Source of the DNA: Rhodospirillaceae bacterium
GTDB taxonomy: Bacteria > Pseudomonadota > Alphaproteobacteria > Rhodospirillales > Rhodospirillaceae
Direction: 5' to 3'
Assembly: GCA_040221475.1 (NCBI GenBank)
Contig: JAVKEJ010000053.1
Span: 648,918 to 712,917, forward strand
DNA length: 64,000 bases
Part shown: positions 1-64,000 of the stretch, piece after piece
Layout: each line of letters begins with the position of its first letter
Numbering within the stretch: position 1 is the stretch's first letter
The notes under the pieces: generated by a model
Databases searched by the model: none
What the model was told of the DNA's origin: nothing
What the model saw: the letters and a program-made list of their open reading frames with translations, nothing else
Position numbers and translations under genes: made by a program

Positions 1-603
1 TCGGGGTCGGGTCTCATCAACCCACACGTGGACTGGTATTCCATCATTATGAGCCGCGTAAACCGCAGATAATGCCGTTCCCCAATCGACGGTCGCGAGC
101 CACCCGGCATTGCAATGTGTTAGTATATTAAAACAGTCAGGTTTCCCCTTTTGCCGCCATATTTGCGACATTAATTGGGCGCCATGTTGCCCGATAGCAC
201 GGCACGTTGTTACATCATCTTCACAGATCTGCGCGGCTAAAGCATACGCGATTGCTTCACGGTTTGAATTGCTTTGAGCTCTGAGCGCCGCTGCCATCTG
301 CTTTAAAGCCCAGGCAAGATTACTGGCCGTGGGACGTGTCGCGATAAGACAATCAAACGCTCGATCAATGTTTGCATCGCGAGGGTCTTGTCGCATGGCC
401 AAAGCCATACCATAGGCTCCTGTCGCACCAATGAGAGGAGCCCCGCGCACCAGCATGTCTTTAATCGCTATTGCCGCGTCTTCTAATGACGTTAGCTCTT
501 CAATAGCAAATTCATAGGGCAGTTTGGTCTGATCAATAATACGGACTGTTCGATCGTCTTCGGCTGTCCAAATTGACCTGTATGATTTGCCATCGACGTT
601 CAT
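1..603 (-). CDS. mtnA: S-methyl-5-thioribose-1-phosphate isomerase, N-terminal 201 codons (3' end runs off the window)
   Basis: Absent from the ORF track because it is truncated. My translation of the minus strand from ATG 603..601 gives MNVDGKSYRSIWTAEDDRTVRIIDQTKLPYEF...DMLVRGAPLIGATGAYGMALA...ATRPTASNLAWAL...ILTHCNAGWLATVDWGTAL, the conserved MtnA/eIF-2B-related motifs. It starts 16 nt after the mtnP stop on the same strand. Confidence 0.8.
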   Translation of the reverse strand, partial: MNVDGKSYRSIWTAEDDRTVRIIDQTKLPYEFAIEELTSLEDAAIAIKDMLVRGAPLIGATGAYGMALAMRQDPRDANIDRAFDCLIATRPTASNLAWALKQMAAALRAQSNSNREAIAYALAAQICEDDVTTCRAIGQHGAQLMSQIWRQKGKPDCFNILTHCNAGWLATVDWGTALSAVYAAHNDGIPVHVWVDETRPR

Positions 604-619
604 AATTACGCTTTCTGAT

Positions 620-1504
620 TTATCCTAATACCCGCTCAAGTATTGGGCCAAGCGCTTTGATCTTCTCTGCGTCTTGCGCATCGGGTGATGTAATAATGGA
701 ATGCTCAAGTGCGGTATGACATCCCGCCGCGCAGTTTTCCTGGCGGTGCTTTAACAGCGGGATGACGGCCTTAACCAGAGATCGCGCGTTATCAGCGTTT
801 GACATCAGCGTCTGAATAACCTGTTCCACAGTGACAGCGTCATGGTCAGGGTGCCAGCAGTCATAGTCGGTCACCATGCCAACCGTCGCGTAACACATCT
901 CAGCTTCGCGAGCTAACTTGGCCTCTGGCATGTTGGTCATGCCAATAATGTCACAGCCCCAAGATTGGTAGAGCTTAGATTCTGCCAAGGTCGAAAACTG
1001 CGGCCCTTCCATGGTGAGGTAACAACCGCCACGCTGATAGGGTATGTGAAGTTTCTTTATCGCAGTTTCCAAATCGTCTGCAAGGCGGTTACACGTAGGA
1101 TGAGCCATTGAGACGTGAGCGACAAAGCCATCACCAAAAAACGACTTTTTACGAGCAAACGTGCGATCAATAAACTGATCAACCAGCACGAAAGTACCCG
1201 GGGCAAGATTCTCTTTGAAAGAGCCGCATGCACTAAGAGATAGAATTTCAGTAACACCCACGGACTTAAGAGCGTAGATGTTGGCACGAAAGTTAATGTC
1301 TGTCGGAGACAGCTTATGACCGCGCCCATGGCGCGGGAGAAAAACCACTTTCTGCCCCTCAAGCATCCCTGTCAGCAACTCGTCGGAAGGCGCTCCGAAC
1401 GGCGTATCAACTGACGTCCATGCCGTTTCTGTCAGGCCATCAATGTCGTACAAGCCAGATCCACCTAATATGCCAATGATAGGCGAAGTCCCAGGATGCG
1501 CCAT
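620..1504 (-). CDS. mtnP: S-methyl-5'-thioadenosine phosphorylase
   Basis: 294-aa ORF with GILGGSGLYD, FLPRHGRGH and GMTNMPEAKLAREAE motifs typical of the MTAP/PNP family. It lies directly upstream of mtnA (methionine salvage pair). Confidence 0.9.
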   Translation of the reverse strand: MAHPGTSPIIGILGGSGLYDIDGLTETAWTSVDTPFGAPSDELLTGMLEGQKVVFLPRHGRGHKLSPTDINFRANIYALKSVGVTEILSLSACGSFKENLAPGTFVLVDQFIDRTFARKKSFFGDGFVAHVSMAHPTCNRLADDLETAIKKLHIPYQRGGCYLTMEGPQFSTLAESKLYQSWGCDIIGMTNMPEAKLAREAEMCYATVGMVTDYDCWHPDHDAVTVEQVIQTLMSNADNARSLVKAVIPLLKHRQENCAAGCHTALEHSIITSPDAQDAEKIKALGPILERVLG

Positions 1505-1626
1505 GTTTTGCTCCTAAATGTGAGGCAGAAGTGTGCCACAGCCCTCAAAACACGGAAAGCTATCTTGACCTATCGGGTGCCCTCTAGTATCCCGCGTGCT
1601 CTGACATAAATCGCTACACTTCATGC

Positions 1627-1716
1627 GGATGGGTGGCCGAGCGGTTGAAGGCACTGGTCTTGAAAACCAGCAGGCGTGAAAGCGTCTCGTGGGTTCGAAT
1701 CCCACCCCATCCGCCA
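1627..1716 (+). tRNA. tRNA-Ser (anticodon UGA), CCA encoded
   Basis: GGATGGG...CCCATCC acceptor stem. Anticodon arm CTGGT-CTTGAAA-ACCAG gives anticodon TGA. Long variable arm. T arm GTGGG-TTCGAAT-CCCAC. Ends GCCA. Confidence 0.9.
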
Positions 1717-1721
1717 TTCTT

Positions 1722-2573
1722 TTAGCTCGTCAGGTTCATCACCCCAAGATACAGGCTGTCGTCCTCAACAGTTAGTTGCGTTGCATAACTTCCGCCGCGA
1801 GTTGAGCTTATGCTGATTTCATAGGCCCCACTCCCGGGCATAAGCTTATCTATTTTAAACTCTCCGAAGACATCTGTTGTGGTGCGGGCAAGCTCGGTGC
1901 CATCCTGCTTTAGAACAACATCGGCCCCTTCTGCGCACTCATCAATTCCATTGATCATTTCCACAACTGATCCACTCACGAAACACGTAGACATCAAATG
2001 CAGATTTTTATAGTAAACGCGCGGTTTTGTTTCGAGCTCAGGGTTTAAAACCTCTAGCTCTTCGTCTTCCACCATCTGCTGCATTTCTGAATCTTCAATT
2101 TTCAGCGCCCGGAATACGTCAGTCGGGCAACTTTGCTCGACACGAGGTTTATTCCAGCCGGTATCAAGAAGATGAGCATCAAAAATCCACGCCTGTGGAA
2201 TTTGAAGTTTTTCGTTCCAATACACAGCACCGTAGGGACATGCGTCGACAATTTCTTTCTGCCCCTTGGATTTCTCTGGATCAATGATGACAATGCCATC
2301 CTCACGTTTCGTAATAGCGCCGTCTGTTGCGACTTTCATGCAGGGCGCGTCATCACAGTGATTACACATCACTGGCATAAAGTTGGCCTCTACGATCGGA
2401 TAATGTCCACGTTCTTTATGTTTAATATCAACCCAACTGTGTTCTTTCTCCGGTTGAGGTGCCGCATAGCCAGGAAAGTCGTTGCCGATGTGCTCGTCTT
2501 TTGTCGCCAGAAAACAGTTTCGACAATTATCACAGCGCGCAACATCGACGATTAGATTCCATTTCTTACTCAT
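1722..2573 (-). CDS. Fe-S (multi-[4Fe-4S]) beta subunit of a pyrogallol-hydroxytransferase-like molybdoenzyme, with C-terminal carboxypeptidase-regulatory-like beta-sandwich
   Basis: Cys clusters CDNCRNC, CNHCDDAPC, ACPYGA, SCPTDV. The C-terminal ~90 aa (CFVSGSVVE...GEFKIDKL..GAYEISIS) resembles the transthyretin-like domain of Pelobacter BthL. ATG 2573 overlaps the alpha-subunit TGA (TGATG), suggesting translational coupling. The track start is GTG 2576. Confidence 0.75.
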   Translation of the reverse strand: MSKKWNLIVDVARCDNCRNCFLATKDEHIGNDFPGYAAPQPEKEHSWVDIKHKERGHYPIVEANFMPVMCNHCDDAPCMKVATDGAITKREDGIVIIDPEKSKGQKEIVDACPYGAVYWNEKLQIPQAWIFDAHLLDTGWNKPRVEQSCPTDVFRALKIEDSEMQQMVEDEELEVLNPELETKPRVYYKNLHLMSTCFVSGSVVEMINGIDECAEGADVVLKQDGTELARTTTDVFGEFKIDKLMPGSGAYEISISSTRGGSYATQLTVEDDSLYLGVMNLTS

Positions 2574-5530
2574 CACACGGCCTCCGCGCGCTGCCAGGTA
2601 TCAACACCCGTCCATTTTTCCATCTGGATCAGTGTCGTATTGGGTTTAATGCTGTGGGTCTGTTCTGTCATATTGTCACTCGAATTGAGCATATTCACGC
2701 ATCCACCCAGATCCGTTGAGTTCCCGGGTTCGCCAACGGGCCGATATTCAGCCGAGGCTGTTGGCGCGCTAACAACACCAGGCTGAACCCGGTCAGTCAC
2801 ATAAGCCGCGCAGACAACCGAGCCTCGGTGGTTCCAGAGGCGAATAAGATCATCGCTCTTAATACCGCGTTCTTCTGCATCTAATCCGCTGATTACGGCG
2901 ACAAGATACTCGTGACCATCCACACGGACGCGGTGATCTTTAATATCTCTAATAGTGCAGCCCTTCTCATCCCCCATGATATGGAACGGATAACGGGTGT
3001 GAGGTGTGAGAAGCTGAAGGGGGTAGTCAGCCAGATGAGGGTCTCTCTCATGACTCTCATATGTTGGCATGTATCTATTGAGTGGTGGACGTCCAGAGTC
3101 ATCAATGTTGTTCAGAGTTGTGGCAACAAACTCGAACTTACCGGACGGGGTTTGCAAACCTTCGCCAAAGTTACCCGTGTAATCCGCCGGGAGTGGGTAG
3201 GGTTCCGGCGTGTCCTTCTTGCGACCTTCGTAGAACCAGCGGTTTCCTGTTTTGGCTCGCGCACCCTCGGAAACAGGTGGTACCACATAATAGCCCTTCT
3301 TGAGGAAATGCTTCCAGGTAATGTGCTTTGACATATCCGAGGAATCAAAAGCACGCTTGCACCAATCAAGTTCGGTATTTCCACCTTCGGAGTACATCGC
3401 CCCCATGTCGAGACGCTTCATTATTTCAAGGAAGATGTCGTGATCAGATTTTGACTCACCCCGAGGCTCAATGCATTTGTGCTGCATAGATATGACGCGG
3501 TGATTGTTCATAGAATACATATGATGCACATAACCGGCACCCACATTGTACCATTCTCCGATATCATCGTGCTCAAATACAGTGCAGGCAGGCAAAATGA
3601 TATCAGCGTACTTTGTCTCCCCTTCCCACCAGATCGATTGATTGACGACAAAGGGGAGTTTTTCAGACTGATACATCTTTACATATCTATTGGAGTCCAT
3701 CTGAGTGCCCATGGATGAACTGCCGTATTTGTACATCATCTCAATTTTGGCGTGCCCGGGCGCCGGGTAACCAACCTTCATAAACTGGCCTTGAACTGTA
3801 GACACGTCGGTCAAGTGGCCAAACGCCTTACCCTCAAGAATAGCCTCAGGAATAAATTTGCGCGGAATTGCCTGGCGCACTGTACTCATCGTGACGATAT
3901 GCGGCATACGTTGATAGTTGTTCGCTGCATTCGCGCTCTGTGTAAGCTCGCCCGACATGCCGCCTTCCGCATAACCGGGGAAATAGAAGGAAAAATCCAA
4001 CGGTGCCCCGAACTGCAAGTTCCCGAAATTCACACCCGGACGACCGTATCCTTGCATCGCGCCGAGAATCGCCATCATCCGTGCCCACTGCGCGCCCATT
4101 GGGCCACGCCCTGCACCGCCAAGACCACAGCCCCAGCTACCGGCACCAAGATACGTCTTCTTTCGCCCCCATTCACGGGCAAGTGCCCGCACTTCTCGTG
4201 CGGGAATACCAGTCTCTGTTTCTTGCCACTCAGGGGACTTCGGTGTGTTATCCGAAAGGCCGAGGATGTAATCTTTCCATTCCTCAAAACCCTGAGTTCT
4301 CTTTTCTACAAACTCCTTGTCGTATGTCTCTTCCGTGATCCAGACATGGCATAACGCTTGCGCGAACGCCGCATCAGTGCCGGGCTTAGGGGCAAACCAT
4401 TTTCCACCCATAAGCGCAGCTGTGTGGTTTAGATATGGATCAATATGCACCATCTTGATGCCAAGTTCTTTGGCCCAAGCGCGGCGGATGGTGCCCTCAT
4501 ACCCATAGGTCTTATCTGGGTCACTCGACCAGAACACCATCATCTCAGTTTCTTTAAGGCAATCTTCTACAGTCCCGTAAAACTCTGGTGTCCCAAGGCG
4601 CATACTATTACCCCAATGGTGCATTGCGCCCCAGAACCAGCCTTCCCAACTATCAGGACTGCCCATCATCTTGGTGCAGCCCAGGAGATTGGTGAAGCGG
4701 CCAAAGGCACTGAGATAATGCCCAAAGTTTCCCCATTGGTGATGTGACCCTGAATTGGCAAAGATCGCGCCGCGGCCCTTAGCCTTAGCGCGCTTTATTT
4801 CTTTAACGACGATATCGAGCGCTTCGTCCCAGCTGATGGGGACAAACTCAGATTTCCCACGGTTTTGAATATTACGTTCGCCATCAACGTCAAAATCAAC
4901 ACGCTTCATGGGCGATAAAATACGGTCTTCGGAATAGACCATCGATTTAAGAGCAAGGCCGTGCGCCGCTAAAGTTGTTTTACGTGGTGGTGTAAACGTC
5001 TTACCTCGGGCTTCTATGGACCAGGACTCAGCATCATCGTCATCAAACTCCATAGGCGTAATTCTTATAATTTTACCGTCCTTGACGTAGACGAAGATCG
5101 GACCACCATTCGTGCCGTTGGTGTACCGCATGACACCGTTGCCCATATCGGTGCCAGCTTTCCAGCCGACGGTCGTCATATAAGTCAGTGTTGAGGCAAA
5201 CCACACGACGAGTGCGTCTTTCCCTTCCATCCCAACTTTGAAGTTTTTCGCAGCGTCAATTCGCGTTAACTGGTCGAATGGGGGGGTTAAAAATTCTACA
5301 GCGATAGCCGCATTCTGAAAGAAGATGGCAACGTCCGGGTTCTCATGAATACCACTTCCAGACTTAATTTTACCGTTGTCAAACTGGATCCAACGGCCCG
5401 CCGAGTTATCCTGCAACTTGAACTGCGCGATAATATTTTTCTCTTTCACACGTGCTGCAAATTTAGGGTAAACGCGGGTAGCTATTCTTAGTGCCTGTAC
5501 CAAGCCCCAAAGTATCACCGAAAATTTCAT
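2573..5530 (-). CDS. Molybdopterin (bis-MGD) oxidoreductase catalytic subunit, pyrogallol-hydroxytransferase-like, with extra N-terminal SCP2-like module
   Basis: 985-aa ORF with strong RBS (AGGAGGAATAAATG). There is no twin-arginine leader and no N-terminal Cys cluster. The body has the look of the DMSO-reductase superfamily. It is paired with the Fe-S beta subunit as in AthL/BthL. Residues ~35-115 look like an SCP2 fold (see findings). Confidence 0.7.
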   Translation of the reverse strand: MKFSVILWGLVQALRIATRVYPKFAARVKEKNIIAQFKLQDNSAGRWIQFDNGKIKSGSGIHENPDVAIFFQNAAIAVEFLTPPFDQLTRIDAAKNFKVGMEGKDALVVWFASTLTYMTTVGWKAGTDMGNGVMRYTNGTNGGPIFVYVKDGKIIRITPMEFDDDDAESWSIEARGKTFTPPRKTTLAAHGLALKSMVYSEDRILSPMKRVDFDVDGERNIQNRGKSEFVPISWDEALDIVVKEIKRAKAKGRGAIFANSGSHHQWGNFGHYLSAFGRFTNLLGCTKMMGSPDSWEGWFWGAMHHWGNSMRLGTPEFYGTVEDCLKETEMMVFWSSDPDKTYGYEGTIRRAWAKELGIKMVHIDPYLNHTAALMGGKWFAPKPGTDAAFAQALCHVWITEETYDKEFVEKRTQGFEEWKDYILGLSDNTPKSPEWQETETGIPAREVRALAREWGRKKTYLGAGSWGCGLGGAGRGPMGAQWARMMAILGAMQGYGRPGVNFGNLQFGAPLDFSFYFPGYAEGGMSGELTQSANAANNYQRMPHIVTMSTVRQAIPRKFIPEAILEGKAFGHLTDVSTVQGQFMKVGYPAPGHAKIEMMYKYGSSSMGTQMDSNRYVKMYQSEKLPFVVNQSIWWEGETKYADIILPACTVFEHDDIGEWYNVGAGYVHHMYSMNNHRVISMQHKCIEPRGESKSDHDIFLEIMKRLDMGAMYSEGGNTELDWCKRAFDSSDMSKHITWKHFLKKGYYVVPPVSEGARAKTGNRWFYEGRKKDTPEPYPLPADYTGNFGEGLQTPSGKFEFVATTLNNIDDSGRPPLNRYMPTYESHERDPHLADYPLQLLTPHTRYPFHIMGDEKGCTIRDIKDHRVRVDGHEYLVAVISGLDAEERGIKSDDLIRLWNHRGSVVCAAYVTDRVQPGVVSAPTASAEYRPVGEPGNSTDLGGCVNMLNSSDNMTEQTHSIKPNTTLIQMEKWTGVDTWQRAEAV

Positions 5531-5627
5531 TTATTCCTCCTGGTACAAACGCCTGGGTTGTACGAGTGCCTGCCCAAACGCTTGCAATCCTAATATAGCC
5601 GCAGCCTAAACGTGCTGTTAGCGCTTC

Positions 5628-5643
5628 CGCAATAGCCGTTCCA
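5628..5643 (-). promoter_or_regulatory. Candidate sigma-54 (-24/-12) promoter for the molybdoenzyme operon
   Basis: The minus strand reads TGGAAC-GGCTA-TTGCG (GG-N10-GC spacing correct), about 100 nt upstream of ATG 5530. This is a single motif match and no enhancer-binding protein gene is nearby. Confidence 0.3.
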
Positions 5644-5835
5644 ACATATTACCCGAAAGATCGCTATCTTGTTGGTGAAAATCCAGCATATAGGTTCGGC
5701 TTCTAAGGATGATTGCGAAATATCAATGGCAAGTCCTTTCAACTCGTATCGGCCTCAGAGTGACAATTCAAATCATCGCGCTAAACGGCCCATATGCTAT
5801 AAGCGTATGAGCGATCTCAACGATGGAGCATCACA

Positions 5836-6495
5836 ATGCGTATAGACATTGTTTTCGACACCGTTTGTCCATGGTGTTATGTGGGTAAGCGCCGGTTTGA
5901 CCGGGCTTTAGCGCAGCGGCCCAATATTGTTCCAGAGATTCAATATCGCTCGTTTCTTCTCAACCCAGATCTTCCCGCCGGCGGGGTTAATCGGCGTGAG
6001 TTCCTAGAGCGTAAGTTTGGGTCCTCACAACAGTATGATCGTGTTGTTGAGGCCTTAGTGCATACAGGCAAAGGCGAAGGTATAGACTTTGCGCTGGAAA
6101 AAATTGACCGCACACCCAACTCCGCCAATTCCCATCGTCTCGTGCGTCTCGCCCAAACCATCGGGGCACAAGGCAAGGCTGTAGATGCTATATTTGCGGC
6201 TTACTTCGAGCGTGGCCTAGATATTGGAGACCCTGAAGTTCTAATTCGGCTTGCTGTTGAAATCGGCTTGGATAAGCAAGCTGCGACGACACATATGCTC
6301 AGTGATGGGGACCTCAATTCAGTATTCAATGAAAATGCACGCATGCATCGGCTTGGGGTAACAGGTGTGCCTTGCTACATCTTTAATGAAAGCAAGGCGA
6401 TCTCTGGAGCGCAGGAACCAGATATCATTCTGCGTTTGTTAGATATGACCGCGGCAGAGGAAGCGGAACAGCCCACACTGCAAAGTACGGGCTGA
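5836..6495 (+). CDS. DsbA-family (FrnE / 2-hydroxychromene-2-carboxylate isomerase-like) thiol oxidoreductase
   Basis: N-terminal IDIVFDTVCPWCYVGKRRF with a CPWC active site. The 219-aa size is typical of the family. Confidence 0.75.
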   Translation: MRIDIVFDTVCPWCYVGKRRFDRALAQRPNIVPEIQYRSFLLNPDLPAGGVNRREFLERKFGSSQQYDRVVEALVHTGKGEGIDFALEKIDRTPNSANSHRLVRLAQTIGAQGKAVDAIFAAYFERGLDIGDPEVLIRLAVEIGLDKQAATTHMLSDGDLNSVFNENARMHRLGVTGVPCYIFNESKAISGAQEPDIILRLLDMTAAEEAEQPTLQSTG

Positions 6496-6522
6496 ACACG
6501 TTTCTTTCCCTAAAGTAACCCT

Positions 6523-7551
6523 CTAGTTGACGACACCGGCTTTCGCCATTTTCTCTAAAGCTTCCTGTTGAAGTTCCATTATCCTAGCTTTGGAGTCCAT
6601 CGGTGCATCTGCAAATGCGTTTGGCGGATAAAAAGAGGTTTCGTTGTAAAGCGGTCGATACATTTCAATCCGTTGACGCAGCAAACGATTACCAGCGCCA
6701 GGTATACGCCGCTCCCGGCGCAAGGCTTCAACATCAATCGTAGCAGATGCGACCGTGCTTTCGCCTGGTCCGCCAACGTCGGCCAAGATACGACCATGGA
6801 AGTCGATAATCTTGGAATGGCCGAGTGTTTGGCCTTCTGGGATAAAGGTGCCGATCTGGCCAGTTGCATTTGTTGAAATGAGGTACATCATGTTCTCTGA
6901 TGCCCTCACCTTTTTAGCCGACTCCCAGGCCCATTTATCAGCAGCTCCATGGTCCGATGTGGGGTGCAACAACACTTCAGCGCCGCGGAACATGAACATG
7001 CGCGCTGCTTCAGGGTACATGATCTCGCCGCACGGCATCATCGCCAGATTTCCAAGCGGTGTTTTGGCAACCGGGAACGTGCCCTCTAAGCCGTATTTGT
7101 CGAGATAAGCATCCATAAAATCATGAGGCGAAGCTGTATGAACCGTGTTGATGCGGCGATACTTGAGAATCACGTCTCCCGACGGATCAATCAGATAACT
7201 GCAATTAAAATAACGACCGGGCCAATCAGGATCTGTCTCATAACTGTTTGCTCCGATGTAACACTTCATCTCCTGTGCCGCTTTTTGAAGCTTTTCTGTT
7301 TCTGGACCGGGTATCTGAATGCACGCTTTCTCAATCCATTCATCGGCGCTTTCTGTCAATGGAAAGCCTGTTAAGGCAAATTCAGGAAAGAGCAGCAAGT
7401 GAGGACCGTTTCCTCGCGCTGCGGCTTTAGCCAATGTGACCCAACGGTCAAGGCTCTTGTGAATAATTTCCATCGCTTCTAAACGCGTGGTCGCGCTATT
7501 TACCGTATATGTGTAAACCTGCATGCATGTTGCGGTCCAAGGCTGTACCAT
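6523..7551 (-). CDS. Carbon-nitrogen hydrolase (nitrilase superfamily) protein, paralog A
   Basis: Glu-Lys-Cys triad contexts LLLFPEFALTGFP, LKYRRINT and AMMPCGEIMYPE. Clear paralog of the adjacent ORF. Confidence 0.8.
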   Translation of the reverse strand: MVQPWTATCMQVYTYTVNSATTRLEAMEIIHKSLDRWVTLAKAAARGNGPHLLLFPEFALTGFPLTESADEWIEKACIQIPGPETEKLQKAAQEMKCYIGANSYETDPDWPGRYFNCSYLIDPSGDVILKYRRINTVHTASPHDFMDAYLDKYGLEGTFPVAKTPLGNLAMMPCGEIMYPEAARMFMFRGAEVLLHPTSDHGAADKWAWESAKKVRASENMMYLISTNATGQIGTFIPEGQTLGHSKIIDFHGRILADVGGPGESTVASATIDVEALRRERRIPGAGNRLLRQRIEMYRPLYNETSFYPPNAFADAPMDSKARIMELQQEALEKMAKAGVVN

Positions 7552-7580
7552 GAATGGAGCTCCTCATTCTAATTTCAGTT

Positions 7581-8624
7581 CTATTTTTTAGTGCGTGGCG
7601 GAATCATGTCTTGCTTGGCCATGTTATCTAAGGCTTCCTCTAAGAGATCTTTAATCATACTTTTGGATTCCATGGGCTTATCCGCAAAGCGATTAACCGG
7701 ATACAAACTTGTGGAAGCGTAAAGCGCCGCATAGGCTTCAGGACGTGACTGAGCAAGTCTGTTAAATCCACCCCGTGTTGAACGAACTCGCCGCAAAGCC
7801 TCAACGTCAATCAGTGATGAGCAGCGTAAGGACTCACCTGGGCTTGGGCCTTGCGTTAAAATACGACCTTCCCAGTCGAAAATGCGCGATTGCCCCGCGA
7901 TGTCATTGATTCCGCGATATGCTTCTGGCATGCCACCGGCGTTGGCCGAAATCAGATAAACCATGTTCTCTGAAGCGCGGACCTTTTTCGCTGATTGCCA
8001 ACTCCAGTTGTCATCTGCGCCATAATCTGACGTAGGATGCAAAATCACCTCGGCACCTCTAAATGCCAGTGCCCGCGCGGCTTCTGGATACATGATCTCC
8101 CCACACGGCATCATACCGATATTTCCAAGCGGCGTTTTGGCCACAGGAAATAACCCCTCTAAACCATGTTTCTCCATGTACTTATCGAGAAAGTCATGCG
8201 GAGACGCAGCATGCGCTGTGTTAATTCGGCGGTACTTAAGAATAATCTCTCCGCTGTCATCTATCAGGTACGAACAGTTGAAGTAGCGCCCCGGCCAGTC
8301 TGGGTCTTTCTCATAGCTGTTAGCACCGATGTAACATTTCTTCTCCTGAGCAAGTTTTTGAAGCCGCTCAGTTTCCGGTCCAGGTATTTCAAAACACGCT
8401 TTAGCAATCCATTCTTCAGCGCTTTCCTTAATCGGAAATCCCTGAAGAGCGAATTCAGGAAACAGCATGAGTTGCTTTTCTCCACTGCGACCGGCTGCAT
8501 CCACAAGCTCAGTCCAACGATCCAGACTTTTGTGGACAATCGCCATCGCGTCATCGCGAGTGGATACGCGGTTGAGGATGTGAGTGTAGACTTGCATGCA
8601 GGTTGCGCGCCACGGATCAATCAC
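7581..8624 (-). CDS. Carbon-nitrogen hydrolase (nitrilase superfamily) protein, paralog B
   Basis: Same triad contexts (LMLFPEFALQGFP, LKYRRINT, GMMPCGEIMYPE). Collinear with paralog A along the whole length. Confidence 0.8.
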   Translation of the reverse strand: MIDPWRATCMQVYTHILNRVSTRDDAMAIVHKSLDRWTELVDAAGRSGEKQLMLFPEFALQGFPIKESAEEWIAKACFEIPGPETERLQKLAQEKKCYIGANSYEKDPDWPGRYFNCSYLIDDSGEIILKYRRINTAHAASPHDFLDKYMEKHGLEGLFPVAKTPLGNIGMMPCGEIMYPEAARALAFRGAEVILHPTSDYGADDNWSWQSAKKVRASENMVYLISANAGGMPEAYRGINDIAGQSRIFDWEGRILTQGPSPGESLRCSSLIDVEALRRVRSTRGGFNRLAQSRPEAYAALYASTSLYPVNRFADKPMESKSMIKDLLEEALDNMAKQDMIPPRTKK

Positions 8625-8854
8625 TGTTGAATACTCCTGAATAGCTTAAGCGGAAGACGAGAGGATATTGCTCTCCCTAGAGATACGATATCTTAGAACC
8701 AGAATACCCTAGCATTCAGAAAGCGTCCGCCAGCCAATCAGCCAGCCACGAATGAGGCGATAACACAGCTCATTTCGCACCAAAAAATCTATAACCTGAT
8801 AAATTGCGTTGCAATTGTTCAACGGCAGACTGCGCTACAAGAAGGAATACCAAA

Positions 8855-9706
8855 ATGAAAAGAAGAACATTGCTCAAGTCTATGGTAGCCCCATTTATTA
8901 TAGGGGCTTCTGCAACTATACTTCATTCACGCCTTTCCGCAGCTGCGACACCCCCCCTTCTCGACCCGAACAATCCTGATGATCTCTATGTCATTCATCG
9001 CAAGTTGAACTATCGGTTCGATACCGGTTTAGTGTTTTGGTATATACAAGCTGTTCGTAATGGTTTGGTCGACAGCGCGTTCACACCATTTTGGAATATG
9101 GACGTCGGTTTTATTGCAGCTGTACGCGACTTAGATGACACGCGATACGAAGTCAAAACCATGAGTGCTATTTTTTATACAGATCTCGAAACCGGCAAAC
9201 TCATCGATAGTTTCGATAATCCCTATACCGGTCAAAAGATTCCCGTTCGCCAACCAACTCTTAGCGTTTCAGCCCGAGCGCACAACAAAACAGGACTCGA
9301 AGCGCGCCCCCCGCGCCCTGGTGTGGAGATGAAAGAATATGGTGATATCGGACCGGCTTGGGTGATTGGCGATGATGTCTGGTGTCAGGCAGACACCGGC
9401 TTTCGTATCGAGGCAAATGATGAGCGTCCGCAACCGACACAAGTGAACGACTGGTTCACCTACCATGGTTCGATCTCTGAGGTGTCAAATCCTAACGTCC
9501 AAAGTGCACAGGCAACTCAAAACTTCAATGACATCAATACTTGGCCCGCCTGGCTCAACATGGGAGATCACCCAGGCAACTACGTTTCTCGTGGTTTTGG
9601 CCGAAAAGTCGCAAGCATGTCAGCAATGCCAGAATCATGGCAAAAGCTTATGAAGAAACACTACCCAAAAGAGTTCGCTGATCCTCAATCAATAATTGAT
9701 GGATAA
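8855..9706 (+). CDS. DUF1838-family protein with twin-arginine (Tat) leader
   Basis: The internal start MKRRTLLKSMVAPFIIGASATIL...SAAA fits an RR signal (the track ORF starts at 8804). The body aligns by eye with the two other DUF1838-like ORFs in this window. Confidence 0.65.
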   Translation: MKRRTLLKSMVAPFIIGASATILHSRLSAAATPPLLDPNNPDDLYVIHRKLNYRFDTGLVFWYIQAVRNGLVDSAFTPFWNMDVGFIAAVRDLDDTRYEVKTMSAIFYTDLETGKLIDSFDNPYTGQKIPVRQPTLSVSARAHNKTGLEARPPRPGVEMKEYGDIGPAWVIGDDVWCQADTGFRIEANDERPQPTQVNDWFTYHGSISEVSNPNVQSAQATQNFNDINTWPAWLNMGDHPGNYVSRGFGRKVASMSAMPESWQKLMKKHYPKEFADPQSIIDG

Positions 9707-9847
9707 TACAACGTTCACTATATAAATTAGAAAAGTGGATTAATCTTGGGCCAAAGGTTGATTGTGGCCTTAATTAATAATCCATTACATAATTCCGGTT
9801 AGTGTGGTTAAACGTCTTAGATTCTTGCGATTGGCCAATAGAAGCAA

Positions 9848-10675
9848 ATGCCCTCTAACTCTATGCTGAAATCTAACTCGTTCGCATCGAGTTCTAAAAT
9901 CTTGCTGGTTGAACCGGACAAGACCAACCGGTCATTGCTCGCCAGTTTGATTGAGGAATTGCGGCCAGAGCGTTTTATGATCGCAAAATCATTGGCTGAA
10001 GCCCGTTCGGCCATGTCTGACCGTGTGGAACAATTTGATTGTGTGATTTTGGGTGTTAAAAACCCACCCACCAGCGGCTTTCATTTTCTGCAAGATATTA
10101 GAATTGGTGGTGTGCCCCGCACGCCAAGAAACACCCGTGTGATTCTCGTCTCCCCACCTCCCAATCGGGCCATGTTAGCTCTCGCCAAAGCTTTGGACCT
10201 GGATGGTTTCATCGCTATTCCTGTAACTGTTGCCAGCGTAAACAACACGCTGTCGGCAGCTCTAAAACGGCAACGGGAAGCTCAAGAGCCGGGCGTTTAT
10301 GCCGATGTCAAATTGCCGCAACCGGTCAAGAAAAAACTGCCTGTTGAACAAAAGCACGCAACGCCAAATGCAAAAGTTGTGTGGAGTGCAAAAGAGAAAG
10401 AGAAAGCGGAACTGATCCGCTCTTTAAAAGACGGGGTCGCCGCAGACGCCTCTGCCCCGCCAGTACAGCAAGCGCAAATCGACAATATTCGATCCTTTTG
10501 GCTCAAGGACCTACTGCCAGGTATGGTGCTGGCGGAAGAGATACAGGGAGAGAATAAAGAACTTCTCCTCGCAACTGGAACTGTTCTAAACGACTCTCTC
10601 ATTGAAAAGATCAAGAAATTTAGTGAACTAGGTATCTGCCGCTCGTTCTTAAAGGCTGGGTCAGCGCCTGAATAG
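9848..10675 (+). CDS. Pseudo-receiver (REC-like) domain protein with uncharacterised C-terminal module
   Basis: The CheY-like pattern KILLVEPD...FDCVILGVKNPPTSG...VILVS...GFIAIPV has the phospho-acceptor Asp replaced by Gly and the conserved Lys replaced by Ile. The C-terminal LLPGMVLAEEI..G..LLATGTVL module resembles segments seen in front of signalling outputs (from memory). Confidence 0.6.
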   Translation: MPSNSMLKSNSFASSSKILLVEPDKTNRSLLASLIEELRPERFMIAKSLAEARSAMSDRVEQFDCVILGVKNPPTSGFHFLQDIRIGGVPRTPRNTRVILVSPPPNRAMLALAKALDLDGFIAIPVTVASVNNTLSAALKRQREAQEPGVYADVKLPQPVKKKLPVEQKHATPNAKVVWSAKEKEKAELIRSLKDGVAADASAPPVQQAQIDNIRSFWLKDLLPGMVLAEEIQGENKELLLATGTVLNDSLIEKIKKFSELGICRSFLKAGSAPE

Positions 10676-10690
10676 TTTTAGGAGCATTGC

Positions 10691-11929
10691 TTAAAATCGT
10701 GAAGTCTTTTTCATACCAATGACCGTCACAATAATCGCAATTTGGAACACACCTGCTATCAAGAAGACTTGAGCTGCTTGGCCTACATCCAACAACCAGC
10801 CAAATACAAATGGCGCGATAACACCGCCAACATTAAGCCCTGTGGACACGAACCCAAAGACGGTTCCCATCGCATCCTTTGGGGTCACCGAACGCACCAG
10901 TAAATCCCTCGACGGAGCGGTTACGCCTGAAGCCAAGCCGGCGATGCACATCGCAAAAATGATCATGACAATCGTCATATCTAAGAGACCCATAGATAGA
11001 ATCGCTATGCCAGCCGCGATCGTTCCCCAGATCGCGATTAAATCATGACGGGAGGTTTTATCGCTTAGAATTCCGCCAATCAGAATACCGGCGCTGCTTG
11101 CGGCCAGAAACGCCGTAAGGGCTAGATTCGCAGTTGCCAAAGGCATTTCATACATTTGGTCAAATGCTGAAACAGAGAAATAGGACACGCCGACATGGGC
11201 CACCGAGATGAAAAGCCAAAAGACAAAGCCCATCAGGATCGGAAGTGATAGCAACAGGATCGCCGTGCTTTTCAGAGACGGAATTGTTTTCACAGAGGGT
11301 GTGCCGTTTTCATGTTCTACAATTTCCTCGGCAAGCAAAGCCCCATTCATCTGTAATACGCCAGCCACCAGAAGCCCCGCGACGCCGACATAAATCACGG
11401 CGGCGTTCCATCCTAACGATGCAGCCAAAGCCACCATAGTCAGTGGCGCTAACGCGCTGCCCCCAAACCCCGATAACGTATGCATGCTAAAGGCCCGCCC
11501 CATCATATGGGGCGCAACAGCGCGGTTAAGGATAGCGTAGTCTGCTGGATGATAAACTGCATTCGCCAGGCCAGCTGGAACCATCATGGCAAGCAAAACC
11601 CAATACGATGGCACCAGCCCCATCACGATCAAGGCTAGACCTTGCAGGGCGACGGCTCCGGTCAACAGCTTTGGCGCATCAAGCCGGTCAACCAGCATCC
11701 CCATTGGCAACTGGGTTGCGGCACTGACAAGGTTAAAAACCACAATCAGAACGCCCAATTCGGTATACGTCACCGATAAGTCATCGCGAAGAAGCGGAAA
11801 CAAAGGCGGCAGCACAAAAAAGAAAAAATGGCTGTAAAGATGCGCAAAACTCACCAATCCGGTCACCTTGACACTTTTTGTCGTTGGTGGCCCCGCGTGA
11901 TGAGGCAAGCTGGCCCCAGTTTCTGTCAT
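10691..11929 (-). CDS. MFS transporter
   Basis: 412 aa, about 12 hydrophobic segments, typical MFS loop motifs. Confidence 0.8.
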   Translation of the reverse strand: MTETGASLPHHAGPPTTKSVKVTGLVSFAHLYSHFFFFVLPPLFPLLRDDLSVTYTELGVLIVVFNLVSAATQLPMGMLVDRLDAPKLLTGAVALQGLALIVMGLVPSYWVLLAMMVPAGLANAVYHPADYAILNRAVAPHMMGRAFSMHTLSGFGGSALAPLTMVALAASLGWNAAVIYVGVAGLLVAGVLQMNGALLAEEIVEHENGTPSVKTIPSLKSTAILLLSLPILMGFVFWLFISVAHVGVSYFSVSAFDQMYEMPLATANLALTAFLAASSAGILIGGILSDKTSRHDLIAIWGTIAAGIAILSMGLLDMTIVMIIFAMCIAGLASGVTAPSRDLLVRSVTPKDAMGTVFGFVSTGLNVGGVIAPFVFGWLLDVGQAAQVFLIAGVFQIAIIVTVIGMKKTSRF

Positions 11930-11946
11930 AACGATGCCGTCATCAT

Positions 11947-13203
11947 CTAGTTATCAGCCAGTGCTTGTCTTACGTCCGTAATGGGTGTGCCGAGAAACAA
12001 CACAAGTGCTGTCACCGTCACTGTGGCCCCAAAGGCAAAGGGAAGCCAAGGTATAAATTGATACAGCGCCGCCCCGGTTGCTGGCGCGAATAGAAAGGCT
12101 ATGGCTTGACTAGAGGTCGATATACCCGCCAGTCGTCCTTGTGCCTCCGGGCCAGCTGCTAAAGATAGCGATGTATTAATTGCTGGCATAGAAAACCCCT
12201 GTCCTAATCCATTACAGATCATCGCAAACACAAACATGGTTTGAGTTGTTCCAAACCAAACCAGCCCGATCGAGATAAGCGTAATACTCACGCCCATGAC
12301 AATGTAGGTTTTAGCGCTCTGATTCAGCCGCCGTATAAGAAATGCCTGCACGAATACGTTTGAAGCCGCAGCGCACATCAACCCCAACCCCATGGCCTGT
12401 GCCGCCGCAATGGGTTCAAGACTAAATCTGTCCTGAACAAAAAAACCAATGACAGAGAATGTACCGTAGGTTCCGCACATAAAACACACAGAACTGATTG
12501 CAATTCGCAGAATAGGCCCCTTAAGAAGATGGCGGTATTTCACGGCTACGTTGGCAGCACTGGACCGTGTTTTCGGTAAAAAAATGCGGGATGACATCAC
12601 TGCAATGCACCCTGCTCCCCCAATGATATAGAACGGTGCCGACAAACCGAAACCAGTAAAAAAGGCTGATACAGACGGACCGATAATTGCGCCGGTGCTG
12701 GTGGCTGCCGTTAACATTGATATCGCACGGAGCCGATGTTCCCGGGACGACATATCTGCCGCCAATGCCATGGCAGACGGCGTCACGGCCCCCGCTCCCA
12801 AGGCAAATAAAGCTCTGGACCCAACAAGCAACCACAACATCATTATACCGGTAATGAGTCCGCTAATCGCGGCATCCACAATCAGACCAAACATGACCAC
12901 GGAGACCACGAATACGATCCCGCCTATGACAATAACGCGCCGCCTGCCCCAGCTTTCACTCAAAGCCCCCCACATCGGTCCAGTAAACAGCATAAAAAAA
13001 CCATGAACCGACATCACCAAACCAATTTGATAGTCAGCCATACCAACTTGACGCCCGATGGGTGGCAGTATCGTGAACAAAAAAGCCTGGCCCACGATCA
13101 TGATCATCACCGCGTAAAATAAAGTCACGCTGACTTTTAAGGGCAACACGCCGTCTGTGGGGAAATTGGGTGGCGGACTTGGGATCGGAGACGTCACGGG
13201 CAA
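11947..13203 (-). CDS. MFS transporter
   Basis: 418 aa, multi-pass. GPMWGALSESWGRRRVI matches the MFS loop 2-3 motif (G-x3-D/S-R/K-x-G-R-R). Confidence 0.8.
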   Translation of the reverse strand: MPVTSPIPSPPPNFPTDGVLPLKVSVTLFYAVMIMIVGQAFLFTILPPIGRQVGMADYQIGLVMSVHGFFMLFTGPMWGALSESWGRRRVIVIGGIVFVVSVVMFGLIVDAAISGLITGIMMLWLLVGSRALFALGAGAVTPSAMALAADMSSREHRLRAISMLTAATSTGAIIGPSVSAFFTGFGLSAPFYIIGGAGCIAVMSSRIFLPKTRSSAANVAVKYRHLLKGPILRIAISSVCFMCGTYGTFSVIGFFVQDRFSLEPIAAAQAMGLGLMCAAASNVFVQAFLIRRLNQSAKTYIVMGVSITLISIGLVWFGTTQTMFVFAMICNGLGQGFSMPAINTSLSLAAGPEAQGRLAGISTSSQAIAFLFAPATGAALYQFIPWLPFAFGATVTVTALVLFLGTPITDVRQALADN

Positions 13204-13395
13204 CCTAGCTATCGCTTAATAGAAACTGATTTGACCGCTTAACCGATCAAATCACAAGAGTGGTGAGTGATCGGAAGTCATCTCACTCAAATATTACGCT
13301 TAGAGTTATACAAAACCCTCCATCATCTGCTGACGCTTACAAGAAAATAGGTATAGTGGCTATCAGAAAGAGAAGTGATAGCTGGAGATAGATTG

Positions 13396-14199
13396 ATGAC
13401 CCGACCTCGCCGCGGATATACAGATGGACCCTTTGGTCAGATTCACTATCAAGATACAGGAGGAGATGGCGAACCTTTAATCCTTTGTCATCAAGCGCCA
13501 ATTACATCCCGTCAATATGACACCGTCTATCCGCTGCTCGCGGCGAAGGGCCTACGTGCCGTTGGTATTGATACACCAGGCTTCGGACTGTCAGATGAAC
13601 CAGATCATGTTCCAACTATTGAAGAATACGCCACAGCAATTCCTGCTGTAATGGATGCCTTGAATATTCCAAAGGCGAATATCGCTGGCCATCACACCGG
13701 GGCAATGATCGCCACTGAAGTCGCGTTGCAATTTCCTGACCGTATCAAAAATCTAATACTCAATGGCCCCTCGCCCTTCACGCCAGAGGAAGTTGCACAA
13801 TGGAATGCCTTTGTCGACGAGCATGAAAAAGGCTTCGTCCATAAAGAAGATGGCTCACATTTGCAGGAACTCTTTGCACGTCGGTGGCAGTGGGCATTAC
13901 CAGGAACGGATCCCGCTTTGGTCACTCGTTATGTGGTTGAGCAACTACAAGGCTATGGTCCTTTCTGGTACGGCCATAATGCAGCTTTCGCTTACGACCA
14001 TAATGTCACGCTACTGAAAATTACGCATCGAACATTAATTCTGATTAACACAGGCGATCTTGTCTACGAACACGCAAAAAAAGCACACACCATGAGACCG
14101 GATTTTGAATTTAAAGAGATTGAAGGTGGTACGATCGACATTACGGATCAAAAGCCAGAAGAATGGGTAGAAGCAGTCGTCTCCTTCATAACGGGTTAA
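13396..14199 (+). CDS. Alpha/beta-fold protein lacking canonical nucleophile and catalytic His (pseudo-hydrolase?)
   Basis: Alpha/beta hydrolase layout (LILCHQAP oxyanion region, nucleophile elbow NIAGHHTGAMIA). Start chosen at ATG 13396 behind GGAG (the track start GTG 13375 sits inside a hairpin). Confidence 0.65.
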   Translation: MTRPRRGYTDGPFGQIHYQDTGGDGEPLILCHQAPITSRQYDTVYPLLAAKGLRAVGIDTPGFGLSDEPDHVPTIEEYATAIPAVMDALNIPKANIAGHHTGAMIATEVALQFPDRIKNLILNGPSPFTPEEVAQWNAFVDEHEKGFVHKEDGSHLQELFARRWQWALPGTDPALVTRYVVEQLQGYGPFWYGHNAAFAYDHNVTLLKITHRTLILINTGDLVYEHAKKAHTMRPDFEFKEIEGGTIDITDQKPEEWVEAVVSFITG

Positions 14200-14358
14200 T
14201 TTATGTGACAGAGCTTTAAGTGATCAACCGGCTCGATCAAGACAAATCGTTTTTAGACGAAATTGAATCGCTTTAGAATTACTTACTCGGATCTATCTTG
14301 ATCTGCTAACGCTCTATCGGCCAATATGCGCTGATCAATCAGATCAGATATTTTCATA

Positions 14359-15234
14359 ATGCAACAAAACTCCAGAACAACTGATGTCGCCGATGAGCAA
14401 AATGCTCATATGGCCGGTTCATCCGCTGATGCGCCTGTCTCTGACTCCGAGACAAACCCGTTTTCAGAAGAACTTGATGCCGATGAAATCACTGAGGCAT
14501 ACCGCGCTCAACATTCACCTGAGTCAAATGATGTGGTCTCTGACTCATCTCATACTAAAAATGAGCCCTTGGCTGAAGACCACTCCCCAACTGAGTATGA
14601 ATATTCAATTGAGCAAGATCTTGATGAACACGAGTGCCTGCTTGAAGAGAGCGGTGATACGATTCCGGTTTCTATTACAAACAAACGAGTTTTATTGATT
14701 GAAGATGATGATGATACCACTGAAATCCTGAAACAGAATCTCCAAACGCTCGGTATTACCAAAGTGAATGTCGCAACCAATGCTGAGGGCGCACTGAATT
14801 TGCTCGCAACAGATAAAGAAATGTTTCCAGACGTTGTAGTCCTTGAATTGGCCCTTGTCGGCATGGATGGCATACAGTTTCTGGCTCAACTTCGTGCGCA
14901 CAAGAGCAAGAGACTCCAAAACCTGCCGGCGGTGGTCATTACAATGCTGGATAGCCCCAGCATTTTTCGACGGGCGGCGCGTCAGAAAGTCGGTGCCTTT
15001 CTGCGTAAACCTGTGTCTACAGAAGGGTTAAAAAAAGGGATTGAAGCCGCCTTGCGTGGCGACGTCGTTGAGCAACCCTTTAGTCAGCCCAAGTCATGGT
15101 TAGATGACGTTGATGAAGAAGAACTCAAAGAAAAACGTAACTCGATCAAAGCCAAAGCCGCAGCGAAAGCTCAAAAGAAGGGATTTTGGGTTTGGCTTTT
15201 AAACATACTTGTTCCATGGTCAGGGCGTATTTAA
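14359..15234 (+). CDS. Receiver-domain protein with Glu at the phospho-acceptor position, acidic disordered N-terminus
   Basis: REC pattern VLLIEDDDD...DVVVLELALVGMDG...VVITM...FLRKPV (Asp to Glu). The N-terminal ~105 aa are very acidic and low complexity. Lys-rich tail with a short hydrophobic end. Confidence 0.65.
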   Translation: MQQNSRTTDVADEQNAHMAGSSADAPVSDSETNPFSEELDADEITEAYRAQHSPESNDVVSDSSHTKNEPLAEDHSPTEYEYSIEQDLDEHECLLEESGDTIPVSITNKRVLLIEDDDDTTEILKQNLQTLGITKVNVATNAEGALNLLATDKEMFPDVVVLELALVGMDGIQFLAQLRAHKSKRLQNLPAVVITMLDSPSIFRRAARQKVGAFLRKPVSTEGLKKGIEAALRGDVVEQPFSQPKSWLDDVDEEELKEKRNSIKAKAAAKAQKKGFWVWLLNILVPWSGRI

Positions 15235-15254
15235 CGCTGATGGACACCTGAGCT

Positions 15255-15965
15255 ATGAAGAATTTAAGTCACATTTTCCTCGTTACCATTTGCAGTATCC
15301 TGCTCGGTATTTCCACTCTGGCACAAGCTCAAGACAAACCTGGCTTTCTATTTGTCAACGCCACAGTTACCGACTTTGAAAAGCTCGGCGTTTATGGCCG
15401 TGCTCTCCCCCCCGTTTATGCAAAATACGATGGTATTTATAGAATCTTTGGTGGCATCGGTCGTGGCGTTGAGGTTCTGGCTGGCTCCGCCATGCATGAG
15501 TCTGTGATATTCGCAGAATTCAAAAGTTTGAAAGACGTCGAAACGTTCTGGTGGTCGGACGAATATCGGGCCGTCTTTCCATTACGCGAAGGCGCAGGCA
15601 TCTTTGATGTGGTGGGCCTCGCAGGCACCGGAGAACAACCTTATTCCGCCGAAAGCGGCATTCAACCAGCTTATATGTTTACCTTGGTAACCGTTAAAAA
15701 CCCTGAGAAAACCCAAGCTTATATGGAAGCAACCTCAGACTTTACTGCAAATGCTCCAGGACGTTTAATCGCTCTCGCACGCCCTGCTGATATGTCTATT
15801 CTGGAAGGGCCGAAGCCTGAGCATACGATTGAGATCACTTCATGGCCAAGCGTGCAGGCGATTAAATCTTATCTATCTGATCCAGAATTCACAAAAGTGA
15901 ACGCCCTGCGTGAAGAAGCTATGGACTTTACAGTCATGGTCGCCGAAGTGCCAAAACCAAGATAG
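15255..15965 (+). CDS. Secreted protein with two tandem DUF1330 (Dabb-fold) domains
   Basis: Sec-type leader MKNLSHIFLVTICSILLGISTLAQA. Two repeats carry the DUF1330-like pattern (..VIFAEFKSLKDVETFWWSDEYRAV.. and ..IEITSWPSVQAIKSYLSDPEFTKV..). Confidence 0.6.
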   Translation: MKNLSHIFLVTICSILLGISTLAQAQDKPGFLFVNATVTDFEKLGVYGRALPPVYAKYDGIYRIFGGIGRGVEVLAGSAMHESVIFAEFKSLKDVETFWWSDEYRAVFPLREGAGIFDVVGLAGTGEQPYSAESGIQPAYMFTLVTVKNPEKTQAYMEATSDFTANAPGRLIALARPADMSILEGPKPEHTIEITSWPSVQAIKSYLSDPEFTKVNALREEAMDFTVMVAEVPKPR

Positions 15966-15973
15966 CGTCTGAT

Positions 15974-17176
15974 CTAAACCCAAGCTCCAAAGACAAACCA
16001 GCTTGCGCCATTACCATGCTTAGGCGCATCAACTCTACCGTCTATGAACGCTGCAAACTTATCTGCACCAAATGAACTGTAATTCGGAATAAGTGCCTGA
16101 ACATATTTACCTGATTGAAATCCAGCACCTTGACATAGGGCCTTGATATCTTGATTGCGGAATTCTGCATAAAACGGCTCGTTGTTGTTAGAACCAGTAT
16201 CCCAATCCAAATAAAACCCATAATACGGGTCAACTACAGAGTTAGGTGGCAATTCCATATGTATCATCAGTCCACCTGGGCGTAAGACACGGCGGGCCTC
16301 TGCAAAAATGGCCTTGGTCGATTTAACAGGCAACTCATGTAGAAAGAAACTTGAGGTGACGATGTCGAAGCTGTTGTCATCAAACTCTAGATGTTCGGCA
16401 TCTTGCTGAGAAAAGTGTACAGCGCGCCCTTCGTGGGAGGCGACCGCATGTCCGAAACGCAACAGCGGTGCACCGACATCAATGCCATAGGCTTCAATAT
16501 CAGGATACTCATCTAAGTATGGAAACAGGTTCTTCCCCGTGTTGCATCCTAGATCAAGAATACGCTTTGGCGCAAATTCAGGGTGCTTGAGTTTGAGATA
16601 GCGGGCGATGGATTGCCCGACACCACCTGGGTTTCCTTTACGATGCCTGAAGCCACCGCGAAAGACATCTCCGCCGAGGACTTGCACAGCACCTTGCGCC
16701 ACGTCGTCTGACGTGTGCTCCGTATGAAAACAGCCTGGCATGAGATGAACATCCATCGCAGAAACGTATCTGGGTATTTCAAGGTTGGGATTGAGTCTGA
16801 GGGAACCGCCTGCGGGGTTCATATCGGCGGCAACACGCGCTACTTCAATCATATCCGGCAAAGCCCGTTCAACACTCTCTTGCACGGATGCCCAGACCAT
16901 TTCTTGCGCATTATATCGAATAGAACTCCACATGCGGTAAAGCATGTTTTGCTCCATCGCTTTCTTCACGTCACGGGGCGTCTTGGGTTCCGCGCCATAT
17001 ACTTTAAGATAATGCGGTTTTATATGATCTTCGTACTCTTGCCGCATGGTGGCGGACATATTCACCATGACGTGTTTTCGTAGGGCACTGACGAACGCTT
17101 GGCGAGACTCTTCCCCTTGAGTCGTCCGGACCAAGGCAGAAATGTCACTCAGAACAGCTACACCTTGATCCGGCAT
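15974..17176 (-). CDS. Class I SAM-dependent methyltransferase-like protein, leaderless paralog
   Basis: Motif I ILDLGCNTGKN, acidic motif YGIDVG, FDIVTSSFFLHE, LRPGGLMI. About 190-aa helical N-terminal domain. Distant paralog of the next two ORFs. Confidence 0.75.
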   Translation of the reverse strand: MPDQGVAVLSDISALVRTTQGEESRQAFVSALRKHVMVNMSATMRQEYEDHIKPHYLKVYGAEPKTPRDVKKAMEQNMLYRMWSSIRYNAQEMVWASVQESVERALPDMIEVARVAADMNPAGGSLRLNPNLEIPRYVSAMDVHLMPGCFHTEHTSDDVAQGAVQVLGGDVFRGGFRHRKGNPGGVGQSIARYLKLKHPEFAPKRILDLGCNTGKNLFPYLDEYPDIEAYGIDVGAPLLRFGHAVASHEGRAVHFSQQDAEHLEFDDNSFDIVTSSFFLHELPVKSTKAIFAEARRVLRPGGLMIHMELPPNSVVDPYYGFYLDWDTGSNNNEPFYAEFRNQDIKALCQGAGFQSGKYVQALIPNYSSFGADKFAAFIDGRVDAPKHGNGASWFVFGAWV

Positions 17177-17202
17177 AGGAGACGCCTTTAAATTTTAATG
17201 GC

Positions 17203-18402
17203 CTAGGTTTTCTTAACGCCCATCAAATTATAACGACTACGCCAGGCAGGCGGTCCTTCGCGTGTGACCTCGAAACCCGCATCAGCCATAACTTTGGGGA
17301 AATCAAAGCGGGCATACTCTTCACGCCAAACTTCCTCATTCCAGCGATGATCTTTCCACTGCGAGTAACGAATGTAAGCTGTGTTGGCAGAAGACGCTGA
17401 ACCAGTCAGAAAATCAATGGGAAAGAAAACGCCACCGGGTCTTAAAATACGGTGGACTTCGGTCGTGACTAATTTTGATATTTGTTCCGGCAACTCATGA
17501 TGAAGAATGTAAGATGCCACAATGTCAAAATGATTATCAGGGAATTTTGAATCCTCTGCCATGCGTTGTGCAAAATTTACATCAATGCCTAACTCTGCGG
17601 CGCGCATGTGTCCGTAGCGGACCATAGGCCCGCCGGCATCAATGCCCCACACCTCAGCACTTGGAAAACGCTCTTTGAGTGCGACCGCCAACTGCCCAAT
17701 ACCACATCCAATATCAAGGATGCGCATTACTTTACCGTCTGGGGGTTCCGGCACTTGGCTGCCTAACCGGGTATGCAATTCATCCTGATAATTTGTCAGC
17801 TTACGGCCGTTATAGAAATTATTCGTGCTGTAGTGATAAATATGGCCCGCAAACGGATTGCCGACATAGCCACCGGGCTGCGTGTGAATTTCATAGCGGG
17901 CGTACTCTGGGATTTCCATGTCCGGGTTCAATTCCAAGGTCCCTGGACCCTGCCCATCAAAGGCTTCCATTTCTGCCAAGTAGACTTCAGCATTACTCTT
18001 AAACTCAGTATCAAAGTTGCGATGCATAACATCATGCACACCAGTTCTATAGCGAGCCTCCATGCCTAAAATATGATCGCCTTCAATGGCGGCAAAGATA
18101 TCTTCCATTGGTGTATCAGGAGACTCCGGATCAATTCCGGCCTTAACCATCAAGTCATCGAAGCGCTTTCTTGCGGCGGGTAGAGCGCGATCACTCCCCC
18201 AGGTTCTATAGCCCGTGAGAAAGTCATCTCGGCTCTCGACATCTAAATTCGCGAGACGCTCCAGTCGGCCGCGCGTGCCTCGAGGTTCGTTATCGAAGTC
18301 AAAAGAGCCTGATGCGGCGGATGCTGATCGACCTTTCAGCATTGAGGACGCAATACCCCCTAACCCAGCAAGAGCAGAAAACACAGTGCGACGGTTAGTC
18401 AT
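17203..18402 (-). CDS. Class I SAM-dependent methyltransferase-like protein with twin-arginine leader
   Basis: MTNRRTVFSALAGLGGIASSMLKGRSASAA leader. Motif I ILDIGCGIGQ, WGIDAGG, FDIVASYILHHE, LRPGGVFF. Confidence 0.75.
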   Translation of the reverse strand: MTNRRTVFSALAGLGGIASSMLKGRSASAASGSFDFDNEPRGTRGRLERLANLDVESRDDFLTGYRTWGSDRALPAARKRFDDLMVKAGIDPESPDTPMEDIFAAIEGDHILGMEARYRTGVHDVMHRNFDTEFKSNAEVYLAEMEAFDGQGPGTLELNPDMEIPEYARYEIHTQPGGYVGNPFAGHIYHYSTNNFYNGRKLTNYQDELHTRLGSQVPEPPDGKVMRILDIGCGIGQLAVALKERFPSAEVWGIDAGGPMVRYGHMRAAELGIDVNFAQRMAEDSKFPDNHFDIVASYILHHELPEQISKLVTTEVHRILRPGGVFFPIDFLTGSASSANTAYIRYSQWKDHRWNEEVWREEYARFDFPKVMADAGFEVTREGPPAWRSRYNLMGVKKT

Positions 18403-18416
18403 ATTTTATCTCCGGT

Positions 18417-19622
18417 TTATGCTGGCTTGGTGCCATAAATATTGCGGTTGCTATACCACGCGGGCGAGCCCTCTTTATTAACGTCAAATCCTGCGCGCTC
18501 CATATCACCTGCGAAGTCCATATCTTTATATTCTATGCGCCAAACTTCATTGTTCCAACGATGGTCTTTCCATTCTTGATACTGTGAGTAAGCCCCAGGC
18601 ACGCCCCGTCGACCACCAGTGTAGAAATCAATGGGGAAATAAATCCCACCGGGTCTCAGAATCCTATTAGCTTCCTTGAAAATCGCACGTGACACGTCCG
18701 CAGGCACTTCATGGTGAACAATGTAACTCGCTACAATATCAAAGTGCCCTTCAGGGAACTTAGTATCTTCTGCCAGACGTTGAGCGAAGTTAACGGCAAC
18801 ACCCTGATCAACAGCACGCATATGTCCATAGCGCAACATCGGGCCACCAACATCAACACCCCAGACCTCAGCATTCGGGAAGCGCTCAGCCAGAGCCACG
18901 GCGAACTGCCCTAAGCCACAACCGATATCCAGGATACGCTTCACGTCTTTACCGTCTTCGGGAACGGGCAGTTGCTCAGCCAAGCGCGCATGATGCTGGT
19001 CTTGATAATTGTCCGTCGCACGCGCCGAATAAAATGCGTTTGTGCCATAATGATACAAGTGGCCAGCGAACGGATTTCCGACATACCCACCAGGCTGCAT
19101 GTGTATTTCGTGCTTGGCATAAGTTGGAATATCCAGACCAGGATTTAGCTCTAAAGAACCCGGTCCAATCTTGTCGTAATCTGCCATCTCATCCAGATAG
19201 GTGTCCGCATCATCGGCAAAGGCGTTATAGAAATTCTTATGCGCGAAGCGCTGGCTATAAACCCGCATTAACCCTTCAGTGCCAACCACATGATCATCCG
19301 CTATGATCTCGTGAATTTTCTCCATCGGCAGTTCTTCGCTGGGATCATGACCACTGGCAGCAAGAACTTTCTCAAACCGTTCTTTTGCAGCACGTTGTAC
19401 CGTCGAACCCCGCCAATTTCGAAACCCTGTGAGAAAGTCATCACGCCCTTCAGCATCCAAAGTCGGAAGGCGCTCTAAACGACCCAGAGCTCCACGTTTT
19501 TCAACATCTGGCAAGGTTACAGGTGTTGACGTATTAGCAGCCGCTTTCCGGCCCGTTAGCGCAGTGCTAATGGCTGTCGTCAAGCCAGCGGCGGCACCAA
19601 ACAAAGTGCGGCGTTCCAACAT
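18417..19622 (-). CDS. Class I SAM-dependent methyltransferase-like protein with twin-arginine leader
   Basis: MLERRTLFGAAAGLTTAISTALTGRKAAA leader. Motif I ILDIGCGLGQ, WGVDVGG, FDIVASYIVHHE, LRPGGIYF. Close paralog of 17203..18402. Confidence 0.75.
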   Translation of the reverse strand: MLERRTLFGAAAGLTTAISTALTGRKAAANTSTPVTLPDVEKRGALGRLERLPTLDAEGRDDFLTGFRNWRGSTVQRAAKERFEKVLAASGHDPSEELPMEKIHEIIADDHVVGTEGLMRVYSQRFAHKNFYNAFADDADTYLDEMADYDKIGPGSLELNPGLDIPTYAKHEIHMQPGGYVGNPFAGHLYHYGTNAFYSARATDNYQDQHHARLAEQLPVPEDGKDVKRILDIGCGLGQFAVALAERFPNAEVWGVDVGGPMLRYGHMRAVDQGVAVNFAQRLAEDTKFPEGHFDIVASYIVHHEVPADVSRAIFKEANRILRPGGIYFPIDFYTGGRRGVPGAYSQYQEWKDHRWNNEVWRIEYKDMDFAGDMERAGFDVNKEGSPAWYSNRNIYGTKPA

Positions 19623-19802
19623 AAGAAATCTCCCTATTCACGTTTTTCCTAGTATAGCGCCATTTATAGACTTGCGCGACCAATCTGGATGGACAAACGT
19701 ACATTGTGTGAACACGCGAATAATCAACACCTCTATTCACGGCCTCAAACAAGAAAAACTGATAAGTTTCAGATAGTTGGTTGATAACCAAAGAGACCAC
19801 AT

Positions 19803-20603
19803 ATGATACTTTTGCCCACCCCAAAATTGATCGAGACAGAGAATCCCGCTCACCTGGATTTTCTTCACCGCAAAATCCTGTACGCGCTAGATGATCGCCC
19901 GGTCTATTGGTGGAAACGGGGCACAAAATATGGCGTGGTCAATGGCGAAGCCAAGGCTATGTGGAATATGTGGGTGTTTTTTGTTCAGCGCGTTCTTGAG
20001 CACCGTTCAGATCGTTTTGATGTGACTTCACTCGAAGCCGTCTACCTTACCGATCCTGACACCGGTGACGTATTGGAAAACTGGTACAATTTCTACACGG
20101 ATCAAAGACTGCCCGTTCCAGGTCAACTCATGGGGCCAGAAACACAAACTTTTCTGAGTGATGGCAGCAGCATTGCATCCAGCCCCCTGCCCGGCCTCGA
20201 CATTAAACGTAAACATACTCTCGGCCCCGCGACTATTGTTGGTGATGATCTTTGGTTTTCATTTGACTCATCTGCCATCGTCACACGGTCACGAGACGGA
20301 GAAGAAAAGCGATTCCGGATCAATGACCTGGAAACCTTTAATGCTAAGGTCAGCGATGTTCTTGACCCAGATGTATTAAGCGCGCCGGCCAGTGCAACGC
20401 TCCATCTTATCTCAAGCTGGCAAGGCTGGCTCGGCATGGAGGGTTATCCAGGTAGTCAGGTGACACGATTGGTGGCGCGCAAGGCATTTCAATTTGATAA
20501 CATTCCGGATGAACTGCAGCAGATCATGCACCGCTATCACCCTGAAATAGCTTCTGACCCTGTCTCATCCTTAGATCGCAGCCCAGAAAGCTTTGAAGAC
20601 TAG
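19803..20603 (+). CDS. DUF1838-family protein, leaderless paralog
   Basis: 266 aa with no signal. Shares blocks with the other two copies (e.g. ..DP.TG.....F.NPYT/NFYTDQ..PV.., GDD.W.., W.GW..M.G.PG). Confidence 0.6.
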   Translation: MILLPTPKLIETENPAHLDFLHRKILYALDDRPVYWWKRGTKYGVVNGEAKAMWNMWVFFVQRVLEHRSDRFDVTSLEAVYLTDPDTGDVLENWYNFYTDQRLPVPGQLMGPETQTFLSDGSSIASSPLPGLDIKRKHTLGPATIVGDDLWFSFDSSAIVTRSRDGEEKRFRINDLETFNAKVSDVLDPDVLSAPASATLHLISSWQGWLGMEGYPGSQVTRLVARKAFQFDNIPDELQQIMHRYHPEIASDPVSSLDRSPESFED

Positions 20604-21562
20604 TCTTCGATATCTCGTGCGACACGGAAGCCAAAGCCGGTTCCAGTTGTCGTGGCTAGAATACGCAGGCGCGTCGCCGGTCTCAGCAATCCAGGAAAGC
20701 CCGCCCAAGAACCGCCTTTCGCAACCCAAGCGCGGCAACTGCGCTTTGAAAAGGGTTTACCATCGCGGGGAATATCTTGATGCGTTTCTTCATAACAGTC
20801 AGCGGTCCATTCAGAGACATTGCCTGCCAAGTCATAGAAACCAAATGGATTTGGCGCGAAGCTTGCTGTCGGTGATGTGAAGACATAGCCATCATCGCAG
20901 TCTGCATATTGACCATATGGAATATCTGGAACATTAGGAACAAAGCTCAAATCAGCACCATTCTGATAGCTGCAAGCATTCGTCCATTCCTCACCCCAAA
21001 AAGTGGCCTGGGTTGCCGATGTTTGTCCGGCACGCGCGGCGTACTCATACTCAGCCTCGCTGGGAAGACGATACGACTGTCCCGTCTTCTTAGACAGCCA
21101 GTTGATATAAGCGAGAATGGCAGCACGGCGCACACAAGCAACAGGATGATCATCAGTCACCTCGAAGCCTGGATCCTGCCAATTTAACTTTGGTTGCACC
21201 GACCAACCTGAACTCGTCAGATGAAAACATCCAGGCTTAATTTTATAACCAGTGTCTTCAATAAACTCTGCAAACTGACCATAGGTTACTTCCATTTGCC
21301 CTAAGGCGAATGACGATGCAAAAACCACCTCAATCCGTGGACCTTCGTTCGCAGACATCCGATCAAGCATTTGCCATCGTCGGCCTTCTTCTTGATCGGC
21401 CCCGATGGTCACACTTCCCGGCGGCACCTCAATCATCACTGGGCATGTTTCACAGTCTTTGAAGGTGTTTCTTTCAGCCGCGACAATGGGCACGCCACCC
21501 ATAACGAAGAAAAGCAAACAAACACCTAGAATTGAACGAAAAACGATTTTCAAAACTACCAT
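20600..21562 (-). CDS. FGE-sulfatase (SUMF1/EgtB/PvdO) family protein with N-terminal signal/anchor
   Basis: Family blocks ..MEVTYGQFAEFIEDTGY.., HPVACV, YRLPSEAEYEYAARAG, NPFGFYDLAGNVSEWT, KGGSW, GFRVARD. Start taken at ATG 21562 (MVVLKIVFRSILGVCLLFF...), which overlaps the stop of the upstream SDR ORF (ATGGTAG). Confidence 0.8.
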   Translation of the reverse strand: MVVLKIVFRSILGVCLLFFVMGGVPIVAAERNTFKDCETCPVMIEVPPGSVTIGADQEEGRRWQMLDRMSANEGPRIEVVFASSFALGQMEVTYGQFAEFIEDTGYKIKPGCFHLTSSGWSVQPKLNWQDPGFEVTDDHPVACVRRAAILAYINWLSKKTGQSYRLPSEAEYEYAARAGQTSATQATFWGEEWTNACSYQNGADLSFVPNVPDIPYGQYADCDDGYVFTSPTASFAPNPFGFYDLAGNVSEWTADCYEETHQDIPRDGKPFSKRSCRAWVAKGGSWAGFPGLLRPATRLRILATTTGTGFGFRVARDIED

Positions 21563-22095
21563 GACTGAAGACGCCCTTTCCAATCGAGGAAAACGCTACT
21601 CTGCTCCGGGGTCAATTCGTCAATAACCGTGACCATGCCATCAACACTCTCCGATGGAGACCTAAAGTCCGGAACATCAAATTCTTCTAGTTTCTCAACT
21701 TTTACGCCTCCGGGGTGAAGGCTTGCGACAATTATACCGTCTGGTGCAGTTGCGCGGGCGACTGTAATCATCGCCATGTTCAAGGCGGCGTTGCTGATCA
21801 AATTATCAATGGCTGTCCCGTGGTACTTATCGGCGACTTCCTGAATCATATCCAAATCACGAACGTCAATACGTTCCACCGTTACGGTATTTGGGTAGCT
21901 TTGTTGCAAGTTTGCTAGAGTTTCTGGTGTCGTCGTCCGACGGTGTGTCGCAATCACAATAGCGCCCCTCGCCGCATATTGTTTTGCAAACTCAAGACCG
22001 ATCCCACTGTTTGCGCCAGCAATGAGGACCGTTTCCGCAGATGCCGTTGACGCTAGAAGCATAAGAAAGGCACCGCCCAAATGTAATAATTTCAA
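21556..22095 (-). CDS. Short-chain dehydrogenase/reductase remnant with signal peptide; catalytic Ser-Tyr-Lys region missing
   Basis: Leader MKLLHLGGAFLMLLASTASA runs directly into the dinucleotide loop IAGANSGIGLEF. NNAG-like ISNAA then continues straight into ALNMAMI...LHPGGVKVE. No YxxxK anywhere. 179 aa, versus the ~230-250 aa I recall as typical. Confidence 0.6.
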   Translation of the reverse strand: MKLLHLGGAFLMLLASTASAETVLIAGANSGIGLEFAKQYAARGAIVIATHRRTTTPETLANLQQSYPNTVTVERIDVRDLDMIQEVADKYHGTAIDNLISNAALNMAMITVARATAPDGIIVASLHPGGVKVEKLEEFDVPDFRSPSESVDGMVTVIDELTPEQSSVFLDWKGRLQSW

Positions 22096-22207
22096 TGACG
22101 TGCTCCCAGCAGCTTTTAGAAATGCACGCGTTATTAAGCGTAACCATCTCTGCGATAAGAGTGTGAATATTCACCTTAGAAAGCTCACATTATGAACATT
22201 GACGGTC

Positions 22208-23086
22208 TTAGTTTTCGGTCTTAACCGGCTTCTGAACCGAGTCGATATAACTCGGTCCCTGATCAAACTCTGGAGAAACATCGAATACATCACTCAAGGT
22301 CCGGGCCCGCTCAATATAAGCATCATCTAAGTCATCGATAGAATTCAGCTTTGTACCTTCAAAATGCCAGATCAAATAGCCATCCACATCGGCCATATCG
22401 AGCCACCGGCTAAACTTACCTGTATACCAACCCGATGATGTCGCGCGCGCACTCTTATGAGCCTCGCTGAGAGCTTCTTCTGCTGGCGCGAAGTAAGTGT
22501 GAACTTCATAAATTGGTTTGGGTGCCACAGGCGCAAAGTTTTCCGTCAGGAACAGCCGAATGGTCTCGTTGTCCAAGCGCCAATCCAGTGAAACCGGTTT
22601 TTCCTCGTACATCTCTGGAAAACGCTGGCGCGAGATTGGGAAGTAACTACCCATAGGCGTAAAAACCTCGCCATCTTGCCGCCGCTGCATTGTAGACACC
22701 AATGGCGTTGCCCGGCCGGTGATGGGGTTAATGAACATGTCGATAAACTCACCCGTCACCGGATCAACAAAATAATTCAATGCCGATGGAAAACGCCGAT
22801 ACACACCCTCACCTTCGTTGCGCCACCACGATCTTTGAGCACCACGTGTTTGCAACAGGGGAACAACGCCGTCTTCGGTTAACGCAAACAACCTGCTTGA
22901 AGATTGCCAAACACTCTCACCATCATCCGTACGGCCCAAAATACGCACTTTAGCTTTAACTTGATTCTCCGGTGACTCTGGAAGCACCGAGACTGTTGCA
23001 GAAGCAGATTGAGACCAAATGGGGACGGCACTGGCCCCGAGCCCCAACGCGCCAATGAGTGTCGTCGCATCTCGTCGCGAAACCAT
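22208..23086 (-). CDS. DUF1838-family protein with twin-arginine leader
   Basis: MVSRRDATTLIGALGLGASAVPIWSQSASA leader. The body is collinear with the other DUF1838-like ORFs. It starts 2 nt after the stop of 23089..23895. Confidence 0.6.
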   Translation of the reverse strand: MVSRRDATTLIGALGLGASAVPIWSQSASATVSVLPESPENQVKAKVRILGRTDDGESVWQSSSRLFALTEDGVVPLLQTRGAQRSWWRNEGEGVYRRFPSALNYFVDPVTGEFIDMFINPITGRATPLVSTMQRRQDGEVFTPMGSYFPISRQRFPEMYEEKPVSLDWRLDNETIRLFLTENFAPVAPKPIYEVHTYFAPAEEALSEAHKSARATSSGWYTGKFSRWLDMADVDGYLIWHFEGTKLNSIDDLDDAYIERARTLSDVFDVSPEFDQGPSYIDSVQKPVKTEN

Positions 23087-23088
23087 AC

Positions 23089-23895
23089 TTATTGCCCTAT
23101 CTCAACAATATCCAAACTCACGGTTTCAAATATTGACCCTGTCACATCGCCAAACTTAAGATTCATCCTCAGCAAGGCTCGGTCTTCCTTAGTTAACAAC
23201 ACCTCCGTACCACTGAGCATCTGAAACTTGTCTGACATCAGCCTTGTGCCATCAGGTAAGGTGAACTCTTCCTCACCCAAGTATGTGTATTCAGATGTCA
23301 CGATGTTTCCAATCATCGTCTCGTGCCGCGAACCACCCATCCAATACACACCGTGTGGCTGTTCACCAGGGGCATCGAAATCGTATTTCAGGAAGTGCAA
23401 GCCATCTGCTGACGCCGGCCCCGTCGCCAACGAGTCCAAGCCGTCAAACGCCTCAACCTCTTCAACAATAATCCCCTCACCCACGCGTTCAAACATAAGA
23501 TCAGAAGCTGCGACGGACGCTGACTCTTCCCGCTTCACAACATAAGCAGAGCCAAGCACACCTTTGCGCGACCAATTGTTCATGTAAGCCTCTCGAGCAG
23601 TTCCGTCGGCATCGACCCAAATCATGGCGTGGCGTGCTTCACCGGCTCGAATGTTGTCGGAAACGACATGCATGTACCGGGATCCATCATCATGGACGTA
23701 CATCGACCAATACTCCGAGGCGCATGGCGCATTATTCTTCATCGGTTCCCGGCACTCGGTCGTGCCACGAAGAATTTTTACAATGCCAGGTTTACGATCG
23801 GCCGGTTCAATGAACGCGGGTTGAGCCGTTGCTGATGTGGCAACAAGCACTATTGCCGTCGATACTAAAATCCCTAAACCAAACTGCATCCTCAT
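23089..23895 (-). CDS. Secreted hypothetical protein
   Basis: Sec leader MRMQFGLGILVSTAIVLVATSATAQP. No recognisable family by eye. First gene of the minus-strand unit ending with the FGE-like gene. Confidence 0.55.
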   Translation of the reverse strand: MRMQFGLGILVSTAIVLVATSATAQPAFIEPADRKPGIVKILRGTTECREPMKNNAPCASEYWSMYVHDDGSRYMHVVSDNIRAGEARHAMIWVDADGTAREAYMNNWSRKGVLGSAYVVKREESASVAASDLMFERVGEGIIVEEVEAFDGLDSLATGPASADGLHFLKYDFDAPGEQPHGVYWMGGSRHETMIGNIVTSEYTYLGEEEFTLPDGTRLMSDKFQMLSGTEVLLTKEDRALLRMNLKFGDVTGSIFETVSLDIVEIGQ

Positions 23896-24112
23896 ACTCC
23901 CGAGTCAAAGTTATAGACTGTCCTCATAGTCTCAAAGTTTAGAATACGGACCCAATTTGAGTCCCCCAACAGATAAATAATGGTTAAATACCCAGCTGTC
24001 GGGCGCATTCTAAAACCCATAAAGCCACGCTCAACATCGCCGCAACCTTAAGTACTGGCGTTAAAGCGCCATTTCAGGCATGAAAAATTCAATGACCTGT
24101 GGAAACCAAGCT

Positions 24113-24655
24113 ATGTCACAAACCATCATCGCCCTATCTAAAAGTCGGGCTCATACGTTTACTAAAACCCAAGAGCATTCTATCCGCCTGCTGGAAGGCT
24201 TGGGAGTTGAGGGAGACACCCATGCTGGAAAAACAGATCAACACCGCTCTCATGCCGCGCGCAACCCAGAGGCACCGAATCTGCGGCAGGTTCACCTCAT
24301 TCACGCAGAATTGCACGATGAGTTGAAAACAAAAGGATTTAACGTAGGACCAGGTCAAATGGGCGAAAACATTACGACCCGCGGTGTTGACCTCTTATCC
24401 CTACCCGTTGGTACGCGCTTGCATCTTGGCAAGGACGCCATTGTTGAACTGACCGGTCTTAGAAATCCATGTAAACAACTCAACACCATTCAAGATAGGC
24501 TGATGCAAGAGACTATCGAAAAGAAGCCCGATGGCACAATTGTTCGCAAGTCGGGTGTTATGTCGATTGTTATTGCTGGTGGCGACGTGTTTCTTAACGA
24601 TACTATTCGCGTCGAATTACCAGTTAAACCGCATCGGGCGATGGAGCCGGTTTAG
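24113..24655 (+). CDS. MOSC domain protein (YiiM-like)
   Basis: GVEGDTHAG...GQMGENITTRGVDL...GLRNPCKQLN motifs. Start set to MSQTIIAL (ATG 24113). The track start is 24080. Confidence 0.75.
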   Translation: MSQTIIALSKSRAHTFTKTQEHSIRLLEGLGVEGDTHAGKTDQHRSHAARNPEAPNLRQVHLIHAELHDELKTKGFNVGPGQMGENITTRGVDLLSLPVGTRLHLGKDAIVELTGLRNPCKQLNTIQDRLMQETIEKKPDGTIVRKSGVMSIVIAGGDVFLNDTIRVELPVKPHRAMEPV

Positions 24656-25745
24656 TTTTATTTAAGGCCAGCTTCTTCCACCACAGCCAAGCACCGGTCA
24701 CAAACAAAAACGGCATAATCAATCCAGACAATAAAACGATAAATCGCCCAAAGTTCCCCAATACTTCTCCGGAATGAATGGGAAAAGCCCAATCTTCCGC
24801 AAGGGCTAACCCAACCAACTCATCGGAGTTCCTGATCGCAGTCACGCGGCCCGTATGGCGCTCGAAGAAAACACGGTTCAAGGCACGGACGTTGGCATTA
24901 CCCGTATCCAAAAAGGTCACAACCACAATGCTGCGTGCTAAGCGGATGTAGCTTAGATCCCGGATCGGGTCATTGGGGAATCTTTCACGCGCAACTTCAA
25001 TTAAGGAATCAATCGGAACAGACTCACCTGAATGATCTGCGGACGCTCCTGCGGCTGCAAAAACACCAAAGCCACCAGAGTCATCAAGTTTGATTGAGGG
25101 CAGTGTGAGCAATCCGAAAATCATCTTTCCTGACAAAGCGACTACAAACAGTAAGAGAAATGCATACGCGCCACTGACGCGATGGAGGCCGAATAAAAAA
25201 CGGCGTAACGGCCTTCTCTTTATCGCAAGTGCCTGCTTGAAAGTTTCACGGCGAGGCCACCATAAATACAATCCCGACGCACTCATTAACATCATGATCA
25301 ACGCACCCGCATGTACGGCATTGATGCCCGGCGTTCCGGCAGAAACTTGCTCATGAAGTCTGAACATCAGCTCAAAAGGATACTCATATTTACTCCCCCA
25401 TCCTGTAATTTCACCTGTGTAGGAATTCATGCTGACATACATATTTGGTGAAGGTGCGTTATCCCACACACGAATAAAATAGGCTTCGTTAGGCTTTTGC
25501 GGAAAAACGATGCTCAGGACATTATGCGGAATGTCTGGAAAAGTTTGACTGAAGGACTCGAGAACAGCCGAGATGGCCAGAAACGGCTTATTCTGCGGTT
25601 CAATCAGCATTTCTTCTGCATGCAACCAATGGTTCCCCGCATGCCGGTAGGCTACAGCCGCACCTGTAAGTCCCTGAAAGGCCAAAAATAGGCCAATGAC
25701 TAGACCGCACCATAAGTGCACTTGAAACAGTACTTTCCGCAGCAT
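24624..25745 (-). CDS. PepSY-associated TM helix domain membrane protein
   Basis: N-terminal FQVHLWCGLVIGLFLAFQGLTGAAVAY signature, further TM segments, C-terminal IHSGE..G......L.G motif. The 3' end overlaps the MOSC gene by 32 nt (convergent). Confidence 0.7.
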   Translation of the reverse strand: MLRKVLFQVHLWCGLVIGLFLAFQGLTGAAVAYRHAGNHWLHAEEMLIEPQNKPFLAISAVLESFSQTFPDIPHNVLSIVFPQKPNEAYFIRVWDNAPSPNMYVSMNSYTGEITGWGSKYEYPFELMFRLHEQVSAGTPGINAVHAGALIMMLMSASGLYLWWPRRETFKQALAIKRRPLRRFLFGLHRVSGAYAFLLLFVVALSGKMIFGLLTLPSIKLDDSGGFGVFAAAGASADHSGESVPIDSLIEVARERFPNDPIRDLSYIRLARSIVVVTFLDTGNANVRALNRVFFERHTGRVTAIRNSDELVGLALAEDWAFPIHSGEVLGNFGRFIVLLSGLIMPFLFVTGAWLWWKKLALNKTKPAPSPDAV

Positions 25746-25968
25746 GTGTTCCCCTTCCCCGAATTATCCTGTCACTGCAGTACCACAGTTCGCAATCCCC
25801 TTCTCACCGGCATACATGGGTCATTATTGATGACTCACCCTCCTATCTCAAAGATTACTCAAACCGCCAAAGTCATATGCTCAGGGACGATTGTCGCCGT
25901 TCTGTAACACTACCCGAAGCCATCTCTAGCGTAGGATTGCGCTTGCGAATTAAAATGCAGGAGTAGCT

Positions 25969-26235
25969 ATGCTCTATATGGTGGTCGAGCAGTTCAAGGA
26001 CGATAACGCACAGGCCGTTTACGAACGGTATTTCGATAAGGGCCGCATGATGCCGGAAGGCATGACGTATATAAGCAGTTGGGTCACGATAGACCTCACC
26101 CGGTGCTACCAAATCGTGGAGTGCGAAGATGAAGCTCAGCTCCAAACCTGGATGGACAACTGGACGGATCTGGTAGACTTCTTCATCCGCCCTGTTGTAC
26201 CTGGGGCAGATATGATGAGAGCCTTTCAATCCTAG
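25969..26235 (+). CDS. DUF3303-family small protein
   Basis: MLYMVVEQFKDDNAQAVYERY...GRMMPEGMTYISSWV....RCYQIVECED pattern typical of DUF3303. Confidence 0.6.
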   Translation: MLYMVVEQFKDDNAQAVYERYFDKGRMMPEGMTYISSWVTIDLTRCYQIVECEDEAQLQTWMDNWTDLVDFFIRPVVPGADMMRAFQS

Positions 26236-26246
26236 GAGCCTCCAAA

Positions 26247-26675
26247 ATGATCCACGGCCAATGCCTCTGCGGCAAAGTTACCTACCAAATAGATGTGCCA
26301 GATGATCATCTCGGCGAAACCAATTATTGCTACTGCAATGAATGCAGGCGCGCCAATGGCACCGCTTTTTCAGCCAATGTTGCGGTTCCCGCAAGCAGCT
26401 ACATGCTGCTCACAGGACAAGAGTTGATTACGGAATATGAATCTTCGCCAGGAAATCATCGAGCCTTCTGTTCGGCGTGCGGCTCACCTGTGCATGGTAA
26501 AAAAGGATCAGACCCAGACCATACTCGCGTGCGACTAGGGGGCCTTGATAACGCAGCCAAGGTCAAACCCAATTCACATGCATGGACCAGTGAAAAGCCT
26601 GCTTGGTACAATATCGAAGGTTATTTGAAGCGCTTCAAGCAGGCTGCGGATGGAACTGGCGGAACACCAACGTAA
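26247..26675 (+). CDS. GFA (glutathione-dependent formaldehyde-activating / CENP-V) family protein
   Basis: Cys motifs GQCLCGKV, YCYCNECRRANG, FCSACGSPV. Confidence 0.75.
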   Translation: MIHGQCLCGKVTYQIDVPDDHLGETNYCYCNECRRANGTAFSANVAVPASSYMLLTGQELITEYESSPGNHRAFCSACGSPVHGKKGSDPDHTRVRLGGLDNAAKVKPNSHAWTSEKPAWYNIEGYLKRFKQAADGTGGTPT

Positions 26676-26686
26676 TATAAACTCTG

Positions 26687-26718
26687 AAAAAAGAGCCGGT
26701 GATGCGATGCACCACCGG
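26687..26718 (-). terminator. Probable intrinsic terminator of amtB
   Basis: The minus strand reads CCGGTG-(11 nt loop)-CACCGG followed by CTCTTTTTTCAG, 37 nt past the amtB stop. Confidence 0.45.
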
Positions 26719-26754
26719 GTGAGTTAGACTAGACTATAAATCTTTAGTGTAAGT

Positions 26755-28107
26755 TTAGAGTTTCTGAGAACCGCGCCCGAACTCTGGATAAGCTTCCAAA
26801 CCGAGCTCAGCTCTATCGAGGCCCATTTCTTCGGCTTCCTCAGAGACACGAATACCTATCAACATGTTCAACGCGAACCAAACTAGTGCACTTGCGATAC
26901 TGACGAAAGCGGCAACGGCCAGAACACCAATAACCTGGGTGACGAAGCTCCCCGAGCCAAAGATACCAACAGCCAGAGTGCCCCATATGCCCGCAACCAA
27001 GTGAACCGGTATAGCACCAACCACGTCATCGATCTTGGCTTTGTCCAGCAATGGAACACTAAAGATCGCCAACGCAGAACCAATGGCCCCAACCACAATT
27101 GCCAACATATGGTTTTGCAAGTCAGGCCCAGCTGTAATAGCGACCAAACCGGCCAATGCGCCGTTAAGACACATGGTCAGATCAATTTTACCGTATAGCA
27201 ATTGCGTCAAAACCATGGCCGTTACCACCCCAGCAGCCGCTGCCAGGTTTGTGTTCACGTACACAATCGAAATCGCGGTCGCATCCAAAGCACTACCCAG
27301 GGCCAATTGCGACCCGCCGTTAAATCCAAACCAACCAAACCACAAAACAAACGTCCCCAACGTAGCCAAAGGCAGGTTCGCGCCTGGTATGGGCCGGACA
27401 CCGGTAGCCGTAAACCGGCCTTTACGCGCCCCCAAAATAAGCGCGCCCACCAACGCAGCCCATCCGCCACAACTGTGAACAAGGGTTGAGCCGGCGAAGT
27501 CAGAGAAGCCCATTTCAGAAAGCCAGCCGCCGCCCCAGGTCCAAGACGCTTGGATCGGATAAATGAGGGCGCTCAAAAGAACCACAAAGATCATGAACGG
27601 CCAGATCTTAATGCGCTCGGCCAACGTCCCAGACACAATTGAGGCCGTTGTCGCTACGAACACCATCTGGAAGAACCAGTCAGACATGACAGAATAGCCA
27701 TTGCCAACGACGTCTGCTATTTGCTCATCCGTCGCGGTTTCGGCATTGATCAGAGCAAGCTCCGCCCCTGAAGAGTTATATAGAAAACTAAAACTACCAA
27801 AGTAGCTGCCGACATCCGTGTACATGATGTTGTAGCCGATAAGGTAAAAGACCAATCCAGCGATTGAATACAGGGCGATATTCTTGAGGCAAATGGAGGC
27901 GGTGTTTTTAGTCCGCACTAAGCCTGACTCTAACATGGCAAAACCGGCGGCCATGAGCATGACCAAAAAACCATGAACCAGAAATGAAAATGTGTTCAAC
28001 ACATATGCGGTTTCTTCCGATACAGCAGCAAATGCAGGTGTCACAACCAGCACCGCAATACCGGCAGAGGCCCCAAAAACCGTTCCGTTGCGCATGAAAT
28101 TTGTCAT
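26755..28107 (-). CDS. amtB: Ammonium transporter
   Basis: Amt/MEP hallmarks (..FAGSTLVHSCGGWAALVGALILG.R.GR.., WFGWFGFNGGS, signal-like N-terminus). Start moved to ATG 28107 (GGGAG 8 nt upstream), because the track TTG start at 28164 lies inside or upstream of the sigma-54 promoter. Confidence 0.88.
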   Translation of the reverse strand: MTNFMRNGTVFGASAGIAVLVVTPAFAAVSEETAYVLNTFSFLVHGFLVMLMAAGFAMLESGLVRTKNTASICLKNIALYSIAGLVFYLIGYNIMYTDVGSYFGSFSFLYNSSGAELALINAETATDEQIADVVGNGYSVMSDWFFQMVFVATTASIVSGTLAERIKIWPFMIFVVLLSALIYPIQASWTWGGGWLSEMGFSDFAGSTLVHSCGGWAALVGALILGARKGRFTATGVRPIPGANLPLATLGTFVLWFGWFGFNGGSQLALGSALDATAISIVYVNTNLAAAAGVVTAMVLTQLLYGKIDLTMCLNGALAGLVAITAGPDLQNHMLAIVVGAIGSALAIFSVPLLDKAKIDDVVGAIPVHLVAGIWGTLAVGIFGSGSFVTQVIGVLAVAAFVSIASALVWFALNMLIGIRVSEEAEEMGLDRAELGLEAYPEFGRGSQKL

Positions 28108-28163
28108 TGCCATCACTCCCTCGACCGGCCTGAAGCCGGCATTACCCTTCTGTAAAGGCTGCA

Positions 28164-28180
28164 ATGCAAACCACGTGCCA
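28164..28180 (-). promoter_or_regulatory. Sigma-54 (-24/-12) promoter of amtB
   Basis: The minus strand reads TGGCAC-GTGGT-TTGCAT, an essentially perfect match to TGGCAC-N5-TTGCW. Predicted transcription start near 28154, about 47 nt before ATG 28107. Confidence 0.75.
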
Positions 28181-28350
28181 AATTGCTGCGACGCAACAGG
28201 GATGCGATTAAGCTATATTACTCAATAAAAACAATACTGTAGTACGAAGCATCGTAAGCGCTTCAATTGTTTTCTGGAGGCATCTCTCGTATTAATGCAT
28301 AAAATATAGGCAAAAATATTTTATGCCTTATTTTTAAGCACAAAATACAG

Positions 28351-29979
28351 CTAATGCTCACCGCCCAGTATTCCTGTTTGCACAGAGTAATCGACCGCGA
28401 TGCCATAATCAGGATCGTCATCTGAATCGACCATAAGTTGTCCGGCTCGGTTCAATAGCCGATGGCAGTCATGCGACAGGTGCCGAAGCTGGAGAGTCTT
28501 GCCTCTGGCCTCATACTTAAAAGCTACATCTTCGATGGCCTGGAGGGCAGACTGATCCACCACCCGGCTGTCCAGAAAATCAACGATCACGATGTCCGGG
28601 TCTGTCTCTGGTTTAAACAGTTCCGCAAAACCATCAGTCGAGCCAAAAAACAAAGGGCCATCAATCTTATATACTTTTACACCCTCAGTGGTTTCATCAA
28701 TGCGGGCATGAATCCGGCGGGCATTATTCCAGGCATAGGTCAGGGCCGACACAATAACCCCGACGACTACGGCAATGGCTAAGTCGTACATCACAGTAAC
28801 AGCCGTTACTAAGACGATAACAAACGCATCGTTCAGCGGAATCTTCCGCATGATCCGCAAGCTCTGCCAGGCAAATGTACCAATCACCACCATGAACATT
28901 ACGCCGACAAGGGCCGCCAATGGAATTTGTTCGATCAAGCTTGAGGCCACGAGGATAAAAGCCAACAAAAACAGAGCTGCGGATAAGGCAGACAAACGCG
29001 TGCGCCCGCCCGATTTTACGTTAATCATCGACTGACCGATCATGGCGCACCCGCCCATGCCGCCGAAAAACCCAGTCACGGTGTTCGCAAGCCCCTGAGC
29101 CATGCATTCTTGCGACGCCCCGCCCCGCTTGTTGGTCATTTCACCGACAATGTTAAGGGTGAGAAGGCTCTCAATCAGACCAATCGCAGCCAGGATGACG
29201 GCGAACGGAAAGATAATCTTCAAGGTTTCTAAGTTTAGTGGCACCATCGGGATGTGAAACAACGGCAACCCGCCTTCAATCGACGCCAAATCACCGACAC
29301 GAGGCACGTCTAGTCCAAAGCCGATCACCACCGCTGCGACAATCCCAATCCCAGCAAGCGGCGCCGGAATGGCCGTCGTAACCTTTGGAACAAACCAGAT
29401 AATCGCCATGGTCAGGGCCACTAGCCCCAGCATCATGGCCAATGGCAGGCCGCTCATCCAAACTTTTGCCTCGCCCGCGACGTCTCCGGCAACCTGTGCT
29501 GGTACCTGAAACTGACTCAATTGCGCCAGAAAGATCACGATGGCCAGACCATTCACGAAGCCCAGCATCACCGGATGCGGCACCAATCGGATGAACTTCC
29601 CCAACCGGAAAGCGCCAGCCAGCAACTGAAGCACGCCCATCAACACCACCGTGGCAAACAGATATTCAACACCGTGCTGAGCGACCAGAGCCACCATCAC
29701 AACCGCCAACGCACCGGTCGCCCCGGAGATCATGCCCGGTCGACCGCCCGCAATGGCTGTGATCAGCCCGACGATAAAGGCCGCATAAAGTCCCACCAGC
29801 GGGTGAACCCCCGCCACAAAGGCAAAGGCAACGGCTTCGGGCACCAAGGCCAGCGCCACGGTTAAACCGGCGAGAATCTCAGTCTTAATGCGGGTGGGAG
29901 TGAAAGTAGAAAGGCCGTTTGCCGTCCAATCGCCAAGAGGCAGGCGCCCCACGAAGGAGGCCAGTGTTGCTCGCGTCAC
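28351..29979 (-). CDS. SulP-family anion transporter with C-terminal STAS domain
   Basis: 542 aa. TEILAGLTVALALVPEAVAFAFVAG signature, multi-pass core, cytoplasmic STAS-like tail (KVYKIDGPLFFGS...). Confidence 0.85.
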   Translation of the reverse strand: MTRATLASFVGRLPLGDWTANGLSTFTPTRIKTEILAGLTVALALVPEAVAFAFVAGVHPLVGLYAAFIVGLITAIAGGRPGMISGATGALAVVMVALVAQHGVEYLFATVVLMGVLQLLAGAFRLGKFIRLVPHPVMLGFVNGLAIVIFLAQLSQFQVPAQVAGDVAGEAKVWMSGLPLAMMLGLVALTMAIIWFVPKVTTAIPAPLAGIGIVAAVVIGFGLDVPRVGDLASIEGGLPLFHIPMVPLNLETLKIIFPFAVILAAIGLIESLLTLNIVGEMTNKRGGASQECMAQGLANTVTGFFGGMGGCAMIGQSMINVKSGGRTRLSALSAALFLLAFILVASSLIEQIPLAALVGVMFMVVIGTFAWQSLRIMRKIPLNDAFVIVLVTAVTVMYDLAIAVVVGVIVSALTYAWNNARRIHARIDETTEGVKVYKIDGPLFFGSTDGFAELFKPETDPDIVIVDFLDSRVVDQSALQAIEDVAFKYEARGKTLQLRHLSHDCHRLLNRAGQLMVDSDDDPDYGIAVDYSVQTGILGGEH

Positions 29980-30128
29980 GTAAATTCCAATATTGTGCTT
30001 GATGAGAGTGGAGGTCGTGTCAGATGTGACCCGCAGTCATAAAGGACTTATGCTGCAATGCAACAATTGAGTGTGGAAAGTTTTGTGAAGCGGTGTTGGT
30101 AGCTATCCTAAAATCAACAATTCAACTC

Positions 30129-31277
30129 CTACTCCGCCGCCCGCTTAACCCGCTCCGCAGCATCAGTCGGGTCAATCATCGGCACAGCGTCAATCACCCA
30201 GCCTTTGGCCGTGCGGCGCGCGGGGCTGGGAATGGCGTAAGCCACCTTCTTCCGGTCGGCCTCAACCTTATCAATGTCGATCTTCCAACCCTTAGCTTCC
30301 CAGCCTTTGAGAATCTCCCGGTAGCGGGCAATCGCCCCGTCTGCGGGGACAAAGATTTCTTTGGTATTGGTCGGTGGCGTCACCAAAGGGTTCATGGCTT
30401 CCAGAATCACGCCGTCCTGCCCGGCCACCACATCATTGCGGCCCATCATCCGCGCATCGTTTTCAGGTTCGATCACAAAATTGCGCAGGTTCACTAAATA
30501 CGAGCGCGAATGGGTGTCATCAACCGGGGTCTTAAAACTGTACTGGTGAATATGTTTGTCGGGCATGGGGTTAATCCGCGTCACGTTATTTGTTGGCCCA
30601 TGAGTCCAGGTGCCTGCCGTAATTTGCGCCACATGATCCCGGCCCGTGCCTGCGCGCATCTTCTCGTCTTTGAGCGGCGGCGCTTTGTAGGCCACCAAAA
30701 AGCCCGTCCCCCATTCCGTATCAACGATGTTTAATGGCGGCACATGATAGTCCGGGTCTTCGCCGGAAAATCCATGCGTGGGATGCACGAATTCATTGTG
30801 GGCCGGATCAAGCGCGTTCTCGACCGAACGTTGGTAATCAATCACCCAATCATAATGCTGGATCGTAGCGCGCCACCCCTCCGTTCCATATTCTGGAATC
30901 TCCATAATCGGAGGCCGTTCCGCCTCTGGCAGATCACCAAGGAAGACATGCACTAAACCGTAGCGTTCTTCAACCGGATAGGTATCTGTGCGCGCGCGCG
31001 CTGGCGGCTTACCGCCTGGACCAAGTGACGGCACTTTCTGACAGGCGCCTGCACCATCAAATTCCCAGCCATGATAGGGACACTGGACGCAATCGCCTTT
31101 GATTTTGCCGTTGCCTAACGAGCCACCCCGATGGACACAGGTGTCATTCAAGCAGTGGACTTGCCCTTTTGAGTCCCGGAAAAGCACGAAATCCAAGCCC
31201 AGCATGCGCACCTTGGTTGGCGCTTGATTGGTGATCTCGTCGCTCAGCCCTGCCGCGTACCAAAAGTTAATGAACAT
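30129..31277 (-). CDS. Rieske [2Fe-2S] non-heme iron oxygenase, alpha subunit type
   Basis: Rieske motif CVHRGGSL...CPYHGWEF and mononuclear iron motif ENALDPAHNEFVHP. No reductase or ferredoxin partner is adjacent. Confidence 0.8.
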   Translation of the reverse strand: MFINFWYAAGLSDEITNQAPTKVRMLGLDFVLFRDSKGQVHCLNDTCVHRGGSLGNGKIKGDCVQCPYHGWEFDGAGACQKVPSLGPGGKPPARARTDTYPVEERYGLVHVFLGDLPEAERPPIMEIPEYGTEGWRATIQHYDWVIDYQRSVENALDPAHNEFVHPTHGFSGEDPDYHVPPLNIVDTEWGTGFLVAYKAPPLKDEKMRAGTGRDHVAQITAGTWTHGPTNNVTRINPMPDKHIHQYSFKTPVDDTHSRSYLVNLRNFVIEPENDARMMGRNDVVAGQDGVILEAMNPLVTPPTNTKEIFVPADGAIARYREILKGWEAKGWKIDIDKVEADRKKVAYAIPSPARRTAKGWVIDAVPMIDPTDAAERVKRAAE

Positions 31278-31475
31278 GCCGCGTCTCCCGATCGCTCACA
31301 TCTGTTGTAGACAGAGCCTACGATAATATTTTGTCAGCCCAAAGTCCCTTTCGACAAGACCCGGTGGTGAAAGGAAAACTGCTGCCAAATGACTGTTAAG
31401 AGATTTCGGTATAGCTTAGGGTGCAGTGCAAAATAAGAGCATGTCTCACTGATTTATCGATGGTCTGTTTTCATT

Positions 31476-32375
31476 ATGAATTTTGAAACCCAATATCTCG
31501 CCGCGACCAAAGCCTTTGATGCAAAAGCCTATGTTGATGCCACAAACACATATCTTGATCTGCTTGAAACGGCTAAGGATCGCATCCTCGAAATACTGGA
31601 CAACAGCGCTGCTGCTCGGCTGGTGCACAGCGAGATGGCGATACAATACGGACTTCAAAAAACACTGATCAGACGCATCCAAGGCGATGATGTCATTACC
31701 ATTGATCTTGCTCTGTTTACAAAAAACTTACCGCTCTGCATTACTTATGGTCCAAGCACCTGCTCGTTTCTTAAAAATTGGAAAGATGCATCCCCGACAT
31801 TTCAAGCCAACATGAAAACGGCAATTGAGCGCTATCAGTACCTGTGCGAAACCAAACTGAATGGAATGCCCTGTCCTGATGTTGTGCCAGGAGATGTATA
31901 TGCCGCTATGTGGGTTGCGACTGATCTCATTGACTTTGAACGCTATCTGCCAGACACAGCCGATGATTATGTAAACCTTGGGTGCGGGTGTGGTTTATTC
32001 GACAGCACCTATCTCAAGGGTTCAAGAAGCAATCTTCAGGCTCGTTTGATAGATATAGATCCAAGCGCTAAAAGCACAGTTGAGCAATTAATATTAGAGA
32101 ACGATCTCTCCAGTGCTGTGTTTTTGGACCACTATTCAGGCGAGATGGAGACGCCGAGCTTAGTTGTATCAGTTCGCTCTTGCAGCTATCTCTACGACGC
32201 TGACACTTACGATGTGTTGTTTAAAAAGATGAAACCTGGCAGCTGCGCCTTGTTAGATGTCGGCAATGATCGTGAAGCAAAGACGACAGCCTATTTTGAA
32301 TCCCTTGGTGCAACCGCCCACCATCATGAGCGCCTAAATAATACCAGCGTCCAGCTTATCAAATACGTATTTTAA
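31476..32375 (+). CDS. Hypothetical protein with possible Rossmann/SAM-binding motif; low-GC orphan
   Basis: 299-aa ORF. VNLGCGCGLF followed by ARLIDIDPS resembles methyltransferase motifs I and II. No RBS seen. Visibly AT-richer than its neighbours. Confidence 0.45.
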   Translation: MNFETQYLAATKAFDAKAYVDATNTYLDLLETAKDRILEILDNSAAARLVHSEMAIQYGLQKTLIRRIQGDDVITIDLALFTKNLPLCITYGPSTCSFLKNWKDASPTFQANMKTAIERYQYLCETKLNGMPCPDVVPGDVYAAMWVATDLIDFERYLPDTADDYVNLGCGCGLFDSTYLKGSRSNLQARLIDIDPSAKSTVEQLILENDLSSAVFLDHYSGEMETPSLVVSVRSCSYLYDADTYDVLFKKMKPGSCALLDVGNDREAKTTAYFESLGATAHHHERLNNTSVQLIKYVF

Positions 32376-32414
32376 GACACTTCCTAGGATGCGAGAGCGC
32401 GGCCTGAAAACAAA

Positions 32415-33299
32415 TTAAAAGGTGTAGAGAATACCCATACCAAACAAACCTTGAAAATCGTCACCATCCTGCTCAACAAAAGGAGCGTTCTTCGCCTCAC
32501 TGAGCAATAGTTTTGCCTCTCCGCGCACCACCAACTGCCACTTCTCAGACAAGTCGTAAAAACTGGTCAACCGCACCGCCGCTTCTTCAAAGCCCGCACC
32601 TGGACTATATGCATTATACCCTGTCGCTGCGGTGGCACTCAAAGGCACGCCATAATAGGCATTCATATATGTTCCGTTTTTCCATTCCGTTGCGATCTCT
32701 GGAATAAACTCAAAAGGACCTGTCCGGATAATTGTTCCGACTGCGGCTGATAAACCCACACCCCCATGCCCCCCAGCGACTTCGTGCCGGGCTCGAAGTC
32801 TGAAGGCCACAAATCGGGCGACACGACCTTCAAAGGTAAACCCCACATCTGCGCCCGTCGAGATATCTGGAAGCCGGAATGCCTTGCTGTCTACACGCGG
32901 ATTCCGCCCCGTAGAGATTCCGGCTTGGGCAAGAATCCGACAACACTCATTACTCCAAACTTTGACGCGAACACCCAGCGGATCAATCCACACATCATCT
33001 TTATAGCGAATCTGAAATACCGGTAGCGCTCTTATTTCGTAGCGATCAGAACCGGAGAAATCAGGTGTAGTGCCGATCGCTGCACCAACTCTTACACGCC
33101 AATCCTCATCCGAGAATTTTCCCATTTCCGAAAGGTAATCAGAAAAATCGTCGTAAGCCGACTCTAGCGCATCAAGGTTCCAACCTTGCGCCTGAGCGTT
33201 GCTTGAGACTGCTGTGAGGACAAAAATACTCGTTGCTACAAAGAGGCCGCTGCTTTTACTTAACCGGCGTCTAGCTTTAACAAAAAGACACTTCAACAC
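32415..33299 (-). CDS. MipA/OmpV-family outer-membrane protein
   Basis: Signal peptide ..VLTAVSSNAQAQG, alternating beta-strand pattern, C-terminal ..GILYTF. Confidence 0.65.
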   Translation of the reverse strand: MLKCLFVKARRRLSKSSGLFVATSIFVLTAVSSNAQAQGWNLDALESAYDDFSDYLSEMGKFSDEDWRVRVGAAIGTTPDFSGSDRYEIRALPVFQIRYKDDVWIDPLGVRVKVWSNECCRILAQAGISTGRNPRVDSKAFRLPDISTGADVGFTFEGRVARFVAFRLRARHEVAGGHGGVGLSAAVGTIIRTGPFEFIPEIATEWKNGTYMNAYYGVPLSATAATGYNAYSPGAGFEEAAVRLTSFYDLSEKWQLVVRGEAKLLLSEAKNAPFVEQDGDDFQGLFGMGILYTF

Positions 33300-33412
33300 G
33301 AACGGTAACCTTCCTTAGAACACTATTAAAAGCGTCCCACCCCCTACAAAATGCACGCATTTCTAAGGACAACGCAAGCGAAACCGGCAACCAAAATCTA
33401 GACCATTGTTTG

Positions 33413-36400
33413 CTACCCCGGAATGGTCGCCAACTCCGCCAATTGCGCCAACATTTGCTTAAGGCCAGACATCCGTTCATCGACACCATACCATGTGCGA
33501 ATGATGACAATTTTATGATCGGGCCGCACTTTAACTGATCCGGCTTGTTGGCTGATGAATTCAACCAATCCAGCCGGATTGGGAAACTCGTTCTTAAACA
33601 AGGTCAAAACTGCACCTTTTGGTCCAGCATCAATCTTCTCAACATGAGCTGAGCGGCACAGTGCTTTGATCGCAACAACCGTCAGAAGGTTCTCAACTTC
33701 ATCCGGAATTTTACCGAAGCGATCAGCCAACTCGGCGGCAAAGTCATCCACCTCTGCCTGATCCGCCAAATCCGCAGCGCGGCGATACAATGCTAGGCGC
33801 GCGCCCAGATCTTTCACATACGTCTCCGGAATAAAGACCGGTGCGCCAAGTGTGATCTGTGGTGAAAAACGCGTCTCAGTTTCAGCTGGTTCCCCAGAAG
33901 TACCATCACGTGCTGCACTCACAGCCTCTTCCAGAAGCTGCTGGTACAGTTCGATGCCAACTTCCTTAATGTGGCCGGATTGTTCGTCGCCCAGCAGATT
34001 CCCCGCCCCGCGAATATCCAAGTCATGACTGGCCAAGGAGAAACCTGCGCCCAAGCTGTCCAGTGTCTGCATTACGTCCAGGCGTTTCTCCGCCGAGGCG
34101 GTCAGCTTTTTATTCGCCGGTACGGTTAAGTAAGCGTATGCCCGGGTTTTGGAGCGGCCCACACGACCGCGCAGTTGATACAATTGAGACAAGCCAAACA
34201 TATCAGAGCGATGAATGATGATGGTGTTCACACGTGGCAGATCCAAGCCGGATTCAATGATGTTTGTCGCCAGCAGCACATCATATTTCCCATCGGCAAA
34301 GTCGGTCATCACGTCTTCAAGTGCCGCAGGCGCCATTTGCCCATGGGCCATTGTGAAGGTGATCTCTGGCACAAGCTTGCGAAGTTCAGTGGCAACTTTA
34401 TCTAAATCCGCGAGACGCGGACAGACGTAGAAAGACTGTCCACCGCGGAATCTCTCCCGCATCAAAGCCTCTCGAACAACCACCCGGTCATACGGTAACA
34501 GGAAGGTCCGCACAGCCAATCGATCAACAGGGGGCGTCGCAATCAGGCTCAAGTCCCTGACACCTGTGAGGGCCATCTGTAGCGTACGTGGAATGGGGGT
34601 CGCAGTCAGCGTTAAGACGTGCACGTCGGCTTTCAACTGCTTCAATGTTTCTTTGTGGCCCACCCCAAAATGCTGTTCTTCGTCGACAATAAGTAAACCC
34701 AGATTGGCGAATTTGACGGACTTGGCCAGCAGCGCATGGGTACCAATCACAATATCAACACTGCCGTCCTTCAGACCCTCTCGCACGACCTTGGCATCGC
34801 TGACGGTCACCAACCGGGAGAGTTGCTTCACTTTCACGGGAAAGCCTTCAAAGCGTGCTTTGAAATTAGCATGATGTTGCCGCGCCAATAAGGTTGTCGG
34901 TACAACCACGGCGACCTGAACGCCCGTCAGCGCGGCAACGAACGCAGCACGCAATGCAACTTCCGTTTTGCCGAATCCCACATCTCCGCAGATCAACCGG
35001 TCCATGGGGCGACCTTTTGCGAAATCATCCATCACATCTGAAATGGCACGCAATTGATCATCTGTTTCGGAAAAGGGAAAACGCGCGCAAAACTCATCAT
35101 ACGCCCCTTCTGCAGGCGCAAAGACTTCAGCCGCCTTTAGTTCCCGTTGCGCAGCTATTTGAATTAATTGCTCCGCCATTTCGCGGATACGTTCTTTGAG
35201 TTTTGCTTTACGCGCCTGCCAGGCCACACCGCCAAGCCGGTCAAGCACGGCGCCCTCTTGCTCAGAGCCAAAGCGCGAGAGCACGTCGATGTTTTCAACA
35301 GGAACATACAGCCGGTTGTCGCCGTGATAAAAAACTTTGAGGCAATCGTGCGGAGCACCACCAACATCCAGTGTCTCCAAGCCACCATAGCGTCCGATGC
35401 CATGCTCCAAGTGAACGACCAGGTCCCCTTCCCCCAGTTGCGAGGCATCGGCGATAAAGGCTTCCGCCTTGCGGCGGCGGCGCACGCGTTGCACCACACG
35501 CTCACCAAGAAGGTCCTGCTCTGTGACCAGGGCTAAAGAGTCCGTTTTAAATCCACGACTCAAAGGCAGAACAACGATGGCTAAAGCGATATCGTTCTGT
35601 GAAATCTCAGCAAAACTGTCGATACTTTTTGCGGTGGCAAGACCATGCTCATGCATCAGCCCAAGCAGCCGGCGTCGCGATCCGTCAGATTGCGCCGCCA
35701 GGATCACTTTGCGGCCAGCCGCGCGTTGTTCAACAGTGTATTTCTTTAAGGCATTATAAACATTGCCTTCAGGCAGGGCTCGGATATCGGCGAAATCCCG
35801 GCCCGGCTGCCCACCCGCATCCGTGGCTGTTGTATCCGCGTCAGCGCGCGCAAAGGGTCGCAGATCAATCGCCGCATGAGCAGTCAATTTACGTGACCAC
35901 TCTGCCTCATCTAAAAACAATCGTTCGGGCGGTACCGGATGATAAGCAAACCCACCTTCTTCCAAGCCAATTTTAGCCCCGCCGCTGGCCGGATCAGCCA
36001 TGCGACGGCTCTCATAGTAATCTCTGATCAGGTCGAGACGACCAGCAACCGCTTCTCCCACCTGATGATCTAAGGACACAGTGGCCCCCGGAAGATAGGC
36101 AAATAACGTCTCTAACCCAGGATGAAATAATGGCAGCCAATGCTCCATACCCGGATAGCTCTGACCATTCGATATCGCTTCATAGAGCGAGTCAGAACTG
36201 GAAACAGCACCGAACAATTGCCGATACCCCGTGCGGAAGCGCTCAATGGCCTCACGAGAGAGCACCGCCTCACTCATCGGCTTCAGTCGCAGTATCTTGA
36301 GAGTCCCTGTTGTACGCTGGCTTACGGCCTCAAAAAGTCTCAGGCTGTCTACCTCATCACCGAACAGATCAATCCGCACCGGATCATCATGACCCGGCGG

Positions 36401-36916
36401 AAACAGGTCCACTAAGCCACCACGAATGGCGAATTCTCCGGGCTCCATAACCTGCTCAGCACGCTGGTAGCCTGTGCTGGTTAGTTCACCCGCCAACGCA
36501 TTCACATCCAGCTTGGAACCTGGTTTGATCTCCCGGACCATCCCCCGAAAAGCAGATACAGGCGGGACACGCTGCAACATGGCGCTTGCTGTAGTGATCA
36601 GCAGTTTTGGTCCACTCTCCGCCTCCTGACCAACAGCCGCGAGACGCAACAAAACATCCATACGCCGAGCCACGACGTCAGCATGCGGTGAGACGCGGTC
36701 ATAGGGCACACAATCCCAAGCTGGAAATTCGTAAACTGTGACATCAGGAGAAAAGAATTGCAGGCTATCCTTTAAAGTAGCCAAACGGATGTCGTCGCTC
36801 ACCACATGTAAATGACCCTTGTCGCTATTGCGCGCCAGATCGGACAAAACCAAGGCATCAACGCCTTCTGGCACTCCCGCAATGGTGCGACGGGTGAGGG
36901 ATACAACGTCGTTCAT
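33413..36916 (-). CDS. mfd: Transcription-repair coupling factor
   Basis: 1167 aa. Helicase motifs GDVGFGKTEVALRAAF, DEEQHFGV, TATPIPRT, HGQM, QLRGRVGRS. Typical Mfd N- and C-terminal domains. Confidence 0.95.
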   Translation of the reverse strand: MNDVVSLTRRTIAGVPEGVDALVLSDLARNSDKGHLHVVSDDIRLATLKDSLQFFSPDVTVYEFPAWDCVPYDRVSPHADVVARRMDVLLRLAAVGQEAESGPKLLITTASAMLQRVPPVSAFRGMVREIKPGSKLDVNALAGELTSTGYQRAEQVMEPGEFAIRGGLVDLFPPGHDDPVRIDLFGDEVDSLRLFEAVSQRTTGTLKILRLKPMSEAVLSREAIERFRTGYRQLFGAVSSSDSLYEAISNGQSYPGMEHWLPLFHPGLETLFAYLPGATVSLDHQVGEAVAGRLDLIRDYYESRRMADPASGGAKIGLEEGGFAYHPVPPERLFLDEAEWSRKLTAHAAIDLRPFARADADTTATDAGGQPGRDFADIRALPEGNVYNALKKYTVEQRAAGRKVILAAQSDGSRRRLLGLMHEHGLATAKSIDSFAEISQNDIALAIVVLPLSRGFKTDSLALVTEQDLLGERVVQRVRRRRKAEAFIADASQLGEGDLVVHLEHGIGRYGGLETLDVGGAPHDCLKVFYHGDNRLYVPVENIDVLSRFGSEQEGAVLDRLGGVAWQARKAKLKERIREMAEQLIQIAAQRELKAAEVFAPAEGAYDEFCARFPFSETDDQLRAISDVMDDFAKGRPMDRLICGDVGFGKTEVALRAAFVAALTGVQVAVVVPTTLLARQHHANFKARFEGFPVKVKQLSRLVTVSDAKVVREGLKDGSVDIVIGTHALLAKSVKFANLGLLIVDEEQHFGVGHKETLKQLKADVHVLTLTATPIPRTLQMALTGVRDLSLIATPPVDRLAVRTFLLPYDRVVVREALMRERFRGGQSFYVCPRLADLDKVATELRKLVPEITFTMAHGQMAPAALEDVMTDFADGKYDVLLATNIIESGLDLPRVNTIIIHRSDMFGLSQLYQLRGRVGRSKTRAYAYLTVPANKKLTASAEKRLDVMQTLDSLGAGFSLASHDLDIRGAGNLLGDEQSGHIKEVGIELYQQLLEEAVSAARDGTSGEPAETETRFSPQITLGAPVFIPETYVKDLGARLALYRRAADLADQAEVDDFAAELADRFGKIPDEVENLLTVVAIKALCRSAHVEKIDAGPKGAVLTLFKNEFPNPAGLVEFISQQAGSVKVRPDHKIVIIRTWYGVDERMSGLKQMLAQLAELATIPG

Positions 36917-36920
36917 TATA

Positions 36921-37187
36921 TCAATCCGCTAACAAGCTTTGGTGATAGGCTTTCAGGCGTTTTAGGACAGCCGCCAGCTTTCCAGTTGGCATCGGTTTGC
37001 GGTCCTGCAGCCAGTCCATCACATCCGTATCGGTCTGGTTTAAAAGGTCTTCCAGCTGATCAAGCTCCTCACCAGCCATCGCTGCGACATTCTCTGCAAC
37101 AAAACCGCCGATAATCGCATCAGCCTCCTTGGTGCCACGATGTGTGGCACGATAGATCAGGCGTTTCCGTTGTATTGCGCGGTCCAT
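36921..37187 (-). CDS. sdhE: Succinate dehydrogenase FAD assembly factor (SdhE/SDHAF2, DUF339)
   Basis: RKRLIYRATHRGTKEADAIIGGF...EELDQLEDLL...D.D...W pattern. Ends 4 nt before the mfd start. Confidence 0.8.
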   Translation of the reverse strand: MDRAIQRKRLIYRATHRGTKEADAIIGGFVAENVAAMAGEELDQLEDLLNQTDTDVMDWLQDRKPMPTGKLAAVLKRLKAYHQSLLAD

Positions 37188-37329
37188 ACCTGAATCACAG
37201 CCTTAGAATCCAAAACTCCGGCTCAAGCCATATGAGGTATAGATTCCCAAGGCTGCCGGTCCGAGGCAGGGTATAACCGTCTCTGAACAGCTTCGCAATT
37301 GAGCAAATCTCGGATATTCATCTCTGATC

Positions 37330-39435
37330 ATGGCCTTACGCCCCACCATTTTGAATCCGCTGTTCGCATCCGTTGAAAGTCTGGCCGGTATCGGGTCCCG
37401 TATTACCAAGTTTCTGGAAAAACTCACCGGTGACCGGCTCATTGATCTCCTTTGGCATCTGCCGAACGGTATCATTGATCGCCGGTTCGCTCCTAAAGTC
37501 GGTGATGCGCCAGCCGGCCGCATTTGCACGCTAACGGTGGAAGTTTTGGCGCACAGCCCGCCGCCAAACCGCAACTCTCGCCTGCCTTACAAAGTGATCT
37601 GTGGCGATGAGACGGGCAAGATCACCCTCACCTTCTTTCATGCCAAAGGTGATTATCTGAACCAGACCTTGCCCGTAGGCGAAACCCGCGTCATCAGCGG
37701 CAAGGTTGAGGTCTACGATGGCCAGCGCCAAATGGCTCACCCCGATCATATTGTTACAGAGAGTCAGAAATCAGCCATACTGCGCGTTGAAGCGGTTTAT
37801 CCGCTCACTGCTGGGCTTTCTCCAAAGACTCTCGTCAAAGCAATCCATGGGGCTTTAGACAAAGTACCTGATCTGGCCGAATGGCTCGATCCGGCTCAAA
37901 TCAAACGAGATGAATGGCCGGGATGGGCAGAGGCTTTACGCAGGGTGCACCACCCTGACACGGGCGCAGAACTCGATCTCACCAGTCCCATTCGTCGACG
38001 TTTGGCCTACGATGAATTACTGTCCAACCAGTTGGCACTGGCTATCGTCCGGAGCAAAGCGCGGCGTCTTGCCGGACGAGTCATCAAGGGCGACGGCCAA
38101 CTTCGACAAAAAGCCCGTGCTGCCCTGCCCTTTACTCTCACAGGCGCACAAACCAGAACACTTGGCGAGATTGATAAAGACCTGGCGTCCGAGCACAGAA
38201 TGCTGCGTTTGCTTCAAGGCGACGTCGGCAGTGGAAAAACGGTTGTTGCGTTGATGGCCATGCTCTCTGCCGTTGAGGCAGGAGGGCAAGCCGCCCTTAT
38301 GGCGCCAACGGAGTTGCTCGCACAGCAGCATCTGGCCACTCTGAAACCTCTCTGTGCCGCCTGCGGTGTCTCCATTGCCTTCCTTAGTGGACGTGTCAAA
38401 GGCAAAGCCCGTGATGAGGTGCTGGACGATGTCGCCAATGGCACCATTTCTATCTTGATTGGCACTCACGCGTTGGTCCAAAAAGACGTTGCGTTTAAGG
38501 ATCTGATGCTCGCCATTGTCGATGAACAGCACCGTTTCGGAGTCCATCAACGCTTGGAGCTGGCTCAAAAAGGCCGCGCTATCGATATGCTGGTGATGAC
38601 CGCCACCCCTATTCCACGCACTCTCACACTCACAGCCTACGGTGATATGGACGTTTCCCGCCTGGATGAAAAACCGCCGGGTCGGAAACCCGTTGATACG
38701 CGCCTCGTAAATCTGGAACGCCTTACTGAAACCATAGCTGCGGTACAGCGAGCAATCGCATCCGGTGCGAAGGTGTATTGGGTTTGCCCCCTCGTCGAGG
38801 AGTCTGAAACCTCCGATCTGGCCGCCGCCGAGGAGCGCCACCGGCATCTCACTCACATACTTGGCGATACCGTCGCTCTGGTTCATGGCCGTTTGAAAGG
38901 CCCCGAGAAGGACGCGGCCATGGCGGCCTTTGCCGACACGCAAAACCCAAATAGCCCAAAGGTGCTGGTGGCGACAACCGTCATCGAAGTTGGTGTCGAC
39001 GTGCCTGAAGCCACAGTTATGATCATTGAACATGCTGAGCGTTTTGGCCTGGCTCAATTGCATCAACTGCGCGGGCGCATTGGCCGGGGCGACAAACCTT
39101 CGACGTGTCTACTGCTCTATAACGCCCCGCTGACGGAAACGGCAAAAGCGCGTCTTAACATTATGCGCGATACGGAAGATGGATTTCTGATCGCTGAAGA
39201 AGATTTGCGCCTGCGTGGGGCGGGTGAAGTTCTGGGCAAGAGGCAAAGTGGCTTGCCCGAATTTCGTCTTGCCGACTTAGCCACACATGCCGACCTGCTA
39301 ACAATGGCCCGGGATGATACCAAACTCATTTTGGAACGTGACCCAGATTTAAAAACCGAACGTGGCAAAGCCCTCAGAACGCTGCTTTATCTTTTCGAGC
39401 AAGATGCCGCCATCCAAACCCTGAGATCAGGCTAA
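37330..39435 (+). CDS. recG: ATP-dependent DNA helicase RecG
   Basis: 701 aa. Wedge/OB N-terminus. Motifs GDVGSGKTVVA, DEQHRFGV, TATPIPRTL, QLHQLRGRIGRG. Confidence 0.95.
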   Translation: MALRPTILNPLFASVESLAGIGSRITKFLEKLTGDRLIDLLWHLPNGIIDRRFAPKVGDAPAGRICTLTVEVLAHSPPPNRNSRLPYKVICGDETGKITLTFFHAKGDYLNQTLPVGETRVISGKVEVYDGQRQMAHPDHIVTESQKSAILRVEAVYPLTAGLSPKTLVKAIHGALDKVPDLAEWLDPAQIKRDEWPGWAEALRRVHHPDTGAELDLTSPIRRRLAYDELLSNQLALAIVRSKARRLAGRVIKGDGQLRQKARAALPFTLTGAQTRTLGEIDKDLASEHRMLRLLQGDVGSGKTVVALMAMLSAVEAGGQAALMAPTELLAQQHLATLKPLCAACGVSIAFLSGRVKGKARDEVLDDVANGTISILIGTHALVQKDVAFKDLMLAIVDEQHRFGVHQRLELAQKGRAIDMLVMTATPIPRTLTLTAYGDMDVSRLDEKPPGRKPVDTRLVNLERLTETIAAVQRAIASGAKVYWVCPLVEESETSDLAAAEERHRHLTHILGDTVALVHGRLKGPEKDAAMAAFADTQNPNSPKVLVATTVIEVGVDVPEATVMIIEHAERFGLAQLHQLRGRIGRGDKPSTCLLLYNAPLTETAKARLNIMRDTEDGFLIAEEDLRLRGAGEVLGKRQSGLPEFRLADLATHADLLTMARDDTKLILERDPDLKTERGKALRTLLYLFEQDAAIQTLRSG

Positions 39436-39440
39436 GCCTT

Positions 39441-40157
39441 TTAGGCCGGCTTAATCACGTCATCCTGTCGTTCAGTGGGAACGCGCTTATCTGGCGGTGT
39501 AATGATGCCGCCTGAAACCACCATTTTAATGCCTTCTTCGACCGTCATGTGAAGCTTGGTCATATCTTTGCGCGGCACAAACAATAGAAATCCTGACGTT
39601 GGGTTGGGTGTTGTGGGCAAAAACACATTAACCATTTCATCCGCTGTCAGATTTTGCACTTCGCCTTTGGTTGTGCCTGAAACAAAGCCAATACACCACA
39701 ACCCTTTGCGAGGGTATTCCACCAAAACAACATCACGAAACGCCGTCGACTGGCTTTTCAGTATCGTTTCAAATATTTGCTTGATCGCGCCGTAGACATT
39801 GCGAATAACCGGCATACGTTCCAGCAACATTTCTCCCCATTTAATGAGGAGGCGCCCTAAGAAATTAGCGGTCAGAAACCCGATGACCACCAGCGTTGTG
39901 AACAGAACGATCAACCCAACACCGGGCACACTGAACGGCAAGTAGGTGTTGGGGTTATAAGTGTCCGGCAGCAACCCGGTCACCGTATTATCGATGAACG
40001 ACACCACCACGTAGGCAGCGTAAAAAGTTATAACCAGCGGCGCGGAGACCAGGATGCCGGTCAGAAAATAGTTGCGTAACCGCGCGGCCGGACCCATCTT
40101 TGGCGTAATCAGACCTAAGCCCTCGTTTACACCTGATTGATCATTAGCATCATTCAT
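39441..40157 (-). CDS. DUF502-family membrane protein
   Basis: Two N-terminal TM segments (YFLTGILVSAPLVITFY..., GVGLIVLFTTLVVIGFL), IPVIRNVY-like MPVIRNVYGAIKQ motif, PTTPNPTSGF motif. Confidence 0.75.
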   Translation of the reverse strand: MNDANDQSGVNEGLGLITPKMGPAARLRNYFLTGILVSAPLVITFYAAYVVVSFIDNTVTGLLPDTYNPNTYLPFSVPGVGLIVLFTTLVVIGFLTANFLGRLLIKWGEMLLERMPVIRNVYGAIKQIFETILKSQSTAFRDVVLVEYPRKGLWCIGFVSGTTKGEVQNLTADEMVNVFLPTTPNPTSGFLLFVPRKDMTKLHMTVEEGIKMVVSGGIITPPDKRVPTERQDDVIKPA

Positions 40158-40226
40158 GTTCGCCCCCTATACAGTCTGGACTCGACTTAGATACCTCATT
40201 TACCGGCGATAACCTATGGACAGACT

Positions 40227-40670
40227 ATGACAGATATATCCATGCCTAACCTACCGCAGGTGGGCGTCGGCGTTGTGGTCATCAACAAACAGAACGAGGT
40301 CTTGCTGATACGGCGTGGCCAAGAACCCAACAAAGGTCTTTGGACGATTCCCGGAGGCCGACAGGAAGTCGGCGAAACACTAGCCGAAACAGCACATCGC
40401 GAAATTCTCGAAGAAACTGGTGTAACAATAGCCGACCTGACCCTTGTCGATGTCGTGGACCTGATCCGCCATGACTCGCACGGAACTCTGACCCGTCATT
40501 ACACACTGATTGATTATGTCGCAGGGTATGTCGCTGGTACTCCTGTGCCTGGCGGTGATGCGGATGCCATCAAATGGGTGCCTGCAGCAGATATCTCAGA
40601 CCATGTGGAGTGGTCAGAAACCATTCGGATCGTCAAAAAAGCGATGACTAAGCTGGCACAGCATGATTGA
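40227..40670 (+). CDS. NUDIX hydrolase
   Basis: Nudix box GGRQEVGETLAETAHREILEETGV. Confidence 0.85.
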   Translation: MTDISMPNLPQVGVGVVVINKQNEVLLIRRGQEPNKGLWTIPGGRQEVGETLAETAHREILEETGVTIADLTLVDVVDLIRHDSHGTLTRHYTLIDYVAGYVAGTPVPGGDADAIKWVPAADISDHVEWSETIRIVKKAMTKLAQHD

Positions 40671-40700
40671 GTTTTCCGGATAATCTGCCTACATAGTCCT

Positions 40701-41033
40701 ATGTTTGAAGTTGATTACATTCCATCTGAAAAACCGCTGTTTAACGTGCGCCTGTGCACCAATAAGCGCCTAAACACAGATAAGATGCCGTCTTGTGGCG
40801 GACGTGGTAGCCGTGAAATGGCCGACAAAATTGAAGCCCTTCTCTTGGAGAAATCGATTCCTGCAAAGCTCATCCGCAGCCCCTGCATGAACAATTGTAA
40901 AGTTGGCCCAAATCTAAAAATCCAGGCGGCCGGTCTTTACAACAATCTCAGCGATGAACAAATTCCAGAAGTTATTGCAGCAATCGAAGCCGAAGTTGCC
41001 CGCCGGAAAACAGAGGCACAGACAGAACAGTGA
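40701..41033 (+). CDS. Thioredoxin-like [2Fe-2S] ferredoxin domain protein
   Basis: Four Cys in the expected spacing (RLC...PSCGGRGS...SPCMNNC). About 110 aa. Confidence 0.55.
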   Translation: MFEVDYIPSEKPLFNVRLCTNKRLNTDKMPSCGGRGSREMADKIEALLLEKSIPAKLIRSPCMNNCKVGPNLKIQAAGLYNNLSDEQIPEVIAAIEAEVARRKTEAQTEQ

Positions 41034-41184
41034 CTCAGTGGCAAGTCTTTGCGGCCCTAATTATCGGCGTTCCACTGTTATTATTTATTCTTGCTTCAAT
41101 TCTTCCCTGCGAGGGGTGCCGCTTGAGACGGCAGCGCTTCGTTCGCGCTGTCAACAAGATGAGAAACAAAGAACCGGGTAAAAG

Positions 41185-41397
41185 CTAAAACAGTCCCATC
41201 ACAGAAGCCCATCCACTTTGCAGATAGCCCATCATCGTCTCGGTAAAAAAGGCTGAAATACGATCCCATTGGGCATAGGGCCAGATAAAAGCCCGCACCA
41301 TGGCATCCCCCATGGGCACCTCGGAAAACAAATCCTGAATAAAAAACCCGATGCCACTGATGCAGTAAAAGGCTTGAATCGTCCAAAAGTTGATCAT
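41185..41397 (-). CDS. Possible small membrane protein (hypothetical)
   Basis: 70-aa ORF with a hydrophobic N-terminus and a G-rich stretch before the ATG. A competing 96-aa ORF lies in another frame. Weak call. Confidence 0.3.
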   Translation of the reverse strand: MINFWTIQAFYCISGIGFFIQDLFSEVPMGDAMVRAFIWPYAQWDRISAFFTETMMGYLQSGWASVMGLF

Positions 41398-41501
41398 GCC
41401 GCCCCCCGGCTTGCTATCAGGCTAACGCCAATTTAAACGTGAGCTATAGTCTAACCATAGCGGCTTTCCTGGCACTAAAAAAGCAGGCGTTTGATAAAAA
41501 C

Positions 41502-42596
41502 TTAAACACCATCCTCATCCGGCTCGCGCACCAAGTCTGTCATGCGTTTTTTCAAGGGGGCCACTTCATAGCCTGGCAATTGATAAACCCAACCATCCGC
41601 CTTTGCGTTAAGCTCAGCAATCACGTCAGCCCAGTTCGGTTTGCTGACTTGCCCAGACTCTTCTTCGCCAGACACTTCAGAGGCTGGAACCTCTTGAGGG
41701 GCCTGGCCACGAAAACGCAGCCAGTTCTCGTCGCCGCTTTCAATCAGGTCGACGTCAATCGTGAATCCGTCAAACCCTAAAAAAGTTGCTGTAATGGTTT
41801 GATCAGCCGGGAAATCCACATCAGCCGCTTTTTTCACATCGTCAAGCAACAGGTTGGACAACACCCGTCCCGTATCATCCGCAATGCTGTCACGGCGCAA
41901 CACCATATCTTCCGGAACATTCTCAACCGCATAATTGGCCTGTTCCGGTGTCTCTTTGTAAACCACCAGTTCCTCGCCATCGGGATGCACGATCCGAATG
42001 CGCTGAATATCCTTATCCTTGATGTCGGTGATCTCGCGGACCAACCAGTCGCGCGCCCGCGTACCCGGATTCAACTCGCCGGTGACAAGCCAAGCTTGCG
42101 GATCATCGGGCACCAGAATGTAAGTCCCGCCCTCGGTGCTGCCCAAGGTGAACTTACGTTTCCCGACCAGCAGCCGCGCCATTTCCGCACCCTCTGAATC
42201 AATCAACGCAACCTCTTTGGCCCGCGTGTCGTCTTTCACTTCTGGGTCAGCCAGGTCGAGGCGGTCATAGCGCTCAGCAAGTTTGGTCTTGGGCTCAATT
42301 TTCTCAAGACGCGAGAGCTTCACAACCAATTCGCCAACTTTGTCGCCTTGCACGGGATAGTTATCGCGCTCCACATAAACCCAGCCTTCGTCGGTGGCCT
42401 CCAGCGTTTCCACACCATCTTTGTGGCGCACCACAATCCGATCCAGATCATTGAGCGAGTCCAACAGATCCGGAAACACAACCGCTCCATCAAAGTCAGA
42501 GGATTCCATGGCCGGGCGGCTCAATATGGCCCACCCTGCAAGCACAACGGCAACAGCGGTCACACCCACGAGCGTTGTAAATCGAGAAGACTTCAT
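41502..42596 (-). CDS. DUF4340 domain protein
   Basis: N-terminal anchor plus repeated DUF4340-like pattern. Last gene of the GldA/F/G-like ABC operon. Confidence 0.65.
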   Translation of the reverse strand: MKSSRFTTLVGVTAVAVVLAGWAILSRPAMESSDFDGAVVFPDLLDSLNDLDRIVVRHKDGVETLEATDEGWVYVERDNYPVQGDKVGELVVKLSRLEKIEPKTKLAERYDRLDLADPEVKDDTRAKEVALIDSEGAEMARLLVGKRKFTLGSTEGGTYILVPDDPQAWLVTGELNPGTRARDWLVREITDIKDKDIQRIRIVHPDGEELVVYKETPEQANYAVENVPEDMVLRRDSIADDTGRVLSNLLLDDVKKAADVDFPADQTITATFLGFDGFTIDVDLIESGDENWLRFRGQAPQEVPASEVSGEEESGQVSKPNWADVIAELNAKADGWVYQLPGYEVAPLKKRMTDLVREPDEDGV

Positions 42597-42611
42597 AATC
42601 GCTCCTCCTTT

Positions 42612-44531
42612 CTAAGCTGAAGCTGTTGATGTGGTGGAGGCCGCTGCACGCTTGCGCCGCCAGACCGCCACAAAAATCATCAAAGCCCCAAAAACAATCG
42701 GCACCCCGGCTATATTCAGAAACTTTAATGTGCTTTCAAGACGATCAATGTCTTCCCGAAGGCCGCGCTGCACCTCACGCAATTCCTTACGGGTGGCCAG
42801 AATTTCGGATCGATAATTGGTGATGGTCAGTTGATCATCTTCGGTGATCGCGGCTTCACCCTGTCCATTCGGATTCAGTTGAATGGCACTGATGTCACTT
42901 TCCAGTGTCTCCAACCGACTTAGCAATTCTGTTTCTTTGGCACGGAACTGTTGCTCCGCACTCAACTGTAATTCCTCAACCACCGTAAACGGACGACTGA
43001 TTTGCCCTCTTCCCCGCAAGGACGACAGCGCCGGTGTACCGGTCAGGTTTTCTAGGGCATTAATCAGAAACGCAGCATTGTCTGCGGTGGGAACCACCAT
43101 GCGCTGTCCGAAGAAATTGCTTTCCTGAACCCAAAACCGGTCCGCCAGCATGTCCGCATCTGACACCACAATCACCTGGATTGGATCAGTCGCCACAGCC
43201 ATATGCTCCGCCTGCGCTTCACCCTCCATTGGCGTGACATCATCGTCAGGACGCCCGTCCGGAAAAGCTGATTTTGCCAAGCCCGTAACCCGTGCGCCTA
43301 GAAGCAGTCTCTCACCTGACGGCACAAACTCGCGGAACATCGCGACCACATCCGGCAATCCCATGACTTTGTCGGCATCAATTTCCATGGACTCCGTGCC
43401 GGTTTGAATCAGCGGTCTAATATCAAGCCCCGAGTCCTCAGACACAGACAACACACCCGCCGTCGCAATGGTCAGGTTCTTCAAATCGCCTGTGATCGCG
43501 TCTTCCTGGTTTAAGGCATCCGCTTGCAGATTCATCCACGCCGGGTAGTCAGAAATCACAGGCCGACCGCCAGCCGCCGTGTTCACCCGCACCGCCGCTT
43601 GTATATCCGCTGCAAGCACACCGTCTTCCAGAGTCAGGCCCCAAGCCGTCAGCAGAGTTTTAACACCAGCCAAATCAGCCGGCGCTGGCATGCCGCCCGC
43701 CGGTGGATTGCCGGACTCTAAGTTCGGGTCCGCAAAAACGATCGCTTTGCCACCCCCTAAAACCCACTGATCAATGGTATAGGCTGCTGTCTCACTCAAT
43801 CCGTCTGGCTGTGCCAAAACCAATACATCAATGTCTTCTGAAATCTGGTCCAGGGTCAGGTCCAGACGTTCCACTTCAAAGAAGTCTCGCATCTGATCCA
43901 TAATCTGCCACGGTGGTGTTGGCGTGCCGCCCATCCCCCCCATACCGGGACTCATACCCCCTTCTACGGGCAGTGACGTGATGAGGCCAATTTTAGGCTG
44001 CTCGGGATTAGACAGCGTGTAAACCAACTTGGTCAGGTCGTATTCAATGAACGCCTCGCGTTCCAGATTAAAAAACGAAATCACTTCCTGGTCATCGGTT
44101 GAATTTGTCGCTGCCAAGCCGAAGTAACCGACCTCGCCCAGATTCCCTAAAGGCACGGCCTGCAACCCAAAGCCGACTGCCCGGTCTTCCACGTCAGAAA
44201 AAGGCTCGGGGTCAAAGTACTGTGCTTGCAACATGCCGCCCGACAATGCCGAATACTGGCTGAGCAAATCGCGCACACGCTGGAAATACACGCCATGGCG
44301 GGGGCTGGCTTCTGCCAAGTTCTGCGAAAAGTAGACCCGCACGATAATCGGTTCTTTGATGTCTTGAAAAACCGGAATGGTCTCTTCGGTTAGCGTGTAA
44401 ACCTGCCCCTCCGTAACGTCCAAGCGCGCAGCACTGAACGTGGTTTGGGCAATAATGTTGACCGCCAAGAATAATACCGCGGCGACGATGACTGCGAAAA
44501 TAGCCAAACGGCTTTTATCTGTATTTGTCAT
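42612..44531 (-). CDS. GldG-family ABC-transport auxiliary protein
   Basis: N- and C-terminal TM anchors flank a large periplasmic region, the typical GldG layout. Start set to ATG 44531 behind GGAGGG (the track start 44582 overlaps the permease). Confidence 0.7.
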   Translation of the reverse strand: MTNTDKSRLAIFAVIVAAVLFLAVNIIAQTTFSAARLDVTEGQVYTLTEETIPVFQDIKEPIIVRVYFSQNLAEASPRHGVYFQRVRDLLSQYSALSGGMLQAQYFDPEPFSDVEDRAVGFGLQAVPLGNLGEVGYFGLAATNSTDDQEVISFFNLEREAFIEYDLTKLVYTLSNPEQPKIGLITSLPVEGGMSPGMGGMGGTPTPPWQIMDQMRDFFEVERLDLTLDQISEDIDVLVLAQPDGLSETAAYTIDQWVLGGGKAIVFADPNLESGNPPAGGMPAPADLAGVKTLLTAWGLTLEDGVLAADIQAAVRVNTAAGGRPVISDYPAWMNLQADALNQEDAITGDLKNLTIATAGVLSVSEDSGLDIRPLIQTGTESMEIDADKVMGLPDVVAMFREFVPSGERLLLGARVTGLAKSAFPDGRPDDDVTPMEGEAQAEHMAVATDPIQVIVVSDADMLADRFWVQESNFFGQRMVVPTADNAAFLINALENLTGTPALSSLRGRGQISRPFTVVEELQLSAEQQFRAKETELLSRLETLESDISAIQLNPNGQGEAAITEDDQLTITNYRSEILATRKELREVQRGLREDIDRLESTLKFLNIAGVPIVFGALMIFVAVWRRKRAAASTTSTASA

Positions 44532-44541
44532 TATGCCCTCC

Positions 44542-45276
44542 CTAAGCCGCTTTCTTGGCGTCGACCGCAACCGTGGTTGCAAACAGCCAAAACGCCATCA
44601 TCGATATAAAGAACACGGCATCGCGAAATTCCATAACGCCCCGGGTGACGGATTCAAATCGCACCAGGAAGCTCGACGCTGCAATCACATCGACCAAGAA
44701 ACTTGGGGCCCAGGCGCGGAAGAAATTCAACACCAGGTCCAACCCGCTCATGGTGAACACGAAGCACACCGCCGCCGCCGCAATGAAGGCGATGATTTGA
44801 TTTCGGGTTAAGGCGGACATGCAGGCCCCGATCGACAAAAAAGCGCCCGCCATCAAAAAGCTGCCCACATAGCTCAGCGCAATCACGCCATGATCCGGTT
44901 GACCCAAGTAGGACACCGTAATCCACAAGGGGAATGTTAACGCCAAGGCGATGCCACAAAAAATCCAAGCGGCCAGAAATTTACCAAGCACCGCATCTGC
45001 TGTGGTGATGGGGAGTGTCAGCAATTGCTCAATCGTGCCGCTCTTGCGCTCTTCTGACCACAGACGCATCGCCACAGCCGGCACCAACAACAAATAGAGC
45101 CAGGGGTGAAAGCTGAAAAATGTTTCTAACGACGCCTGCCCCCTGTCAAAGAAACGCCCGATGTAAAATGTAAACGCACCCGTCAAGGCCACAAAGATCG
45201 CGATAAACACAAACGCCATCGGCGTTGTGAAGTAGCCATAGAGTTCACGTTTCGCAATGATCCAAAGATTACGCAT
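44542..45276 (-). CDS. ABC-2 type transporter permease (GldF-like)
   Basis: Start set to MRNLWIIAKRELYGYFTTPMAFVF (ATG 45276, 4 nt after the ATPase stop). Six hydrophobic segments. Confidence 0.75.
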   Translation of the reverse strand: MRNLWIIAKRELYGYFTTPMAFVFIAIFVALTGAFTFYIGRFFDRGQASLETFFSFHPWLYLLLVPAVAMRLWSEERKSGTIEQLLTLPITTADAVLGKFLAAWIFCGIALALTFPLWITVSYLGQPDHGVIALSYVGSFLMAGAFLSIGACMSALTRNQIIAFIAAAAVCFVFTMSGLDLVLNFFRAWAPSFLVDVIAASSFLVRFESVTRGVMEFRDAVFFISMMAFWLFATTVAVDAKKAA

Positions 45277-45280
45277 GGTG

Positions 45281-46225
45281 CTATCCTCCCGCTGTGATTT
45301 GCCGGAAGACGGCATCAAGGTCGCCGCGATGGACATAGAGTTGCGAATAGGCGACGCCGTTGGCGCGCAAATTACCGACAACGCCTTCAATGAGGACCGC
45401 ACCGTTTTGTGGTAAGCAACGCAACTCAACCTCGCCATTGATCAACGGGACTTGCGTCACATCAGCCACACCGGCCAAGGTCTTTAACTGGCGCGTCGCA
45501 ATTTCAGCCGTCTCTGACGGCAGCACCACACAAATCGCGTTATGTTCAGGCAACATGCTCAATAACTGGTCCGACGTGCCGTCCGCCAATAACCTCCCAC
45601 TGCCGATAATCACCGCGCGGGTGCACACGGCTTCGACTTCTTCTAGGATATGCGTCGAGACAATAATCGCCTTCTCGGCGGCCATGTCTTGAATCAATGA
45701 GCGCACTTGGTGCTTCTGATTGGGGTCCAAGCCATCGGTCGGCTCATCCAAAATGAGCACCGGTGGATCATGCAAAATCGCCTGTGCCAGACCAACGCGC
45801 CGCTTGAAACCCTTGGACAGCACATCAATGGGCCGGTCAATCACCGGCTCTAAACTGACTTTGGTAATCACATCATCAATCTGTGATCGCGCCGCAGCTC
45901 CGGTCAGCCCCCGCACATCGGCAATAAAGCTCAAAAACGCGCGCACCGTCATGTCGTCGTATGATGGCGAGCCTTCCGCCATATACCCCAGCATGGATTT
46001 CACTTTGACCGGCTCAAGCGCAACATCGTAGCCGCAGACTTTAGCCGTACCGGAGGTTGGCGTTAGAAACCCCGCCACCATGCGCATGGTGGTTGATTTT
46101 CCAGCCCCGTTTGGCCCCAGAAATCCAAGCACCTCGCCGCGTTGCACGTTCAAGCTGATACCATCAACCGCAACGAACGATCCGAAGTGCTTTGTAATGC
46201 GGTCTAGCTCGACCATATTTTCCAT
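45281..46225 (-). CDS. ABC transporter ATP-binding protein (GldA-like)
   Basis: Walker A GPNGAGKST, signature LSKGFKRRVGLAQA, Walker B VLILDEPTDGLD. Confidence 0.9.
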   Translation of the reverse strand: MENMVELDRITKHFGSFVAVDGISLNVQRGEVLGFLGPNGAGKSTTMRMVAGFLTPTSGTAKVCGYDVALEPVKVKSMLGYMAEGSPSYDDMTVRAFLSFIADVRGLTGAAARSQIDDVITKVSLEPVIDRPIDVLSKGFKRRVGLAQAILHDPPVLILDEPTDGLDPNQKHQVRSLIQDMAAEKAIIVSTHILEEVEAVCTRAVIIGSGRLLADGTSDQLLSMLPEHNAICVVLPSETAEIATRQLKTLAGVADVTQVPLINGEVELRCLPQNGAVLIEGVVGNLRANGVAYSQLYVHRGDLDAVFRQITAGG

Positions 46226-46490
46226 GCTGCGTGCCTCCTTTTAGCCTGCCACCGACAGCCCGAAAACCGGAATACAGCGGAAGATTTGGCAGCAGTCATA
46301 AACGATTTCAAGACCCATGGGCACAGGAAAGAAGCGCAAAATCTCTCAAAAACCAAATCATTTCAAGACTGTAAGGAATTATAGCTAGGTATGGCAAAAT
46401 CTGAACAGCAGCAAATGACGATCACCCTTGCACTCGTTCATGATTGTGCCTACCAAAGCAGTAGCTATGCGGTTCACTAAAGGTGGTTAA

Positions 46491-47462
46491 ATGAAACATC
46501 TCGCTCTCGTCCTTGCTTTACTCGTGACCAACTTCTCGGCGATCGCAGACGATTTAACGCAAATAAGTCTGTCTGACCTTCGCGAAAAATACGCCGATGA
46601 AGGCACCCGCTATATCGACGTTGACGGGGCGGAGATTCATTATCGTGATGAAGGACAAGGGCCAGTGGTCCTGTTGCTTCATGCCTCCTTTTTCAATCTC
46701 AAGACCTGGGACCAGTTGGTCGACACCCTTAAGGCGGATCACCGCGTCATTCGCCTGGACTTCCCTAATGTCGGCCTGAGCGGTCCTGAAACAAAAGAGC
46801 CCCCGGGCGGCAAGTTTGACCTCATCGGGCGCAACGTCGAGATTGTGGAAGGCTTCGTTGAAAAACTCAACCTCGACACCTTTCACCTGATCGCAACCTC
46901 TAGCGGCGGCAGTGTTGGATTCCGGTATGCCGCCCAACACCCCGAAAAGGTGACGCGCCTCGTTCTCATCAATTCGGCGGGCATGCCGCGCACAGCGTCG
47001 ACCGACCCCAACCGCGACCGTGGCGACACCGCCCAATGGGACGACATGCCGGTCAAACCGCTTGAGTACTGGTCCTATAACGTCAACCGCAACTTCCCCT
47101 CCGCCGCTGACGCGCCGGACTGGCTGCTTGAGCTTGCGTTCGACATTAACCGCCGGGGCAACACAACCCCTGCCTCAAAGTACTTTTTTGAGACTGGCGA
47201 CCCGCAATCCATTCTCTCAGCGATACAAGCGCCAACTCTGCTGATGTGGGGCATGAGCAACCCAACAGTCGTACACCTGGAAGCGGATGTTATTGAGCAT
47301 TGGATGACCGGCGCACCCACCGTTCTCAAGAAGTATGAAGGTCTGGGCCACTACCCCTACATCGAAGCCCCAGACCCCGTTAACACCGATATCGCCAAGT
47401 TTCTCGCAGGTGACTTTGATGATGAGCTGAGACAAACGCAGCGGGTGAAAGTGACGCGGTAG
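46491..47462 (+). CDS. Secreted alpha/beta hydrolase
   Basis: Sec leader MKHLALVLALLVTNFSAIA. HASFF oxyanion region, nucleophile elbow IATSSGGSVG, C-terminal GLGHYPYIE catalytic His. Confidence 0.75.
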   Translation: MKHLALVLALLVTNFSAIADDLTQISLSDLREKYADEGTRYIDVDGAEIHYRDEGQGPVVLLLHASFFNLKTWDQLVDTLKADHRVIRLDFPNVGLSGPETKEPPGGKFDLIGRNVEIVEGFVEKLNLDTFHLIATSSGGSVGFRYAAQHPEKVTRLVLINSAGMPRTASTDPNRDRGDTAQWDDMPVKPLEYWSYNVNRNFPSAADAPDWLLELAFDINRRGNTTPASKYFFETGDPQSILSAIQAPTLLMWGMSNPTVVHLEADVIEHWMTGAPTVLKKYEGLGHYPYIEAPDPVNTDIAKFLAGDFDDELRQTQRVKVTR

Positions 47463-47498
47463 CTAGAACAGTCGCTATCGTCATGGCCAAATAGCGCA

Positions 47499-47718
47499 GC
47501 GAAGCCGAACAAACAACAGACCGCAGGTTCAGAGTCTTTAACCCCGCCCTGCCATCGTACTGATCGGATTTATTAGGAATTGGTGAGCCCAGCAGGACTC
47601 GAACCACCTCGGCGAAGCCGAACAAACAACAGATCGCAGGTTCAGAGTGTTTAACTCCGCCCTGCCATCGTACTGATCGGATTTATTAGGAATTGGTGAG
47701 CCCAGCAGGACTCGAACC
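47499..47718. repeat. Tandem duplication (2 x 107 nt, period 113 nt, 3 mismatches) of the tRNA-Lys 3' end plus its downstream flank
   Basis: 47499..47605 and 47612..47718 align with only 3 differences. Each copy ends with TGGTGAGCCCAGCAGGACTCGAACC (tRNA-Lys T-loop to CCA). The copy at 47581..47605 is an orphan 25-nt tRNA fragment. Confidence 0.9.
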
Positions 47719-47769
47719 TGCGACCCGCTGATTAAAAGTCAGCTGCTCTACCACCTGAGCTATGGGCTC
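47694..47769 (-). tRNA. tRNA-Lys (anticodon UUU), CCA encoded
   Basis: The reverse complement is GAGCCCATAGCTCAGGTGGTAGAGCAGCTGACTTTTAATCAGCGGGTCGCAGGTTCGAGTCCTGCTGGGCTCACCA, a standard cloverleaf with anticodon loop CTTTTAA. Confidence 0.9.
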
Positions 47770-47857
47770 TTAACTTGTGTAACCAGCTTGATCCGGCCCC
47801 AAGTGCGGCGCACCATAGGCAGCACCCTCGGGCCGGTCAAGCTTCTATGACGTTCAC

Positions 47858-47901
47858 TGGGCAATGCCCAGGTATTTAGTGGGCAATGCCCAGGTATTTA
47901 A
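47858..47901. repeat. Perfect-to-near-perfect 22-bp tandem repeat (2 copies) upstream of tRNA-Lys
   Basis: TGGGCAATGCCCAGGTATTTAG / TGGGCAATGCCCAGGTATTTAA. Each unit contains the near-dyad GGGCA-A-TGCCC. Confidence 0.85.
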
Positions 47902-47933
47902 GCGGGAATGACCCTCAAAAACTTCAGGTTTGT

Positions 47934-48488
47934 CTAGTCGGCGTCAGCCATCACCTGCATCTGAATAATGCGGTCAGGATAGGTCACTGTGCCATTCCGC
48001 GCCGGATTTCCCTTGCGGATCTGATCGACGAATTCCATGCCCTCAACCACATGGCCAAAATAGGTATATTGACCATCCAGGTGATTTGCATCATCCAAAA
48101 CCACATAAAATTGGCTGTTGGCCGAGTTAATATCAGACGCCCGGGCCATGGAGAGCGCACCACGCGTATGCTTCTCATCGTTAAACTCAGCGTTCAAGTT
48201 GGGCAGGTTTGATCCCCCAGTTCCGTCACCAACAGGATCCCCAGTCTGGGCCATAAAGCCCTCAATGACGCGGTGCCAGGTTAGACCATCATAAAAACCT
48301 GAGCGGGAGAGCTCTTTAAAACGCTCCACATGATTGGGCGCCAAATCCGGGCGCAGCGCAATAACCACGCGGCCATATTCCAGGTCCATATAAATTGTGT
48401 TTTCCGGGTCAAGGTCTGCCGGTTGCGCATTTGCTGCTGTTGTCATTGCAAAAAGGGCCCCCGCTACCCAACTGATCAAAGATTTCAT
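47934..48488 (-). CDS. ppiA: Periplasmic cyclophilin-type peptidyl-prolyl isomerase
   Basis: Start set to MKSLISWVAGALFAMTTAANA (ATG 48488). Cyclophilin blocks FHRVIEGFMAQTGDP-like (WHRVIEGFMAQTGDP), GALSMAR, NSQFYV. Confidence 0.85.
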   Translation of the reverse strand: MKSLISWVAGALFAMTTAANAQPADLDPENTIYMDLEYGRVVIALRPDLAPNHVERFKELSRSGFYDGLTWHRVIEGFMAQTGDPVGDGTGGSNLPNLNAEFNDEKHTRGALSMARASDINSANSQFYVVLDDANHLDGQYTYFGHVVEGMEFVDQIRKGNPARNGTVTYPDRIIQMQVMADAD

Positions 48489-48591
48489 GCCAAAGTCTCC
48501 AAAATTTTCCTGAGGAAGTTCGGCTTCCGATGCCGGTTTACCCAATCGCGCTGCGGCGCTCAAGTCTCGATTATAGGATAAAGTGTGGCGA

Positions 48592-49113
48592 CTATTTGCC
48601 CTTGAAGGCATTGGCCACCTGCTCGGCCACCACCTTCGGCACAAAATGGGTAATATCGCCGCCAAATCTGCCGATCTCTTTGACAAAACGCGACGAGATA
48701 AACTGATTGCGCTCAGAAGCCATCAAGAAGGTCGTTTCAACAGCCGGATTCAGTCGCGCGTTCATGCCCGCCATCTGAAATTCATATTCAAAGTCGGACA
48801 CAGCGCGCAGACCACGGACGATAACCCGCCCGCCAATCTTCGTAACAAAATCCATCAGCAGCATATCGAACGAGACCACCTCTACAGGCACACGGACTAT
48901 TTCTGAGGGCAGCGCCGCAATTTGTGCGCGGCACATCTCCACGCGCTCTTCCAGCGTGAACAGCGGCCCCTTCCCCGCATTGGCGGCAACACCCACCACC
49001 AGCTTATCAACCACTTTTGTCGCTCGGGTGATAATATCCAGGTGCCCATTCGTGATGGGATCGAAGGTGCCGGGATAAACGCCAATTAAAAGTTGCGCCT
49101 CAGGATCACTCAT
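48592..49113 (-). CDS. coaD: Phosphopantetheine adenylyltransferase
   Basis: [18 protein letters not shown] motif. Start set to ATG 49113 ([15 protein letters not shown]), overlapping the gyrA stop by 8 nt (ATGAGTGA). Confidence 0.9.
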
Positions 49114-51895
49114 CGTCTGAGCGACCTTGTTCGTCAGCCTCAGCCTCATCACCTGCCGAATCTTCTTCGTCTTCGTCCTTGCGCAGATGTGCGACCGACA
49201 TAACCTCTTCATCAGCCGCCGTCGAGAACAAGGTCACCCCCTGCGTCGCGCGTCCGGCGATCCGGATATCCCCAACCGGAATACGAATAACTTTGCCCGC
49301 ATCCGTGATCATCATGGCTTCATCGTCCGACTCAACGGGAAACGCAGCCACCACATTGCCGTTGCGGGCGTTGGTGGCAATGGCCGTCACACCCTGCCCG
49401 CCACGTTTGGTGATGCGATATTCATACGCGGATGTCCGCTTGCCGTAGCCTTTGCGCGTGACCGTGAGGATAAACTCCTCGCCCTCTGACATACGCGCGA
49501 AATCTTCGTCGCTGATGTTCGGCGCATCCCCTGCCTCTTCGGCGGCTTCCGCTTCGTCCTCGTCCATACCCCGCAATTTTCGCGACTGCTTGAGGTAGGC
49601 ATCGCGGGTTTCTGTGTCGAACTCCATGTGATGCAGGATCGTCATGGAAATCACGGTGTCGTCTTTGCCCAGGCGCACACCGCGCACCCCAACCGAGGAC
49701 CGTCCGGCAAACACCCGCACATCGCCAACCGGGAACCGAATGGCCTTGCCGGATTGGGTTGAGAGCAGCACATCTTTTGAGTCGTCACACACGGCCACGC
49801 CGACCAATCGGTCACCGTCGTTCAACTTCATGGCAATCTTGCCATTGCGCATCACATTGGTGAAATCAGACAGCGCATTGCGCCGGACATTGCCCGATGT
49901 GGTGGCAAACATCACATTCAAATCAGCCCAGGCGGACTCATCCTCGGGCAATGGCATCACGGTGGATATCGTTTCCCCCTCACTCAGAGGCAGCAGATTC
50001 ACCATCGCCTTACCGCGGGCTTGCGGCGTACCCAGAGGGAGCTTGTAGACTTTGAGGGTGTACACCATGCCCGTGGTCGAGAAAAACAACAGCGGCGTAT
50101 GGGTGTTCACCACATACAACGAGGTCACAAAATCCTCATCCTTGGTGGACATCCCGGCTCGCCCCTTGCCGCCGCGCCGCTGGGCGCGATAGGTCGACAG
50201 CGGTACGCGTTTGATGTAGCCGGCGTTGGTGACCGTACAGACCATATCTTCGCGCTGGATCAGGTCTTCAATATCGGTCTCAAACTCGTTGTACGAAATC
50301 TCAGTGCGCCGCGGGGTGGCGTACTCTTCTTTCATATCAACCAATTCCTGGCGCATGATGCTGTAAAGGCGCTCACGGGACCGCAGAATATCGAGGAAAT
50401 CAACGATCTGATCGCCTAACTCGCGCAGTTCATTGTGAATCTTTTCGCGCTCCAAGCCCGTCAAACGGTGCAGACGCAGATCCAAAATGGCCTTGGCCTG
50501 GGTTTCAGAGAGCGTATACGCCCCATCGATTACTTTGCGATCCGGCTCATCAATAATTTCAATCAATGGCGCAACATCAGCCGCTGGCCACGCCTTTGCC
50601 ATCAGACCCTCTCGGGCGGTTTGGGCATCAGGCGCCGCTCGGATCAGCGCAATCACTTCATCCAGATTGGCAACCGCGATGGCCAGACCAACCAAAACGT
50701 GTGCCCGGTCACGGGCCTGGCCCAATTCAAAGACCGTCCGGCGGCGAATGACTTCCTCGCGGAAGGTGATAAACGCCGTCAGAATTTGGCGCAGATTCAG
50801 CAGTTCTGGGCGGCCACCATTAATGGCCAGCATGTTCATACCAAAACTGGTTTGCAGCGGTGTAAATCGATAAAGCTGGTTCAACACCACATCGGCTTGC
50901 GTGTCGCGTTTGACCTCCACCACAACCCGCACGCCATTGCGGTCAGATTCATCGCGCAGGTCAGAAATGCCCTCAATGCGTTTTTCGCGCACCAATTCGG
51001 CGATCTTCTCAACCATGGAAGCTTTGTTCACCTGATAGGGCACCTCGGTGATCACAATGGCTTCCCGGTCCTTGCCCATGTCTTCGATTTCGGCCCGGCC
51101 ACGGATCAGCACCGACCCCCGGCCCGTCGCATAAGCCGCCCGCGCGCCGGTTTGACCTAAAATAATGGCCCCGGTGGGAAAATCTGGCCCTGGCACCAAG
51201 TCAATCAAGGCTTCATCAGTGGTGTTCGGGTCATCAATCAACGCACAACAGGCGTTGATCACCTCGCCCAGATTATGGGGCGGAATATTGGTCGCCATAC
51301 CCACAGCGATGCCGCCCGCGCCGTTGACCAGTAAATTCGGGAACCTGGCTGGCAAAACAACAGGCTCATAAACGGTTTCGTCATAGTTGGGCTGAAAATC
51401 AACGGTTTCTTTGTCGATATCGTCAATCAGGCTGTGCGCTGCCTTTTGCAGCCGCGCCTCGGTGTAACGCATGGCCGCCGGGGGATCGCCATCCATGGAC
51501 CCAAAGTTGCCCTGACCGTTGATTAAAGGCAGCCGCATTGAGAAGGTCTGCGCCATACGCACCATGGCATCGTAAATCGCTTGGTCACCATGGGGGTGAT
51601 ACTTACCCATCACATCCCCGACGATGCGCGCTGATTTGCGGAAGGGCTTGTTATATTCGTAGCCGCTTTCTTTCATCGCAAACAAAATACGGCGATGAAC
51701 CGGCTTCAGGCCGTCCCGCACATCTGGCAAAGCCCGGCTGACAATCACGCTCATGGCGTAATCCAGGTAGGACCGCTTCATTTCGTCTTCGATGGTGACG
51801 GTCGAAATATCGTAGGTGGGGGGGTCTTCTGTGGGTTCGCTCAAAATACTACTCGGTGGTAAAGGTAAGCCAATTCTGACCAATATCCGGGGCAT
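49106..51895 (-). CDS. gyrA: DNA gyrase subunit A
   Basis: [42 protein letters not shown], GyrA-box beta-pinwheel repeats, acidic tail. The exact start is uncertain (ATG 51895 lacks an RBS; an in-frame TTG lies at 51844). Confidence 0.93.
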
Positions 51896-52266
51896 CTATG
51901 CCGCTCAGCATATCAGCCTTTTCATACTCAAGAATTGGTGCCCTGCTCAAAGGGTCTAAAACGTTGGTATTGTTAATTTTCGATCCCAAAATGTACCAGA
52001 CAGCGTGACATAAATCCAACCATCATACCCCCTGGGACGCCCCGATTGGACGATCGGCTTTTTGGCACCGCAGCAATATAATTAATCTATATATTTCAGA
52101 TACTTAATAATATTTTCCCATACATCCGTGTCGGGCAAAAAATTGCATGGTCAGCGCAAAACAAGCCTACGCCGTCATCCACTACATATAGGGGACAGAC
52201 TCGGGGTCTCTGAGACCTAAAATACAGCATAAATAGCGTGCTATTTAGCGTAGGTATTGAGATACC

Positions 52267-52740
52267 TTAGAACGGAATATCGTCGTCCATATCGCCGCCG
52301 GACGGACCTGAATCCCATCCGCCACCGCTGCCACCGCCATCGCCAGAAGGATCGGAAGCGCCATAACCGCCGCCGCCTCCAGCACCATCACCACGGCCAT
52401 CCAGCATGGTCAGTTCGCCGCCATATCCCTGCAGCACCACTTCCGTGGTATATTTCTCTGTGCCGCTCTGGTCGGTCCATTTGCGGGTCTGCAATTGCCC
52501 GCAGACATACACTTTAGAACCCTTTTTGAGATAGCGCTCCGCAATGTCTGCCAGGCTTCCAAAAATGACGACCCGGTGCCATTCCGTCTTCTCTTTGCGT
52601 TCCCCGGTGTTCTTGTCTTTCCAGTTCTCAGACGTCGCAATGCTGAGGTTGGCAACTTTACCGCCGTTTTGCATCGAACGGACTTCAGGGTCACGCCCCA
52701 GATTACCAATGAGAATGACCTTATTTACGCTGCCAGCCAT
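52267..52740 (-). CDS. ssb: Single-stranded DNA-binding protein
   Basis: Start at [19 protein letters not shown] (ATG 52740). OB-fold core, Gly-rich linker, C-terminal DDDIPF tip. Confidence 0.93.
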
Positions 52741-52849
52741 GCCGGAACTCCTATGAACTAGTGATGCCACACGATACTCAGCGCGGCACGCGAGGCAAGC
52801 ATTATGCTGCGGCTCATACGATAAGTTTGGCCTGAAGTCGGCATCTGCC

Positions 52850-52867
52850 TGTGGATAATGTGGATAA
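52850..52867. promoter_or_regulatory. Two abutting perfect DnaA boxes
   Basis: TGTGGATAA TGTGGATAA (reverse complement TTATCCACA x2), in the ssb / CYTH-CHAD divergent intergenic region and followed by an AT-rich stretch. Confidence 0.6.
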
Positions 52868-53008
52868 CTAATTGTTTTTACTTTGTTTTCGCTCCGAAAA
52901 TGGTTGCTCCGCTATTCGCCACTGGTGTTTAATCCGGATCAAAGTCGCACGGAGACAGAGTTGGTAAAAACCAACCGCTAAAAAAACTATTATAGGGATG
53001 CAGCTAAC

Positions 53009-54634
53009 GTGGATATGACGTCTCCGCAGGAAAATGCGCACGCCTCCTTGAGTCTGGAAGACGATCCCAATGGCGTGGTTGAGATTGAACTCAAGCTCAC
53101 CACAAATTCCAAGAATCTATCCAAACTGCTCAACCAACTCAGCGCATCTTCTGAAGCGGTTAAATCTAGCCGCAAGATAACGCGCATTGTTTCAACCTAT
53201 TTCGATACCCCTGATCGCCGGTTGCGTAACCGTGGCCTCACCTTGCGTGTGCGTCAAAAAAACGGCAAACGCGTACAGACCGTTAAAAGCGCGGGCACCG
53301 AATCCTCCGGCATGTTTGCCCGGCAGGAATGGACAACGCCGCTGGAGGGTAAAAAACCAGACCTGAACGCCATTGAATCGTCCTCAGTGCGCAATCGCAT
53401 GGGCCTGATTCTGCCGCAAGAACTCAGCCCCCTGTTTAAAACAGACGTCAAACGCACCAGCCTGATCATTGATCACACAACACCCTTGGGTAAAACCGCT
53501 CAAATAGAACTGGCCTTTGATCAAGGGCGTATCGTTGCTGGAAAAAAAACCGATGAGATCTCAGAGCTTGAACTTGAGCTCGTGTCTGGCTCACCTAAAG
53601 CTTTGTTGGATCTCGCTAAAGTCATTTCTGGAATTGCTCCCACGGTCCTGAACCTGCACAGTAAAGTCAGTCGCGGTTTTGACTTATGTTACGGGACACA
53701 TCCGCAAGCAGTGATGGCCCCAAAAATTAAGCTGCCCACTACGGCTTCCGTTGAAGAAGCCATTGTTGAAATACTTAAATCCTCACAGGGCCACCTTCTC
53801 GCTAATCGCTCCGCTGCCGCGCTCGGTCAGGACATCGAAGGGGTGCATCAAGCCCGCGTTGCGATCCGCCGCATTCGATCTGCGCTGTCGGTCTTTAAGG
53901 ATTACCTGACATGCCCCGATGCGGAAAAAATAAAAAACGAAACGCGCTGGTTGATCAATGTGTTGGGGGAGGCCCGCGACCTCGATGTTTTTATTGATGA
54001 GGTCCTCCCCGCTGTTAAAAAAGACCGCCCTGATGACAAAGATTTATCAGCCGTTCTTCTGGCTGCACAAAAAGCCCGCACGGCGGCTTATCGAAAAGTA
54101 AAATCAGCCCTCACCTCCCGGCGCTATACCGATGCCATGCTCGCCACAGCCACCTGGATTGAAAATCGCGCTTGGCGTGAACAAGACAGGACTCATGCTC
54201 TTGATGCGCCCATAAAAGACGTGTCGTGCACGCTCCTTGCCAAGCGCCATCGCAAAGTCATGAAACTGGGCAAAAACTTTAAAACCTTGAGTACAGACCA
54301 ACGCCATGAAGTTCGCATCGCCTTGAAGAAAGTTCGTTACACGGCTGAGTTTTTCTCTAGCCTTTATCCAACGGCCCTCACGCGTCCCTACATTTCAGCC
54401 ATGCGTGGTTTGCAAAATGCCCTCGGCGCGTTGAATGATGTCGCGACAGCAGAAACCTTAACCGCCACTCTTGTCGCCACCGCCAAAAGCGGAACAAAGC
54501 AAAGCGAAGCATTGCGCATGGGGGCCGGCAAAGTCCTCGGCTGGCACACGCGCGCCGCCACGGATGCAAATGAAAATGTCGTTGAACTCTGGACAGCCTT
54601 TGCCAAAAGCCAGCCCTTCTGGCTGCCCGCTTAG
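53009..54634 (+). CDS. CYTH (triphosphate tunnel) and CHAD domain protein
   Basis: The N-terminal VEIELKL...YFDTPDRRLRNRGLTLRVR...ELELEL pattern indicates CYTH. The C-terminal half is helical and basic and begins HQARVAIRRIRSAL, as in CHAD. Confidence 0.75.
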   Translation: MDMTSPQENAHASLSLEDDPNGVVEIELKLTTNSKNLSKLLNQLSASSEAVKSSRKITRIVSTYFDTPDRRLRNRGLTLRVRQKNGKRVQTVKSAGTESSGMFARQEWTTPLEGKKPDLNAIESSSVRNRMGLILPQELSPLFKTDVKRTSLIIDHTTPLGKTAQIELAFDQGRIVAGKKTDEISELELELVSGSPKALLDLAKVISGIAPTVLNLHSKVSRGFDLCYGTHPQAVMAPKIKLPTTASVEEAIVEILKSSQGHLLANRSAAALGQDIEGVHQARVAIRRIRSALSVFKDYLTCPDAEKIKNETRWLINVLGEARDLDVFIDEVLPAVKKDRPDDKDLSAVLLAAQKARTAAYRKVKSALTSRRYTDAMLATATWIENRAWREQDRTHALDAPIKDVSCTLLAKRHRKVMKLGKNFKTLSTDQRHEVRIALKKVRYTAEFFSSLYPTALTRPYISAMRGLQNALGALNDVATAETLTATLVATAKSGTKQSEALRMGAGKVLGWHTRAATDANENVVELWTAFAKSQPFWLPA

Positions 54635-54654
54635 ATGCACGGGAAACACACCTA

Positions 54655-55281
54655 ATGTTGTCTGTTCTGGTCGCCAACCCCAAAGGCGGATGCGGCAAAT
54701 CCACGATCACCACCAATCTGGCCGCCGCCTTTGCCAACGGCGGACTCAAAACAGCCATTGCCGATGTTGACCCGCAAAAAAGTTCTCTCACCTGGCTCAA
54801 ACTCCGTCCGGCAGAAGAAGCAAAAATATACGGATTAAACTGGCTCAAAAATGAGGGTGAGACCGTCAAAGGTCTTCAACGTCTGGTCATTGATGTCAGT
54901 GCGGGAATTGATAAAAAGCACTTCGACATGCTGCTCAAAGCCGCTGATGTCGTCGTCATGCCAGTCCTTCCGTCCGTGTTTGACGAACGCGCAACCGGCG
55001 CGTTTCTTAAAAAAATCGATACCCTGAAACCCATTCGCAAAGGCCGTAAGCAAGTGGCCATCGTTGGCAACCGCATACGCTCAAACACCCGGGCCGCCGC
55101 CCGCCTGGAAGAGTTCCTAGATAACGCCGGACATCCAGTGGTTGCACGCCTCGCAGACCGCAGCGCCTACAGCGAAATGGCGTGCCAGGGCCTTTCGATT
55201 TTTGATCGCGCAGCCACCTATAATGAACTCATCACCACCGACTGGGTGCCACTGATCAGTTTTATTGAGAACCAAGAGTAA
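54655..55281 (+). CDS. ParA/MinD-family ATPase (orphan, 208 aa)
   Basis: Deviant Walker A VANPKGGCGKSTITTNLA. VIDVSAG Walker B-like segment. Begins 20 nt after the CYTH-CHAD stop. Confidence 0.75.
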   Translation: MLSVLVANPKGGCGKSTITTNLAAAFANGGLKTAIADVDPQKSSLTWLKLRPAEEAKIYGLNWLKNEGETVKGLQRLVIDVSAGIDKKHFDMLLKAADVVVMPVLPSVFDERATGAFLKKIDTLKPIRKGRKQVAIVGNRIRSNTRAAARLEEFLDNAGHPVVARLADRSAYSEMACQGLSIFDRAATYNELITTDWVPLISFIENQE

Positions 55282-55310
55282 TCTTCCCAACACCTTGAGG
55301 AATAAATGCC

Positions 55311-56723
55311 ATGATTGACCGCCGTTTTGCACTTACAGGGCTCGCGGCTGCCGCTGGCGCTGCAACCTTTGGTAAAACATCAACCGCTGTCGCGGCGACA
55401 AACAATGCCGCTGTCGCGGCGACAAACAATGCCGCAGCAGCCAGCTCAATTACCGCGATGGATAGACCGGTTCCGGGGCTCGGGCCGCGCATGAACATGG
55501 CCCACGCCTATAAAGTTATGGACCAGCTCAACATAGACGCGCTGATCGTTGGCGAAGGTTTGAACTTCTATCACGCAACAGGCTTTTGGCCCCTCACCCA
55601 ACGCATGGGACACGCGCCCATGGCTTTCGCCATTGTCACGCGCAACGACAGCCAGCCGGTTGCAACCGTGATGTCGGCCTTCAATTACTATTATCAACTG
55701 GCCGACGTACATAGCAGCGACGATTTTGAAGTCTACTTGTTCACCGCGCCAACCGGTGAAGTGGATGACAATGGCAATCCCATCGCGGCTCCGGTCCAAG
55801 GGTTCCGTGATCTTCAGCAAGCCGAGCTCGATCGCATCGAAATCCGTCGCACCAGCTTGGCTGACGCTGCGGCTAAAGAAATCGCGGCACAGGCGGGTGC
55901 GAAATACGCTATGAGCAAAGCCTTGAAAGACTTCGGCCTGGAAAAAGGAACTCTGGCGGTCGATCACCCCAACGTGAAAGCCCTGCTGTCTGAGGCCGCC
56001 CCGCAAGCAACACTGGTGGACGCCGACACAGCTTTGCGCCGCATCCGCCCTGTCAAATCCGACCTTGAAATTACTCTGATGCGCCAGGCGTCCGCCGCCA
56101 ATACGGAAGCAGCCCTCGCCGCCGTTCGGGCGGTGCGCGCCGGGGCCACCTATCAGGACCTGCGGTCTGTGTTTTATGCCGAGGCTGCGCGCCGTGGCAA
56201 TCGCGGGGTTTTCATGGTCATCGACCGGGTCAGCTCAGAACTTTACGATGCCCCCTTCCAAGACGGTCAGGCGTTCCTCATTGATGCGGTCAGCGAGCAA
56301 CACGGATATCATGGTGACTACGGGCGCACGGTCTTTCTGGGCGAACCCACCCGCGCTATGGCCAAAGCCACCACGGCTATGGGACAAGCATGGGATATCG
56401 TGCGCGAGTCTTTACGCCCTGGCATAACGTTTCGCGACATTATGCAAACCGGCAAAGAGGCTCTGAAGAAGATCGACGCGGATTACACCATCTCGTTCAC
56501 ACCACACAGTGTCGGCCTCTATCACACCGACCATGTTGGCAACGCGGGGGCAGCGGCGTTCCGTGAGAATCCGGTGTTGGAAAAAGGCATGATCCTGAGT
56601 GTGGATTGCCCATTGCTCGAAGCCGGCGTCGGCGGCTCCGCCCATCTGGAAGACCTGACCCTCATCACCGAAGACGGCAGCGAACCGATCCACGATATCG
56701 GCAACCAGACCATTATCGTCTGA
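55311..56723 (+). CDS. M24-family metallopeptidase (creatinase/prolidase-like) with twin-arginine leader
   Basis: MIDRRFALTGLAAAAGAATFG leader. M24 metal-ligand contexts FLIDAVSEQHGYHGDYGRTV, TPHSVGLYHTD, ILSVDCPLLE, AHLEDLTLITEDG. Confidence 0.75.
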   Translation: MIDRRFALTGLAAAAGAATFGKTSTAVAATNNAAVAATNNAAAASSITAMDRPVPGLGPRMNMAHAYKVMDQLNIDALIVGEGLNFYHATGFWPLTQRMGHAPMAFAIVTRNDSQPVATVMSAFNYYYQLADVHSSDDFEVYLFTAPTGEVDDNGNPIAAPVQGFRDLQQAELDRIEIRRTSLADAAAKEIAAQAGAKYAMSKALKDFGLEKGTLAVDHPNVKALLSEAAPQATLVDADTALRRIRPVKSDLEITLMRQASAANTEAALAAVRAVRAGATYQDLRSVFYAEAARRGNRGVFMVIDRVSSELYDAPFQDGQAFLIDAVSEQHGYHGDYGRTVFLGEPTRAMAKATTAMGQAWDIVRESLRPGITFRDIMQTGKEALKKIDADYTISFTPHSVGLYHTDHVGNAGAAAFRENPVLEKGMILSVDCPLLEAGVGGSAHLEDLTLITEDGSEPIHDIGNQTIIV

Positions 56724-56744
56724 TCACAACCGTCAGACACTCGA

Positions 56745-56779
56745 CATAAAAAAGGGCGTCCCGCGGGACGCCCTTTTCT
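56745..56779. terminator. Bidirectional intrinsic terminator between the M24 gene and the TonB-dependent receptor gene
   Basis: AAAAAA-GGGCGTCC-cgcg-GGACGCCC-TTTT: an 8-bp GC-rich stem and 4-nt loop, with an A-run on one side and a T-run on the other. Confidence 0.85.
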
Positions 56780-56801
56780 GATTTAACTCTGCGGACTAAG
56801 T

Positions 56802-59291
56802 TTAGAAGTTAAATGTGGTCCGAATGCCAATCTGGCGCTTGTCCGGCAATTGAGCCTGCAAGGCGTTTTCCAGAACGAAGGTAAACGGTGGTGGGAAGAA
56901 CCCAAAGCCAATGGTGTTGAAGTCCGTTGTATTAAACGCCTGCTTCACCGTGTCGTCGTTGAACAAATTGTTTGCGAACGCAACGACGCTCCAGTTATCA
57001 GATGTTAATCCAGCCCGCAGATCAACCATCCAATACCCCTGTAACTGGAGAATGTTGTCGGCTGTATCAAAGCGATTGGTTTGATACTGAACATCAGTCT
57101 CAATCAACCAGTTGATATCATCAACGAGAGGGCGTTCATAACTCGCTCCGAGAACAAGGGAGTGCTTCGCCACACCTTCCAAGCGGTTGCCGGTACGGTC
57201 AAGCTCACAACTGAGTGACGTGCCGACTGTAACCACAGTACAGTTGCCAACGGCGGCAATTGCAGCAACACCGCTGCTGTTGGTCTTGAAGTCACCGTAG
57301 GTCGCGTCAATGTAAGAATATCCGGCCGACAAGTTCATGCCCTCAACAGGCGCCCAGGCGGCATCAATCTCTAGGCCCTTAACCTCGGCAGACGACGCGT
57401 TAACAGTGCGTGTCCCAACCAGACCATTAGAGAGCTGAACTTGAGATGAGGTCTGCTTGCCGGAGAAGTCTTCATAATAAACAGCAGCGTTGAGGACGAC
57501 CTTGCCCTCGTCCCAGGATGTCTTCGTTCCCAACTCATAAACCCACATGCTTTCACGATCAAAAGCAAACCCCTGTGGATCAAATCCGGAAGCGCCGGCG
57601 CCGACGGTGCTGATCCCCCCTGGCTTCGCACCCTTAGCGACAGAGCCGTAAAACAGCATGTCTTCGTTGGCGGCGTATTCAATCGAGAACCGCGGCGTGA
57701 AGAAACTGTCCGAAGCATTTGCCGGGATACTCGGAGAGGACGCAGGAACCAACACAGGGATAAACGGTGGATTAATACCCAAAGCATCAACAATACGTGG
57801 GCCTGATGGGCCAGCGATAAACTGCTTCTCATCCGTGTAGCGGCCTTCAACGTGCAGAGTCAGAGCTTCAGTAATGTCATACTCGAGCATACCGAAAGCT
57901 GACCAATGCTCTGTGTTTCTTATCCAGTTGTTCGGGTCAGAATCACCCACTGCCGCAAAAGAGGGGCCGCACGGAATAAACGGTGCAAATGGGAAGACCT
58001 GATTATTGGTACAGGCAATGTTGTTCGAATCCTGATCAACATTCTCATCCCAGTACAAACCGCCAACCATCCAGCGAAAACGCTCGTCGCCATTAGACTG
58101 CAGACGAATTTCCTCACTGAACAGGCGCGTATCAGTCGCAACACGGAAGATCGTACCAGAATTCTGTGCCGCAAAACTACCTTGCCTGTGGTTTTCAGTG
58201 GCCTGAGACACGTCAGCTTTGGCGTAATGGGTTGAAGAGATGAAGGAAGCAAATCCAAGATCCCAATCCAGAGTGCCAGCAATGCGGAAAATCTGACGCT
58301 CACTGCCACGGAACTCTTCACCCGTAATCGGGTCCTCAGAGAGCGTTAGGGCCGGCAGGTCTTTGCCGTCTGGCACCTTACCCACAAAACCACCGACAGA
58401 CACAACGGAGGGACTGATCACACCATTCCCTGAAAAAGGAATCGTCGGGAAGGCAGACGTTGGAATCGCCAACTGCGTGTTTTGACCAACAAAGGTAAAC
58501 GCCGATTGACCAATGTGGTCATCGGTGTACTCAGCCCGCGTCGTGAAAGAGACATCTTCGTTGAAGTTGGTGATCGACGACAGGGCAACACCGAAGCCAT
58601 CGCTATCGGCGACATCTGCACCGGTCGTGGAATTGTCATAGAACCCATCAAAGTTCCATACCGAGGCATTGACGCCGATCAGGAATTTATCTTCAACAAT
58701 CGGACCATACAGACCGACAGAGGCTTCCACTTGGTTGCGCTGACCGCCATTGAGCGAGACCTTGCCTTCCCATTCGTTGGTGGGCTTCTTGGTGACGTAG
58801 TTAATCGCACCAGCAAACGCCGAGCGACCATACAATGCACTCTGCGGGCCTTTGACGATTTCAACACGCTCAAGATCAAACAGGCGTGAGTTAATCAGCA
58901 GCGATCCGCCAGCGGATTGCACCGACTCAGACGACACGTCCACACCATCAAGCAGCAACGCCACGTTGGGACGTCCGCGAGACGGGGCGAGACCACGAAT
59001 GGTCACCCGCACATCCTGCGGGAACGTGCCTTGGTCAACGGTCACCCCCGAAGTCAAGCGTGCGATGTCTTCAATGCTATTCAGACCTTTGCGCTCTAAG
59101 GTTTCTGCCGTGAAGGTTTTAATGACCAACGGAATATCCTGCAGGTTTTCAGACCGCTTACGTGTGGTCACGATAATTTCTTCAAGAGCCACCTGCGATA
59201 AAGCCGGTGCGGCATCCACGGCGGTCAACGCCCCAATGACTGCGAGTGATGCAGCTGTTCTTTTAAGCGATAAATGCGACCCGTAGGCCAT
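56802..59291 (-). CDS. TonB-dependent receptor
   Basis: Signal peptide, plug region (LEEIIVTTRKRSENLQDIPL, VEIVKGPQSALYGRSAFAGAINYVTK), long beta-barrel, terminal ..IRTTFNF. Confidence 0.9.
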   Translation of the reverse strand: MAYGSHLSLKRTAASLAVIGALTAVDAAPALSQVALEEIIVTTRKRSENLQDIPLVIKTFTAETLERKGLNSIEDIARLTSGVTVDQGTFPQDVRVTIRGLAPSRGRPNVALLLDGVDVSSESVQSAGGSLLINSRLFDLERVEIVKGPQSALYGRSAFAGAINYVTKKPTNEWEGKVSLNGGQRNQVEASVGLYGPIVEDKFLIGVNASVWNFDGFYDNSTTGADVADSDGFGVALSSITNFNEDVSFTTRAEYTDDHIGQSAFTFVGQNTQLAIPTSAFPTIPFSGNGVISPSVVSVGGFVGKVPDGKDLPALTLSEDPITGEEFRGSERQIFRIAGTLDWDLGFASFISSTHYAKADVSQATENHRQGSFAAQNSGTIFRVATDTRLFSEEIRLQSNGDERFRWMVGGLYWDENVDQDSNNIACTNNQVFPFAPFIPCGPSFAAVGDSDPNNWIRNTEHWSAFGMLEYDITEALTLHVEGRYTDEKQFIAGPSGPRIVDALGINPPFIPVLVPASSPSIPANASDSFFTPRFSIEYAANEDMLFYGSVAKGAKPGGISTVGAGASGFDPQGFAFDRESMWVYELGTKTSWDEGKVVLNAAVYYEDFSGKQTSSQVQLSNGLVGTRTVNASSAEVKGLEIDAAWAPVEGMNLSAGYSYIDATYGDFKTNSSGVAAIAAVGNCTVVTVGTSLSCELDRTGNRLEGVAKHSLVLGASYERPLVDDINWLIETDVQYQTNRFDTADNILQLQGYWMVDLRAGLTSDNWSVVAFANNLFNDDTVKQAFNTTDFNTIGFGFFPPPFTFVLENALQAQLPDKRQIGIRTTFNF

Positions 59292-59649
59292 TGGCGTATC
59301 CTCCCCAGGAAAACCGATTTTAAAATCGATATAGAAAAAACGAATAGATTAGTAATAGCCCTGCATACAATCAGTGGTTCCGTCATAAATCGGAAACCAA
59401 CTTTAAGGGCATGACCACATAATGGTCAGGCTCTTTCGCGCCATAGCTCACTTCACGAGCTAGAACTATCTCTTTAATGGCCCCCATATTGCGCTCTGGT
59501 CACCGCATCAGAAGAAGAATTCTCTCACCCGCGACATTCACACGATTTTCACATGCCATTCGCCGCCTGAGTCAGGTATCAAGTTCGCCGATCAAGACAT
59601 CCTCAACATTGTCTCGACCGTACAAAGGGTTTACACCAAACCCACACCA

Positions 59650-59664
59650 GAACATAAGAAGAAC
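59650..59664 (+). promoter_or_regulatory. Candidate alphaproteobacterial SOS (LexA) box in front of uvrA
   Basis: GAAC-ATAAGAA-GAAC, an exact match to the GAAC-N7-GAAC (GTTC-N7-GTTC) direct repeat. It ends 5 nt before the GTG start at 59670. Confidence 0.55.
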
Positions 59665-59669
59665 GTATC

Positions 59670-62606
<2,937 letters not shown>

Positions 62607-62686
62607 ACACCTCCCCCTCACGCGATCTTTCGACCCGCACTGATGTATTGTCATGCGTAACGTTATGCAATACAATATAAGGTAAT

Positions 62687-62965
62687 ATGATTCAGACTTT
62701 TCGTCACCGTGGCCTCAAGCGTCTTTACGAACGCGGCGACCGCAGCAAGGTCCCAAGCACCCTGCGCGACCGCATCGAAGATGCCATGGCTCTGTTGGAT
62801 GTCGCCTCGTCACCGCAAGACCTTGATTTGCCTGGTTTTCGTCTGCATCCCTTGAAAGGCACGTTGAAAGGATTTCACAGCATCACCCTCTCAGGAAACT
62901 GGCGCTTGGTTTTTCGCCTTGTCGATGGCCATGCCAATGACGTTGATCTGCTGGATTACCATTGA
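62687..62965 (+). CDS. higB: HigB-type toxin (RelE/ParE superfamily, plasmid maintenance killer protein family)
   Basis: MIQTFRHRGLKRLYERGD...LHPLKG.LKG.HSI.LSGNWRLVFR pattern typical of the HigB killer protein. Toxin-first gene order. Confidence 0.8.
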   Translation: MIQTFRHRGLKRLYERGDRSKVPSTLRDRIEDAMALLDVASSPQDLDLPGFRLHPLKGTLKGFHSITLSGNWRLVFRLVDGHANDVDLLDYH

Positions 62966-62998
62966 GACAAAAACACATATCACCACAAGGATAAAACA

Positions 62999-63283
62999 AT
63001 GCCGATGCACACCCCACCCCATCCCGGGCGCCTGATAAAACAAAGCTGTCTTGAGGCGCTGGACCTAACCGTGACCGACGGCGCGAAAGCCTTGGACGTG
63101 GCACGCCCAACCCTGTCGAATCTGCTGAATGGCAAAGCCGCGATCTCACCAGAAATGGCGATCAGATTAGAAAAAGCGTTCGGCGGCACCGCCGATGCCT
63201 GGGTGCGCCTTCAAGCGGCCTATGACCTCGCCATCGCCCGGAAGACGGAAAAGAAAATCAAAGTCAGCCGTGTCGCCGCCTGA
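62999..63283 (+). CDS. higA: HigA-type antitoxin (XRE-family HTH)
   Basis: [55 protein letters not shown], a typical HigA HTH. Confidence 0.8.
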
Positions 63284-63290
63284 CGACTTT

Positions 63291-63371
63291 ACCGGCACCC
63301 CGGAAGAGATCGCCAAAATCAAAGCGCGTTATACGGGCCAGTATTTGAAAGCCTATTTGGTGAAGGCGTAA
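63291..63371 (+). pseudogene. Orphan second copy of the uvrA 3' end (last 26 codons plus stop)
   Basis: 81 nt, identical at 77 positions to 62526..62606. It would read [26 protein letters not shown], against the genuine uvrA terminus [26 protein letters not shown]. Confidence 0.85.
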
Positions 63372-63522
63372 CAGTTTGCGGAAGACTTAACAGACGAACG
63401 CGCCAAGCCATCTCCCCCCCCTGTCATTCGCCGGCTTGACCGGCGAATCCATAATCTCTGTCACTTTTTTGTGACGTGAGTGATCCGAACGATAAAAAAG
63501 CAAACCCTCAACACCAAAAATA

Positions 63523-63551
63523 TTGACATTTGTACATACATTTATACATAC
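63523..63551 (+). promoter_or_regulatory. Candidate sigma-70 promoter of brnTA
   Basis: TTGACA-N16-TACATA about 20 nt before ATG 63573. ACATAC is repeated in the spacer and the -10 region (possible operator). Confidence 0.4.
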
Positions 63552-63572
63552 TAAGTGTGTGAGAACTGGAAC

Positions 63573-63923
63573 ATGACCAGCACAGTCACCGGCTTTGAGT
63601 GGGACGATGCCAACCGCGAAAAATGCCGCAAACACGGCCTAACGCGAGAAGAGATAGAAAGCGTGTTTCAAGAAACGGTCATGGTTCTGCCGGACCCGGA
63701 TCATTCGATTGGCGAGCAGCGGTTCCGCGCGATTGGTCGAACAAACATTGGTCAACCAAACACTGTGCTAACAGACAGTCGGCCAGCAAAGGCAAATCGA
63801 TATGTCTTCGTTGTGTTCACTTTAAGAATACGGAGCGGGCAAACTTACATCCGTCCCATCTCCGCCCGTTATATGCACCGGAAAGAAATTGACCGTTATG
63901 AAAAAGAAAATTCCAACCTTTAA
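63573..63923 (+). CDS. brnT: BrnT-family (DUF497) toxin
   Basis: FEWDDANREKCRKHGLTREEIESVF...RFRAIG...IRPISARYMHRKE pattern of DUF497. Start set to MTSTV. Confidence 0.75.
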   Translation: MTSTVTGFEWDDANREKCRKHGLTREEIESVFQETVMVLPDPDHSIGEQRFRAIGRTNIGQPNTVLTDSRPAKANRYVFVVFTLRIRSGQTYIRPISARYMHRKEIDRYEKENSNL

Positions 63924-64000
63924 GACCGATAAGGACGCAGAAGACTTCGTCGATAAAGCCGATCTGTCAGAGTACGATCTGTCCGGCGCGACGCCCATGC
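63898..64000 (+). CDS. brnA: BrnA-family antitoxin, N-terminal part (runs off the window)
   Basis: My translation from ATG 63898 is MKKKIPTFKTDKDAEDFVDKADLSEYDLSGATPM, the usual BrnA N-terminus. It overlaps the brnT 3' end by 26 nt. Confidence 0.6.
   Translation, partial: MKKKIPTFKTDKDAEDFVDKADLSEYDLSGATPM

Follow-up and report, generated by a model that had tools for sequence, protein, structure and literature searches.

The fifteen genes between positions 8855 and 23895 of the window, the 64,000-nucleotide stretch of a Rhodospirillaceae genome analyzed here, are a clade-level locus of uncultured marine Alphaproteobacteria, and there is roughly an even chance that this conserved, clade-specific locus acts on a small organic molecule, with steps on either side of the inner membrane. 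Its core would be an operon of three class I SAM-methyltransferase-fold enzymes, MTA, MTB and MTC. MTA and MTB would fold, and presumably bind their cofactor, in the cytoplasm, and afterwards be exported by the Tat route. The most likely form for export is a heterodimer, with the MTA signal able to carry MTB along as a hitch-hiker. The pair would then act on a small molecule in the periplasm, alongside two exported DUF1838 beta-barrel proteins, a double DUF1330 protein and a PvdO-like protein of the FGE fold, a set to which relatives would add a secreted NADP-type SDR. The cytoplasmic side would consist of MTC, DUF1838b, an alpha/beta-fold protein with a G-x-H-T-G motif (ABH) and two nitrilase-superfamily amidases, and two MFS transporters would carry substrate or product across the membrane. 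The evidence, all of it computational, implies a previously undescribed periplasmic small-molecule chemistry that depends on cofactors. We know of no periplasmic source of SAM or NAD(P), and neither a SAM riboswitch nor a SAM transporter is evident.

The list of open reading frames and a Pfam scan recover all fifteen genes with the families and leaders given in the original prediction, among them two MFS_1, one Abhydrolase_1 and two Response_reg proteins. The block had been described as accessory, and this holds for one segment only: ORPH-DUF1838c-SDR-FGE is the only variable part and is decaying or missing in several genomes, so the fifteen genes need not all form one pathway. The rest is not a strain-level accessory island. 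It is co-localized in about 12 syntenic loci of related marine MAGs, at 60-95% amino-acid identity. The conserved neighborhood reaches left to two CN_hydrolase genes (6523-8624). CN_hydrolase 2 (6523-7551) is syntenic in loci L008-L010 and has formamidase and N-carbamoylputrescine amidase as its nearest NCBIfam models, both below cut-off. On the right, the MOSC and PepSY_TM genes (24080-25745) are syntenic in L006-L008, L014, L015 and L019, and their membership in the system is uncertain.

Table 1. Genes of the block and its conserved flanks, with positions in the window.
Feature	Position	Strand	Features and Pfam match
CN_hydrolase 2, nitrilase-superfamily amidase	6523-7551	-	CN_hydrolase 6e-37; flanks block, in conserved neighborhood
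CN_hydrolase 1	7581-8624	-	Paralogue of CN_hydrolase 2, 65% identical
DUF1838a	8855-9706	+	Tat-type leader MKRRTLLKS...SAAA; DUF1838 7.5e-15; AAGGA precedes ATG at 8855
RRa, pseudo-receiver	9848-10675	+	Response_reg 1e-05, below Pfam cut-off
MFS transporter 1	10691-11929	-	MFS_1 1e-40; syntenic in 10 loci
MFS transporter 2	11947-13203	-	DHA1/efflux-like type; MFS_1 6.5e-52
ABH, alpha/beta-fold protein	13396-14199	+	Leaderless; Abhydrolase_1 2e-17; nucleophile elbow G-H-H-T-G
RRb, receiver	14359-15234	+	Acidic N-terminal extension; Response_reg 3.5e-17
Double-DUF1330 protein	15255-15965	+	Sec leader; DUF1330 in two stretches (dimeric alpha/beta-barrel domains)
MTC, class I methyltransferase fold	15974-17176	-	Leaderless; distinct subfamily, 28% identical to MTB
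MTB, class I methyltransferase fold	17203-18402	-	Tat leader; residues 1-29 (nt 18402-18316) MTNRRTVFSALAGLGGIASSMLKGRSASA
MTA, class I methyltransferase fold	18417-19622	-	Tat leader; residues 1-29 (nt 19622-19536) MLERRTLFGAAAGLTTAISTALTGRKAAA
DUF1838b	19803-20603	+	Leaderless; DUF1838 6.7e-18
FGE-sulfatase-fold protein, PvdO-like	20600-21562 or 20600-21583	-	Sec leader; FGE-sulfatase 1.3e-50
SDR remnant (adh_short)	21556-22095	-	Leader, Rossmann N-terminus and C-terminus; catalytic core deleted
DUF1838c	22208-23086	-	RR leader MVSRRDATTLIGALGLGA...; DUF1838 2e-11
Orphan secreted protein (ORPH)	23089-23895	-	Sec leader; orthologues in L006, L013, L014, L019
MOSC-domain gene	24080-24655	+	Pfam MOSC; conserved right flank
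PepSY_TM gene	24624-25745	-	Pfam PepSY_TM; conserved right flank

The same families recur in 56 non-orthologous methyltransferase loci: ABH in 16, CN_hydrolase in 17, MTC in 10, DUF1838 in 8 (with RR leaders on 6 of 10 ORFs), MFS2-like genes in 7 and FGE in 2. On unrelated high-GC contigs, a Tat-DUF1838 gene occurs together with a secreted SDR, an MFS transporter and a methyltransferase (L086), or adjoins a CN_hydrolase with a Tat leader (L088). That one combination keeps recurring, in paralogous as well as unrelated loci, argues for a joint function of the genes. The set had been thought to match no described pathway, and indeed no assignment was found in Pfam, NCBIfam, the PDB or the searchable literature.

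RR leaders had been noted on two methyltransferases and two DUF1838 proteins; they are present and conserved in orthologues, and each family keeps a copy without leader (MTC and DUF1838b). Comparison of 100 leader-bearing methyltransferase-family ORFs (77 loci) gives the consensus M-[LIF]-[DN]-R-R-T-L-F-G-A, followed by a weakly hydrophobic core. In 96 of them K/R is the first charged residue beyond this core, all 100 have an AxA-like site, and this n-, h- and c-region architecture is kept down to about 45% identity. Among the top 120 database homologues, 85 have the RR. The RR-leader cores have a low maximum 10-residue Kyte-Doolittle hydrophobicity of 1.4-2.2, against 2.3-3.2 for the non-RR leaders (double DUF1330, FGE, SDR and orphan), which is the difference expected between Tat and Sec. 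The starts do not lie downstream of the RR motifs, a doubt raised earlier: Shine-Dalgarno motifs precede the upstream ATGs of MTA, MTB and DUF1838a (the motif is weak for DUF1838c, which has the RR leader), and no internal start with a credible Shine-Dalgarno motif was found. Conservation in both orthologues and paralogues makes the leaders more than chance and, judged by sequence, they are genuine, family-wide export signals and not start-codon artifacts.

It is very improbable that the RR leaders are non-functional or the starts mis-called, and that every methyltransferase here is cytoplasmic. Many family members are leaderless, including orthologues with 82% identity, and in a few the twin arginine is replaced by LR or RL, which speaks for such a reading. 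It fits poorly with the architecture of 100 sequences, whose RR is invariant and which carry an AxA site and a Sec-avoidance K/R, with the ribosome-binding motifs upstream and with Tat-typical hydrophobicity. Leader absence is also clean, in that leaderless proteins begin at the mature N-terminus, which is the expected behavior of modular signal peptides.

The operon is led by MTA, with intergenic gaps of 14 and 26 nt. The MTB leader is missing in seven orthologous loci (L007-L010, L014, L015 and L019) where MTA retains its own; the reverse was never seen among the orthologues. Where MTB is leaderless, 3-15 nt separate it from MTA; in the window the spacing is 14 nt. This repeated loss in MTB with retention in MTA suggests that the two are exported as a heterodimer, and the MTA-MTB pair moves by itself as an IS-flanked unit. 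The MTA leader is retained in every orthologue except L016/L017, where MTA and MTB are both leaderless and DUF1838a keeps its leader, so exported DUF1838 is not strictly dependent on periplasmic methyltransferases. MTC relatives are leaderless in every case, and MTC is closest to a cytoplasmic methyltransferase of Sphingomonas pJE1 (32%, full length). Within a mostly cytoplasmic family, the methyltransferases with Tat leaders form a clade that is derived and expanded, with up to 7 in a tandem array and 7-9 loci per genome in the 77 loci examined.

Tat export of methyltransferase folds had been flagged as unexpected, and for these class I SAM-methyltransferase folds, whose SAM motifs are intact, it is. 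The acidic residue that follows beta-2 and motifs I (LDIGCGxGQ), AED and FD are all invariant or nearly so in exported and leaderless members alike. By sequence and by fold, these proteins match best to the small-molecule methyltransferases CysG/BelI, NovO/CouO and RebM, and small-molecule methyltransferases are also the nearest folds to the AlphaFold model of MTB (pLDDT 80). N-terminal to the methyltransferase domain lies a distinctive, highly conserved, His/Arg-rich helical cap; it is about 170 aa long and matches nothing in the PDB.

The exported proteins could also act without turning over free SAM, either with tightly bound SAM/SAH as a prosthetic group or as ligand-binding or single-turnover proteins, which we consider unlikely. 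SAM/SAH loaded before Tat export could pass methyl groups from donors to acceptors within the periplasm, or serve chemistry other than methyl transfer. The use of Tat, the route for folded, cofactor-loaded proteins, rather than Sec is consistent with this, as are the MTA/MTB pairing, the tandem arrays and the cap without structural counterpart. However, the SAM motifs are of the kind found in ordinary turnover methyltransferases and identical in leaderless cytoplasmic relatives, no sequence feature marks tight or covalent cofactor retention, and a pure binding role is hard to reconcile with strictly conserved residues resembling a catalytic site. Some close relatives, namely MTA and MTB of L016/L017 and the cytoplasmic proteins of sphingomonads, are entirely without leaders. 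The fold is thus evidently functional in the cytoplasm as well, which argues against a purely non-catalytic role of the exported proteins.

DUF1838 had been counted as normally cytoplasmic, but the family has no known "normal" compartment. The RR leader of DUF1838a is kept in L010, L011, L014, L016, L017 and L020, and that of DUF1838c in L006, L013, L014 and L019. DUF1838b has 24 close leaderless homologues and a sister clade with SRR leaders; its AlphaFold model (pLDDT 93.6) is all-beta, with no PDB match above TM 0.32. The double-DUF1330 protein matches PDB entries 3lo3 (residues 30-112) and 2fiu (residues 140-231) and keeps its hydrophobic leader in 7 orthologues. The orphan protein has no match in Pfam or NCBIfam; leader-bearing paralogues (25-27% identity) lie downstream of MTC in L005 and L011. 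The FGE-like protein had been taken for a normally cytoplasmic type with a signal anchor. Export is in fact ordinary for it, since FGE-like proteins of the PvdO/GldK type usually reside outside the cytoplasm, and its leader looks like a cleavable Sec signal, with orthologous leaders ending in ASA|E and AKA|D; the gene is split in L006. The described fusion of a leader to the TGxxxGIG loop of the SDR is a family-wide feature, with a Sec-type leader abutting TGxxxGIG in at least 110 of the 120 nearest homologues and also present on full-length orthologues. The window copy itself, whose TTG start is preceded by GGGAG, has an 82-aa in-frame gap relative to 261-aa orthologues. This gap removes the SSLSGS and YYKTSK segments, and with them the catalytic Ser and the Y-x-x-x-K motif, leaving a catalytically dead remnant.

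The leaderless ABH has His in place of Ser in its nucleophile elbow and had been described as a pseudo-hydrolase. Gene decay is not the explanation: 48 ORFs at 31 methyltransferase loci, several with Tat or Sec leaders, form a subfamily that keeps the G-x-H-T-G elbow, and this subfamily adjoins methyltransferase homologues in Novosphingobium and Antarctobacter. Both receivers have the substituted phospho-acceptors reported for them, Gly in RRa (VILGVK, in DCVILGVKNPP where CheY has D57) and Glu in RRb (VLELAL within DVVVLELALVGMDG); RRa is present in L007, L014, L015 and L020.

MFS transporter 1 has weak likeness to PgtP/EntS-type models, and the best NCBIfam models for MFS transporter 2 are the Tet(A) family and a bacillibactin exporter, both below cut-off. 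In 7 paralogous loci, tandem Tat-methyltransferase arrays are followed by MFS2-like genes (31-35% identity). Since MFS2 resembles efflux pumps, product efflux and export of a self-made compound fit equally. We would favor uptake with catabolism or detoxification over biosynthesis.

Maturation of a self-made secreted metabolite in the periplasm, as for pyoverdine, seems doubtful. MTC, ABH and the amidases would make a precursor in the cytoplasm, an efflux-type MFS transporter would export it, and the Tat-exported methyltransferases, PvdO-like protein, SDR and DUF1330 protein would tailor it in the periplasm. In pyoverdine maturation, enzymes of cytoplasmic type, including PvdN, do act in the periplasm (PMC9305348, PMC6206403). 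PvdO is the closest model to the FGE-fold protein (1e-54), both transporters resemble siderophore or drug exporters (BcbE, EntS, Tet), PepSY_TM adjoins the block, and TonB-receptor genes adjoin it in relatives. Against this, no NRPS, PKS or NIS synthetase, the core biosynthetic enzymes, lies in or near the block, and the PvdO score is far under the family cut-off. The number of loci per genome and the tandem arrays suggest diversification of substrate range rather than a single product, and cultured relatives carry the module in catabolic-type clusters.

The putative MTA/MTB complex recalls Tat "hitch-hiker" complexes such as E. coli hydrogenase-2 HybOC and DmsAB, in which the RR leader is needed on one partner only. 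The partner genes are likewise adjacent and probably translationally coupled, and the seven loci with leaderless MTB beside leader-bearing MTA show the same asymmetry. Unlike those complexes, MTA and MTB are paralogues of one fold and both have leaders in the window. The glucose-fructose oxidoreductase of Zymomonas mobilis (GFOR) is Tat-exported with non-dissociable NADP and is a precedent for the prosthetic-group reading. GFOR and PvdN share with MTA and MTB a Rossmann-type cofactor-binding fold of cytoplasmic type, a twin-arginine leader and, presumably, cofactor loading ahead of export followed by small-molecule chemistry in the periplasm. The cofactor here would instead be SAM, which ordinary methyl transfer consumes and does not regenerate; no Tat-exported SAM methyltransferase turned up in literature searches.

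CysG/BelI, NovO/CouO and RebM match the C-terminal Rossmann methyltransferase domain (24-28% identity, Foldseek E ~4e-9, phmmer E ~1e-12). They are cytoplasmic proteins of ~215-270 aa from Streptomyces biosynthetic clusters, whereas the window proteins add the helical cap and a Tat leader. The L-H-H that follows beta-4 lines up with the HH in the His-His-Asp metal site of CysG (PMC11408123), a motif so common in this methyltransferase class that it does not establish metal dependence. The FGE protein shares the FGE-sulfatase fold and a signal peptide with GldK/PorK and with PvdO, the dihydropyoverdine dehydrogenase, which is its best NCBIfam model at full-length coverage. Its score of 185 bits, where the cut-off is 500, means that it is no PvdO orthologue, and no pyoverdine genes are near it. 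Related in gene content are uncharacterized plasmid modules of Novosphingobium, Sphingomonas and Antarctobacter, which combine a cytoplasmic methyltransferase (29-35% identity to MTB or MTC), a ~116-aa helical protein, a G-x-H-T-G alpha/beta-fold protein and a CN_hydrolase, the last adjoining the methyltransferase in Novosphingobium. The families and their adjacency are the same, but the modules are leaderless and have the small partner gene that is missing from the window. They sit in catabolic-looking clusters with hydantoinase, Rieske oxygenase and aldehyde dehydrogenase genes.

The 15 open reading frames at 8855-23895 and their Pfam assignments agree with the gene list of the original prediction. 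The block holds three DUF1838 proteins, three tandem class I methyltransferase-fold (MT) proteins of ~400 aa (MTA, MTB and MTC), one double-DUF1330 protein, one protein each of the FGE-sulfatase fold and of the adh_short family (the SDR), an orphan that falls into no family, a pair of MFS transporters (MFS1 and MFS2), one alpha/beta-fold protein and two receiver-domain proteins (RRa and RRb). MTA, MTB and MTC alike exceed the Pfam cut-offs for Methyltransf_25, _11, _12, _31 and _23. With the Pfam cut-off at 25 bits, the DUF1838 (PF08894) paralogues score 55.8, 65.8 and 44.6, and DUF1330 (PF07045) matches two stretches of its protein at 85.9 bits against 23, with PDB 3lo3 and 2fiu matching the halves. 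The FGE protein scores 172.9 bits against a Pfam cut-off of 23.3, and 185 bits against the NCBIfam PvdO model (NF051459), below the equivalog cut-off of 500; its export had been listed as unusual, and a periplasmic location is in fact ordinary for an FGE-fold protein. The alpha/beta-fold protein passes the Abhydrolase_1 profile (64 bits against 25.8), and its elbow reads G-H-H-T-G in place of the serine-nucleophile motif G-x-S-x-G. In both receiver proteins the response-regulator Asp at the end of beta-3 (CheY D57 position, compared by translation) is replaced, by Glu in RRb (VLELAL) and by Gly in RRa (VILGVK), and the receiver score of RRa falls below the Pfam cut-off.

Positions of the features discussed, in the window and in the related loci (L numbers) compared with it
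Feature	Sequence	Position	Strand	Remark
MTA	window	18417-19622	-	first in transcription order
MTB	window	17203-18402	-	second in transcription order
MTC	window	15974-17176	-	third in transcription order
SDR	window	21556-22095	-	
Methylthioadenosine phosphorylase-like ORF	window	620-1504	-	from sequence alone
Probable Fe-S subunit beside molybdopterin enzyme	window	1722-2576	-	cysteine-rich, from sequence
Pyrogallol-hydroxytransferase-like molybdopterin enzyme	window	2573-5530	-	
VanA-type Rieske O-demethylase	window	30129-31277	-	
531-aa FAD_binding_2 flavoprotein	L014	7066-8658		RR leader
SDR, full-length orthologue	L015	6046-6828		query of homologue search
~116-aa partner protein	L034	9628-9978		
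~116-aa partner protein	L077	9582-9998		
Tandem MT array	L055	7444-14855		Tat leaders
CN_hydrolase (nitrilase superfamily)	L088	8975-10021		apparent Tat leader

The block had been described as carrying export signals on normally cytoplasmic families, and these predicted signals are borne out by start codons, leader physics and family-wide conservation. MTA, MTB, DUF1838a and DUF1838c have the Tat-type motifs ERRTLFG, NRRTVFS, KRRTLLK and SRRDATT, the last being the weakest. The uncharged cores of the RR leaders are 17-30 residues long with a mean Kyte-Doolittle value of 1.1-1.5, and the maximum over 10 residues is 1.4-2.2 in RR leaders versus 2.3-3.2 in non-RR leaders, a split as expected for Tat versus Sec. 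Shine-Dalgarno sequences of the GGAG/AAGGA type stand before the upstream ATGs of MTA, MTB, DUF1838a (8855) and the orphan, and the SDR starts at a TTG with GGGAG ahead. A scan of the first 42-50 residues with NCBIfam models, including the TAT-signal model, gave no matches and was uninformative, since peptides this short are dropped by the HMMER filters; the leaders were therefore judged by rule-based measures and conservation.

Conservation is the decisive evidence, and it confirms the putative export leaders as real features of the MT family. Among the 120 top-ranking database homologues of MTB, 85 have RR near the N-terminus, and across 77 related genomic loci a looser RR-motif pattern flags 108 of the 145 ORFs of the MT family. 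Stricter extraction from the 77 loci gave 100 clean leaders, and their logo reads M-[LIF]-[DN]-R-R-T-L-F-G-A-x-A. K or R is the first charged residue past the hydrophobic core in 96 of the 100, and every one has an AxA-like site. Leaderless MT relatives start exactly at the mature N-terminus. The RR leaders of DUF1838a and DUF1838c are kept in all orthologues, and the Sec-type leaders of the double-DUF1330 protein, the FGE protein and the orphan are likewise conserved; for DUF1838b, 24 close homologues are leaderless and a sister clade bears SRR leaders.

The predicted SAM site of the MT proteins combines a D-x-G-x-G-x-G motif (motif I) with an acidic end of beta-2 and an adenine-contacting acidic residue. 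Across 36 aligned members, whether exported or leaderless, L229, D230, G232, E283 and D293 do not vary, G236 hardly does, and position 255 is D or E. The AlphaFold model of MTB (pLDDT 80) consists of a disordered leader, a helical N-terminal domain (~45-215) without a counterpart among the PDB matches, and a Rossmann methyltransferase domain. Foldseek gives a probability of 1.00 to many SAM/SAH-bound methyltransferase structures, and the closest PDB matches by sequence and fold are the small-molecule methyltransferases CysG/BelI, NovO/CouO and RebM. CysG/BelI has a His-His-Asp calcium site (PMC11408123), and an L-H-H motif after beta-4 of the MT proteins aligns with the HH of that site. The motif was dropped as proof of a CysG-like metal site and kept only as a weak lead, because it is common in this methyltransferase class.

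MTA and MTB are 56% identical, and MTC, 28% identical to MTB, belongs to a separate subfamily whose members are leaderless in every relative compared. A scan by sequence pattern, with each species represented by a single genome, placed the MT family at 515 loci, and a profile search of 1.84 billion cluster representatives returned 367 relatives at E<=1e-30. A Tat-like leader is present in only ~16 of 112 full-length proteins among the best 150 relatives, so that the Tat-bearing MTs form a derived clade of a mostly cytoplasmic family. Single marine MAGs supply 7-9 of the 77 loci returned, and tandem arrays of up to seven MT genes occur in some loci. In four loci (L055, L043, L051 and L064), 4-7 tandem Tat-leader paralogues are followed by an MFS2-like gene, and a lipoprotein-like FGE-fold gene lies ahead of the arrays in L055 and L064. 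Tat-leader members were also seen outside Alphaproteobacteria, in MAGs labelled Gammaproteobacteria (L028 and L058) and in a Povalibacter sp. MAG (L082) with two copies, each preceded by the small partner gene described below.

The leaders of MTA and MTB are lost in a one-sided way. MTB orthologues have no leader in L007-L010, L014, L015 and L019, and in those loci MTA keeps its own and lies 3-15 nt upstream; the converse, an MTA leader lost and an MTB leader kept, was not seen among the loci compared. Leader loss in MTB only is the pattern expected if MTB were exported in complex with MTA. In L016/L017 both genes are leaderless and the leader of DUF1838a is kept. On contig CBDHFR010000004.1 of one genome (L003/L004/L012) the pair, whose members share 75% and 73% identity with MTA and MTB of the window, occurs alone, with IS transposase and integrase-fragment genes on its flanks, which suggests that MTA-MTB is a self-sufficient, mobile two-gene unit.

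Co-localisation in related genomes had been put as a test, and the block is syntenic in about a dozen marine-MAG loci at 60-95% protein identity, from MAGs labelled by their submitters as Rhodospirillaceae, Alphaproteobacteria or Rhodobacterales. The conserved core runs DUF1838b / MTA-MTB-MTC / double-DUF1330 protein / (RRb) / alpha/beta-fold protein / MFS2-MFS1 / (RRa) / DUF1838a / two CN_hydrolase genes, the last of which extend the functional neighbourhood left to 6523. MOSC and PepSY_TM genes recur at the right flank. A horizontal-transfer island was ruled out, as there is no sharp GC boundary and the chromosomal housekeeping genes mfd, recG, gyrA and uvrA lie to the right; the block is a clade-level chromosomal locus and not a recent island. 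Its variable, eroding segment is orphan-DUF1838c-SDR-FGE, which is absent from L007, L009 and L010; FGE is split in L006, and remnants of the orphan and FGE are fused by a deletion in L008. Promoter and terminator counts equalled the shuffled expectation and so have no bearing on operons. L014 and 15 other loci encode an RR-leader flavoprotein of 531 aa (FAD_binding_2; leader FTKRSFLKGAATTLVLA...); in several syntenic loci its gene separates DUF1838b from MTA, and the window does not have it. The window's own genes outside the block in the table may hint at phenolic, methoxy-aromatic and SAM-salvage metabolism nearby.

The SDR had been noted for a Sec leader fused to its TGxxxGIG loop; the leader holds family-wide, and the window copy has lost its catalytic core. 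This copy has the dinucleotide motif AGANSGIG, TGANxGIG in its orthologues, and an in-frame loss of ~82 aa has removed SSLSGS and YYKTSK, and with them the catalytic Ser and Y-x-x-x-K that are kept in the L006, L011 and L015 orthologues; it reads as a remnant. Truncation occurred independently in L019, by an N-terminal deletion. In the full-length orthologues (261 aa; L006, L011 and L015) the same leader is fused directly to TGANxGIG, and in at least 110 of the 120 nearest homologues (P0309-P0428) a hydrophobic Sec-type leader ends in AxA right before T-V-L-I-T-G. These homologues span several proteobacterial lineages and are labelled in database sources merely as 'SDR family oxidoreductase'. 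The family is widespread, unnamed and worth attention in its own right, as a second large exported family with a leader abutting the NADP-binding loop. Consistent neighbours were rejected after three long contigs gave unrelated contexts, and the SDR-DUF1838 link is therefore not general. One contig (L091) carries a tandem array of at least seven SDR paralogues.

Partner families were counted among 56 MT loci non-orthologous to the window block. CN_hydrolase genes occur in 17 of the 56, the G-x-H-T-G alpha/beta-fold subfamily in 16, MTC-type methyltransferases in 10, MFS2-like transporters in 7 (after tandem arrays) and FGE-fold proteins in 2. DUF1838 is present in 8, with RR leaders on 6 of 10 ORFs. 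In L086, an unrelated high-GC contig, a Tat-DUF1838 gene adjoins genes for a methyltransferase, an MFS protein and a secreted SDR that shares 46% identity with the window's SDR. On a further unrelated high-GC contig (L088), a CN_hydrolase with an apparent Tat leader (MPERQTRRELMATTLALAAAAGLP...) lies directly downstream of a Tat-DUF1838 gene. The His at the nucleophile position is constant throughout the alpha/beta-fold subfamily, several members of which have Tat or Sec leaders. The term pseudo-hydrolase was therefore right in that Ser is absent from the elbow and wrong in implying a decayed hydrolase. DUF1838b was modelled as an all-beta fold (pLDDT 93.6) with weak matches to a haemophore, porins and LolA-like proteins; with a best PDB TM-score of only 0.32, the fold pointed to no function.

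A small protein of ~116 aa, probably helical and outside any Pfam family, occurs in 35 loci, including L034 and L077, lies directly upstream of a Tat-MT in 24 cases, and was not found in the window. In marine loci it stands upstream of leader-bearing MTs only (24/24). The idea of a Tat-specific chaperone was nevertheless rejected, since in Novosphingobium, Sphingomonas pJE1, Antarctobacter and L067 its homologues go with MTs that have no leader; the protein looks like a general partner of the MT superfamily. An apparent fusion of the small protein to a Tat-MT (P0203, 494 aa) has junk sequence at both junctions that looks like frameshift read-through, and is probably an artefact of assembly or gene calling. 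Leaderless versions of the module lie on plasmids of cultured bacteria. On Novosphingobium resinovorum pSA1, an MT gene, the small-protein gene, a gene for a fused double CN_hydrolase and one for a GVHTG alpha/beta-fold protein lie in the company of hydantoinase, Rieske oxygenase, aldehyde dehydrogenase and MFS genes, and similar sets are on Sphingomonas pJE1 and Antarctobacter pSMS3-3. The ancestral setting of the module looks cytoplasmic and catabolic.

The locus is most likely a two-compartment small-molecule processing system, a reading built on the protein families observed, the conservation of their Tat and Sec leaders, the intact SAM motifs, the operon-like gene spacing, the synteny and the return of the family set elsewhere. 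MTA and MTB would fold and bind cofactor in the cytoplasm and then be exported by Tat as a heterodimer. In the periplasm they would modify a small molecule together with the DUF1838 barrels, the double-DUF1330 protein, the PvdO-like protein and, where intact, the SDR. The MFS proteins would move substrate or product across the membrane, and MTC, DUF1838b, the His-elbow alpha/beta-fold protein and the amidases would act on the cytoplasmic side. Pyoverdine-style maturation of a product in the periplasm is a live alternative that fits the efflux-like MFS2 and the PvdO-like FGE protein. However, the paralogue expansion and the catabolic context of the cultured relatives' modules make it likelier that the locus takes up, breaks down or detoxifies a range of outside compounds than that it builds a single product.

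The Gram-negative periplasm is assumed to be free of SAM and NAD(P)H, and no route for SAM into it was evident at the locus from NCBIfam models of transporters or from an Rfam scan for a SAM riboswitch or other RNA clue (6000-26500, E<=1), in which the only match was a chance snoRNA. The alternatives are a new supply route, tightly held SAM/SAH as a carrier or non-consumed cofactor, and a single-turnover or binding role; that some close relatives are wholly cytoplasmic speaks for the MT fold being a working enzyme. It is possible, if somewhat doubtful, that marine Alphaproteobacteria and some Gammaproteobacteria hold an unrecognised periplasmic methyl-transfer chemistry, in which an expanded family of Tat-exported MT-fold heterodimers leaves the cytoplasm cofactor-bound, obtains SAM by a new route or uses bound SAM/SAH as a recyclable methyl carrier from environmental donors to acceptors, and forms, together with DUF1838 barrels, secreted NADP-type SDRs and His-elbow alpha/beta-fold proteins, a modular set of tools that acts on dissolved organic molecules.

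If the MT-fold proteins are truly exported and active, periplasmic enzymology is broader than the assumption of no SAM or NAD(P)H allows. The scale goes beyond one genome, given the cluster representatives and the many loci per MAG, and a toolkit diversified by substrate, in marine heterotrophs that are abundant and uncultured, would touch the fate of marine dissolved organic matter, methylated compounds or toxins. The comparisons made here give a testable context to DUF1838, DUF1330, the His-elbow subfamily and the small MT partner protein.

On computational evidence, the observation of the gene block and its leaders is confirmed with corrections, and the original prediction of an undescribed periplasmic system is partly supported, by the export signals and by the absence of a described pathway; a non-canonical role of the MTs is a candidate reading. 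None of the block's proteins reaches the cut-off of an NCBIfam curated family that names a pathway, and the literature searched likewise held no description of the gene set, so the failure to match a known pathway stands. It also held no Tat-exported SAM methyltransferase, the phrase "periplasmic methyltransferase" and related ones not being found, and DUF1838 appeared in two gene-cluster tables only, with no function given. Tat export of cofactor-loaded cytoplasmic-type enzymes is established, as in NADP-loaded GFOR and in the enzymes of pyoverdine maturation, and so is Tat hitch-hiking. Like those exported enzymes, MTA and MTB have a cytoplasmic-type cofactor fold with a Tat leader.

Follow-up and report, generated by a model that had tools for sequence, protein, structure and literature searches.

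Bacterial SAM-dependent methylation is treated as cytoplasmic chemistry, since SAM is made in the cytoplasm and, to our knowledge, neither a periplasmic SAM pool nor a bacterial SAM exporter has been described. The locus analysed here raises the question of whether proteins with an intact methyltransferase fold are sent across the inner membrane and, if so, what they would do with SAM on the other side. It lies in a 64,000-nucleotide stretch of Rhodospirillaceae DNA (the window; contig JAVKEJ010000053.1), in which a preliminary description had picked out three head-to-tail genes, here called A, B and C in order of transcription, with gaps of 14 and 26 nt between them, an arrangement with which the list of open reading frames agrees exactly (Table 1). 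Shine-Dalgarno sequences (GGGAG for A, GGAG for B) stand 8 nt ahead of the ATGs, and a terminator scan found no intrinsic-terminator-like site in either the A-B or the B-C gap; the matches that it returned all lie inside coding sequences and are near chance in number (9, against 5.0 +/- 2.4 in shuffles). The intergenic region upstream of A is probably a promoter region shared with the divergent DUF1838 gene, and the sigma-70-like matches in it are weak and no more than expected by chance. A Rhodospirillaceae MAG encodes a protein that matches the product of gene A at 100% identity.

Table 1. Features of the A-B-C locus and its surroundings, in coordinates of the window.
Feature	Position	Strand	Description
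Gene A	18417-19622	-	401 aa; ORF; leader 1-29, conserved arm 39-52, helical N-domain ~53-222, Rossmann core ~223-398
Gene B	17203-18402	-	399 aa; Tat-leader paralogue of A; ORF
Gene C	15974-17176	-	400 aa; leaderless paralogue; ORF
A-B intergenic gap	18403-18416	-	14 nt; GGAG ahead of B start codon
B-C intergenic gap	17177-17202	-	26 nt
Divergent intergenic region upstream of A	19623-19802	.	180 nt, between A and DUF1838 gene
Motif I of A	18909-18935	-	ILDIGCGLG, glycine-rich SAM loop; alignment
Post-leader arm of A	19467-19508	-	D-x-E-x-R-G-x-x-G-R-L-E-R-L, residues 39-52
Predicted Tat signal peptide of A	19536-19622	-	MLERRTLFGAAAGLTTAISTALTGRKAAA, cleavage after AAA; read from sequence
Predicted Tat signal peptide of B	18316-18402	-	MTNRRTVFSALAGLGGIASSMLKGRSASA; read from sequence
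DUF1838 gene (context)	19803-20603	+	leaderless, divergent from A
Tat-leader DUF1838 paralogue	8855-9706	+	
Tat-leader DUF1838 paralogue	22208-23086	-	

The three products are two-domain proteins, with a helical cap and a class I methyltransferase Rossmann core. A and B share 56% identity, against 29% for A and C and 27% for B and C, which bears out the earlier view of two close paralogues and a more diverged third. The Pfam models Methyltransf_25/11 match A, B and C at 78, 74 and 77 bits, over residues ~206-330 only (in A, Methyltransf_25 at residues 230-326), and the N-terminal ~190 residues have no match in Pfam or NCBIfam. A profile-profile comparison of the A/B clade with the C clade, however, extends well into this part (probability 100%, E 1.5e-62, A 52-382 aligned with C 17-356), so that the N-domain is homologous in all three, as had been proposed; the block L.LNP...IP.Y, likewise claimed for all copies, is invariant in the three-way alignment. 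The AlphaFold (AF2) model of A (pLDDT 83.7, pTM 0.83) contains the seven-stranded sheet and C-terminal antiparallel hairpin of class I methyltransferases (strands 229-232, 252-257, 277-281, 294-300, 322-331, 380-388 and 391-398), and a Foldseek search with it returned class I methyltransferases only, many of them at probability 1.0, with 927 matches at E<=1e-3. An identity as UbiE/MenG (COQ5) was rejected: TIGR01934 requires 158 bits and the scores are 41.5, 46.2 and 60.9, the UbiE equivalog models all fall far short of their cut-offs for A, B and C, and the JGI label 'UbiE' is therefore an over-annotation. The family is unnamed and uncharacterised.

A and B begin with canonical twin-arginine leaders and C has none, as originally described. 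Both leaders combine an RR motif, a weakly hydrophobic h-region of 18-19 residues, a basic c-region and an AxA site. The RR motif reads E-R-R-T-L-F in A and N-R-R-T-V-F in B, the 18-residue h-region of A is rich in Gly, Ala and Thr, and the predicted cleavage site lies behind RKAAA in A and GRSASA in B, the next residue being N in A and A in B. The same architecture is found in 100 of the 120 closest homologues, and a leader is present in 185 of 223 members of the A/B clade, compared with none of the 131 sampled from the 3217 homologues of the C clade. A phylogeny, which the preliminary description had called for, was built as a neighbour-joining tree without support values; it places all RR-bearing representatives in one derived clade, nested in a grade of leaderless relatives of ~360 aa, and points to a single acquisition of the leader, maintained down to ~35-40% identity. 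These counts, together with the single derived clade, show that the leaders are not start-codon artefacts, and no alternative start codon occurs between the leader and the conserved mature N-terminus; the mis-called start that had been considered as an explanation is thus set aside by leaders kept clade-wide. RR leaders are found on further open reading frames of the window, and Tat-type signals are thus recurrent in the genome. From the sequence, we consider the predicted export of A and B via Tat likely.

Leader and mature protein have had separate fates among orthologues. The A leader is conserved in them (76-94% identity), and the B leader is retained in loci L025, L016 and L011, cleanly deleted in L004, L008 and L009, and, together with that of A, decayed in situ (RR to SS) in L015 and L017. 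A missing leader thus reflects deletion or decay and not a mis-called start. Despite deletion or decay, the mature proteins remain 65-81% identical, which argues that the reaction needs no co-substrate confined to one compartment. The arm that follows the leader is specific to the A/B clade, where columns D39, E41, R43, G44 and G47-L52 are nearly invariant; C-clade sequences are gapped at R43, residues 44-48 of A have a pLDDT below 50, and the arm is kept in orthologues that have lost the leader.

The SAM site is preserved on both sides of this divide. Motif I reads DIGCGLG in A, DIGCGIG in B and DLGCNTG in C, with the third Gly replaced in C, and the alignment upholds the claim that motif I, the acidic motif and LRPGG are kept in all three copies. 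In the 185 leader-bearing sequences of the A/B clade G234 is invariant, and D232, G236 and G238 predominate, G238 being nearly invariant; D257, the ribose-binding acid that ends strand 2, is D or E in all 223 A/B-clade sequences save one that is gapped there, and the position holds D in 131/131 C-clade sequences. The sole clade-specific difference in the pocket is at the adenine-N6 position (283, after strand 3), which is Leu/Met in A and B and in almost all of the A/B clade, leaderless members among them, but Asp in C and Asn/Asp across the C clade; YcgJ, also of the methyltransferase fold, has Thr there, so that proteins of this fold do not all have Asp/Asn at the site. His, Glu and Arg are prominent in the pocket (R264, H267, H304-E305, D332 and E359, plus H174 of the cap), a spatial clustering inferred from topology. 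Thirteen positions (H174, D257, R264, H267, E285, D295, H304, E305, E317, R320, R323, D332 and E359) are conserved at >=85% in both the leaderless grade and the RR clade, and most of them in the C clade too. Between grade and RR clade we found no residue change, such as a tighter SAM site, that marks a move to the periplasm; a Rossmann pocket degenerate in the exported copies only, which the preliminary description had named as a possible outcome, was not found, the pocket being the same as in cytoplasmic relatives. This conservation argues for the same chemistry in exported and cytoplasmic members, and A and B probably bind SAM or SAH. They are probably also loaded with a divalent metal: in A and B the two histidines that follow strand 4 (H303-H304) align with the His-His pair that binds metal in CysG/BelI, although H303 varies within the family and is replaced by Leu or Phe in the C clade.

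The family comprises well over a thousand predicted proteins, and in marine Rhodospirillaceae MAGs it is amplified to 16 or more copies per genome, with as many as six in one array. B orthologues directly follow A in more than 15 related loci, A-B adjacency being constant. Elsewhere, members are often paired with a novel, leaderless helical protein of 116 aa, which is absent from the operon in the window. DUF1838 genes occur in 19 of 82 related loci; further recurrent neighbours are TonB receptors, Tat-flavoproteins, Tat-glyoxalase-fold proteins, enol-lactonase-like hydrolases, tannase, VanA-like Rieske oxygenases and an ABC-type binding protein. The neighbours stand at median distances of 2-3 kb, a loose association that is in part a matter of shared synteny.

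The reading that we favour, at a probability of roughly 0.4 for the whole of it, is that A and B are exported by Tat with SAM as a retained cofactor and that C is their cytoplasmic counterpart. A and B would fold and take up SAM, and probably a divalent metal, in the cytoplasm, where they would probably also pair with each other; Tat would then export them, and the leaders of 29 residues would be removed. Once in the periplasm, they would hold SAM as a tightly bound, unconsumed cofactor and act on small anionic or phenolic organic molecules, a substrate class weakly suggested by the invariant Arg residues and the recurrent neighbours, and C would perform the same chemistry in the cytoplasm. 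The probable pairing is proposed from the adjacency of A and B and from the pattern of leader loss, the B leader being lost only where the upstream A leader is kept; co-export of A and B is not the whole story, since both leaders have decayed in two of the loci named above. A complex assembled before export, as the leaderless 116-aa partner found elsewhere would imply, would explain the use of Tat. Given export, we put the retained-cofactor mode a little short of an even chance: the idea draws on other Tat substrates that bring their cofactor along, and it runs against the prior of the fold, since almost all class I methyltransferase-fold proteins with intact motifs that we know of consume SAM. 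We favour it over stoichiometric use of a periplasmic SAM pool. By analogy with glucose-fructose oxidoreductase and its NADP, and rather improbably, the exported clade would consist of periplasmic enzymes of a new kind, with SAM/SAH bound permanently before Tat export as a methyl shuttle or electrostatic cofactor; they could carry out ping-pong transmethylation from activated external methyl donors (DMSP and other sulfonium compounds, or methyl halides) to periplasmic acceptors, or a non-methylating SAM-assisted reaction, and the 116-aa helical protein would be a co-exported subunit.

If A and B were classical multi-turnover methyltransferases acting on periplasmic substrates after export by Tat, free SAM would reach the periplasm via some exporter and SAH would be removed or re-imported. 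Their motifs and pocket resemble those of ordinary small-molecule methyltransferases, their closest solved relatives (RebM, LahSB, CysG/BelI and PMTs) are true methyltransferases, and plant Golgi pectin methyltransferases act in the lumen fed by MFS-type SAM transporters; two MFS transporter genes lie 3-6 kb from the operon (10691-13203), and genes from the same MFS clusters are found again next to a few arrays that are not orthologous to it (L042, L062 and L080). This link is weak, however, and mostly syntenic, no exported SAH-recycling enzyme was seen near the genes, and the exporter and pool on which the scheme depends are without known bacterial example. Repeated loss of the leader with no other change is easier to explain if no dedicated SAM supply is needed, and we regard the classical mode as unlikely. 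Supply would equally be dispensable if each molecule carried one SAM and methylated one periplasmic target, a single-turnover role that fits Tat export of a loaded protein and intact methyltransfer residues but would be very costly for a family at such copy numbers, and that sits badly with the same active site in cytoplasmic relatives, where turnover is expected; we give it next to no weight.

Two further readings question either export or catalysis. A and B might stay in the cytoplasm as ordinary methyltransferases, the RR segment being a cryptic, regulatory or chaperone-binding tail, as the leaderless close orthologues with intact mature proteins, the leaderless basal relatives and C clade, and the like active sites of leader-bearing and leaderless groups would allow. 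The tripartite leader (RR-x-F/L, Gly/Ala/Thr-rich h-region, basic c-region and AxA) is nevertheless kept in 185 divergent sequences and on every copy of the five- and six-gene arrays, cleanly deleted leaders are removed exactly up to the predicted cleavage site, residues 1-34 of A are disordered and detached from the fold in the model, and A and B have a single Cys each, compared with three in C, all of which makes this reading very unlikely. Alternatively, catalysis may have been lost and A and B be exported pseudo-enzymes or serve in the periplasm as ligand-binding or sensor proteins, with adenosyl or sulfonium compounds among the conceivable ligands. Solute-binding families typically show large expansions of exported paralogues, TonB receptors and an ABC-type binding protein are repeatedly found in the neighbourhood, and A/B-clade members have Leu in place of Asn/Asp at the adenine-N6 contact. 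Yet this Leu 283 is also found in leaderless relatives, the transporter components are not strictly adjacent, and the putative catalytic residues beside the methyl position (H304-E305, D332, E359, H267 and R264) are invariant in the exported clade and identical in cytoplasmic relatives; we consider such a loss of catalysis highly improbable.

The locus is thus one of a large family amplified in abundant marine alphaproteobacteria and not a local oddity. A leader acquired once and kept through deep divergence leaves one of three conclusions to be drawn: that SAM chemistry takes place in the periplasm, that exported enzymes can carry SAM along as an unconsumed cofactor, or that the fold has acquired a new use. 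Each of these, if true, extends the known scope of Tat substrates and of methyltransferase folds, with a bearing on the periplasmic handling of dissolved organic matter by oligotrophic marine bacteria; were the bound-SAM/SAH reading true, marine Rhodospirillaceae would gain SAM-based chemistry outside the cytoplasm. The family also offers natural controls, in a cytoplasmic paralogue within the same operon and in orthologues that have lost the leader. A search of the full-text literature found no description of a Tat-targeted or periplasmic bacterial SAM methyltransferase, in keeping with the preliminary description, which knew of no established case, and we found no published precedent.

Among known systems, YcgJ (1xxl), RebM (3bus) and LahSB (6uak), of the Methyltransf_11/25 type, share with A, B and C the Rossmann core, motif I, the acid after strand 2 and the E..R.LRPGG segment (profile E 1e-15 to 1e-14, core ~206-364); unlike A and B, they are leaderless cytoplasmic proteins of about 200-300 aa. 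The helical N-domain (about 170 residues) has no match in the PDB by sequence or fold, and the best query-normalised Foldseek TM-score for the A model is <=0.44. The top Foldseek match, DsyB (7wdq), combines an N-terminal helical domain with a methyltransferase core over an alignment of 387 columns, a likeness in architecture only (RMSD 14 Å, TM-score 0.43-0.50, identity 17%). Assignment to O-methyltransferase family 2 (DsyB, SibL, SgvM) was rejected, at RMSD 14-18 Å, query-relative TM-scores <=0.44 and a Methyltransf_2 score below cut-off (17.8 on B, against 22.3).

CysG/BelI are metal-dependent carboxyl O-methyltransferases with a His-His-Asp site and an N-terminal gating Arg (PMC11408123). 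By sequence and by fold they rank with the best matches (E 7e-12, at an identity of only ~22%), and they hold substrate carboxylates by Arg and His, and the A/B/C family also has invariant Arg and His. They are, however, single-domain cytoplasmic enzymes of ~215 aa from beta-lactone biosynthesis, whereas A, B and C have two domains; because of this difference, the variability of H303 and the lack of a clear counterpart of the third ligand, Asp191, we do not file A, B and C among them.

For the retained-cofactor mode that we favour, two sets of proteins are instructive. RdmB hydroxylase, LepI and SpnF have the class I methyltransferase fold and bind SAM without consuming it; with SAM used in this way, a periplasmic location would pose no difficulty. 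They are themselves cytoplasmic, belong to natural-product pathways and are of the O-methyltransferase family 2 type, and we found neither a specific sequence relationship nor common catalytic residues with A, B and C. Tat substrates, for their part, generally carry permanently bound cofactors, such as NADP in Zymomonas glucose-fructose oxidoreductase, and PvdN and PtaA are Tat-exported, pyoverdine-tailoring PLP enzymes with a non-covalent organic cofactor. The folds and cofactors of these three differ from those of A and B, none being SAM, and their cofactor is regenerated in each catalytic cycle; as in A and B, a cytoplasmic-type cofactor fold stands behind a twin-arginine leader, and they take up their cofactor ahead of export for use in the periplasm, as we propose for A and B.

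Three genes, here called A, B and C, had been described in a preliminary reading as a head-to-tail tandem of methyltransferase-fold (MTase) paralogues with small gaps, the two upstream copies close to each other and the third diverged. The open reading frames, all on the minus strand, bear this out, with 14 nt between A and B, 26 nt between B and C, and pairwise identities of 56% for A/B as against 29% for A/C and 27% for B/C. Motifs at Shine-Dalgarno position stand 8 nt upstream of the ATG of A (GGGAG) and of B (GGAG). Promoter and terminator scans of the region returned matches no more than chance, and as the terminator scan listed no intrinsic-terminator-like site in either gap, co-transcription of A, B and C is the simplest reading. 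In Pfam, the three score almost equally against Methyltransf_25/11 (78, 74 and 77 bits, respectively), with the match confined to some 100 residues in the C-terminal half. The first ∼190 residues lie outside every Pfam and NCBIfam model, and the scores against all named NCBIfam equivalogs fall far short of their cut-offs. Both resources assign generic MTase domains only. The label “UbiE” that some sources attach to close homologues is rejected as over-annotation, since TIGR01934 has a cut-off of 158 bits and is matched with only 41-61.

Features of the window and of loci with family members in related genomes
Feature	Location	Strand	Remarks
Gene A	18417-19622	-	ORF, 401 aa
Gene B	17203-18402	-	ORF, 399 aa
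Gene C	15974-17176	-	ORF, 400 aa
Protein with two DUF1330 domains, signal-bearing	15255-15965	+	Convergent with C, 8 nt from its stop; kept in syntenic loci
DUF1838 paralogues	8855-9706 (+), 19803-20603 (+), 22208-23086 (-)		Two with twin-arginine (RR) leader, one without
PvdO-like FGE-sulfatase-fold protein, signal-anchored	20600-21583	-	Conserved in syntenic loci
SDR-like ORF, Sec-type signal	21556-22095	-	179 aa; N-terminal half of adh_short profile only
MOSC-domain gene and PepSY_TM membrane protein	24080-25745		Near island, conserved in syntenic loci
Creatinase_N + Peptidase_M24 protein	55311-56723	+	470 aa; RR leader MIDRRFALTGLAAAAGAATFG...AVAA
TonB-dependent receptor	56802-59291	-	Adjoins the Creatinase_N/M24 gene
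116-aa partner, examples	L044 9625-9978; L085 6628-6984; L083 7681-8004		Directly upstream of MTase genes
Six Tat-leader MTase paralogues	L062 7444-14855		In tandem
Five Tat-leader MTase paralogues	L042 6118-12504		In tandem
A and B orthologues with decayed leaders	L015 3036-5462; L017 3609-6035		Mature proteins intact
BufA1/DUF2282 (bufferin-type) precursor	L085 8287-8619		Directly downstream of a Tat-leader MTase, followed by two SDR genes

The N-terminal sequences confirm that A and B, but not C, begin with canonical twin-arginine leaders. A opens with MLERRTLFGAAAGLTTAISTALTGRKAAA and B with MTNRRTVFSALAGLGGIASSMLKGRSASA, with cleavage predicted before an Asn and an Ala, respectively; in both, the twin arginines are followed by hydrophobic residues, a Gly/Ala/Ser/Thr-rich h-region of 18-19 residues, a basic c-region and an AxA site, which is, at the sequence level, textbook Tat architecture. 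The N-terminus of C holds nothing resembling a Tat leader. A mis-called start would leave orthologues without leaders, and we found the leaders kept. A has 1360 protein-database matches at E<=1e-5, headed by proteins from Rhodospirillaceae MAGs, including one of 100% identity, and the 120 closest homologues include 100 that carry the leader M-[LI]-[DN]-R-R-T-L-F; C has 3217 matches, with the leader in none of the sample inspected. Of 354 non-redundant sequences aligned together, the 223 homologues of A and B (the A/B clade) include 185 with an RR leader and the 131 homologues of C (the C clade) include none. The leader of A and B is thus a conserved trait and no start-codon artefact.

A search with the helical N-terminal half alone (the N-domain) against 1.84 billion cluster representatives gave only 139 matches, 80 of them at E<=1e-10, which are a mix of leader-bearing proteins of ∼390-410 aa and leaderless ones of ∼355-365 aa. 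A neighbour-joining tree of them, rooted on the C clade and without support values, places the leaderless forms in a basal grade and all RR-bearing forms in one derived clade, with a single nested secondary loss inside it; this topology suggests one gain of the leader and its retention down to ∼35-40% identity. Closer to home, orthologues of A carry the leader in six lineages (76-94% identity) and those of B in four, and the A-B adjacency is kept in more than 15 loci. In two low-GC genomes (L015 and L017, 34% GC), the leader of A has decayed in situ, with RR changed to SS and charges in the former h-region, and that of B has decayed as well, while in three others (L004, L008 and L009) the leader of B is excised exactly to the predicted cleavage site. 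In these leader-loss orthologues the mature protein is intact and 65-81% identical (65-70% in the low-GC cases). Deletion of the B leader is never seen without a leader on A; in the low-GC pair, both are decayed.

Modelled by AlphaFold from a 75-sequence alignment (pLDDT 83.7, pTM 0.83), A is disordered over residues 1-34, followed by a helical domain (helices 55-149) and a Rossmann core of seven strands (229-398). For the core, Foldseek and searches with PDB profiles gave generic class I methyltransferases only, and neither PDB sequence profiles nor Foldseek yielded a structural relative of the N-domain; DsyB aligns end to end but at an RMSD of 14 Å, and was discarded. That all three proteins share this domain, as had been proposed, follows from a profile-profile comparison of the two clades (A 52-382 with C 17-356, probability 100%, E 1.5e-62). 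The SAM-binding motifs ascribed to all three are likewise present in the alignment: motif I (D-x-G-C-G-x-G), the acid after strand 2 (D257, numbering of A throughout) and E..R.LRPGG are conserved, in exported members no less than in cytoplasmic ones.

Pocket degeneracy restricted to the exported copies, which would recast them as binding proteins, was looked for and not found. The sole clade-specific difference lies at the adenine-N6 position, as read from a gapless alignment with the Methyltransf_11 consensus, where the A/B clade has Leu/Met versus Asn/Asp in the C clade. Leu283 was considered as a sign of lost SAM binding in the exported copies and rejected, because leaderless A/B-type relatives have Leu there too and YcgJ has Thr. 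In the leaderless grade and in the RR clade alike, thirteen residues (H174, D257, R264, H267, E285, D295, H304, E305, E317, R320, R323, D332 and E359) reach a conservation of 85% or more; most of them are invariant in the C clade as well. The pocket yielded no residue signature that would mark a shift from cytoplasm to periplasm. H303-H304 fall, in the alignment, on the His-His pair that binds metal in the carboxyl O-methyltransferases CysG and BelI, in which a divalent ion is held and substrate carboxylates are bound by Arg and His (PMC11408123). This alignment makes a metal-assisted reaction on an anionic substrate plausible but unproven.

A one-genome-per-species scan found at least 476 relatives. 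Of the 80 best loci, nearly all come from Rhodospirillaceae or Alphaproteobacteria MAGs of marine and lake origin, two of which supply 12 and 9 separate loci with at least 16 and at least 17 genes; single MAGs carry 16 or more copies at 12 or more loci. The longest tandem arrays have five and six members, each with its own leader. In 33 of 82 loci, a gene for a ∼116-aa protein lies 13-60 nt upstream of the MTase gene. This protein has 128 homologues only, is modelled as a helical hairpin, belongs to no Pfam or NCBIfam family, has no fold match and is absent from the 64-kb window. As it also precedes leaderless A/B-type MTase genes, once with a 4-nt overlap, it was rejected as a Tat-specific chaperone and is better described as a partner of the enzyme. 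One protein of 494 aa (P0404) resembles a partner-MTase fusion but contains translated intergenic sequence, an RR leader in its interior and a frameshifted C-terminus; it was set aside as an artefact of read-through or frameshift, which an error in assembly or sequencing probably produced. Locus L085 has two partner-MTase modules, with a TonB receptor and a LysR regulator encoded in between.

Among the neighbours of family members, enol-lactonase-like α/β hydrolases are found in 31 loci, DUF1838 proteins in 19 of 82 (many with RR leaders), TonB receptors in 17, family-5 binding proteins in 14 and Tat-leader FAD_binding_2 flavoproteins in 11 (median distance 113 nt), alongside Tat-leader glyoxalase-fold proteins, signal-bearing SDRs, tannase and VanA-like Rieske oxygenases. 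These associations, which are loose and partly shared synteny, hint at periplasmic handling of aromatic or carboxylated organics. In the window, the operon region is chromosomal, with mfd, recG, gyrA and uvrA further along, and its other neighbours include a response regulator, an α/β hydrolase and two MFS transporters. The DUF1838 trio around it mirrors the exported/cytoplasmic split of the MTases; DUF1838 has no PDB relative and gets only passing mention in the papers that name it. The FGE-fold protein has as its best NCBIfam match PvdO, a periplasmic pyoverdine enzyme (185 bits over the full length, below the cut-off of 500), and PepSY_TM proteins include siderophore-associated reductases. 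The SDR-like ORF and the PvdO-like gene overlap by 28 nt at their 5' ends; in the syntenic locus L001, the equivalent position has no called gene, and the ORF may represent a remnant. Signal-bearing SDRs of full length occur repeatedly near other MTase paralogues. The creatinase/M24 fold, like the MTase fold, is normally expected in the cytoplasm, so that RR leaders occur on more than one normally cytoplasmic fold in this genome.

Export, ligand and substrate are predictions, and the mechanism is one we infer. Judging from their leaders, A and B would fold in the cytoplasm and be exported by Tat (a probability of roughly 80%). That they are not exported at all is an unlikely alternative; for it speak the orthologues in which the leader has gone, against it the leader kept across most of the A/B clade. 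A and B are likely to bind SAM or SAH, and their cofactor, and probably the metal too, would be loaded before export, the two proteins probably travelling as a pair. For other paralogues, the leaderless partner would co-travel with its enzyme, which would by itself explain the use of Tat rather than Sec. The cytoplasmic version of this chemistry would fall to C; that C merely hitchhikes on A and B is unlikely, as the C clade is large and usually encoded apart from A/B-type genes.

The conserved pocket does not differ between cytoplasmic and exported lineages, and a leader can be lost while all else stays as it was; both facts suggest a reaction independent of any co-substrate confined to the cytoplasm. 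Because the reaction seems compartment-independent and Tat substrates are known to hold cofactors permanently, we tentatively favour, at slightly under even odds and given export, that A and B keep SAM as an unconsumed cofactor. Classical stoichiometric methyl donation, with SAM supplied via a putative export route, agrees with the intact motifs but is less likely; single-turnover use of SAM is a further, improbable alternative, as is a non-catalytic role, against which speaks the undegenerated pocket of the exported copies.

By fold and motifs, A, B and C are assigned to the class I methyltransferase superfamily, and they differ from UbiE/MenG, from O-MT family 2 (DsyB type) and from the CysG/BelI family, of none of which they are members. 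Full-text searches gave nothing relevant as literature precedent for a Tat-targeted or periplasmic bacterial SAM methyltransferase, and no counterpart with the same features has been described, as far as we found; the combination comprises a new N-domain, a Tat leader present clade-wide, massive amplification in few genomes and a dedicated small partner. At the level of sequence, the preliminary reading is supported, with strong evidence that an intact SAM-binding fold bears a conserved export signal, which would surprise a specialist. Tat-exported enzymes with organic cofactors include GFOR with NADP, and PvdN and PtaA with PLP, and RdmB, LepI and SpnF are SAM-dependent enzymes that do not consume SAM. 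Taken as leads only, these two groups, the one exported with its cofactor and the other leaving SAM unconsumed, are the closest functional analogies to A, B and C.
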